Source: Anaeramoeba ignava BMAN (lineage: Eukaryota > Protista > Anaeramoebae). Taken from it: 64,000 bases of DNA. Numbering within the stretch: position 1 is the first letter of the stretch; each line of letters opens with the position of its first letter. The notes below the pieces were generated by a model. That model ran no database searches, was not told where the DNA came from, and was given only the letters and a program-made list of their open reading frames with translations. The stretch is taken from the NCBI GenBank assembly GCA_028826165.1, contig JAPDFW010000067.1, positions 1 to 64,000 on the forward strand. Reading direction: 5' to 3'. A program made the translations under genes and the position numbers. Positions 1-64,000 of this stretch are shown one piece after another.

Positions 1-923
1 TTATTAGTATTTTCTCATTAAATTGCTCAATAAATTCAATTCCCCTATTTCTTTTCAATTCAATTTTCTGTTCCAAAATTCCAAAAGCAAAAACAAAAGG
101 ATTTTTGATTCCATTTTTCTTTTCAATTTACATTTTCCACTTTCAATCTCAATCAATTTCACTTTATATCTATTATTTTTGGGAAAATCAATAATATAAT
201 TCAAGCGTGATTTTACTTCTTGAATTTTGGCATCATTCAAAATATATAAGCATTGATAATTTTTCAAGTTCCATATTTTATATTCCAATTTTTGAGAGCA
301 ATATGTCAAAATTTTTGAATTAAGATCATCAAATTCAACAAATCCTGGCCATTTCAAACTTTTGATTCAAAATCAAATTTCCCTGATTTGATTTTTCTAC
401 AAAAATTCAACATAAGTTGTTCTACAATGAAGTGTTGAAAATTATCTTCTTTAAAACTGAAACTGTGATCAAAGAAAGATTCAATTTATTGAAATGAATG
501 ACCTAATAATTTCATCATTTCTTAGATTAGAAACCCAAGATTATTTTTGGATCTTTTTGTTTTTGAAAAAGAATAATTTAAGCAAAAATGTTCCAAATTT
601 TCCTTTTTCTTTTCTTTTACTTTTAAATCAAAAATTGAACCAATTCAAGATCTGACAAAGTAAATAATAAATCTTCTCCAATTGTCATTTCAATTATTTT
701 GGATCTTTTTGATAAAATTGATACATTCGAAATTTTTGAATTTCTTCTGAATTAAAAAGTTTCTAAAACTTGATAAACTTTTAAATTTTCAATTTGAATC
801 TCATTTTTCTTTATATTCTTTTTCTTTTAATATTTTCTTTATTTTTGATCTAAACAGATTTGTTCCATTTTTGGAATAAATTTGAAAAAAAACAAAAGAA
901 AAATGTTTTTCAATTTTCAACAT
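1..923 (-). CDS. Conserved uncharacterised beta-propeller-like protein (WPGFVEFDD family), partial and frameshifted
   Basis: ORF 55..357 reads KWPGFVEFDDLNSKILTY...YKIWNLKNYQCLY, resembling a motif I recall from an uncharacterised plant/protist family. The upstream part is broken by indels, the start is approximate, and the gene probably runs off the window edge. Confidence 0.45.
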
Positions 924-1089
924 TTTTTTTTAATTCTCTTGACATTAACAAAAACACAAACAACATAATAAAATAAAATCTGATCTAAATAATAAAATAA
1001 AAATAAAATTAAAATTAAAAGATCTAAAAATTTTTCAATTTCGTCAATTCATTTTTCTTTTTCTTTTTCTTTTTCTTTTTCTTTTTGGA

Positions 1090-4000
1090 ATGTCAGAGAA
1101 TTTTTATTTAAAATTTTAGTTTTTGGACACTCTGGTGTTGGAAAACTTCAATTATTAACCGATACATTGTAAATTTCAAACAAAACAAAACAACAAAATT
1201 TCAAAACAAAACAAAACAAAACAAAAATTCAAAAATTAAAATATTTTTAAATTAAAAAGGATAATGAATTTGATTTTCACATGTTCCAACAATTGAGTTG
1301 AATTTGTAAATAATATTCAATTAATTTTATTATTTTTCTCTTGATCTTTTTATATCAAAAATTTTTCTTTCTTTTAAAAATTAAAAATTAAAAATAATAA
1401 AATTAAAATCAATAAAAAGCGATTTAAAGACTTAACAGTTGATGATCAGAAAATTCGGTTACAAATTGTAAGATAAATTAACTTTAAAATTCTTTTAGAT
1501 TTTTAAAATGAAGAAAAATATTTTTAATAAATAAATTAAAACAAAAATAGTGGGATTCTTGTGGTAAAAATTACCAAAAACAAAATATAAAACAATCATT
1601 TTTAAAAATGAAAAACACTTTAATTTTAGGTCAAAAAGTTTAAGGATGCCTTTTACTACAGCAATTTATAAGTATATTTTATTTTTCAATTATTTTTCAA
1701 TTTCATTTTTTCTTATAATTTATAATTTATAATTTATAATTTATAATTTAGAAATTCAAGTGCTTTTATTGTTGCTTATGATTTAACTGATTTAGATTCT
1801 CTTCAAGAACTTTTTATTGAAGAAATTGAAAATCATGCAAATGAAAATCCTTTAATTGTTATTGTTGGGAATAAAGCTGATCTTCCTTCAAATATTGAAA
1901 ATCCAGAAGAGAAAATAAAAGTAATTTATAAACAAAATTATAATTAAATTTATAAACAAATTTATAAACAAATTTATAAACAAATTTATAAACAAATTTA
2001 TAAACAAATTTATAAACAAATTTATAAACAAATTTATAAACAAATTTATAAACAAATTTATAAACAAATTTATAAACAAATTTATAAACAAATTTATAAA
2101 CAAATTTATATCAAAATTAATATCAAAATTAATATCAAAATTAATATCAAAATTAATATCAAAATTTATATCAAAATTTATATCAAAATTTATATCAAAA
2201 ATTTATATCAAAATTAATATCAAAATTATTATCAAAATTTATATCAAAATTTATATCAAAATTAATATCAAAATTAATATCAAAATTAATATCAAAATTT
2301 ATATTAAAATTTATATCAAAATTAATATCAAAATTTATATTAAAAAATTAATATCAAAATTTATATCAAAATTAATATTAAAATTTATATCAAAATTTAT
2401 ATCAAAAATTTATATCAAAATTTATATTAAAATTTATATCAAAATTAATATCAAAATTAATATCAAAATTAATATCAAAATTAATATTAAAATTAATATC
2501 AAAATTAATATTAAAATTAATATCAAAAATTTTATCAAAATTAATATTAAAATTAATATCAAAAATTAATATCAAAATTAATATCAAAAATTAATATCAA
2601 AATTAATATCAAAATTAATATCAAAATTTATATCAAAATTTATATTAAAAATTTATATCAAAATTTATATTAAAATTAATATCAAAATTTATATCAAAAT
2701 TAATATTAAAATTAATATCAAAATTTATATCAAAAATATTAAAATTAATATCAAAATTAATATTAAAATTAATATCAAATTAATATCAAAATTTATATTA
2801 AAATTAATATTAAAATTAATATTAAAAATTTATATCAAAATTAATATCAAAAATTAATATCAAAATTTATATCAAAATTTATATCAAAATTAATATTAAA
2901 ATTTATATCAAAATTTTATATTAAAATTTATATCAAAATTTATATTAAAATTAATATCAAAATTTATATCAAAATTAATATTAAAATTAATATCAAAAAT
3001 TTATATCAAAATTAATATTAAAATTAATATCAAAATTAATATTAAAATTAATATCAAATTAATATCAAAATTTATATTAAAATTAATATTAAAATTAATA
3101 TTAAAATTTATATCAAAAATTAATATCAAAATTAATATCAAAAATTAATATCAAAATTTATATCAAAATTTATATCAAAATTAATATTAAAAAATATCAA
3201 AATTTATATTAAAAATTAATATCAAAATTAATATCAAAATTAATATCAAAATTAATATCAAAATTTATATTAAAATTTATATCAAAATTTATATTAAAAA
3301 ATTAATATCAAAATTTATATCAAAATTAATATCAAAATTTATATCAAAATTAATATCAAAATTTAATATCAAAAATTAATATCAAAATTTAATATCAAAA
3401 TTAATATCAAAATTTAATATCAAAATTTATATCAAAATTTATATCAAAATTTATATCAAAAATTTATATCAAAATTTATATCAAAATTAATATCAAAATT
3501 AATATCAAAATTTATATTAAAATTAATATTAAAATTTATATCAAAAATTAATATTAAAATTTATATCAAAATTAATATCAAAATTTAATATCAAAAATTT
3601 AATATCAAAATTTATATCAAAATTTATATCAAAATTAATATTAAAATTTTATATTAAAATTTATATCAAAATTAATATCAAAATTTATATCAAAATTTAT
3701 ATCAAAATTAATATCAAAATTTATATCAAAATTAATATTAAAATTTATATTAAAATTTATATCAAAAATTAATATCAAAAATTTATATTAAAATTTATAT
3801 CAAAATTAATATCAAAATTAATATCAAAATTTATATCAAAATTAATATCAAAATTTATATCAAAATTAATATTAAAATTAATATCAAATTAATATCAAAA
3901 TTTATATTAAAATTAATATTAAAATTAATATTAAAATTTATATCAAAAATTAATATTAAAAATTTATATCAAAATTAATATCAAAATTTATATCAAAATT

Positions 4001-4735
4001 TATATTAAAATTAATATTAAAATTAATATTAAAATTAATATTAAAATTTATATTAAAATTTATATCAAAATTAATATCAAAATTAATATCAAAATTTATA
4101 TCAAAATTAATATCAAAATTTATATTAAAATTAATATTAAAATTAATATTAAAATTTATATTAAAATTAATATCAAAATTAATATCAAAATTTATATCAA
4201 AATTAATATTAAAATTAATATCAAATTAATATCAAAATTTATATTAAAAATTAATATTAAAATTAATATCAAAATTTATATTAAAAATTTATATTAAAAT
4301 TAATATCAAAATTAATATTAAAATTTATATCAAAATTAATATTAAAATTAATATCAAAATTAATATTAAAATTTATATCAAAATTAATATCAAAATTAAT
4401 ATTAAAATTAATATCAAAATTTATATTAAAATTAATATCAAAATTAATATCAAAATTATTATCAAAATTAATATCAAAATTAATATTAAAATTTATATCA
4501 AAAAGGAATTGACAAACGGAAAAATTATAAAACTTTTCGAACAAGTGCAAAAAGAAAGTACAAATGTAGATGAATTATTTTTCTATTTAATTAAAAAGAT
4601 GAAAAATGCACAAAAATGGCACAATCAATAAATGATCCAAACAAAAATGATTTTATAACAGATGACCAATTTAATAATTTAGGAGGATTTAGACCAAATC
4701 CAATTTGATGAAGATAAAGGCAAAAATGTTGTTAG
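1090..4735 (+). CDS. Rab family small GTPase, 7 exons, divergent
   Basis: Exons give FKILVFGHSGVGK (G1), TIGVEF (G2), WDSCGQ (G3; exon 1551..1563), IVGNKADL (G4), TSAK (G5, after intron 1921..4505) and a C-terminal KCC* prenylation motif. Several 1-nt indels must be assumed. Confidence 0.9.
1921..4505 (+). repeat. 2.6 kb Rab intron filled by a 12-nt tandem repeat (AAATTTATAAAC, then AAAATTWATATY)
   Basis: GT at 1921 and AG at 4504-4505. Splicing joins PEEKIK|ELTNGKIIKLF in frame between G4 and G5. Confidence 0.88.
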
Positions 4736-5160
4736 ATTTGATTCAAAAACAAAAATAAAAAGAAATCTTTTATTCCAATTTCCAAAAACGGAAAACTTTT
4801 TAAAACATTTAAATTTTTCTTTTTCTTTTCTTCTTTTTTCTTTTTCTTTTTCTTTTTTTTTTTATCCAATTAATTTTTACGTTTAAAAATTTGCATTTTC
4901 ATTCTGATTTTTGTATTGCTTTTTCTTTCTTAATCATCTTTCTCAAAAATTTAGAAAAACAAAAAAAAACATTTTAAATTAAAATTAATAAAAAATTTAA
5001 ATTAAAATTTGAATTAAAATTTGATTTTGTATTTATTTTGGAATTTAACTTTTAAATTTTTTTTTTTGGAAAGAAAAGAGAAAGAGAAAGAGAAGAAAAA
5101 AACATAGAAATCATATCAAGAAAAAAAAAGAAGAATTTTTTGAATAGAATGATGTATTCA

Positions 5161-5696
5161 TTAATGTCCAATTCTCTGAAATTCCCAATCACGAGTACAT
5201 AAAGGACAAACACTTCGAGTTTTCAACCAACGAGAAATGCAATGAAAATGGAAAGCATGATTGCAAATACCCCAAGCAACTGTGCATTCTTCTGTTGTTG
5301 TTGAATTTGGATTAGCTTGGCATTCAATACAAAGTTCCATTAATTGATTTCGACAAATAGCGCAAGTATCAACTTGCAAATCCCATTGCCATAAACTAAA
5401 AAAATTTATTTATTAAAATTTATTTATTTATTAAAATTAATTTATTATTAAATTAAATTGGAATTTTTTCATTGAAAATAAATTACCAGACAGCTAGTCA
5501 GTAAATAATTAAATAAAATTCAATTTTCCATTTATTTTTGTGCATTTATTTGTGTTTTTAAATTAAATGAGAACTTATTAATTTAAATTCATATTTTTAA
5601 TTTATTTTTACCATTCCATTTTTAACTTCAAGTTTTGCTTTTTCCTTTGATTTACCTCCACCTCTACCTTTTTCTTGGTTTTTCTGTATCAGCCAT
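5161..5696 (-). CDS. RBX1: RING-box protein 1 (cullin-RING ligase subunit)
   Basis: Exons 5696..5612, 5493..5487 and 5395..5161 give [22 protein letters not shown]...[23 protein letters not shown]. One homopolymer indel in exon 1. Confidence 0.95.
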
Positions 5697-5781
5697 TTTT
5701 GTTTATAAAAATTTTTAAAAATAAAGAAAAATGAAAAATGAAAAATTTTTATTAAAAAGAAAAAGAAAAAAAGAGATAAAT

Positions 5782-6559
5782 TTAAGACAATTTAAGTTTT
5801 ATTTTTTTCCAATCCCAATAAGGATTTCCAAAAGGAAGAACATATTTTCCAGCAAGATCTCCAAGAAAAAGAGCTAACCAAATATAAAAAGATAAAATAA
5901 AAACCATTAGAAAAGGTAAACCAACTAAAACAGAATTGACATTATAAGCAACTTTTAAAATTGTGAAAAAAATTCCTAAAGCAATTGTAAATGTCATCCA
6001 AAAAATTAATTTATTTGATTGAAGTGTAATTCCTGCTATCAATGCCAAATAAAAGCAAATTAAAACTAGAAAGCCAGTTATCATTTTCAAAACGGCTCCT
6101 TTTAATGGAATTGAATAATCCCAAACATTATGAGTCCAAGTAAAACAAAGAATACTCCAAAATGTTGACATGATCTATTTTTTAACGGAAAAAAAATTTT
6201 TTTTTATTGATTAAAAAATTAATTAAAGATTTTTCTTTTTGATTGATTCTGATTTTCTTTTTACAAAAAGAAACTAGTTTCCCATAATTTTCTTTCATGA
6301 AAATTAGAAAGAGCTCCAAGAATTAAAAGAATAGCTGGGAAAAGGAAGAACCATCTAATTTGGAAAACTATATATTTGAAATGAAATTAAAACAAAATTT
6401 TTTTTCTTTTTATAAAAATTTTGTAAAAATTTCACCATTTCCTTCTTCAATTCCAAAATTAATAACAGAAAATAAAAGAGAACCAAAAGATATTCCTATA
6501 TATCCAAGCCGAGAAGTCTTTAAGAAATTTAGGCGAGGATTTTGTTGTGAAGTAATCAT
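5782..6559 (-). CDS. Multi-pass membrane protein, GPR1/FUN34/YaaH (SatP) acetate transporter-like
   Basis: About 6 hydrophobic segments over several exons. The C-terminal GKYVLPFG resembles SatP GRTVLPIG. The canonical N-terminal NPAPLGL motif is degenerate (TSRLGYIG). Confidence 0.5.
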
Positions 6560-6766
6560 TTTTATTTTATTTTTATTTTATTTTTTAATTTAATTTAATT
6601 TAATTTAAAATGAATAAAGAAAAAATATGAAATGTTGTTATTTTAAAAAAAACTTTTTTGTGTATTTTTATTAATTATTTTTTTAATTGATGAGTCATTT
6701 TCCACGTAATTTAGTTTAATTTAATTTAAAAAAAAATTTTTCCGAAATCAAATTAATCAAAAAAAA

Positions 6767-7551
6767 TTAATCAATTTTTTTGTTAATGAAATTAGCAAGT
6801 TTTGTACTTTTTGTTGGTTGGAAGAGAATTTCATTTCTTTTTAAATCATTAATTCTAGAAAGGATTCAAATTTTATAAATGAATTTTAATTTTAATTTTA
6901 TAAATAAATTTAAATTTTATAAATGAATTTTTACAAATCTTCCTTAATTTTATCTCTTTCTTCATTTTTCCCTCCTTGAATTTCTAATTCTAATTCATAT
7001 CCAATCCCAAAATCATACTTTGTTTTATCAACTTCAATATGCAAATTATTTTTCCAATTAAAAACTTTTCTCACATTAGAAAAATTCCCAAGTAATTTCC
7101 AACCAGTAATTTCTGGAAAATCTTTTTGTATTCTTTGAAAAACTTTCAAATTATCAAACAATTTTGGAATTTTTTGAAATTCTTTTGAATTTCTCAAATT
7201 ATTCATAAAATTATTTGCTTCTTTTAAATCAACAAAATCTTCAATTTCTTCACAAGTTCCAATTCCATCTTTTATAGTATGTCCTGCTTTTAATGTTATT
7301 AAGCATTTCTCATCCCAAAATCTAAAGCGAAGAGCTCCTTTATTTTTTTTCCTTTTCACAATTAATTTTTCAGTTATTTTATTTAAATCAAACTAAATTT
7401 CCTTTCTTATTTTTTTTTACAATAAATCAAGATTATCAGTTAAATAAAAATTGTTTTGAAAATGTTTTTGAATTGGTTTTCCTCCAAGAAATTGTATTAA
7501 TTTTTGATATTGAAGTTTATCAAGTAATCTAAATTTGATTTCAATTTCCAT
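6767..7551 (-). CDS. CYTH / triphosphate tunnel metalloenzyme
   Basis: N-terminal MEIEIKFRL (ExExK), QNNFY, ALRFR, ITLK, EEIE, IEVDKT, YELELE and a C-terminal STKLANF; introns present. Confidence 0.85.
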
Positions 7552-7701
7552 ATTAAATGAAAAATGAAAAATGAAAAATGAAAAATGAAAAATTTTTGAA
7601 TTAAATTTTTCATTTTTATTTTAGTTATTTCCTTTTCCTTTTTACCAATTTTATTATTTGAACTCTTTTACTTCTTTTATTTTTCTTTTCTAATTTATTT
7701 T

Positions 7702-20027
<12,326 letters not shown>

Positions 20028-20114
20028 TTTTTTTTTATTGAATTTTTTAATAAAAAAGAAAACCAAATTTTTTTTTTCATTTTTTTCTCATTTTTTTCTT
20101 TTTCATTTTTTTCA

Positions 20115-21950
20115 ATGACAAATATAAATTTAAATGAAAATATAAATCCAAATATAAATTCAAATGAAAATATAAATTTAAATCAAAATCAAAATGAAAA
20201 TATAAATCAAAATATAAATCAAAATATAAATCCAAATGAAAATGAAAATCAAAATCAAAATCAAAATCAAAATCAAAATCAAAATATAAATTTAAATCAA
20301 AATTTAAATTTAAATCAAAATCAAAATCAAAATCAAAATCAAAATCAAAATCAAAATCAAAATATAAATTCAGATGAAATTTTATTTCGTCAATCAGAAT
20401 ATTTAATGAGGAAATTCCAACCAACATTATTTATCGAATTGATTTCAAAAAAACTTAAATGGGTTCTAATCCCTGTTTCAATTACAATGATTCTTGTTGC
20501 TTTTTTCATTGAATCAATTTACATTTCAGGTGAAAACTCAAATGGAAGTCCAAAAAACAAGTTTAATAGTATTCCTGTATTTAAATCAAACTTAAACAAT
20601 TCAACCAATAATTTTAACCTAAATGATTGGGGAACTTGCTTTATTTATTGTTGGGTTGAACAACTAACTATTTTTCTGATACTTTTAAACTTAAATGTTA
20701 TAAAAATACTTTTTATATTGGTTAATATTGTCAACATTTGGAATGCTTTTGTTTTTCTGCTTCTTCTTTTCTGTATTGCACTTAATTATTTGCCAACAAA
20801 GAAAAATTTAGGAAAAAAAAAAATTTGATTTTTTTCTCTTTTTAGGGACATTTTACAAATTTTTAATCTTGGAATTGATTGGATTTCATTTGTAATGCTT
20901 ATTTATAACTTTTCTGTTGTTGGAATATTAACGATGTTTTGGCATGGACCAAAATGGATAAGTCAGGGATATTTGATTATATTTAGTGTTCTTTTAGCTT
21001 CTATTCTTGCAAAATTACCAAAAACAACAAATTGGATTCTTTTAATTTTAATTTCATTTTATGGTAAAAATCAAAAATTTTTCTGACATTTTTATTTATT
21101 TAAATTATTAAAATTAAATTTTTGTTTTATTTTTGAAAAATAAAAGATATTTTCACAGTTTTATCTTCAAAAGGTCCTTTAAAAATGTTAATAGATGAAG
21201 CAGTGAAAGCAGATCAACAACTTCCTTTTTTAATTTATTCTTGTAATTTAATTAAATTAAAAATTAAAAATTAAAAATTTAGATTTTAATTAGAAATCAA
21301 TTTTCTCTTTAGCTGCTGCTTGGATATTTTACAAATTTTGATAAAGAAAAATCCAAAAGAAAAGAAAAATGAAAAAGAAAAAGAAAAAGAAAAAGAAAAA
21401 GAATCAATTAGTGAAGATGAAAATGAGGAATTAAGAAGATTAATTGTTAGACCAATTAATGAATTTGATCTAAAAAATGGTTTTAAAAAAGAAAATTAAT
21501 TTTTCAATTAAATTTTTTTATTAATTTGATCCAAAAAAAAAAAAATTTTTGTGGAACAGAAAAATAATCAAAAATTTATTCAAAATTTTTCTGAATCAAA
21601 ATTAAACTTGGATTAGGTGATTTTATATTTTATAGTCTTCTAATGTCTCTTGCTTGTTTTTTCCAAGTTATTTGACTGTTTTTATTACTTTTATTGGAAT
21701 TTTAACAGTAAATCTTTTTTTTTTAAAATAAAATGAACTTTCAATTTTGATTTAAATAACTTTAAAAAATAAATTTTTTTTGTTTAAATCAAAATAGGGA
21801 TTAACAATAACTCTTTTCTTTTGGTTTGTATATGAAAAAGCATTACCAGCTTTACCTATATCTATTTTTCTTGGAATTGTTTTTATTTTTGACTGATTTA
21901 ATTTTAAATCAATTTAAAAAGAAAAATACAGAACAAAGTTGGATTTTTAA
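20115..21950 (+). CDS. PSEN: Presenilin (GxGD intramembrane aspartyl protease)
   Basis: YNFSVVG..FWHGP..QGYLI, ISFY|DIFTVLSSKGPL (YD split by intron 21064..21146), IKLGLGDFIFYS (~21601) and ALPALPISI (~21840). Confidence 0.92.
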
Positions 21951-22029
21951 ATTAATAAATAATAAAAATATTGAAGAAGAAAAATAATTTTTAAATAATA
22001 CATATAAATATGTGAATTTTATAAGTTTT

Positions 22030-23330
22030 AGTTTTTAATAATTGTTAGTTTTTCTTTTCTATTTCTTCTTCTATTTCTATTTCTATTTCTTCTTCTATTT
22101 CATTTTCTTTTTCTTTTTCTTTTTCATTTTCATTTTTATTTTCATTTTCATCAAAAAAAAAATTTTCCGAAATTAAATTTGCTTTAATTGCAATCTAAAA
22201 TTAAAAATGATAAAAATAAAGAATAATTTGAATAAAAAGAAAATTATAAAGAAAATTACAACGCAAGCTTCTCTAATTTTTCCTTGTTGTTTAAGAAGAA
22301 AAATGTAATCAAGAAGAAATTCTTTTGCTTTTTGTTGAGTAATTCCCATGAATTCTGAAACTTTTGAAAGATCTAAAAATTAAAAAAGGGGAACAAAATT
22401 TTGAATTTTCAATTTTGAATTTTGAATTTTGAATTTGATATTGATATTGATATTGATATTGATATTGATATTGATATTGATATTGATATTGATTTGTGAA
22501 TTTGATTTTGAATTTGATTTTGAATTTGAATTATTTGTGAATTTGAATTTGAATTTGATTTTGAATTTGAATTTGAATTTGAATTTGATTTTGATTTTGA
22601 TTTGATTTTGATTTGAATTTGAATTTGAATTTGATTTTGAATTTAAATTTGAATTTGAATTTAATTTGATATTGATATTGATATTGATATTGATATTGAT
22701 TTTGATTTTGATTTGATTTTGATTTGAATTTGAATTTGATTTTGAATTTAAATTTGAATTTGAATTTGATTTTGAATTTTGATTTTAAATTTAATTTGAA
22801 TTTGATATTGATATTGATATTGATATTGATATTGATATTGATATTGATATTGATATTGATTTTTGATTTTGAATTTGATTTTGAATTTAAATTTGAATGT
22901 GAATTTGAATTTGAATTTGAATGTGAATTTGATATTGATTTTGAATTGAATTTGATTTGTGAATTTGAATTTAAATGTGAATTTGAATTTAATTTGTGAA
23001 TCTTCTACCATTCACTCCAAATTGAGATAAACCAACAAGAAAACGTTTAAATTCATCATAATCAGTTTGAGAAACAGAAAATAAAGAATCATTTGGATTT
23101 TCTTGATTTGATTTTTCAAGTAAATTTTGAAGTTTATTTCTCCATTTTCTTCCTTCTTCTAAATCAAAAATTTTAGCAAGATGAAGAAGAATTCTGTGTG
23201 TTTTTGAAAGATAAACAACTGCATCATCTATTCTTTCTTGTTGTTGATTTTGAAGTGAAGCCGTTAAATAAATTTCAGCTTCTTTTAATAAATTCTTGAA
23301 ATTTTGATTTGAATGAGTATAATAATCCAT
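22030..23330 (-). CDS. SSXT (SS18/GIF N-terminal)-like domain plus SANT/Myb-like domain protein
   Basis: LLKEAEIYLTASLQNQQQERIDDAVVYLSKTHRILLHLAKIFD resembles SSXT. DEFKRFLVGLSQFGVN|DLSKVSEFMG resembles SANT. The 3' end is approximate. Confidence 0.6.
22373..23008 (-). repeat. 636 bp intron filled with hexamer repeats (TCAAAT/TCAATA/TCAAAA on the coding strand)
   Basis: Donor G|GTAGAA at 23008 and acceptor TTTAG at 22373. The phase-1 join restores N-D-L-S-K-V. Confidence 0.8.
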
Positions 23331-23639
23331 TTAAATTTTTTATTAAATGAAAAAAAAAAATGAAAAAAAAAATAAATTGTTAAATTAATAAATTGTTTTT
23401 CCTTTTTCAAATTCCTTTTAAAAGAAAAGAAAAGAAAATCTCAATTAAAGCAAAATTATCTCAATCCAAAAAATTTTTAAAAAAAAAAAAAGAAAAAGAG
23501 GAAAACAAAAATTTTCTTGTTCTTCTTTTTGTTCTTCTTTTTGTTTTTGAAATTTGTTTTTGAAATTGTTTTGTGTTTGGTTTTGAAAAAATACAAAAAG
23601 AAAAATCAAATATTAAAAAGAAGAAGAATATGAAAAGAT

Positions 23640-26600
23640 TCATACAAAAATCAAAAGATAATTTTTCAAAAAGGAAAAAAAATCAATAATCATATATTCA
23701 TCATTCCCATCTTTGAAATAGAAATCATCATCATCACTTTCGTCCATTCCTCCAAGAGGAGATTCATCATCGGTTTTTGAGTTTTGTTCGAAATTCATTC
23801 GCTGAGGAAGAAAAGAATCAGAGTTATCGCTTTCAAATTCTAATTCTGGGAAAATATCTTCAGGATAAAACTTTGAAAATTCGACATCATCCAAAATTTC
23901 AAATTCTTCTGATTCAACAATAGGGATGTTCTCCTTAAGCAATGGCGGTTTCTCTTTAATCTCTTTAATTTCTTCTTTGTATGTATTATTTCTGATGTTT
24001 CCTTCTTTTTTTTGAGTTGGATCAATATTTGTATTTGTATTTATATTATTTATATTTGTATTTGTATTTATATTTATATTTGGTTGTCCAAAATTCATTT
24101 CTTTGTTTTCTGTGATTGTTTCCATTTGTTTATTTGTTTGGAGGGTTGTTGGCTTTTTTATTGATTCTTGCACTGATTTTTGTTTTTGTTTTTGTCCTTT
24201 TTGCGTTTAAATCGTTTTGTTTTTGAATTTTGTTTTTGAATTTTGTTTTGAGTTTTTGTTCTCATTCGAACTTTTTGTGAATTTTCTTTTTGTTTTGTCT
24301 TTTTGACTGATTTTCGTCTGTAGTTTGGGTTTGATCAGCGATGCCTTTAATATTTTTAGGGATTGATATCATTTGCTTGTTTTGTATTGATACGTATTTG
24401 AGTTATCGTTGATATTTTCATTTTCTTCTTGATTGTTTTTGTTTTTCTTTATCTTTAATAATTTCTTTATAATTGTTTTTGTCTTTGTAATTTTTATCAG
24501 TGTTTTTATTAGAATTGATACCGATATTTTGAGTGATATTTTGGGAGTTATTTTTATTGGAGTCGTTCTCGATCTGGATATTTTTGTGATCAGTGTTTTT
24601 TCTGTTTTCTGGGGTTTGGAACGATGATTTTTAGAAGGGAAATGCCATCCCATTCTGGAAGAAAATACAGTTTTTGATTTTGGATCGAAAATAAACTTAT
24701 CTCCGATAGAACTTGGAGGAAACAACAAAGCGTCCGAACGACTAATAGCGGTAGCCTTGCTTTCTTTACCGGTATAAATTTGCTCTGTAGCACTCGAATA
24801 TTTCAGGATGCAGTTGCTTCACCTCGCTGATCAACTGGGGTCGAGTCAAGGGTTTGTTTTTGATTTTCAATGCCTCGCAAACATACTTCCATCCAGCTTG
24901 CCTTTCAATGGATCTCTCATGGAGTAATTTGAGCAGTTTTTGACGAGGTGTTTTAGGCGGAATGGAGTCGATGGATGAGAAGTCGGTTGATTTCCATTCT
25001 GTCAGAAGATAAACGCAATTGTCTTTATCGTAAATAATTTCTTTTGATTGGTTCGAATGAAGCAGAAAGCTTCCAAACGGATGCGCGGCCTTAGAGGGTC
25101 CATAGGCCTCTAGATAGCATGACCACAGATCAGGATTCATTTTCTTCACAGTCTCGATTATCTCAATACGCGTTGCTGGACGCTCAATTTTGCGAATCGC
25201 ATCGACTGCGTATTCCCACCCTCTTTTGCGGTTTGGACACTTTTCAAATATTAACTGCGCAATTTTAGGGGCGCCTCCCTTGCTTTCTTGTGTCGGTGTA
25301 TTTTGCAGACTCCTCGGATACCTTCCGAGTGTCTGTTTTGAATGCGCTCTTTTTCGATTTTTGTGATTCTTGTCCTTTTTGATTTCTTGTTGTTGATGTT
25401 GTATTTGTTATTGTTTCTAGCTTGTTTGTGTTTGGTGATATTGAAAGTTCGGGTTGAGTAATTTGTGTTTTGTTGTCCATTTCTTGGTATTGTTGTGATT
25501 CTTGATTTAGGTTTTGTAGTGATTTATTCATAATTTCAGGATTTGCTTGAGAAATTGAATTTGTGTTCTGATTAACATTTTCTTGAAAACTAAAAATGGG
25601 GTTTATAAAGGAATTCGGATACATTTGTATCTCGTTTTCATAAAGAAATGCGTTTTGATTTTGATTTTGATTAAAACTCAAAGAATTCAAAGGATCCAAA
25701 TTATTCAAATAATTGTTAAAATTATTCAAATTGTTTCCGTACTTGTTTCCATATTGTGATCTTGTATGCCTGCTAATTGGAGCATTAAAATCGTTTTTAT
25801 AAGCATCAGTAATTGGCTTTGTTTTTATTTCCTCGAAAAGATCTTTTGGAGTTAAAAATGTTTCAAAAAGTTCATTTCTTGGGAAATTTAAATTATTTTT
25901 TGGGAAATTCAAATCATTTTTTGGGAAATTCAAATCATCTTTTGCGAAATTCAAATTATTTGCTTGAAAATTTAATTGATCTTTTTGAAAATTTAATTCG
26001 TTTTTTGGAAAATTTAATTGATCTGTTTGGAAATTCAATTCGTTTTTTGGAAAATTTAATTCATCTTTTTGGAAATTTAATTCATCTTGGTTTTGCGCTT
26101 CCAAAAATAAGCTTTGCTTATTGGCATCATCTCCAACACTAAGAGAAACATTCATATCAAGGGATTTTGTGTTCAAGTCGTCATCCATTTGTTTATGCTT
26201 TGTTTGAGGGGATATATTCTTTGAGGGGGATTTTTTGACTGAGAAACCAGAAGGAGAAATGTTCCATTTAGTGAGACTATAGACAAGAGATTGCTTATGA
26301 AATGTGATTGAAGGGTGTTTATGCCTCAGCAAAAAGCCGCCGAACATCACGTTTGCTTTGCTTTCACAGGCCTCCTGGTAGCACTGCCAAAGGCGTGGGA
26401 ACATTTGCTTGCCGCGCTCAACAACTTGCTTTCTTGATGCTGATTTTCCTATTGATTCAAGTATCTTGTTTGCATATTCATATCCTGTCAGTTTGTTCGG
26501 TATTCGTGTGTGGATTAGTGCCTTAAGCTTGTTTCCGCACAGGATTTGTTGCTTTTTTTCTTTTTCTGGTTCTGTTTTTTTTTCTTCCCTTTTTTCTGTT

Positions 26601-26760
26601 TCTTTTTTTGTTTCAATTTGATTTTCCGTTTTTTTTGTTGTTTCTGTTTGTTTCTGTGTTCATTTGTTTTCATTGTTTGTTTTTTTGTTTTCTTCTTGGT
26701 TTTTGTTGTGTTTTTGTTGTGTTTCTATGTGTTTTGATGTGTTTTTAATGTGTTTTTTGA
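23640..26760 (-). CDS. Large hypothetical protein with three repeated ~75-aa winged-helix-like domains, 7-aa repeats and an acidic tail
   Basis: Three homologous blocks (GYEYANKIL..LWQCY..FGGFL; GWEYAVDAI..LWSCY..FGSFL; GWKYVCEAL..IFECY..FGRF) spread over ORFs that can be joined by 1-nt frameshifts. Ends approximate. Confidence 0.6.
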
Positions 26761-26959
26761 TATTTTTTATTTTATAACAGAAAAAAAAAAAAGAAAGAAT
26801 AAATGAAAATGATTTTTATTTTTTTTATTTTTTATTTATTTTTTTTTAATTAAATAAAAAATTTTTTTTCTTTTTTTTTTATTTTTTTATTTTTTTTTTT
26901 ATTTTTTTTTTAATAAGATCAATTTTAAATAAAAATTTTAAATTAAAACAATTTATTAA

Positions 26960-27535
26960 ACAAATTTAATTAAATAATTTAATAAATTAATTAAAAATAT
27001 CAAATAAATTAATTCCAAAATATAAAAGTGGAACAAAAAAATGTGATTAAATTTAATAAATTAATTCAAAATAAATTAATTAAAAATTTCAAATAAATTA
27101 ATCTAAAATATAAAAGTGGAACAAAAAAATGTAATTAAATTTAATAAATTAATTCAAAATAAATTATTTAAAAATATCAGAATAAATTAATCTAAAATAT
27201 AAAAGTGGAACAAAAAAAATGTAATTAAATTTAATAAATCAATTTCAAAATAAATTAATTAAAAATATCAAATAAATTAATCCCAAAATATAAAAGTGGA
27301 ACAAAAAAAATGTGATTAAATTTAATAAATCAATTTCAAAATAAATTATTTAAAAATATCAGAATAAATTAATCTAAAATATAAAAGTGGAACAAAAAAA
27401 TGTAATTAAATTTAATAAATCAATTTCAAAATAAATTAATTAAAAATATAAAATAAATTAATCTAAAATATAAAAGTGGAACAAAAAAATGTAATTAAAT
27501 TTAATAAATCAATTCAAAATAAATTATTTAAAAAT
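26960..27535. repeat. Intergenic minisatellite, 6 copies of ~90 bp carrying AAAAGTGGAACAAAA
   Basis: GTGGAAC at ~27028, 27116, 27205, 27296, 27387 and 27476. Confidence 0.92.
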
Positions 27536-27673
27536 AAAATTGTTTGTTTTGTGTTTCGATTGCATTTAATGAAGAGAAATTCAAATGAAAAAAACAATTT
27601 TGTTTGATTGTGAATCTTTGTAAAAAAAAGGAAAAATGATAAAAGGTAGAAAAAAGTGGTAAAAAAAATGTTA

Positions 27674-28267
27674 TTATTTAGGAGCTGTAGTCAAAATAAT
27701 GATTAAAATTATCAAAAATACGACAATAGGGAAAGTAATACGAAAGCATATAAGACGATTTCGAATAGTTCTTTGTCTTTCTGCTTCAGATTGAATATAA
27801 TCTTGATTTCGAAGTAAAGGAGCAGAATGTTGATTTTTTGATTCAGAAAATGTTGTTACAAGTGGAGGATATTGTGAATTTAATGCTTCTTGTTGTTGTT
27901 GTGATTTTTGATATTCTGTTGTGTAATTTGTTTCTGGGTTGTTATAAGAAATTGGATTTGGATTGAAATTGAAAGTTGGGTTATTTCCATAATTTGGATT
28001 AAATCCCATTTGATTTTGATTTTGATATTGATTTTGATTTTGATTTTGATTTTGATTTTGATTTTGATTTTGATATTGATTTTGATATTGATTTTGATTT
28101 TGATTTTGATTTTGATTTTGATTTTGATTTTGATTTTGATATTGATTTTGATTTTGATTTTGATATTGATTTTGATTTCGATTTTGATTTATATTTATAT
28201 TTAAAATTAAATTTGGTTCATTTTCATTATAATTTATATTTGGGAAATCTTGATTAAATTTAGACAT
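27674..28267 (-). CDS. Tail-anchored N/Q-rich protein, paralog 1
   Basis: Intact 197-aa ORF with a disordered N-terminus and a single C-terminal hydrophobic segment. Confidence 0.7.
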   Translation of the reverse strand: MSKFNQDFPNINYNENEPNLILNININQNRNQNQYQNQNQNQYQNQNQNQNQNQNQNQNQYQNQYQNQNQNQNQNQNQNQYQNQNQMGFNPNYGNNPTFNFNPNPISYNNPETNYTTEYQKSQQQQEALNSQYPPLVTTFSESKNQHSAPLLRNQDYIQSEAERQRTIRNRLICFRITFPIVVFLIILIIILTTAPK

Positions 28268-28397
28268 ATAAATTAATGTAAAAGAATAAAATTAGTTCAA
28301 AAAAAAAAAATGAAAAAAAAAATGAAAAAAATTGATGTTTTAAATTTTTTTATTCAATAAATAAAAAAAAAAGAATTTGAAAAAGAATGACTCATAA

Positions 28398-28646
28398 TCA
28401 ATCATCACCAAGTCCATGAATCACAGAAATAATAATAATAACCCCAGCTATAATTATCAAACAAAGGAAAATAAAGAGGCACATAACCCAATGATAAGGT
28501 TTTATTTTCATTTTGATTTTTGATTTTGATTTTGATTTTGATTTTTGATTTTGATTATTTAAGTTATTATCATTAAGTGTTGATTCAGAAAATGGAGTTT
28601 TTAGTGTTTGATATTGAGTATTTGGATATTCTGTTGGATAACTCAT
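28398..28646 (-). CDS. Tail-anchored small protein, paralog 2
   Basis: 82-aa ORF; YHWVMC followed by a TM segment ending GDD. Confidence 0.6.
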   Translation of the reverse strand: MSYPTEYPNTQYQTLKTPFSESTLNDNNLNNQNQKSKSKSKSKIKMKIKPYHWVMCLFIFLCLIIIAGVIIIISVIHGLGDD

Positions 28647-28792
28647 TAAATATTAAATTATTAAATATTAAATAGAAAAAAAATGAAAGAAAAAAATGAA
28701 AAAAAAAATAATTGAACTAACCAATTCTTTATTTGATCAAAATGAAAGGAAAAAAATAATTAAAATTTGTGAAATTAAATTGAATTATTTTT

Positions 28793-29145
28793 TTAGTCTC
28801 CGCCTGCAAGAGAAGCTATCAGTATAATAGCAAAAATAATATACCCTATTATTCCAGCACATATCAATACACAAATGAAAATAAGGCAATGATAGGTTTC
28901 CATTTTGGATATATCTTTTCCAGAATTCATATCCCGAAAAGGGTATAAAGGAATTGATTCATTAACAAATTGTGATTGAGGGAAATTTTGATATTCTTTT
29001 GTAAAAAATAAATATTTTTGGATTTGGATTTGAATTTTTTTTTTCAAAATTTAGAAATAAATTTGGTTTGGTTACCTTTATTGAATGTGTTTAATTCCTT
29101 CTCTGTATCATTTTCATTTAGTAAATCTTGTTGAAATTCAGACAT
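28793..29145 (-). CDS. Tail-anchored small protein, paralog 3 (2 exons)
   Basis: Exon 1 MSEFQQDLL..NK, intron 29075..28996, exon 2 EYQNFPQ..YHCLIFIC plus a TM segment ending GGD. Confidence 0.65.
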
Positions 29146-29235
29146 AAAAAAAAAATGGAAAATGAAAAATGAAAGAAAAAAAAATGAAATAAAGGTTTTA
29201 TTTGAAGGGAAAAGAAAATTTGGAACGAATTGAAT

Positions 29236-29799
29236 TTAAGAGGAAAATTTGTCAACCAAAATACAAATAACAGCAGTTAGAATAAAAATGCACGCAGTAA
29301 CCATTTTGCAATAACAGCATTTTGAAAATGTGAGTTTATCTTTTTGCTCTTCTTCATAATTTAATTGATTATTTGGAATTAAAGGAGTTGGTTCATGTTC
29401 AATTTCTTCTCCCCAATTAACTTTTGTTTGATTTTCTTTATGTTTATGCTTATGCTTATGTTTATGACTATGCTTATGCTTATGCTTATGCTTATGTTTT
29501 CTTTCATCTTTTTGAGCGAAATTTCTTTCTAAATCATTAAAAGTGTAATTTGTTTGATTTGGATTTTGATTTGGATTTACGTTCGTTTCATAATAAGGAT
29601 TCAACCCAAATGTGTTTGGATTTGTATTTAGATTCGTTCCATAATATGGATTAAATTCTAATGAATTTATTGAATAATCTTGTTGATAAAGTGAAAAATA
29701 TTGCTCTGGAACAGGATTTGATTGATTTCCTTCAAATGTTTGGAATGATTCTTGATTATTGTAATTTTGACTTGGCGAATCTTGATTAAAATCAAACAT
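29236..29799 (-). CDS. Tail-anchored protein with a KH/His-rich tract, paralog 4
   Basis: Likely start MFDFNQD at 29799; NPYYG/E repeats, (KH)n, and KCCYCK followed by a C-terminal TM. Confidence 0.65.
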   Translation of the reverse strand: MFDFNQDSPSQNYNNQESFQTFEGNQSNPVPEQYFSLYQQDYSINSLEFNPYYGTNLNTNPNTFGLNPYYETNVNPNQNPNQTNYTFNDLERNFAQKDERKHKHKHKHKHSHKHKHKHKHKENQTKVNWGEEIEHEPTPLIPNNQLNYEEEQKDKLTFSKCCYCKMVTACIFILTAVICILVDKFSS

Positions 29800-29874
29800 A
29801 AATAAAAATGAAACAAAAAAATAAAAAAATGAAACAAAAAAATAAAAAAATGAAACAAAAAAATGAAACAAAAA

Positions 29875-30955
29875 TTATTTTTTTTTCTTCCAATAATAAA
29901 CCCCTAAAACTCCAACCATAATTATTCCAATAATCTCTAAGTTTCTTGTTCTTGTTTCAACCTCTTTTTCTTTGGGATTATTTTTTAAAGAAAAAGAATT
30001 GATTTTATTTTTTTGAGATTGTTGTATTTTGGAAATCTTTTCGAAATTAAAATTAACTGCTTTTTCAAAATTTTGGAAAGTTTCGAATGAAATTAAATCG
30101 TTTGTATTACTGTTTTCATTGAAGGAAATGAGTTGATTATTTTCTTGTTTAGAATATAAAATTTGATTGAATTTATCAATTTTTGAATTTAATTGATCAA
30201 GAATTTGAATCAATTCATTTTTTTGTTGAATTTCAGTTTGAGTTTGATTTTTATTTTTATTTTGATTTTTTTCAATATTCAATAATAATTGTGATTGTAA
30301 TTCTGATTCTTTTGCCAATTCTTTTTGTGCTAATTCTATCCATAAACCAAGTTCTTTTCTTGTATTTTCTTCAATTGTTTTTTCAATTGAATTTTTGAAC
30401 CAAGAAGAAACTTCATAAGAAACTTTAATTATTAATTGAATTGAATTTTGAGTATTTAATTTAAACTAGTGAAAAAATTTTTTAAATTTGTAAATTTTGA
30501 TAAAGATTTTGTTTTGAATTTAAATAAGAAATTCTTTACAATCCACTTTGTAGAGATGATGTTTGAAAAAACTTTTAAATTCAATGTAATTTGTGAGTAT
30601 AAAATAAATTCACTTTTTTTAAAAAAGAAAGAGAAAAAGAAATTAAAAACTTTTTTTTTTTTGAAAATGGAATAAATTTTGAAATCTACTCTTTTTTGAA
30701 TTTATATTCTTGAGTTTCTTTTAGTGTTATTCCTGAAGTGGGAATAAATTTTTTAAGGAAAGAACTGCTAACAGTATTAGAAGAAAAAGAAATTTCTCTT
30801 TGATTATTTTTCCATTTTTGGATTTTGATTGAAGAATGTTCTGCTTTTTGATGAAATTGAAGTAAAAATTGACTTGAATCTGAAAAAAGAAGAGAGAAAA
30901 GTTTTTCAATAGGAATATTATTTCCAATAACAGAAGAAATGGTGAATTGAGGCAT
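29875..30955 (-). CDS. VASt/StARkin lipid-transfer-like protein with coiled coil and C-terminal TM
   Basis: IPIEKLFSLLFSDSSQFL..FH..W..REISF matches the VASt start as I recall it. C-terminal IIGIIMVGVLGVYYWKKKK. Confidence 0.65.
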
Positions 30956-31038
30956 TAAAAAAAAAACAAGAAAAAAAGTGAAAAAAAAATTTTTTCATTT
31001 TTTCATTTTTTCATTTTTCATTTTTCATTTTTTTCTAA

Positions 31039-33123
31039 ATGGAATTAGAACAAGAAAGTAAAATATCAAAGTCATTTTATAAATAATATTATAATTAATT
31101 TTATATTTAATTTTATAATTAATTTTATAAATAATTTTATAAATAATTTTATAAATAATTTTATAAATAATTTTATAAATAATATTATAAATAATATTAT
31201 AAATAATTTTATAATTAATTTAATATTTAATTTTATAATTAATTTTATAAATAATTTTATAAATAATTTTATAATTAATTTTATAAATAATTTTATAAAT
31301 AATTTTATAAATAATTTTATAATTAATTTTATAAATAATTTAATAATTAATTTTATATATAATTTAATAAATAATTTTTATAAATAAATTTATAATTAAT
31401 TTTATAAATAATATTATATATAATTTTATAAATAATTTTATAAATAATTTTATAATTAATTTTATAATTAATTTAATAAATAATTTAATAATTAATTTTA
31501 TATTTAATTTTATATTTAATTTTATATTTAATTTTATAAATAATTTTATATTTAATTTTATATTTAATTTTATAAATAATTTTATAATTAATTTTATATT
31601 TAATTTTATAAATAATTTTTATAAATAATTTTATAAATAATTTTATAAATAATATTATAATTAATTTTATAAATAATTTTATAAATAATATTATAATTAA
31701 TTTTATAAATAATTTTATAAATAATATTATAAATAATTTTATAAATAAATTTATAAATAAATTTATAAATAATTTTATAAATAATTTTATAAATAATTTT
31801 ATAAATAATTTTATAAATAATTTTATAAATAATTTTATAAATAATTTTATAATTAATTTTATTTCTTTAGAAGAAATAAATCCTTGGGAAATTGAAAAAT
31901 TTACATCCGAAGATAATCCGGATGGACTTCTCGAAGTAAGCACATTTTCAGTAATATTCCCAAAATACCGAGAAAAATACCTGCAATCCATTTGGGGGAA
32001 AGTAACACAATCATTAAAAGCAGTTAAAATAAATTGCGAATTAGATTTAATTCACGGAACAATGTCTGTATCAACAACAGAAAAAACATATGATCCATAC
32101 ATAATCCTGAAAGCACGAGATATGATCAAGTTGCTTTCACGGAGTATGCCATATGAACAAGCTGTCAAAATATTAGAAGACGGAATGGCATGCGAAATCA
32201 TTCAAATCGGGAAAATGGTGAAAAATAAAGAACGGTTTGTGAAAAGAAGACAACGGCTAATAGGACCGCGTTCGCAGACACTCAAGGCACTTGAACTCTT
32301 GACTAATTGCTACATTCTTGTCCAGGGAAACACGGTTAGCGTTATGGGAGACTACAAAGGTTTGAAACAAGTCCAGCGAGTCGTTGAAGACTGTATGAAT
32401 AACATCCATCCCGTTTATCATATCCAGGAACTCATGATTAAGCGAGAGCTTGCAAAGGATCCCTCACTTCAAAATGAAAATTGGGACCGTTATTTGCCTC
32501 ACTTCCAAAAAAGAAATTTGAAAAGAAAGGAGAAAAAAAAAAAAAAGAAGATCGAAAAAAAAGATTATTCTCCTTTTCCTCCTCCTCAACTTCCTCGTAA
32601 AATTGACTTGCAAATGGAAAGTGGAGAATATTTTCTTTCTGAAAAGCAAAAAAAAAATATCGAAATGGAAAAAAAAGCTCAAAAAAAAAAACAAATTTCT
32701 GAAGAGAAAAGGAGAAAATTTAATCAAATTTTTGTTCCTCCAAAAGAAGAAGATTTTTCCAATCAAAGTCAATCTCCTTCTCAAAAAAATTCAAATCCAA
32801 TTTCCAAAAAGAAGATTGATAAAATTAAAAATGGTTTTAACAAAAATTTTCGTCAAAATATCAATGCCAATTCTCAACAAAAACAAAAGAATGAAATAAA
32901 TAATTATCTAATTCAAGTTCCTCAACAAGATGATTTAAAACAACCTTTAAAAAAACCAAAGAAATCAAAGTCAAAACAAAATTCAAAATCAAAGTCAAAA
33001 CAAAATTCAAATTCAAATTCAAAACAAAATTCAAATTCAAATTCAAAACAAAATTCAAATTCAAAACAAAATTTAAATTCAAAACAAAATTCAAATTCAA
33101 AATGGAATATCGAAAATTTATAA
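31039..33123 (+). CDS. KRR1: KRR1 small-subunit processome component
   Basis: Exon 1 31039..31057 (MELEQE) and exon 2 from 31871: [49 protein letters not shown]. Confidence 0.95.
31058..31870 (+). repeat. 813 bp KRR1 intron filled by a 12-nt repeat (ATAAATAATTTT)
   Basis: GTAAAA at 31058 and TTTAG at 31870; the phase-1 join is in frame. Confidence 0.9.
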
Positions 33124-33192
33124 AAAAAAATAAAAAGAATAAAATTTTTTTACTTTCCACTTTTTTTATATTTTTTTTGTTTTTATTTGATT

Positions 33193-33564
33193 ATGTTTCA
33201 ATTTGATGAAAAAAAAGAAAGAAAAAGATTTAAAAAACTTGAAAAATTTTTAAATCAAAAAAATTCAAAAAAAAATTTTAAAAAAAAAGAGATGATAATT
33301 GAAAATAAAAATTCAGAAGGACTTCAATGGGAAGAAATTAAAGGAATTGATTTAGATTTATTTGAAGAAGTAATTTCTGAATCAAGGTATATTTTTTTTA
33401 AATTAATTATTGTTGAAAAATTTTATTAAAATATTTTTTTCTTTTTTAATTTTTTAAAAAAAAAAAGAACTTTAAAAAGTGAAAAAAAAGAAACAAAATT
33501 TGAAGAATTAATGATTGAAAAAGATAATCCAATTAAAAATGAAAAAATATCAAAAACAAAATAA
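33193..33564 (+). CDS. Small K/E-rich hypothetical protein (2 exons)
   Basis: ATG at 33193, a GT..AG intron at ~33387-33467 and an in-frame stop at 33564. No recognisable family. Confidence 0.45.
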
Positions 33565-33721
33565 AAAGAAAAGAAAAGAAATAAAATCGGATAAAAAATA
33601 TTTTTAAAATAAATTTTTTTTTTTATAACGTTTTAACGATTAATTTTAATAAAACAATTTTCTTTTAATTCTTTTAATTCATTTAATTCATTTTTTTCTT
33701 TAATTCCTTTTCTTTTTTTAA

Positions 33722-34127
33722 ATGGAAACTTTTAAAGGACAAATTCCAAGTTTAAAAATCCGTCAAATTTTAAAAAGTTATGATTTAAAAATTTTAAATG
33801 AAGAAACTCCTTCAAAAATTGATGTTTTAGTAAAATAGAAAGAAATCAAAATAAAATTTATTTTTTTAAATTTATTTTTTTAAATTTGTTTTAGTGTTTG
33901 GTTGAATATTTATATTTTTTGAAATTATTAGCAAAAGAATGTGAACATGATGCTCAAAAAAATGAAGAAAAGAAAATTACAAAAGAATCTGTTGATTCAG
34001 TTTTTCCTGTAACTAATTTTTACTTTTATTTCATAAAATCACATTTCAAAAAAAAATGATTAATTTTGTAATTTCTTTTTCTTTTTCTTTTTCTTTTTAG
34101 AAAGTGATGAATAGATTCAAAATGTAG
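33722..34127 (+). CDS. Histone-fold protein, CENP-W/Wip1-like
   Basis: Exons 33722..33829, 33895..34008 and 34101..34127 give an 82-aa protein: IPSLKIRQILK..DVLCLVEYLYFLKLLAKEC..A..RKITKESV..KVMNRFKM. Missed by the ORF track. Confidence 0.7.
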
Positions 34128-34239
34128 ATGAAATTAATTTGGTTTATTAATAATTGAAGAAATATTTTCAACAAAAGAAAACAATTCTTTTCAATAAAAA
34201 AAAACTCAAAAAATTTTATTCCGATTTTGATCTTTTTTA

Positions 34240-37200
34240 AATAATTAATAAATTAATTTTATAATTAATTTTATAATTAAATATTAAATTAAAATAGTAT
34301 TAATTAATAAAATAAATTTATTTTAAATATTTATTTAAATATTTAATCAAAAATTATTAATAATAATAAATATTTAATAATAAAATAATTTAAATTAATT
34401 TTAAATTAATTTTATAATTAAATATTAAATTAAAATAGTATTAATTATTAAAATAAATTTAATTAAATATTTTATTAAATATTTAATAATAATAATAATA
34501 ATAAATATTAAATAATAAATTAATAATAAATTAATTTTAAATTAATTTTATAATTAAATATTAAATTAAAATAGTATTAATTATTAAAATAAATTTATTA
34601 AAAATATTTTAATTAAATATTTAATCAAAAATTAATAATAATAATAAATAAAATATTTAATAATAAAATAATTAATAAATTAATTTTTAAAATTAAATTA
34701 AAATTATTAATTAATAAAATAAATTAAAAATATTTTATTAAATATTTAGTTAAAAATTAATAATAATAATAAATATTTAATAATAAAATAATTAATAAAA
34801 TAATTTTAAATTATTTTTATAATTAAATATTAAATCAAAAATAATATTAATTATTAAAATAAAATTATTAAAATATTTTATTAAATATTTAATCAAAAAT
34901 TAATAATAATAATAATAAATATTTAATAATAAAATTATTAATAAATTAATTTTAAATTATTTTTATAATTAAATATTAAATTAAAATAGTATTAATTAAT
35001 AAAATAAATTTATTAAAATATTTAATTAAATATTTAGTCAAAAATTAATAAAATAATTTAATAAAAAATTAATAATAAAATAATTAATAAATTAATTTTA
35101 AATTAAAAATTAAATTAAAATAATATTAATTAATAAAATAAATTTATTTAAATATTTTTATTAAATATTTAATCAAAAATTAATAATAATAATAAATATT
35201 TAATAAATTAATAATAAATTAATTTTTAAATTAATTTTATAATTAAATATTAAATTAAAATAATATTAATTAATAAAATAAAATTAATAAAATATTTTAT
35301 TAAATATTTAATCAAAAAAATTAATAATAATAATAAATATTTAATAATAAAATAATTAATAAATTAATTTTAAATTAATTTTAAATTAAAAATTAAATTA
35401 AAATAATATTAATTATTAAAATAAATTTATTAAAATATTTTATTAAATATTTAATCAAAAAATTAATAATAATAATAAATATTTAATAATAAAATTATTA
35501 ATAAATTAATTTTTAAATTAATTTTATAATTAAATATTAAATTAAAAATAATATTAATTAATAAAATAAATTTACTAAAATATTTTATTAAATATTTAAT
35601 CAAAAATTAATAATAATAATAAATATTTAATAATAAAAAAATAATTAATAAATTAATTTTAAATTAATTTTTATAATTAAATATTAAATTAAAATAATAT
35701 TAATTATTAAAATAAATTTATTTAAAATATTTTATTAAATATTTAATCAAAAATTAATAATAATAATAAATATTTAATAATAAAATAATTAATAAATTAA
35801 TTTTTAAATTATTTTTATAATTAAATATTAAATTAAAATAGTATTAATTATTTAAAATAAATTTATTTTAAATATTTTATTAAATAATTAATTAAAAATT
35901 AATAATAATAATAAATATTTAATAATAAATTATTTAATAAATTAATTTTTTAAATTAATTTTATAATTAAATATTAAATTAAAATAATATTAATTATTAA
36001 AATAAATTTATTTAAATATTTTATTAAATATTTAATCAAAAATTAATAATAATAATAAGTAAATAATAATAAAATTATTAATAAATTAATTTTAAATTAA
36101 TTTTATAATTAAATATTAAATTAAAATAATATTAATTAATAAAATAAATTTATTAAAATATTTAATTAAATATTTAGTTAAAAATTAATAATAATATTAA
36201 ATATTTAATAATAAAATTATTAATAAATTAATTTTAAATTAATTTTATAATTAAATATTAAATCAAAAATAATATTAATTATTAAAATAAATTTATTTAA
36301 ATATTTTATTAAATATTTAGTCAAAAATTAATAATAATAATAAATATTTAATAATAAATTTATTAATAAATTAATTTTAAATTATTTTTATAATTAAATA
36401 TTAAATTAAAAATAATATTAATTAATAAAAATAAAATTATTAAAATATTTATTTAAATATTTAATCAAAAATTAATAATAATAATAAATATTTAATAATA
36501 AATTATTAATAAATTAATTTTAAATTTTATAATTAAATATTAAATTAAAATAGTATTAATTAATAAAATAAAATTTATTTAAAATATTTAATTAAATATT
36601 TAATCAAAAATTAATAATAATAATAAATATTTAATAATAAATTATTTAATAAATTAATTTTTAAATTATTTTTATAATTAAATATTAAATTAAAAATAAT
36701 ATTAATTAATAAAATAAATTTATTTAAATATTTAATTAAATATTTAATCAAAAATTAATAATAATAATAAATAATTAATAATAAAATAATTAATAAATTA
36801 ATTTTAAATTAATTTTATAATTAAATATTAAATTAAAATAGTATTAATTATTAAAAATAAAAATTATTAAAATATTTTATTTAAATATTTAATCAAAAAT
36901 TAATAATAATATTAAATATTTAATAATAAAATAATTAATAAAATAATTTTAAATTATTTTTATAATTAATTATTAAATTAAAAATAGTATTAATTAATAA
37001 AATAAATTTATTTAAATATTTAATTAAATATTTAGTTAAAAATTAATAATAATAATAAATAATTAATAATAAAATAATTAATAAATTAATTTAATTTTAT
37101 AATTAAATATTAAATTAAAAAATATTTAATAAAATAAAAAATTTAAATATTTAATTAAATAAATCAAAAATTATTAATAATAATAAGTAATTAATAATAA

Positions 37201-38560
37201 AATAATAATTAATAAATTAATTTTTAAATTATTTTTATAATTAAATATTAAATTAAAATAGTATTAATTATTAAAATAAATTTATTAAAATATTTTATTA
37301 AATATTTAATCAAAAATTAATAATAATAATAAGTAAATAATAATAAAATAGTTAATAACAATTTTAAATTAATTTTATAATTAAATATTAAATCAAAATA
37401 ATATTAATTAATAAAATAAAATTATTTTAAATATTTTATTAAATATTTAATCAAAAATTAATAATAATAATAAATATTTAATAATAAATTATTAATAAAT
37501 TAATAATAAATTAATTTTATAATTAAATATTAAATTAAAATAATATTAATTATTTAAATCAATTTTATTTAAATATTTAATTAAATATTTAATCAAAAAT
37601 TAATAATAATAATAAGTAATTAATAATAAAATAATTAATAAATTAATTTTAAAAATTTTATAATTTATTAAATTAAAAATAATATTAATTATTAAAATAA
37701 AATTATTTAAATATTTTATTAAATATTTAATCAAAAATTAATAATAATAATAAATATTTAATAATAAAATAATTAATAAATTAATTTTAAAATAATTTTA
37801 TAATTAAATATTAAATTAAAATAATATTAATTAATAAAATAAAATTATTTAAAATATTTAATTAAATAATTAATCAAAAATTAATAATAATAATAAATAT
37901 TTAATAATAAATTATTAATAAATTAATAATAAATTAATTTTTATAATTAAATATTAAATTAAAATAATATTAATTATTTAAATAAATTCATTTGAATATT
38001 TTATTAAATATTTAATCAAAAATTAATAATAATAATAAATATTTAATAATAAAATTATTAATAAATTAATTTTAAATTAATTTTATAATTAAATATTAAA
38101 TCAAAAAAATAATATTAATTATTAAAATAAATTTATTAAAATATTTTATTAAATATTTAATCAAAAATTAATAATAATAATAAATATTTAATAATAAATT
38201 ATTTAATAAATTAATTTTAAATTATTTTTATAATTAAATATTAAATTAAAATAGTATTAATTAATAAAATAAAATTATTAAAATATTTAATTAAATATTT
38301 AATCAAAAATTAATAATAATAATAAATATTTAATAATAAAATAATTAATAAAATAATTTTAAATTATTTTATAATTAAATATTAAATTAAAATAATATTA
38401 ATTAATAAAATAAATTTATTTAAATATTTTATTAAATAATTAATTAAAAAAATTAATAATAATAATAAATATTTATTAATAAAATAATTAATAAAATAAT
38501 TTTAAATTAATTTTATAATTAAATATTAAATTAAAATAGTATTAATTATTAAAATAAAAA
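34240..38560. repeat. Intergenic satellite, ~140-145 bp unit, ~30 copies, nearly pure A/T
   Basis: The marker AATCAAAAATTAATAATAATAATAAATATTT recurs at ~35170, 35312, 35454, 35599 and 35746. Confidence 0.93.
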
Positions 38561-38717
38561 GGATTAAAACACGTGTAAATAAATTTAAAAGAAAAAAAAA
38601 TTTTTTTTTAATTTTTTTTTTATTCTTCACAGGTAGATTAATTAATTAAATAATAAAATAATAAATAAATTAAATAAAAAAATTAATTAATTTTCTTTGT
38701 TTGTTTGTTTTTAAATA

Positions 38718-38912
38718 GAGCCGTGAAGGATGAAGAATCAGAAATGAAATCGCTCAACTGCCACAGATACTTTATTATTCAATAATTGAGTATCTGCCAA
38801 AACAAAATACAAATATACACACATAATATTGAGCGTAAACAAAAACAATCTACATTAAAAATAGGAAGCGAAATAAGTTTTTAAACCTTATTTCGAGCCT
38901 TGTGGTTGTGAT
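38718..38912. ncRNA. Candidate structured non-coding RNA, family unknown
   Basis: GC-richer island with no long ORF. Stems CGCTCAA/TTGAGCG, CAGATAC/GTATCTG and CGAAATAAG/CTTATTTCG. Strand not determined. Confidence 0.5.
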
Positions 38913-39000
38913 AATTTATTTATTAAACTATTTAAATAAAAAAAATTTTTTTTTTTTTTTCATTTTTTTTCTTTTTTCATTTTTTCTTTTTTTTTTTAAA

Positions 39001-40290
39001 ATGAATTCAAATGATTTGCAATTTTATTCAATTTTAAATTCAATTGAATCAAAATTTAATTGGGAATTTATTCAAAATAATTCCCAATATTTATTTCAAC
39101 CTCAAATTTTATCTTTTCATCCAAAAAAATTATTGAAAAGAAAAGATTTTCATATTTTTTACATTTTTTTAAAAGAATTATTTTTTGAATTTAAAGAAAA
39201 AACAAATCAAAAAATAAATGAATTGGAAGGAAATTTCCAGTTAATAAAAAAACTAATTTACACAAAAAAAAACCAACATAAAAAAACAAAGCATCTTCAA
39301 AAATTAACTGAAGTTAAAAAAACACTCCAAAGATTATTTGAGTTGAATATTTCTGAATTTGCAGTTAAAATACAAAAAATATTTCAAGAAAATGAAGTGA
39401 TTCGAAAAAACACAAATTTACAAACACCAGATTTATATATTGTGAAGTTATTTCGAATCAAATTGCTTTCAGGAGCTCTTCTTATGAAAAATTTATTGGA
39501 ATCAATTATTGATTCGTTTCAAAGATTTGAAATTTTAATTCGACAAACACATTTTATGGCATTTTCACTAGTTTGTGTTTCAGTTTTATCTCAAATTCAT
39601 CAACAAATCAAAACTTTGCAAATGGATTTTGTGGATTCTTTTTATTTGCTTGGAGAGGCTTCAAAATGCTTGAATTATCAACTTCAATCAAACCAAAATT
39701 TGAAGAACAAAAAAAAATCTTCTTCTTTTCAAGAATTTTTTTTATTCAAACAACAATTTATGCAAATAATAGAAATGCCACTTGAAAGATTTTTAGGAAC
39801 TGAATTCCAACGCAAAGAATCTTTTGCAATTGAAAAAATTGCGCAATTAAATATGGAAATTCCCTCTGTTTATAACCATGTTTTTTCAACAGAAAACGAA
39901 GATTTGGGGGAATTTGAAATGAGAAAAGAAGAATCTATTATGAAAAAGGAAGATTCAATCAAACAGGAAAAGACTATTGAAAAATGGAATATTTCAACAA
40001 ATAATGAAAATCAAAATCAAAATCAAAATCAAAATCAAAATCAAAATCAAAATCAAAATCAAAATCAAAATCAAAATCAAAATCAAAATAAAAACTCCTT
40101 TTCTTTCTCAATTAATATTCAACAACCTCAAAATCAAATTATTAATTCTCTTCCTCAACAAATTGAAATTGATGAACAAATCTCAAAGAAAAGAAAAAAA
40201 AGTAAAAACAAAAGATTTGAAAATCTTGTTAAACTCCAACAACCACAGAAACAAAAAAATGAAATTGATGATATTTTTGGAGATTTGTAA
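39001..40290 (+). CDS. NEPRO/Rmp1-like (DUF4477) RNase MRP-associated protein
   Basis: LIYTKKNQHKK..L..V...L.RL, FMAFSLVCVSVLSQI, EDLGE and terminal EIDDIFGDL; true ATG at 39001. Confidence 0.7.
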   Translation: MNSNDLQFYSILNSIESKFNWEFIQNNSQYLFQPQILSFHPKKLLKRKDFHIFYIFLKELFFEFKEKTNQKINELEGNFQLIKKLIYTKKNQHKKTKHLQKLTEVKKTLQRLFELNISEFAVKIQKIFQENEVIRKNTNLQTPDLYIVKLFRIKLLSGALLMKNLLESIIDSFQRFEILIRQTHFMAFSLVCVSVLSQIHQQIKTLQMDFVDSFYLLGEASKCLNYQLQSNQNLKNKKKSSSFQEFFLFKQQFMQIIEMPLERFLGTEFQRKESFAIEKIAQLNMEIPSVYNHVFSTENEDLGEFEMRKEESIMKKEDSIKQEKTIEKWNISTNNENQNQNQNQNQNQNQNQNQNQNQNQNQNKNSFSFSINIQQPQNQIINSLPQQIEIDEQISKKRKKSKNKRFENLVKLQQPQKQKNEIDDIFGDL

Positions 40291-40387
40291 AATAAGAAAA
40301 GAAATTATTAAGTTTTTTGTTTTTTGTTTCTTCAATTTTCATAGAAAAAAAATCACATTTTTTTTTGTGAATAAATAAATAAATAAT

Positions 40388-43300
40388 TCAATAAAGACGA
40401 AAGAAACCTAAACATTCTACAATTACAGGATTTAAGGAAACAACATTTTTAAATTCTTCAAAAGATAAAAAACCATCCTGATCTTTATCAAAATTTGAAA
40501 AAATTTGTTGAGATTGTTTTTTAAGTTCAGATTTGGAAATTTTATCCTTTTCTAATCTTAAAGAAAAAAGAATTTTGACAGTCTCAGAAAAGCTTTTGGA
40601 ATCAATCTTGCCGAGATTTGCGCGATCATAAACACAGAAAGAAAAGTGAATTTTGTCATCAATAGATCCTCTTGTTAAGGAATTTAAAGCGATGACAAGA
40701 TCTTCAAAAGATATTTTTCCTTTTTTGAACCGATCAAAACCAGCAAAAAGGAGATCGATTTTGGGCTGAAGAGATATACCCATTTCTTTTGCGAGAACAT
40801 TGAATTGCTTTCGGGACATTGTTTCTTGTTTGAATTTTTTAGAGAATCTTGAGAACATAAGTTTCAATTCGTATTCTGAAAAATTAGTGATTGCGATAAA
40901 ATTCTCAATGGTGTTTTGAGACAAAGAAAACGGGTTTTGAGGATTATTTGTGTTGGTATCAGAAGTGTTGTTTTGTTGCTCGCTATTTGAATCTGTTTCC
41001 AAATCAGTGTTTTCTGAATGATGGAAATGATCCTCATTCGGGTTATTGGATGAGTCGTTTGGGAGAAAATCTTCAGGATTCTTTAGAATATCAAGATCAT
41101 TGAAATCAATACCATCTGCGTTTGTAATGGATACTTCGATTGCCTTGATCCACTGGATAAATTCTTGTTGGGATTCAGCGAAGAAAATGTACTCGCGATT
41201 TTCAGTTTGGGGGATAATTGTGAAAGAGAGATGTTTGTTTACTATTGTGTCAAAGGGAATAAGTTCTGCACCGTTGAGTTTGATGATGTTAGAGGGGTTT
41301 CTAAGGGTGTCGAATGGGGGAGAATAGTAATAAATGCAGTGGTTTTGGATCTTCATAAATCTTCTTGCGAAAATTTTTTTTTTCTTCAAAAATTTGGAAA
41401 CAAAACCCTCCATTTTGAAGTCCTTCCAAAAACGGGAATCACTTTTGGATCTGAAAGCGGCTTCTGAGATGGATTTGATCCATTTTGAATAGTCGGAATA
41501 TTCATCGACTTCGAGAACAATTTTTTTTCTTCTTGGATGAGTAATTGTGATCAAGAACGGTTTTGCGACTCGAGAACGAGTGCCGATGATCTGGACGTCC
41601 TGCAAAGAAAACGCGCCCTTCATCTTATTCTTAGCCTTTCGTTTGAGCGAGTAACAAAGATATGAGCCGTTGAGAACGAACCAGAGCGATTTTCTTCCAT
41701 AAGGCTGTTTATTTCCATATTCCCTCAAGATCATGAATCCATCAACGGCTTCTTTGGGTTGTGAGTCGAAATTGATTGGCAAATTCGGTGCTATGTGGAG
41801 TTGAGCTGAGTTTGAGATCTCGATCTGCTCAATCAATACTTGTTTCCATGAAGCAACCATGAAGTCCTCGTATTTTTGTCTGAAAATCTGCCGTAAACTT
41901 TCCTTTTGGGTCGCATCTTTTGCGAGATCAATTTGTGTTTTCAGATGATCCAAGTCTGCGTTTTGCGCCAATGGTGCTGTTAAGGGAAACAGGAAGAAAT
42001 CACGTGAAAGTGGATGATGCAAACGTATGATTTTTTGTTTGATTTCTTCGTTGTATTCTTCTTGGATCTGCATTCCCGCAAGTGAAATCATTCCAAAAGG
42101 GATTTCCAGTTCAAATTCGTTTTTATAATAACATAAAACATAGTCATATAGAATGAAATAGCGGACTTTCCAAGTTTTGTATGTTAATCCCTGCTTTTGG
42201 ATGTATCCTTTGAATTTTTGGAATACATCTTTTCCTTTTCTGAATGGCTGAGATTCGAGGATTGTTTGTTGAATCGAATCTATCCAGCTCTGTCGCGATT
42301 CTTCTGATTCGCATTGGAAATAGAATGTTCTTCTTTCTGAGTGATAAATTTGGAATCGGTTTTTTTTCTTATGCTTGAAGCAATATGCTCCGATAAGTGA
42401 TATTACTCCAAGTGGGTTTGTGAAATTATTGTCTGTTTTAAAATAAATCATTGTGCATTCTTTGGTGAGAATGAAGAAGCGGGTTTTCCAATTTTTGTGG
42501 ACTGCTCCTTGTTTTTTGAGCCATCCATTTTTGATTTGGATCTGTTCCAAAATATTTAGTGTTGATTTTGTTTTTGTGAGATTTTGGAGCTGTATTTGTT
42601 TTTGTTTTTGTATTTCATTTTCATTTTCGTTTTCGTTTTCATTTTCAATATCTTCTTCTCCATCTGTTTCAACAGTTTCAGTTTGGAGGTTAATTTCTTG
42701 ATTGTTTTTAAATGATTTATTTAGATTATTTTTATTATTTTGATTTTGGATATTATTATTATTATTATTTTTAAATGGAATATTTAGATTATTTTGATTT
42801 AAATGTGATTGAAATGAAGTTGCTTTTGATAAAGGATTTGGTTTATTTTTAAATGATTTATTTGGGTTTAAATTTGAGTTTGAATGTGATTGAAGTGAAG
42901 TTGCTTTTGATAAAAGATTTGGTTTATTTTTAAATGATTTATTTATATTATGAGAAGGAGATTTATTTATATTATTTTGAAATGGTTTATTTGGATTATT
43001 TTGAGGAGATTTATTTATTTTATTATTATTATTATTTTGATTTTGGAGATTTGAATTATTTTGATTTAAATGTGATTGAAATGAAGTTGCTTTTGATAAA
43101 GGATTTGGTTTATTTTTAAATGATTTATTTGAATTATTATTATGAAATGTTTTATTTGGATTATTTTGAGGAGATTTATTTATATTATTTTTATTATTAT
43201 TTTGAATTTGGAGATTTGGATTATTTTTAAATGATTTATTTATGTTATTTATATTATTATTATTTTGATTTTGGAGATTTGGATTATTTTTAAATGATTT

Positions 43301-43843
43301 ATTTGGATTTAAATTTGAGTTTGAATGTGATTGAAGTGAAGTTGCTTTTGATAAAGGATTTGGTTTATTATTAAATGATTTATTTGGATTATTTTGAGGA
43401 GATTTATTTATATTATTATTATTAAATGATTTATTTGAATTATTATTAAATGATTTATTTGGATTATTTTTAAATGGAGTATTTAGATTATTTTGAGGAG
43501 ATTTATTTATGTTATTATTATTAAATGATTTATTTGGATTATTTTTAAATGTTTTATTTGAATTATTATTTTTAAATGTTTTATTTGGATTATTTTGAAG
43601 AGATTTATTTATGTTATTATTAAATGATTTATTTGAATTATTTTGAGGAGATTTATTTATATTGTTATTATTATTATTATTTATTAATGATTGATTGAAA
43701 TTTTTCTCAAATTTTGTTTTGTTATTCCTCTCTAAATTTATTTTCGAATTTCCAAATGATTTTTGAATTGAATTTTTTAAATTTTGATTTTGATTTTGAT
43801 TTTGATTTTGATTTTGATTTTGATTTTGTTTTTGTGGATTCAT
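40388..43843 (-). CDS. Protein with an N-rich repeat N-terminus, 4 PH domains and a C-terminal NCS/calcineurin-B-like EF-hand module
   Basis: KNGWLKKQGAVHKNWKTRFFIL, KGYIQKQGLTYKTWKVRYF, DGFMIL..WFVL and EGFVSK..RRFM. C-terminal KIHFSFCVYD and DKDQDGFLSFEEF. Confidence 0.85.
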   Translation of the reverse strand: MNPQKQNQNQNQNQNQNQNQNLKNSIQKSFGNSKINLERNNKTKFEKNFNQSLINNNNNNNINKSPQNNSNKSFNNNINKSLQNNPNKTFKNNNSNKTFKNNPNKSFNNNNINKSPQNNLNTPFKNNPNKSFNNNSNKSFNNNNINKSPQNNPNKSFNNKPNPLSKATSLQSHSNSNLNPNKSFKNNPNLQNQNNNNINNINKSFKNNPNLQIQNNNKNNINKSPQNNPNKTFHNNNSNKSFKNKPNPLSKATSFQSHLNQNNSNLQNQNNNNNKINKSPQNNPNKPFQNNINKSPSHNINKSFKNKPNLLSKATSLQSHSNSNLNPNKSFKNKPNPLSKATSFQSHLNQNNLNIPFKNNNNNNIQNQNNKNNLNKSFKNNQEINLQTETVETDGEEDIENENENENENEIQKQKQIQLQNLTKTKSTLNILEQIQIKNGWLKKQGAVHKNWKTRFFILTKECTMIYFKTDNNFTNPLGVISLIGAYCFKHKKKNRFQIYHSERRTFYFQCESEESRQSWIDSIQQTILESQPFRKGKDVFQKFKGYIQKQGLTYKTWKVRYFILYDYVLCYYKNEFELEIPFGMISLAGMQIQEEYNEEIKQKIIRLHHPLSRDFFLFPLTAPLAQNADLDHLKTQIDLAKDATQKESLRQIFRQKYEDFMVASWKQVLIEQIEISNSAQLHIAPNLPINFDSQPKEAVDGFMILREYGNKQPYGRKSLWFVLNGSYLCYSLKRKAKNKMKGAFSLQDVQIIGTRSRVAKPFLITITHPRRKKIVLEVDEYSDYSKWIKSISEAAFRSKSDSRFWKDFKMEGFVSKFLKKKKIFARRFMKIQNHCIYYYSPPFDTLRNPSNIIKLNGAELIPFDTIVNKHLSFTIIPQTENREYIFFAESQQEFIQWIKAIEVSITNADGIDFNDLDILKNPEDFLPNDSSNNPNEDHFHHSENTDLETDSNSEQQNNTSDTNTNNPQNPFSLSQNTIENFIAITNFSEYELKLMFSRFSKKFKQETMSRKQFNVLAKEMGISLQPKIDLLFAGFDRFKKGKISFEDLVIALNSLTRGSIDDKIHFSFCVYDRANLGKIDSKSFSETVKILFSLRLEKDKISKSELKKQSQQIFSNFDKDQDGFLSFEEFKNVVSLNPVIVECLGFFRLY

Positions 43844-44177
43844 ATTTTACAATAAAAAAAAAAGGGAAAGAAAGAAAAATGAAAAAAGAAAAAGAAAAAA
43901 TGAAATTTGTTTTTATTAAATTAAATTAAAATAAAAAATCAAAATTACTAATAAATTATTTTTAATTATTAATTATTTTAAATTTCTTACTCATTTATTC
44001 TTTTTCCAACTCATTTTTCTTTTTTTTTTTATTTTTTTAATTAAAAATTTTTTTTCTTTTTTTTTCATTTTTCATTTTCAAAAATAGTAATTAATAAAAA
44101 TAATAATAAAAATAATAATAATAATAATAAAAATAATTAAAATTAAAAAATAAAATTAATAATAAATCAGACTCAGC

Positions 44178-46006
44178 ATGTCTTTATCAAATATAAAATT
44201 CAAACCAAAGAAACCAATAAACGTTCTTCCAGTTATTACATCACGACTTTTCTCATCTAAACCTTATGTTTTTGTCAACAAAGACACAAAGGTTATTTGT
44301 CAAGGTTTAACAGGAAAACAAGTAAATATTATATTTAGGTTCTTTTTTAAACAATTATAGTTTTTAATAGAAATAAATTCAAAAAAAAACAAATCAAGAA
44401 AACCAGAATAAATCATTTCAATTTCAATTTTATAAATTAATTTTAATTTTGATTTTAATTATAATTTTGATTTTAATTTTAATTTTAATTTTAATTTTAA
44501 TTTTAATTTTAATTTGAATTATAATATTAATTTTAATTTTAATTTTAATTTTAATTTTAATTTTAATTTTATAAATGAATTTTAATTTCAATTTTAATTT
44601 TAATTTTAATTTCAATTTTAATTTTAATTTTAATTTTAATTTTATAAATGAATTTTAATTTTAATTTTAATTTTGATTTTAATTTTTATAAATTAATTTT
44701 AATTTTTAATATTAATTTTAATTTTAATTTTAATTTTAATTTTAATTTTAATTTTAATTTTGATTTTAATTTTGATTTTATAAATTAATTTTGATTTTAA
44801 TTTTAATTTTAATTTTTAATTTTAATTTTAATTTATAATTTTAATTTTAATTTTAATTTTATAAATGAATTTTAATTTTAATTTTTAATTTTAATTTTGA
44901 TTTTAATTTTAATATTAATTTTAATTATAATTTTGATTTTAATTTTAATTTTAATTTTAATTTTAATTTTAATTTTAATTTTAATTTTAATTTTAATTTT
45001 AATTTTAATTTTAATTTTAATTTTAATTTCAATTATAATTTAATTTTAATTTTAATTTTGATTTTAATTTTAATTTTAATTTTAATTTTAATTTTAATTT
45101 TATAAATGAATTTTAATTTCAATTTTAATTTTATTTTTTTAAATGAATTTTTAAATTAATTTAAAGGGAACATTCCACACAGATCAAGCCATCAAATATG
45201 GAACCAAAATGGTTGGAGGAGTATCACCAAACAAAGCCGGAACCTATCATTTAGGATTACCAGTTTTCTCAGACGTGAAAGAAGCAAAAGAAAAAACAGA
45301 TGCTGATGCAACAGTAATTTATGTCCCACCAAAATTTGCAGGAAAAGCATTAATCGATGCAATTGAAGCAGACATGGGATTAATTGTGTGCATTACAGAA
45401 CACATTCCACAACACGACATGATCAAAGTGAAGCGTAAGTTAAAAGAGCATCCAAACTCAAGATTGATTGGGCCAAATTGTCCCGGAATCATCAAACCAG
45501 GCGAATGCAAGATCGGAATCATGCCTGGACACATCCACAAGCCAGGAAAGATCGGAGTTGTATCACGATCAGGAACGTTGACATACGAAGCAGTTGCTCA
45601 AACAACAAAGACAGGACTTGGCCAAAGCACATGCGTTGGTATTGGTGGAGACCCATTTAACGGAACTAATTTTGTTGACGTTCTTTCTCGATTTTTGGAA
45701 GACCCTCAAACAGAGGGTATCATTATGATCGGTGAGATCGGTGGTAATGCCGAAGAAGATGCTGCTGAATTTCTTGCAAAACATAATACTGGAAAAAACA
45801 GAAAACCTGTCGTTAGTTTTATTGCTGGGTTAACTGCTCCCCCAAATAAACGTATGGGTCATGCTGGTGCTATTGTTTCTGGTGGAAAAGGTGGTGCTCA
45901 AGATAAGATTCGTGCTCTTGAATCTGTTGGTGTTAAAATCTCTAAATTCCCTAATGAGATTGGTTATGTTATGCATGATGTTATGAGAAGAGAAGGCAAA
46001 ATTTAA
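44178..46006 (+). CDS. SUCLG1: Succinyl-CoA synthetase alpha subunit with an N-terminal organelle-targeting peptide
   Basis: Exon 1 44178..44321 (..[12 protein letters not shown]) and exon 2 from 45167 (GTFH..GPNCPG..RMGHAG). Basic/Ser leader with RLFSS. Confidence 0.96.
44322..45166 (+). repeat. 845 bp SUCLG1 intron filled by (TTTTAA)n
   Basis: GTAAAT at 44322 and AAAG at 45166; the phase-0 join restores KQ|GTFH. Confidence 0.92.
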
Positions 46007-46399
46007 ATTTTGATCAAAAGGTGAAAAAAAATTTTTTTAATTTGGGAAATTATCAAAAATATTCATTTAATTAAATTTTAACTTTATTACTATTATTTTC
46101 TTATTTTCTTAGTTAGTTAACGATCCAAATTCAATTTCTTTTCCAAAACAAATTAATTCTTTTTACTTTTTTACTTTTTTACTTTTTGGATAACTTTCTC
46201 CTTTTTTTTTTTTACTTTTTTTTTCCATTTTCTTTCTTTTTGATTCCTAGTTTAAATTCGGAAAAAAAATCATTCTTAATTAAATAAAAAAATAACAAGA
46301 TTTTTTTTTAAAATAAATTCCAAAAATTTTTTTCATTTTTTTATTTCTTTATTTCTTTATTTTATTTCTTTATTTCTTTATTATTAAAAATTTTAAAAT

Positions 46400-49300
46400 A
46401 TGGAAGAAAAACAAATAGAATTTTCAGGATTCCTATTTCAAAAAGCAGTTTTTAATCGATGGAATAAAAGATTTGTAAAATTAACGAAAAACGGGAAATT
46501 ATTAATTTTTAAAGATAAAAACGATACAAAAACAAAACATGAAATGGATGTAACGAATTATGAAGTAAAAACAGTTCCCGTTTCCAAATTTAAAAAGCAG
46601 AATGTATTTTTTCTTGGGATGAATATTTCAAAAGGAAAAAAGAAAAAAATATATTTTTCTTGTAGTAGTGAGAAGGAGAAGAATGATTGGCTTGAGATGA
46701 TAAACAATGTATTACATAAGAGGCAAGATAATTATCGACCGAGTTTATCTTTGAAATCTTTACAAAGTTTATCACCGAGTTCAATCAAACTGCAGTAATT
46801 TTAAATTTATAAATTAGTTTTAATTTTATAAATTATTTTGAATTATTTTTTTATTATAAATTAATTTTAATTTTATAAATTATTTTGAATTATTTTTTTA
46901 TTATAATAGTTATTCAAAACAACAGAATAATCAGAATAACCAAAGTACTACAGTTTCACCAACATCAACTTCTAAAACAGCTTTGGATTATACAGACGAT
47001 GAAAGTGAATTCGGTCAAGAAGTCCCAAATTTCATTGAAGATGAAATGGATTGGAATGAAACACTTCGTCTATTATTGCAACAATTACCTCCACAAAGAA
47101 CATATGAAAAATTTTATGAAATTCACGAAAATGTTCAACATGAAATTAGTATTTTGCAACTACTTGGAAACTTCCTTCATACAGCAGCTTATTGTGCACA
47201 AATTCTTATTGATGAATATCCACTCAAGAAATCTCAAAAAATTATCAAACCAATTTTTAATGAAAATTGCGATCCAAAACAAAAGAATTTTTTGATGGAA
47301 AAAGAACATTTTGAAGAAGATCAAATCCCAGGAATTCAATATGAAACATCCAATATGATTTTTAGATTCTATCACAGATATCCTGGAAAGCTAGAAAGCA
47401 CAGAGCTTTCTATGAAGATGGCTAATCATTTAGTCCAAAATGGAAAATTTATTCAGGAGGCAAATATAATCGGAGTTTATGTTCCTCTTCAATGCATCGT
47501 TGATTATAAAGGATTCCGTATTCATGTCTCAGCACAATTGCCTAATAATAAAAGAAGAGTTAAATTAGGTGAAGTGGTTAGTCCCAAAATTAAGAAGAAA
47601 TTGAAAGATTTATTGCAGAAATATTGTCTTAATTTGGATATGGAAAATGTTGATTTATTGGAAGTTCTTGAAATATCGGAAAATGAAATTTATTTATTAA
47701 ATGTGGAACAACTTTTCCCAACAGAAAAGTTTAATTACGAAGATCCGATAATCAATTTATTGAAAAAAGACTTAGAAAAGGAGGAATACAAGATGGTTTC
47801 AAGGATAAGACCCGAATTGTTAAGAAAAATAGGGAAAATAAGAATGAAAAATATTGATAATGAAAAAAATATTGATATTTCTCAATTTGCAAGAGATCAT
47901 TTATATTCTTATTCGTTGCCCAAATTCATTTCCAAAATGGATAATCTCGAGGTTATTGTTGTTGATTCACAAAAATTAAAAGATCAATTGCATTTGCATG
48001 GAATCAACATAAGGCATCTTGGTGTTCTCGCCAATTTAACAAAAATACCGCATGTAAGACAGCTTCTTGTGATTGAAATGATTGCTCGAGTTTGCAAGAA
48101 AAGCCTATACGAGCAATTACGAAAAACAAGCAAAAGAATCAAGAATATTGAATCAACAGAATTTGCGAATTTGGTTGCAAAAGAGGAAGATAAAGAAGTA
48201 ATAGAAAATGAAAATGGAAATGGAAATGAAAATGGAAATGAAATACAAAATGAAAATGAAATACAAAATGGAAATGAAAATGAAGAAATAAAGGAAAGAA
48301 AACCAGAATATGGATTCCAAACGCCGAAAAAAAGGATTTTAAAAAAGAAAACAACAGATATAGATTTGATAAATGATAGTATTGAGAAAAGTGGGCACAC
48401 AGAATTGGATTCGCCAAGAAACCACAGAGTTGTTGCTCGAATTAACGAGAGAATGGCCTCAATCATAATTGATTTCTTCAACCTTGTTCTTGGATCATCT
48501 GAAGAATGTGAAATGTATTGGGATGTAGTGCTAATTCCTGGAGTTTTGAAAAAATTTGGATTCAAAGCAGATTTCTCAATGATTCACAAACCAGCGCTGT
48601 TTCTAGCTCTACAATTCCACAGCGGTGTTGAATTTGTTGATACGGATGAATACGATTTCTCCAAGGAAAATCCTATTGAAAGGAATGATTTTGTTGCGAT
48701 TCATCCAAAACTAAAGATTTTTTACAACCAAAAAATGCTTTCATCAAAATTTGCGAAAAAATACGACAAATTTTCGTTGAATAACGAATATAACAACGCG
48801 ATCCAATCGCTCAATGTTGAGCTTGCGATCCAAAAATCGGTTTACGGGATTCGAACGATGCAAGTATCAAGAATATTAACGAAACTTTCGGCAATTTATT
48901 TCCAAAAAAAGGATCTTTCAAACTCGGTTCTTTGCGCAAATGCTGCACTTGGCGCTTCAAGGAAATTCTACGGCGATATTGCCGTCACTTATTTAGCTCT
49001 TATGAAGGCAAAATACCAGTCTGGAGACATGAAATCGGCGCTTGAATGTTTCAAATACTCGATGAATATTTTGCATTATCATTTATCTGAAAATCATCCG
49101 CTTTTGATTGATTCTTATAATGAAATTGCGCATCTTTATCAGCGTGATGGGAACATCCAATACGCGCTCAAATTCTTCACAAAGGCACTTGAGCTCTGCA
49201 AAAAAGTGCTTGGAGGAGGACATTGGAAAACTGCTTGGTGTTTCTTCAATGTTGGAAGATGCCATTCGCAATCCACAAATTTCCAGGAGGCGTTAGTCAT

Positions 49301-50054
49301 GATGGAAAACGGACTTGTTATCATAAGCTCTTTGTTTGGAGAGAAGCGTCTTGCTACCTCCATCTTTCATTTCTATGCGGCGGATATATTGATCAAGAAG
49401 GGAGATCTTTCAACGGCAAAAGAGCATAGTATGAAATCACTTGAGACACAAAAATATGTGAATCAATTGGTTCAAGAATCAAATCAATTGAGGACAAATG
49501 GAATTGTTTCTACTTTCAAGGACAGCTTGGAAAACCAGTCTTTGAAGAGAAACCAGGCGCAAATTGAGGATGTTTTTCGAGGATGTGAGAAGAAATACAA
49601 CGATTCCGAAATCAACGTGCTTCTTGTTAAGAATATTCTTCAAGTTGCTTATGTTCATGAGAACTTGAGCGAATTTTTGGAGGCGAATGATTTTTACCAA
49701 AGTGCTCTTGAGATTCTGAAGGATATGGAGGAGGATAATGTTTTGGAGCAAATTCAACACATCACGCGAACTGTATTGAATTTGCAGTTCAAAATGCTTT
49801 CTTTGGAAAAGCAATATATTCTTGAGAAGATTAAAGTTGACCAAATTCAAGGCAAGTCTCAAACATTGAAGTTTCCGATTACAAAAGAGTTATTTGAAAT
49901 GGTTGTTATTGAGCTTTTTGATCAAGATAGTTTGAAGGTTTATGTTGATTCTTTGTTTGATTGTGTTGTTCAAAATGGTGATAAAGAGGCTTTGAAGAAA
50001 TTGAAATCATTATATTTAATTTCGATTGGAGAGGATTTAACTATGTTTAATTAA
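46400..50054 (+). CDS. PH + CLU + TPR protein (clustered-mitochondria family)
   Basis: The PH exon 46400..46794 joins in frame via intron 46795..46909. VPLQCIVDYKGFRI, LHLHGINIRHLG, IEMIARVCK and kinesin-light-chain-type TPRs (HPLLIDSYNEIA). Confidence 0.85.
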
Positions 50055-50055
50055 A

Positions 50056-51662
50056 TTAATTTATAACAGAATTTAAAAAAGAATTTATAAAAGAATTTAA
50101 AAAAGAATTTATGAAAGAATTTATAACAGAATTTATAAAATAATTTATAAAATAATTTATAAAATAATTTATAAAAGAATTTATAAAATAAATTATAAAA
50201 GAATTTATAAAAGAAATTATAAAAGAATTTATAAAAGAAATTATAACAGAATTTATAACAGAATTTATAACAGAAATTATAACAGAAATTATAAAAGAAT
50301 TTAAAAAAGAAATTATAACAGAATTTATAACAGAATTTATAACAGAAATTATAACAGAATTTATAAAATAAATTATAACAGAATTTATAAAAGAAATTAT
50401 AAAATAATTTATAAAATAATTTATAACAGAATTTATAAAAAGAATTTATAAAAAGAATTTATAAAAGAATTTATAAAAGAATTTATAAAAGAATTTATAA
50501 AAGAATTTATAAAATAAATTATAAAAGAAATTATAAAAGAAATTATAAAATAATTTATAACAGAAATTATAACAGAATTTATAAAATAAATTATAAAAGA
50601 AATTATAAAAGAAATTATAAAATAATTTATAACAGAAATTATAACAGAATTTATAACAGAATTTATAACAGAAATTATAACAGAAATTATAACAGAATTT
50701 ATAAAAGAAATTATAAAATAATTTATAAAATAATTTATAACAGAATTTATAAAAGAATTTATAAAATAAATTATAAAAGAATTTATAAAATAATTTATAA
50801 AAGAAATTATAAAATAATTTATAAAATAATTTATAAAAGAAATTATAACAGAATTTATAAAAGAAATTATAAAAGAATTTAAAAAAGAATTTATAAAATA
50901 ATTTATAAAAGAAATTATAAAAGAATTTAAAAAGAATTTATAAAATAATTTATAAAAAGAATTTATAAAATAATTTATAAAAGAATTTATAAAAAGAATT
51001 TATAAAAGAATTTATAAAATAAATTATAAAAGAATTTATAAAAGAAATTATAAAAAGAATTTATAAAAGAAATTATAACAGAATTTATAACAGAATTTAT
51101 AACAGAAATTATAACAGAAATTATAAAAGAATTTAAAAAGAAATTATAACAGAATTTATAACAGAATTTATAACAGAAATTATAACAGAATTTATAAAAT
51201 AAATTATAACAGAATTTATAAAAGAAATTATAAAATAATTTATAAAATAATTTATAACAGAATTTATAAAAGAATTTATAAAAGAATTTATAAAAGAATT
51301 TATAAAAGAATTTATAAAAGAATTTATAAAAGAATTTATAAAAGAATTTATAACAGAAATTATAAAATAATTTATAAAATAAATTATAAAATAATTTATA
51401 AAATAAATTATGAAAGAATTTATAACAGAATTTATAACAGAATTTATAAAAGAATTTATAAAAGAATTTATAAAATAAATTATAAAAGAAATTATAAAAT
51501 AAATTAAAAAAGAAATTATGAAAGAATTTATAAAAGAATTTATAAAAGAATTTATAAAATAATTTATAAAATAATTTATAAAATAATTTATAAAATAATT
51601 TATAACAGAATTTATAAAAGAAATTATAAAAGAAATTATAACAGAATTTATAAAAGAATTTA
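50056..51662. repeat. Intergenic 12-nt tandem array (AATTTATAAAAG variants), 1.6 kb
   Basis: Starts right after the CLU stop and ends ~110 bp before the RPB9 ATG. Confidence 0.93.
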
Positions 51663-51773
51663 ATTGGTTTAATTTAATTAAATGAACAAAAAAAATTAAT
51701 TTGAAAAAAAAATTCATTTTTTCATTTTTTATTTTTTCATTTTTTATTTTTTTATTTTTTATTTTTCAATAAA

Positions 51774-52121
51774 ATGAGTGGAATTAAATTTTGTCCAGAA
51801 TGTAATAATATGCTTCGACCAGCAGAAGATCGAAAAGAAAAAAAACTAAGATATGTTTGTGATAATTGTCATCATTCAGAATATTCAGAAAATGCAAGAA
51901 TTTATGTAAATCACATTAAAACATATCAATTAGAAGAAACAGATCTTCATTTAGATTATGGAAGTGATCCAACTCTTCCAAGAACAGATAGGGAATGTGA
52001 TAGTTGTCAACAAACAGAAGCTGTTTTTTTTCAAGTTCCAAATCGTAAAGGAGAAGAAACAATGGAATTAGAATTTAGATGTGTTGGATGTGGAAAAAAA
52101 TTAATTCATGATCATAATTAG
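51774..52121 (+). CDS. POLR2I: RNA polymerase II subunit RPB9
   Basis: IKFCPECNNML..C..C, DPTLPRT..C..C..EAVFFQ and a second zinc ribbon. Confidence 0.93.
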   Translation: MSGIKFCPECNNMLRPAEDRKEKKLRYVCDNCHHSEYSENARIYVNHIKTYQLEETDLHLDYGSDPTLPRTDRECDSCQQTEAVFFQVPNRKGEETMELEFRCVGCGKKLIHDHN

Positions 52122-52715
52122 AATTACAAAAATGAAATACAAAAATGAAATACAAAAATGAAATATAAAATTAAATACAAAATTAATTATAAAATTAATT
52201 ATAAAATTAAATATAAAATTAATGATAAAATTAAATTCAAAAATGAAATATAAAATTAAATATAAAATTAAATATAAAATTAATGATAAAATTAAATATA
52301 AAATTAAATATAAAATTAAATATAAAATTAATTATAAAATTATTTATAAAATTAATTATAAAATTAAATATAAAATTAAATACAAAATTAAATACAAAAT
52401 TAAATATAAAATTAAATATAAAATTAAATATAAAATTAAATATAAAATTAAATATAAAATTAAATATAAAATTATTGATAAAATTATTTACAAAATTAAA
52501 TATAAAATTAAATATAAAATTAAATATAAAATTATTGATAAAATTATTTATAATATTAAATATAAAATTATTTATAAAATTAAATATAAAATTAATTATA
52601 AAATTATTGATAAAATTAAATACAAAATTAATTACAAAATTATTTACAAAATTAATGATAAAATTATTGATAAAATTAAAGATAAAATTAAAGATAAAAT
52701 TATTTACAAAATTCT
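52122..52715. repeat. Intergenic 12-nt tandem array (AAAATTAAATAT variants)
   Basis: Begins at the RPB9 stop and lies between convergent genes. Confidence 0.9.
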
Positions 52716-52907
52716 TAAATTATTTTCTTAATTTTCTTAATTTTCTTTTTTGTTCTTTGCTTTTTTTTTGAAAAATTAAGAAATAAAAATCACATTCTTT
52801 TTTAAATAAAATTTTTATGATTTTGATTCACTCAAAAAAATGGAAAAAGAAAACCAAAAATCAAAAAATGGAAAAAGAAAAATTTTAAAAAGAAGAAAAT
52901 AACCAAT

Positions 52908-55900
52908 CTATTTTTTTCTTTCAAATTTTTCAGAAGGATCAAAAACAGTAAATTTTGTAGGAAGAATTTGGAAATATTTCTGGATATATTTTTGGAATCT
53001 ATTTTTATAGTCTTCTGGAGAAATAACAGTTGGGGTTTTGCCTTGACCACCACCAACAAGCCCAGTACGCTTGACCCAAGATTCAAGTTGCTTGTCCCAA
53101 GTGTACTGCCTCAAATAATCAATAATACCAACGATGATCTGATGATTTTTGTCGTCGATACCAACAAGCAGGGAATAATCCATGACTTTCATAAGATAAA
53201 GAAAATACGAGTCTTTATAAATGGCGTTCATGATTTCGGATTTTGATTTTTCATCACAAAAAAAGGGAGTTCCGTAAATAAAGTCCTTGAGATTCTCGTC
53301 CTGGAGAACAAACTGGGTCTGTGTGGGGTTTTCGAGATGAAGAGAGTGCTTGTTTGAAGGGATGTTTTCTGGGAGGATCTCTGTATTTGCAGGCTGTGTG
53401 GGAGTATTTTCGTTGAGAATAGGACGGAGCTTGGAGGATGATTTGCGTTGCTCTGAAAGAACTGGGGAGTTGATTGTAGTGGGAGTGGGAGAGATGTTGT
53501 GCGAGGAAGTTTTTTTGGAGGAGAGTATATGCGCATGAGGAACATCAACATAGCGGCTTCGTGTTGATCCTTTGAGATCGAATATTTTGGAGATTTCGCG
53601 GCCATAAAATAAATTTTCCATTAAAACAAGAGCTTGACTTGAAACACGATTGGTTTGAGTTGTGATTGTGATGCGGAATAAACCGAGGATTTTGATGAGC
53701 GCCGAGGGGTGGTTGTGGAATAAGTTGTTTGAGATATAACGGAAGTAGAAAGGAGCGCATAAATTGAAGGATTCGAATTCTGTTTTGGATATTTTTTTGA
53801 TGATGAAGTGGTCATCAAAGGTTTTGGCAAAAGTGGAGCCTGATTTGCCTCCCTTGCTTTCCCAGCGTCTGCATCTTGAGATTGACTGGAAAAAGAGGGT
53901 GTCAGAGGCGTAGGGATCGATACAACAGAAACGACGCAGAGCCTCGAATTTCTTGGGATAGAAAAGTGTGCATTCAATTTTGCTGTGGATCTCAGGATAC
54001 GCAATTTGGATGGTGATTGGCTTTGCGTTTTTGCTTTGGAGAATGCTTTCGAGAACGCGGGGATCGTTGGGCTCGCGTAGATTGATCTGGGGATCGCCGA
54101 GCGCGTGGAGCTTCTTGATGTAATCTTTGGAGTTGAGTGAGTGAGCAATGATTGAGCTGGGCTCGTCTTCGTAGACGCAAACAACGCGGCGGAGAATGCC
54201 TGTTGGAACAAAGACCCATGAACGTGATTCCCGTTGGAAATGATCTGCGAGGTTTTTGAAATGCGCGATGTGATGATGGATGTGATCCTTCTTTCCTGTT
54301 TTCTCCGTTGTCTCAACCCCGTCAATCCCGAATAACCGCCGTGATTGTCCCGATTCGTTGCCGAAACCCTCGAGAGTTTGTGCTCCTCCAGAAAGGTTTC
54401 TTTCGTGGGAGAAATCGCCTCCGGTTGGCGGTAAAAGTACCCATGTATCTCGCAGATCTTCCGCACGCATCCCACTCTGCGTTTGGTGTGTGATGCTCTG
54501 TAAATCTCGTGTGACAAGTCGCAATGCGCCGTCTTTGTCTGTGTTGTGCTCGTGAAGATTCACTATGTCCTCGATCAAATTGAGAAGTTGATTTGGAATG
54601 CTTTCGGTTTTTTTCTTGCTGCTGGGTTTCTTGTCTGTTCCCGCAATAACCCTGCCAATCTCCCTCAACCGCTCGTCAAGCTGGGTCAGTCTTGCGCTGT
54701 GATCGAGGATTTTTGTGAACAAGTTCTGTTTTACTCTGTTCAAACCGAAAATATCGAGCGGTTTTTTTTCGAGATCCAAAATTTCATCCTTGATCTCTTT
54801 TGCATCTTCATCTGTTTTTGCGCGCTGATTCCCAGCCTCGCTCAGAAACGTCTCGAGCATATTCGTAATTTTCTTGTCCTGCGAGCGCTGTTGGTGCTGT
54901 GTTTGCTGGTGGGTTTTTACAGATGCGCAGAGTTGATCAAGATGAACGCGGATATGTTCGAATGCGTTGTTGATTATTCTCTGCAGAAGATTCATCATCT
55001 GTCGCAGGAAGGAGGTGTCTTTTGATTCATGATATTGAACCGTCTTTGGGAGTTGCTCAATCTTCATTGCCTCGATGCGACTGTATTCGAAACAGGCAAT
55101 CATTTTTTTGTGCGCGAAAAAACGCGTTGAATTTGCATGAAGCGCATGCATACACAGCGGCTTGAGCGCGTGTTCTGCGCGGGCAACGCCGTTTTGTTGG
55201 TAGAATATAATCTCGAGAAATTTTGCGAAGGAGAGTAGTTGTGCCTTTCGTCCTAATCGTTTGGGTCGTGTTGTTTGGTGGCATACTCCGCAACTTGTCC
55301 ATGTTTGGATCCCTTCGTCGCTTCCGTCGATCGTTGTCTGTGCGCTCTGGAGCTGGATGGAGATCGCCACGCATCCTTGATTGTGGAGATACGCAAGAAA
55401 TGCCATCCCATGTTTGCTCTTGTCTTCTGTGTTTTTTGTTGTGCTTTCCCGATGAATTATGTTCAGTTTTTTTTCTTGATCTTTTGAGAAGCATTCGTTC
55501 ATCAGGAATTCCCCTAGTGTTGTATCCCCTTTTCGGTATAGTTTTAGGGATCGCATTTTGAGCTCTGTTTCCTTGAAATGATATTTCCGAGAGCGTGCTT
55601 CGACAACAACAAGATCCAGAAGAGAGTATACGTGTTGTTTGCGATATTTGGGTGTTTTGAATTTTTTGCGTGTTTCTATTTCGAGTATTTGTGATTGGTA
55701 GTGTTGTTTGGATGTTTTTGGATGTTTTTGTTGATTCTTATCTTCTTTTATATCTTTGTTTTCATATATATTTTCATTTTCTTTTATTTCTTGATTTTGA
55801 TTTATATCATTTATATTTTGATTTATATTTTCTTTAATATTTTCATTTATATTTTGATTTTCATTTATATTTGTATTTTCATTTATATTTGTATTTTCAT

Positions 55901-58900
55901 TTATATTTTGATTTTCATTAATATTTTCATTTTCTTTAATATCTTCTTTAATATCTTCATTTGTATTTTCTTTAATATTTTGATTTTCATTTATATTTTG
56001 ATTTTCATTAATATCTTCATTTATATTTTCATTTGTATTTTGATTTTCTTTAATTTCATTAATATCTTCTTTGATATCTTCATTTATATTTTGATTTTCT
56101 TTAATATTTTCATTTATATTTTCATTTATATTTTGATTTTCTTTAATATTTTCATTTATATTTTCATTTTCTTTAATATTTTCTTTAATATTTTCATTTG
56201 TATTTTCTTTAATATTTTGATTTTCATTTATATTTTGATTTTCTTTAATATCTTCTTTAATATCTTCTTTAATATCATTTATATTTTGATTTTCTTTAAT
56301 ATCTTCATTTGTATTTTCTTTAATATCTTCATTTGGATTTTCTTTAATATTTTGATCTTCATTTGTATTTTCATTTTCATTTTCTTTAATATTTTGATCT
56401 TCATTTATATTTTCATTTGGATTTTCTTTAATATCTTCATTTGGATCTTCATTTATTTCTTGTTTTTCTTTGATACTCTGCTCTTCTTGCTCCCGTTGCT
56501 CAAGTAACTCCTTCTCCTTTTCAGCAATCAACTCTTGCTCTCGATTCTCAATCTCAATCTCATTCACCTCCAAATCACTTTCTTGCTTCATATCTTGATC
56601 AAGAGCATCATCCTTATCAGCAACATTATCATTCTGCTCATCTTCATCTCCAAAATCATTGCCAAACTCAATCTCACTATCTGTTTCAGCACGATCGCTC
56701 TCCTCAAGAGGTTTTTGGAACCGAGGAGTATGAGACACAAAATCCATATGAGGAGATATGGAAAGAAGATTTCCAGGGGATTCAATGAGAACAGACATGC
56801 CGCTATTTGCAGGGTTGCTGCGGATGAAAATGGCGCTCATATCCAGCAGCGCCTTTGTCTCGAGCCGCGAATTCCACAGCCCGAATATTGCGAGTTTAAG
56901 CAGCTTTTTGAGCTGAGACAATCGCATAAAAGAATCTCCGCGAAGAAGAATTGTGACGAAACTTGTCATCGCATTTTTGGTTGTGATTGCGATAATAGAT
57001 TTTTTATTGGGCGCTTGCGGATCCACCCAATCGGAATCAAACGAGTATTCTCGAAAAGAGAAGTTGGGATTACTGATGGAGTTTTTTGTACTGAGATTTG
57101 TTATGTTGTTTTCATTGGCTGTTTCATGATCATCTAAATCATAAATGGTTGCGCTGAAATTCTCGCAAACACCCAGAACAGGTGCCTTTGCATGGCGGTT
57201 GTATTGACTGCAAATATCGCCGCCAGTCATTTGCGCAATTTGCTGCATTGCCTCCTTCTTGACGTTGCAGACAACAGTGATTTTTTTCTCAAGAAGTATT
57301 TCCTGAGCGAATCGAGACACAACTCCAGTCACAAACAGAACATGAGGATCCAGACTACCGACACGATCCAAAAATGGTCTTAGCAACTTCTGCTCGTTCT
57401 GCAGCACATGCTCCAGAGAGTATATACGCATCTGGTTCTGCTCCTTTTTCTTCTTCCGTTTTGCGTGGAATTGTGAGTTGTAAAAATCAATGTTTCCATC
57501 TACAAATAATATCTTCGCATCCTCAAATACCGTCTGCATGCTCCGATGAAGCACGTTTCGTGAGAATGCAATCCCTTTCACAAAGCTTGATGCTTCGGGA
57601 TCTTTTCCTGCGATTTTCTTGATCTTGATGCATTGCAAAATGTTCAATGGCATCGCGTATTTTGTTTCGTCTCCGCCTCCTCCCTTCATGCTATCATCTC
57701 CGCTCTTCCTTCCGCTTATCTTCATCCCCATTTTCTCACGCTCTTCTTTGTCTACAAGGAAATTTTCTAGTGAATCGCATGTGCATTCCGCTAATTTCAT
57801 GATTTTGTGCGTCCATTTTTCAGGATCAAAGTTTTGTTCTTTTAATGCTTGTCGGATCACTGCAACTAGATGTGCATATTCCACATCGTGTAGATGTTTT
57901 TTGTGCATTTTTTCCAGAATTGTTTTTTGTTCTTTTTCTTTAGTTTTGTTTTGATTTTTGATTTTATTTTGATTTTGATTTTGAATTTGATTTCGATTTT
58001 GATTTAGATTTTGATTTTGATTTTGATTTTGATTTTCATTTGAATTTTCATTTTGATTTTGATTTAGATTTTGTTTTAAATTTGAATTTTCATTTTGATT
58101 TTCATTTGAATTTTCATTTTGATTTTCATTTTCTTTTGAATTTTCATTTTGATTTTCATTTTCATTTTCATTTTCATTTTCATTTTCATTTTCATTTGAA
58201 TTTTCATTTTGATTTTCATTTGAATTTTCATTCTCGGAATCGTTTGGCATTTTTATTAAACCTTTTGAGGAAAATACATTTAAATAAATATTAAATAAAT
58301 ATTAATTAAATAATTAAATAAATATCAAATAAATATCAAATAAATATATTTTTGAAAATAAATATTAAATAAATATATTTTTGAAAATAAATATTAATTC
58401 AATATATTTTTGAAAATAAATATCATTTCATATATACATGAATTCCTTTCAATCTCAATAGCAAATGACGTAGGTGAGAAATACTGATACCGATCAGTCA
58501 CAATAGTCTCAATTCCACTAAAATCCTCTTGTCCAACACCAACAACATCAGAATTCTTCACATTATCTCCCCACCTCCGATTCCATGCATTCTTACTAAG
58601 AGCACCAAAACAATCCTTGTCTCGTGAAACCCCTTTCTGCTTTCTCGTTTCTTCAATAACTTCCTGCTCAATACCTTCATCAACAACCTTCTGCCCAACT
58701 AAAGATACACTTGATTGCGAATCACTTATCTGCATCCTTCCTGCCTCGAGTTGTGGCTCCATGTTCTTGAAAATATCTGCACATTCATTACACACAAGAA
58801 GCTTTGAATGGAACCCTAAATTCTCGCCTGAAACAAGTTTCATGCATTGCTGACAGAAACTCAAGTTGCAAATCTGACATTTATCCGGCACAAACTTTTG

Positions 58901-59218
58901 TGTAAATTGCTTTTTGCACTTGTGGCATGAATCTTGTTGTCTTCGCGAATGTTTCTCTTGTGAAACCCGTTGTCTTTCCGCTTTATTGATAAACTGAAAC
59001 ATATTTTTGATTGTTTTAATTGATACTTTACTTTTTGGTGTTTCAATATAATTTTTAACAGAAAAATTCTTATGATCAGATTCAGTTTGATTTTGTTTTC
59101 TTTTTTGGATTTTTTTAGATAAATCAATTAATTCATCAAATCCCAAATTTTGATTTTGATTTTGATTTTGATTTTTATTTTCTTTCTCTTTATCATTTCC
59201 ATTTTCTTTTTCACTCAT
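52908..59218 (-). CDS. PIKFYVE: 1-phosphatidylinositol-3-phosphate 5-kinase Fab1/PIKfyve
   Basis: FYVE-like exon 59218..58438, intron 58437..58262, CCT-like domain (IKIKKIAG..TILLRG), and kinase motifs GGKSGSTF, FDLKGS, MDYSLLVG and GIIDYLRQYTWDK. Confidence 0.95.
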
Positions 59219-59461
59219 TATTATTATTAAAAAAAAAATGAAAAAAAATGAAAAAAATAAAAAATAAAAAATAAATTTTTTTTAATTATTGAAAAATTTT
59301 CCAAATCGTTTTATTATTTGTAGTTTGAGTAGCTAAGTTGAATGGGTTTTGTTTTTGTGTATTATTATTATTATTGTTCTTATTCTTTGTTGAAAAAAAA
59401 AAAAGATTTTGAAAATAGAAAAAAAAAAGAATTATTTTTGTTGAAAAAACTCTTTTAAAAT

Positions 59462-60802
59462 TTATTTCTTCTTTTGAGCAGCTTTTGTAAGTTTGGCTTC
59501 TCCTGATTTTCTTTCGATTGTTTTGATAACACCAACAGCAACAGTTTGACGCATATCTCTGACAGCAAATCTTCCAAGAGGTGGATAACTAGAATAAGTT
59601 TCAACACACATTGGTTTAGAAGGAATCATTTCAACCATAGAAGCATCACCAGTCTTAATTTCTTCTGGATTTTCATCCAAAACTTTTCCTGAACGTCTAT
59701 CCATTTTACTGAGTAATTTATTGAATTTGCAAGCAATATGAGCAGTGTGGCAATCAAGAACAGGTTGATAACCAGCCTTGATTTTTCCAGGATGATGAAG
59801 AACAATGACTTGAGCAGTGAAAGATGAGACTTCTGCTGGAGGATCACTTTTAGCATCTCCACAAACATATCCTCTTCTCAAATCTTTAACAGCAACACCT
59901 TTGATATTGAAACCAACATTATCACCAGGAAGAGCTTCAGGAAGAGATTCGTGATGCATTTCAATTGATTTGACTTCAGTTGTGATCATGCAGGGAGCAA
60001 AAGTAACAAGTTGTTGAGGGCGCATGATTCCAGTTTCAACTCTTCCGACTGGGACTGTTCCAATACCGCCAATCTTGTAGATATCTTGAAGAGGAAGTCT
60101 GAGAGGTTTATCAGTTGGGCGTTTTGGAGGTTCAACTGAATCAAGAATTTCAAGAAGAGTAGGTCCTTTCCACCAAGGCAAGTTAGCGCTTTTTTCAATC
60201 ATGTTATCTCCCATCCATCCACTGACTGGAACAAATGGAACCTTCTTGATATCATAACCGACTCTTTTGATATATGAAGAAACTTCTTTTTGGATTTCGT
60301 TGAATCGAGCTTCAGAATATTTGACTGATTTATCATCCATCTTGTTAACAACAACAACCATTTGTCTGACACCAAGTGTATAAGCTAAAAGTGCATGTTC
60401 TCTTGTTTGTCCGTCTTTTGAGATTCCGGCTTCAAATCCTCCCTTTGTTGAATCAACTACCAAAATGGCAACATCTGCTTGTGATGTTCCTGTGATCATG
60501 TTCTTGATAAAATCTCTATGTCCAGGGGCATCAATGATTGTGAAGTAATATTTGGATGTTTCAAATTTCCAAAGTGAAATATCAATGGTGATTCCTCTTT
60601 CTCTTTCTGCCTTCAATTTGTCAAGAACCCATGCATATTTGAATGAACTTTTTCCAATATCTTGTGCTTCTTTTTCATATTTCTCAATGGTTCTTTTATC
60701 AATTCCTCCACATTTGTAAATTAAATGTCCAGTAGTTGTTGATTTTCCTGAATCAACGTGACCAATAACAACAATATTAATATGTGTTTTTTCTTTTCCC
60801 AT
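59462..60802 (-). CDS. EEF1A: Elongation factor 1-alpha, intronless
   Basis: [30 protein letters not shown] and NKMD; full length. Confidence 0.99.
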
Positions 60803-61120
60803 TTTTTTTTTTGATTTAAAAACAAACTTCTATTATCTATATTTAAACTATTAATTTAAAAAATATAAATAAATTATATTAATAAAAAAGAAAAAAAAAT
60901 TTTTTTTAAATTATTAAATTAAATTATTAATTACTTTTCGTTTTTAATACGAAAATGAAAAATGAAAAAAATTTTTTTTTGTTAATTGATCTTTTTTATT
61001 TAAATCTCAACAGAAAAAAAAATTTTTTTTTTTTTTATTTTTTTTTATTTAACTTTTTACTTTAAATAAATTAATTTTTAATAAGAGATTATCAAAGAAA
61101 TATTAATAGAATTAAATTTT

Positions 61121-61137
61121 ATTGGTCAATGACGTCA
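61121..61137. promoter_or_regulatory. CCAAT box plus CRE palindrome in the divergent EEF1A/FARSB promoter
   Basis: ATTGG at 61121 and TGACGTCA at 61130-61137 stand out in very AT-rich DNA. Confidence 0.5.
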
Positions 61138-61568
61138 GTTAACTATTATTTCTTTTAAAAATTTATTATTAATTTATTATTTAAATTAATTTTAATTTAA
61201 TTTTTTAATCTCCCCCTAATTTAAATTTAAATTTTAATTTTATTTATAAAATAAAATAAAATAAGATCATTTAATTTTAAATTTAAAAAAACAACAAATA
61301 AACATTTTATTACTAATTTTTTTATAATTATTATTAATTTTTTTTCTATTTTTACTAATTTTTTTTTAAATTATTTTTAATTATGAAAAATTAATAATTT
61401 TTTCGTCATTTAAAAAAATCAAAACAAAATTTTTTTTTCATTTTTTCATTTTTTTTCATTTTTTCCCTAAATTTTCAAATTCAAATTCTAATTCAAATTC
61501 AAAATTATTTCAAATAAATTTTATAAATTTAATTATAAATTTAAAATTAAAATTTAATTAAAAATAAA

Positions 61569-61682
61569 ATGCCAGTTGTTTCTGTTACTCGAGATTCACT
61601 TTTTAAAGAACTTGGAAAAACTTTTACTCAAGAAGAATTTGCAGATTTTTGTTTTGAGTTTGGAATAGAACTTGATGATGTT
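61569..61682 (+). CDS. FARSB: Phenylalanyl-tRNA synthetase beta subunit, exon 1
   Basis: [38 protein letters not shown] followed by a GTAAAT donor. Missed by the ORF track. Confidence 0.92.
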
Positions 61683-64000
61683 GTAAATACAATTAGAGAG
61701 AGATTTTAATTATTAATATAAATAATAATATATTTAATATAAATAATATAAATAATATAAATAATATAAATAATATATTTAATATAAATAATATATTTAA
61801 TATAAATAATATAAATAATATAAATAATATAAATTTAATATAAATAAAATAATATATTTAAATAATATATTTAATATAAATAATATATTTAATATATTTA
61901 ATATAAAATAAATATATTTAATATAAAATAATATTTAATATAAATAATATATTTAATATAAATAATATATTTAATAGTATATTTAATATAAAATAAATAT
62001 TTAAATATAAAAATATTTAATATAATATAAAATAAATATAAATATTTAAATAAAAAAATAATATTTAATATAAAATAAAATATTTAATATAAAAATAAAA
62101 TATTTTAATATAAATAAATATATATTTAATATAAATAATATATAATAATATATATATTTATTTAATAATAAATAATATAAAATATTAATATAAATTTATT
62201 ATGTATTTTAATACAAAAATAATATATTTAATATAATTAATATATTTAATATAAAATATTTATAATTAAAATATTTAATACAAAATAACATATAATATAT
62301 TTTAATATAAATAAATAAAATAATATAAAAAATAATAATATATTTAAACATATAAACTAATATATTTTAATATGGAAAAAATAATATAAATAATATAAAT
62401 AAAATTTAAATAATTAATATAAATATTATATTTTAATATAAATAAATAATATAATATATTTAATATAAATAAATTAATATAAATAAACAATGTATAAAAT
62501 AATATAAATAAATAAAATAATATTAATATTTAATAAAATAACATAAAATAATATATTTAATATAAAATAATATATTTAATATAAATAATATATTTATTAT
62601 AAATAATATTTATAAATAATATAAATAATATATTTAATATAAATAATATATTTAATATAAAATATACAATTTAAATATAAATAATATATTTAATATAAAA
62701 ATATATAATTTAAATAATATAAATATAAATATATTTAAATATAAATAAATATTTAATACAAAAAAATAATATATTTAATATAAATAATATATTTAATATA
62801 AATAAAAAAATACATTTTAATATAAATAAATTTAAAATAATATATTTAATATATTTTACAAACAAATATCAAACAATATAACAAATATATTTTATTATAA
62901 AAAATACAAATATATAAAAATACATAAATAATACAAATAATATAAAATAATGTTTTGAATATATAATAACATGTTTATTATAAAAATACAAAATATGCAA
63001 AATATAAATATAATATTTAATAATGTATAATTACAACAAAATAAACAATATATTAATATAAACAATATAAAATAATATATTTTTAATATATTTAATATAA
63101 AATAATATATTTATTTATATATTTAAATACAAAATAAATAAATATACAATATAAAACAATAACATTTTAATATAAAATAATATATTTAATACAAACAAAT
63201 AAATAATATATTTAATATAAATAATATAAAATTATATTTTTAATATAAATAATATAAATAATTTAATATATATTTAATATAAATAATATATTTAATATAA
63301 TTAACATATTAAAATAATATAAATAAATAAATTGTTTAATATAAATAATATATTTTAATACAAATAATATAAATAATATATACATTTAATATAAATAACA
63401 TATTTTAATACATTCAAAACAAATAAAATATTTAATATAAATAATATATTTAATATATTTTAAATTGATAATAAAAAATAACATAAACAATAAATATAAA
63501 ATATTAATAATATAAATATAATACATTTATATATAATATAACAAATAAATATTTTTAATACAAATAATATATTTATATAAATAATATATTTAATATAAAT
63601 AATATGTTTAAATAAATAAATATAAATATTTAATATAAATAATATAATCATAAATAATATAAACAATAAAATATATGTTTAATATAAATAATATATTTAA
63701 TATGTTTAATAAAAAATAATATAAATATATATCCAATAAAATAATTTATAATATAAACATATAAATATGTTTAATATAAATAATATAAATTAATATATAT
63801 TTAATATATTTAATATAAATAATATATTTTATATATAAACAAATATATTTTAAAGCAAATAATAATATATTTAATATAAAATAAATAATATAAATAATAT
63901 AATTAATATGTTTATAAATAATATAAAATAATATAAACAATACATAACAAAACAATATATTGCCATGTATATTTAATAAAAACAATATTATAAATAATAT
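61683..64000 (+). repeat. FARSB intron 1 (>2.3 kb), degenerate AT repeat (AATATAAATAATATATTT-like)
   Basis: Donor at 61683; no coding continuation recognised before the window end. Confidence 0.8.

Follow-up and report, generated by a model that had tools for sequence, protein, structure and literature searches.

Expansions of microsatellites and VNTRs within introns are known from animals, the GAA repeat in intron 1 of FXN being one example, and they are rare, often pathogenic and polymorphic. Introner elements resemble transposons: they are scattered as nearly identical copies, each supplied with its own ends, and give rise to new introns. The genomes of Dictyostelium discoideum and Plasmodium falciparum are extremely A/T-rich, contain many simple repeats in non-coding DNA and encode repeats rich in N/Q. 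Long-read assemblies are also known to suffer mis-assembly mediated by inverted repeats, which leaves hairpin contig ends. The satellite introns of the Drosophila genes kl-3 and kl-5 are megabase-sized, depend on dedicated RNA-binding factors and are found in a small number of testis genes within heterochromatin (PMC6508621). For Anaeramoeba ignava BMAN, the parts of the genome paper that were searched report introns with a mode of 76 nt, a mean of 300 nt, a longest example of 4168 nt and 8% GC, and contain no mention of tandem repeats (PMC11550330, Table S3A, Supplementary Note 1).

We analyzed a window of 64,000 nt at the start of a contig (C68) of the A. ignava nuclear genome, in which a preliminary description had reported six genes with one intron each inflated by a tandem array. 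The whole window (1..64000) is one arm (arm A) of an inverted duplication, with its mirror (arm B) at C68:~90.7-159.9 kb. Taken together, the results make it probable that A/T-rich arrays grow genome-wide in this protist and are spliced where they lie in introns, and that the window is a spurious mirror copy of C68:~82-160 kb.

Tandem arrays in six genes, with splicing proven or proposed

TRF found a tandem array at each of the six places described, and a border check confirmed the GT..AG edges on the gene strand. The arrays lie in a Rab gene (1926-4503, 12/36-mer), a BEACH-domain gene (8438-9838, 17-mer), a gene that had been called SSXT (22398-22995, 6/12-mer), KRR1 (31074-31862, 12-mer), SUCLG1 (44415-45138, 6-mer) and intron 1 of FARSB (61716 onward). 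Copies are arranged head to tail with high identity (36-mer ×66 at 88% in Rab; 17-mer ×83; 6-mer ×100; 12-mer ×66 at 91%; 6-mer ×119), adjacent copies within arrays being 82-93% identical. All six intervals begin with GT and end with AG, as is the rule for U2-type spliceosomal introns, the 3′ end of FARSB falling outside the window at C68:64951, and these borders are repeated in the other arm. Within the introns the arrays extend from about 3 nt past the 5′ GT to a few nucleotides short of the 3′ AG; their onset is 3-5 nt beyond the 5′ splice site, and the first unit resembles the sequence adjacent to that site. Long open frames are absent from them (open fraction, 0.05-0.34), their units measure 6-36 nt and they directly abut the splice sites, features that do not fit a transposable element or an introner and that bear out the earlier impression of no transposon hallmarks. 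The short introns of the Rab gene measure ~60-130 nt and already contain micro-arrays; their size, like the published mode of 76 nt in the searched parts of the genome paper, agrees with the ~60-120 nt previously taken as typical. The claim of a single inflated intron per gene fails for FARSB, which has a second intron with a 2.2-kb array beyond the window (C68:~65.8-68.0 kb).

Transcript-level proof of splicing comes from one of the six junctions, that of SUCLG1. Exon 1 (44178..44321, 48 aa) and exon 2 (45167..46006, 279 aa plus stop) flank a phase 0 intron with the hexamer array (44322..45166), all on the plus strand. Joined exactly, the two exons give P0121 (327 aa), which is identical to the transcript-derived EukProt TransDecoder ORF a92010_693.p1. 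SUCLG1 is spliced across its array.

For the Rab gene, a spliced intron at 1921-4505 is supported by the public gene model and by continuity of the Ras profile. Exon 6 (1747..1920, plus strand; public model P0242) contains the NKxD motif and ends in ...EEKIK. The following intron 6 (1921..4505, plus strand, phase 0) consists of a 12-mer array and then a higher-order array of 36-mers, each made of three 12-mers, with G absent inside. The last exon (4506..4630, plus strand) is frameshifted in the arm of the window; the P-loop and the C-terminal KKCC are intact in arm B only. In public model KAJ5074937.1, from an RNA-seq-guided annotation, ...EEKIK is joined to ELTNGK across the interval, and the Pfam Ras profile is covered at 70-118 upstream of the intron (exon 6) and 132-161 downstream, with 13 unaligned residues exactly filling the gap.

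Homology and domain continuity suggest that FARSB intron 1 (phase 0, plus strand, 61683..64000 and onward to C68:64951) is spliced too. The Pfam PhetRS_B1 profile continues in order across it, with positions 1-38 in exon 1 (61569..61682, plus strand, 38 aa) and 47-64 in exon 2. Splicing of KRR1 intron 1 (31058..31870, plus strand, phase 1), whose 12-mer array is pure A/T, is likewise indicated by homology and seems a necessity: the sole ATG-bearing exon is the 19-nt exon 1 upstream of the array (31039..31057, plus strand, MELEQE plus one base), which joins in frame.

The two remaining introns are putative, proposed from GT..AG borders and open flanks. One lies in the BEACH-domain gene, within its N-terminal part (8424..9845, plus strand, phase 0) and holds the 17-mer array. 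The other (22373..23008, minus strand), with a C-rich and G-poor sense strand, belongs to the small gene identified before as SSXT, a name that we would drop: a Pfam SSXT match is absent, and the gene is more likely MIT-like at best. This interval could alternatively be the 3′ flank of the gene, the unspliced frame meeting a stop only 6 codons further on. Thus, the earlier claim that splicing restores conserved frames stands for SUCLG1, Rab (Ras profile), FARSB (PhetRS_B1) and, in frame, KRR1, whereas the BEACH and MIT-like genes are joined in frame only, without a conserved domain at the junction.

Strand composition and the spread of arrays

The introns had been described as almost devoid of G. 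This is true of the Rab, KRR1, “SSXT”, BEACH and second FARSB introns but not of SUCLG1 and FARSB intron 1, where G is about as frequent as C (G/C counts of 15/17 and 33/31, respectively) and internal GT/AG occur at about the expected rate. Seven introns (13.7 kb) together contain 41 GT and AG when read in the sense direction and 119 in the antisense direction. GT/AG amount to 0 versus 11 expected from composition in the BEACH intron and 1 versus 18 in the second FARSB intron; because the units are repeated, these counts are not independent events. Avoidance of G or of GT/AG is not absolute, with SUCLG1, FARSB intron 1 and a probable intron on contig C93 (28 internal GT/AG) as exceptions.

All of this might reflect a transcription-coupled asymmetry of mutation or repair, multiplied by repeat growth, with no selection against cryptic splice sites, an explanation that we hold to be quite possible though not probable. 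C exceeds G on the sense strand in four of the five short Rab introns as well, GC skew tracks gene direction across much of the window, and the internal GT/AG of SUCLG1 and FARSB intron 1 are tolerated. Asymmetry by itself sits less well with the BEACH and second FARSB introns, whose G almost never falls in GT/AG (subject to the same non-independence of repeated units), with an intron on C76 that has 28 sense-strand G and none in GT or AG, or with the many GT/AG of intergenic arrays (up to 85 AG).

The arrays themselves extend well beyond introns. Tandem arrays occupy 34% of the 83.6 kb of the better arm: 13.4 kb lies in introns, 8.2 kb between genes and 6.7 kb within ORFs (~47%, 29% and 24% of array DNA, respectively). 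The intergenic part includes a 143-nt satellite of ~99% A/T and about 4.3-4.4 kb (34237..38558), a 12-mer array that runs from the stop codon of a CLU-like gene to the start codon of RPB9 (50058..51662) with AG in almost each unit, and another 12-mer array flanked by the 3′ ends of two converging genes, RPB9 and a Fab1/PIKfyve-like gene (52129..52713). Two coding arrays were found in the BEACH-domain gene, both on the plus strand. The first (10242..11335, 9-mer) corresponds to an N/Q-rich tract of the protein, 360 residues long, whose reading frame stays open throughout in the other arm but is interrupted by indel errors in the window; the second (13301..13883, hexamer AATGAA) is coding, since it lies inside the 2022-aa BEACH reading frame.

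A search with two Rab 12-mer units (24 nt, ≤1 mismatch) gave 322 matches in the genome. The unit occurs on six other contigs, including C61, C64, C76, C82 and C93, in smaller arrays except on C93, where a 2.2-kb array lies within a myosin gene, probably as an intron. Similar arrays were present at seven of seven other sampled loci, in a sample of 154 kb that was partly picked via repeat matches.

We read these arrays as genome-wide tandem-repeat growth that is not specific to introns. The process had been portrayed before as intron-specific and currently active, with each array born privately in its own intron, which now appears unlikely. Support for it comes from the position of the arrays just inside the 5′ splice site with a first unit like the adjacent sequence, together with the micro-arrays of the short Rab introns, which fit local birth. 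Units do mostly differ from intron to intron, as had been noted. Moreover, in the real inverted repeat described below, a 9-mer array measures 203 nt in one copy versus 497 nt in the other, between flanks that differ by ~1%, so array length can change quickly. However, arrays of comparable kind fill intergenic DNA and open reading frames, the Rab unit is not private but returns in the myosin gene and on other contigs, the identity of neighboring copies is not obviously that of recent growth, and the length differences between the arms are most likely assembly noise.

The window as one arm of an inverted duplication

The center of the inverted duplication is an asymmetric spacer of 455 nt. In the inner 4 kb of the inverted repeat, the two copies differ by ~1.2% substitutions with small indels nearly absent, and for this reason we consider this inner repeat real. 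Beyond it, substitutions amount to 0.1-0.4% and indels to as many as 20-47 per kb. Between the arms we counted 216 substitutions but 619 indels, 81% of the latter in homopolymer (single-base) runs. Arm A is near raw-read quality in its outermost 24 kb, where the 2022-aa BEACH frame, intact in arm B only, is broken up. Arm B is not error-free either (the SUCLG1 model there is 21 residues short), so that calling it correct is true only by region. The start of contig C29 has the same spacer and left repeat, followed by different sequence exactly at the outer edge of the repeat (72,682). The published assembly was made from nanopore reads (including the LSK308 kit) with ABruijn and Pilon polishing.

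From this pattern, arm A is most likely a spurious copy, and the window would not be an independent locus. That the 77-kb inverted duplication is real, the window a genuine second copy and the 2- to 3-fold differences in array length biological, we find decidedly unlikely. The asymmetric spacer is indeed unlike a simple template-complement chimeric read, arm A lacks an 830-nt stretch adjoining the right repeat, contrary to the expectation for a simple turn-back, both arms are present and annotated in the public assembly, and both contain errors. Nevertheless, few substitutions with many indels outside the inner 4 kb are the reverse of natural divergence, the poor quality of the outer 24 kb of arm A is expected if arm B attracts all reads that reach the unique sequence past 159.9 kb, and C29 supplies an alternative left flank for the same center.

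In the other arm the six introns measure 2591 (Rab), 1420 (BEACH), 1008 (“SSXT”), 2789 (KRR1), 768 (SUCLG1) and 2908 nt (FARSB; 3269 nt here), a ratio between arms of up to 3.4-fold (KRR1, 813 versus 2789 nt). The arrays are thus where the preliminary description placed them, but its intron lengths (0.6-2.6+ kb) came from an error-rich, probably spurious copy. The window's repeat lengths cannot be trusted because it is most likely a faulty mirror copy of neighboring DNA, and length comparison within the contig lends no support to an active process, its two terms being most likely one locus assembled twice. R9 basecalling struggles with pure A/T low-complexity sequence, and lengths vary as stated, but it is hardly credible that nanopore sequencing or the assembler created the arrays, or a large part of their length, given that every array occurs in both arms with an identical unit type, that all seven other sampled loci have similar arrays and that the SUCLG1 transcript omits exactly the array-bearing interval. 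The annotation with RNA-seq hints also speaks against it, with the mean of 300 nt versus the mode of 76 nt and the longest intron of 4168 nt in the parts of the paper searched (PMC11550330).

Proposed array growth and its nearest parallels

Under genome-wide array growth, the reading that we prefer, short A/T-rich motifs (6-36 nt, often 12 nt) would expand into arrays of 0.3-4.4 kb where constraint is low, that is, in introns, intergenic DNA and low-complexity coding tracts (in-frame 6- and 9-mers). Growth would likely proceed by replication slippage and unequal exchange, and the higher-order periods (36-mer of three 12-mers; 143/434-mer) suggest exchange between multi-unit blocks. In introns, the arrays would take the place of nearly the whole sequence from the 5′ GT to the final bases before the 3′ AG while splicing persists. 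They may be tolerated when surviving units have little or no sense-strand G and any G mostly outside GT/AG, which would leave no competing splice sites. This scarcity could be due to selection or to a transcription-linked mutation bias passed on from ordinary introns, where C also exceeds G. The assembler, for its part, would have turned back at the real 4-kb inverted repeat and produced the mirror-image arm A, hence the indel errors that shift its reading frames and the unreliability of its array lengths.

The window resembles hairpin mis-assemblies in being a contig-end mirror duplicate with a real inverted repeat as its pivot, one arm poorly polished and an alternative flank on another contig; it departs from the simple case in the 830 nt skipped at the join, and the spurious copy is inferred here from assembled sequence. 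As at FXN, the growth is of slippage type, by a short unit within an intron and without a transposon; unlike such loci, the arrays are routine in A. ignava and make up roughly one third of the sampled DNA. With introners they share the genome-wide alteration of intron content, but here the introns already exist, at conserved positions, and expand internally by short and mostly locus-specific units. A. ignava is also like D. discoideum and P. falciparum in its extreme A/T content, N/Q coding repeats and non-coding simple repeats; to our knowledge, neither genome has been described as characterized by kilobase arrays of 12-36-nt units that fill entire introns. The intron statistics seen in the genome paper, with their low mode, higher mean and 8% GC, are the outcome expected from a minority of introns filled by A/T arrays (PMC11550330). 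The Y-linked fertility genes kl-3 and kl-5 of Drosophila are similar in that ordinary protein-coding genes have introns enlarged by simple tandem repeats that are transcribed and spliced across (PMC6508621); in A. ignava, unlike in those genes, such introns are of 0.7-3 kb, the genome has only 43 Mb, and many of its housekeeping genes are affected, beside introns of 76 nt.

Mirror-image arms of the contig

When the SUCLG1 DNA was searched against the genome, a second copy was found, inverted, on the same contig (C68, JAPDFW010000067.1), and C68:~90.7-159.9 kb turned out to mirror the entire window, with the axis of symmetry at ~76.9 kb. The mirrored blocks, C68:1-72,681 (which includes the window) and C68:82,275-159,881 (hereafter the other arm), are inverted with respect to each other and their differences are of the error type: 619 are indels, of which 81% are single-base runs, and 216 are substitutions. 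Indel density peaks over the 24 kb at the outer end of the window, at 14 to 47 per kb. The 2022-aa frame of the BEACH-domain gene, broken up over all three frames in the window, is unbroken only in the other arm, as are the P-loop and the C-terminal KKCC of the Rab protein.

Between these blocks lies an inner inverted repeat of ~4 kb per arm (C68:72,682-76,690 vs 77,166-81,444, within C68:72,682-81,444; stretches L023 and L024), which contains two Cys-rich-stalk genes arranged head to head and whose copies lie on either side of a 455-nt asymmetric spacer. The copies differ by ~1.2% substitutions, evenly spread, and small indels are nearly absent, a pattern opposite to that of the rest of the arms, which marks the inner repeat as real. 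Another contig, C29, has at its start the same spacer and left repeat in noisy form (C29:143-5324, stretch L025) and diverges to unrelated sequence exactly at the outer edge of the left repeat; C29 and C68 probably abut here. The most economical account of the two arms and of C29, and in our view a highly probable one, is that C68:1-72,681 is a spurious mirror copy, produced by the assembler doubling back at the real repeat, and that the true left flank of this repeat is C29. The published assembly method (R9 nanopore reads including the LSK308 kit, ABruijn, Racon, Nanopolish, and Pilon) fits such an error, and the outer end of the spurious arm would have stayed unpolished because all reads extending past 159.9 kb into unique sequence would be placed on the other arm. 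Two details sit less easily with this account: the join passes over an 830-nt stretch, and errors are present in the other arm too, where the SUCLG1 model (KAJ5074992.1) is 21 residues short.

This apparent mis-assembly of ~72 kb at the contig start is the most actionable by-product of the analysis. Accession numbers suggest that ~27 genes have been annotated twice, SUCLG1 among them (KAJ5074965.1 and KAJ5074992.1), and some gene models are cut short by frameshifts, such as that of Rab (KAJ5074937.1, 106 aa). Windows cut from C68:1-72.7 kb would duplicate findings from 82-160 kb, and such regions would inflate or falsify gene counts, "gene family expansions," and any repeat-length statistics based on them.

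Array introns and the evidence for splicing

The preliminary description had reported six genes, each with one intron expanded by a tandem array, and Tandem Repeats Finder (TRF) calls arrays at all six positions: Rab (1921-4505), BEACH (8424-9845), a gene called SSXT (22373-23008), KRR1 (31058-31870), SUCLG1 (44322-45166), and FARSB (61683 onward, the intron ending at C68:64951). All of these intervals begin with GT and end with AG on the gene strand, and G+C, ~20% on average in the window, falls to 1-6% within arrays. The typical intron length of ~60-120 nt proposed there agrees broadly with the Rab gene, in which, as read in the other arm, one intron measures 2.6 kb and the five others, all short, ~60-130 nt. 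The searched part of the A. ignava genome paper, in which tandem repeats are not mentioned, puts intron length at 76 nt (mode), 300 nt (mean), and 4168 nt (maximum), and intron G+C at 8% (PMC11550330). Array introns explain this odd combination of mode, mean, and G+C content. The limit of one inflated intron per gene does not hold, since another array intron, 2.2 kb long, occurs in FARSB outside the window (C68:~65,830-67,980, stretch L003), with a 12-mer unit and in phase 2.

That splicing restores conserved frames is best documented for SUCLG1. Its 327-aa protein (KAJ5074965.1) is reproduced exactly by the 48 aa of exon 1 followed by the 279 aa of exon 2, and is also present in EukProt as a92010_693.p1, a TransDecoder-type name with "ORF type:complete"; this naming suggests that the set is a transcriptome. 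The SUCLG1 array interval is thus a spliced intron at the transcript level. For Rab and FARSB the order of profile positions supports the junction. The public Rab model links ...EEKIK to ELTNGK over 1921-4505. The Pfam Ras profile aligns at positions 70-118 before this junction and at 132-161 after it, and 13 unaligned residues fit exactly into the gap between them. In FARSB, PhetRS_B1 positions 1-38 align with exon 1 (E 2e-14) and positions 47-64 with a 22-residue exon past the array. The main exon of KRR1 begins 22 residues ahead of the first KH domain with no usable ATG, and only a 19-nt exon at 31039-31057 combines a start codon with a donor site; a homology search with exon 2 returned KRR1 proteins of other organisms only, the A. 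ignava model being absent.

In the two remaining genes the intervals are putative introns, with GT..AG borders and open flanks. The identity of the BEACH-domain gene was confirmed by DUF4704 and PH_BEACH matches, and its junction is in frame, within the unconserved N-terminal part. Its N-terminal exons gave no Pfam match when searched singly, rather than as joined spliced sequence, and a homology search with the 2022-aa frame had no hits at E<=1e-30, which probably reflects swamping of the search by low-complexity words. The gene at window 22992-23330 (- strand) has no Pfam SSXT match, and that label was rejected; a protein atlas points weakly (0.86) to MIT-domain clusters, making it MIT-like at best. 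The exon downstream of its array, likewise searched singly, had no Pfam match, and the array could be either an intron or a 3' flank.

No hits came from Rfam or tRNA scans of the window. Exon 2 of SUCLG1 has no in-frame TAA or TAG, which indicates the standard genetic code; a ciliate code was ruled out on the same ground. Chains of tandem introns with 3-nt exons were also discarded, as the arrays are without the G needed for internal splice sites.

Location and length of the arrays

Taking a TRF score of at least 200 as the cut-off, arrays occupy 28.5 of the 83.6 kb of the other arm (34%), and in our own assignment of location classes ~13.4 kb of this is intronic, ~8.2 kb intergenic (including a 4.4-kb satellite of 143 nt), and ~6.7 kb within fully open frames. 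The process is thus not specific to introns, unlike the intron expansion that had been proposed. Arrays made up a similar 35% of 154 kb at seven other loci, a small sample picked partly through repeat matches. Among the genes of the window, RPB9 (51771-52118, +) is flanked by intergenic 12-mer arrays, one lying in the gap from a stop to the following start codon and the other between convergent 3' ends; further genes encode a CLU/eIF3-p135-like TPR protein (46860-50051, +), a Fab1/PIKfyve-like kinase with Cpn60_TCP1 and PIP5K domains (52911-58301, -), and RBX1 (5164-5409, -). Within the BEACH protein, a 9-mer array (window 10242-11335; C68:148,252-149,332 in the other arm) is open and encodes ~360 N/Q-rich residues, and it seems non-coding in the window because of the indel errors there.

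Units do differ between most introns, with the exception that the Rab 12-mer recurs on other contigs. Two units of it match 322 places in the genome, and an array of ATTAATATCAAA (sense strand) extends for 2.2 kb between exons of a myosin-I-like gene (L014:4159-6342, i.e., C93:375,158-377,341), with smaller arrays on C61, C64, C76, and C82. A 12-nt period was the commonest among the non-coding arrays of C68:77-174 kb and five other stretches (L014-L018), found in about a dozen of ~30. In these same arrays G is nearly always in a TGA context (TCA on the opposite strand).

Intron lengths in the window and the other arm were 2585 and 2591 nt for Rab, 1422 and 1420 for BEACH, 636 and 1008 for the MIT-like gene, 813 and 2789 for KRR1, 845 and 768 for SUCLG1, and 3269 and 2908 for FARSB intron 1. 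Should both arms represent a single locus that was assembled twice, the arrays themselves are still real, their assembled lengths may be off by up to 3.4-fold, and the comparison is uninformative on biological instability. The inner repeat provides the sole pair of truly distinct copies compared for array length: its coding 9-mer array, AATTAAATG, measures 203 nt in one copy (L004:2243-2445) vs 497 nt in the other (L004:3393-3889), and the hexamer array beside it 344 vs 338 nt. Array length can thus change fast, on the strength of this one case.

Probable mode of array growth and scarcity of GT/AG

Within introns, arrays start 3-5 nt past the donor and stop a few bases short of the acceptor. 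The first Rab unit corresponds to the sequence next to the donor minus its GT, and the short Rab introns carry runs of 5-7-nt units, both of which fit growth from within. Arrays would accordingly expand inside introns by slippage and unequal exchange, and a 36-mer equivalent to three 12-mers suggests that exchange may involve several units. Overall, both the original observation and its interpretation as active inflation by locally born arrays stand in part.

Over seven array introns (13.7 kb), GT and AG together number 41 on the sense vs 119 on the antisense strand, although repeated units are non-independent observations. The arrays had been described as almost devoid of G, which is true of Rab (none on the sense strand), BEACH (12 G, no GT or AG, 11 expected from composition), and the second FARSB intron (19 G, one GT/AG on the sense strand, 18 expected), whereas GT/AG occur at about the expected rate in SUCLG1 and FARSB intron 1; intergenic arrays have up to 85 AG. 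Avoidance in array introns is not absolute. Selection against cryptic splice sites may cause the sense-strand scarcity, with the expected rate in SUCLG1 and FARSB intron 1 speaking against it, and so may a transcription-linked mutation bias; these rates, together with an excess of C over G in 4/5 short Rab introns, leave both viable. It seems improbable that a general "splice-silent satellite" rule applies, by which units creating no sense-strand GT/AG expand to kilobases, leaving a sole donor-acceptor pair, and length changes 2-3-fold per ~1% divergence. Were it true, intron length would be a fast-evolving and possibly selectable variable in a compact protist genome, with effects on, e.g., transcription delay or nucleosome spacing.

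Satellite introns of A. ignava are undescribed in the searched parts of the genome paper (PMC11550330). A spliceosome accustomed to introns of ~76 nt also copes here with kilobase introns nearly free of internal sequence information, which makes this organism a natural test bed for splice-site pairing.

Intronic repeat expansions occur in animals. Introns that have grown by tandem repeats are exemplified by Drosophila Y genes, whose giant introns are filled with satellite DNA (PMC6508621). The likeness lies in the enlargement of introns by tandem repeats; in A. ignava, a protist with a compact genome, many housekeeping genes are affected and the introns reach kilobase size.
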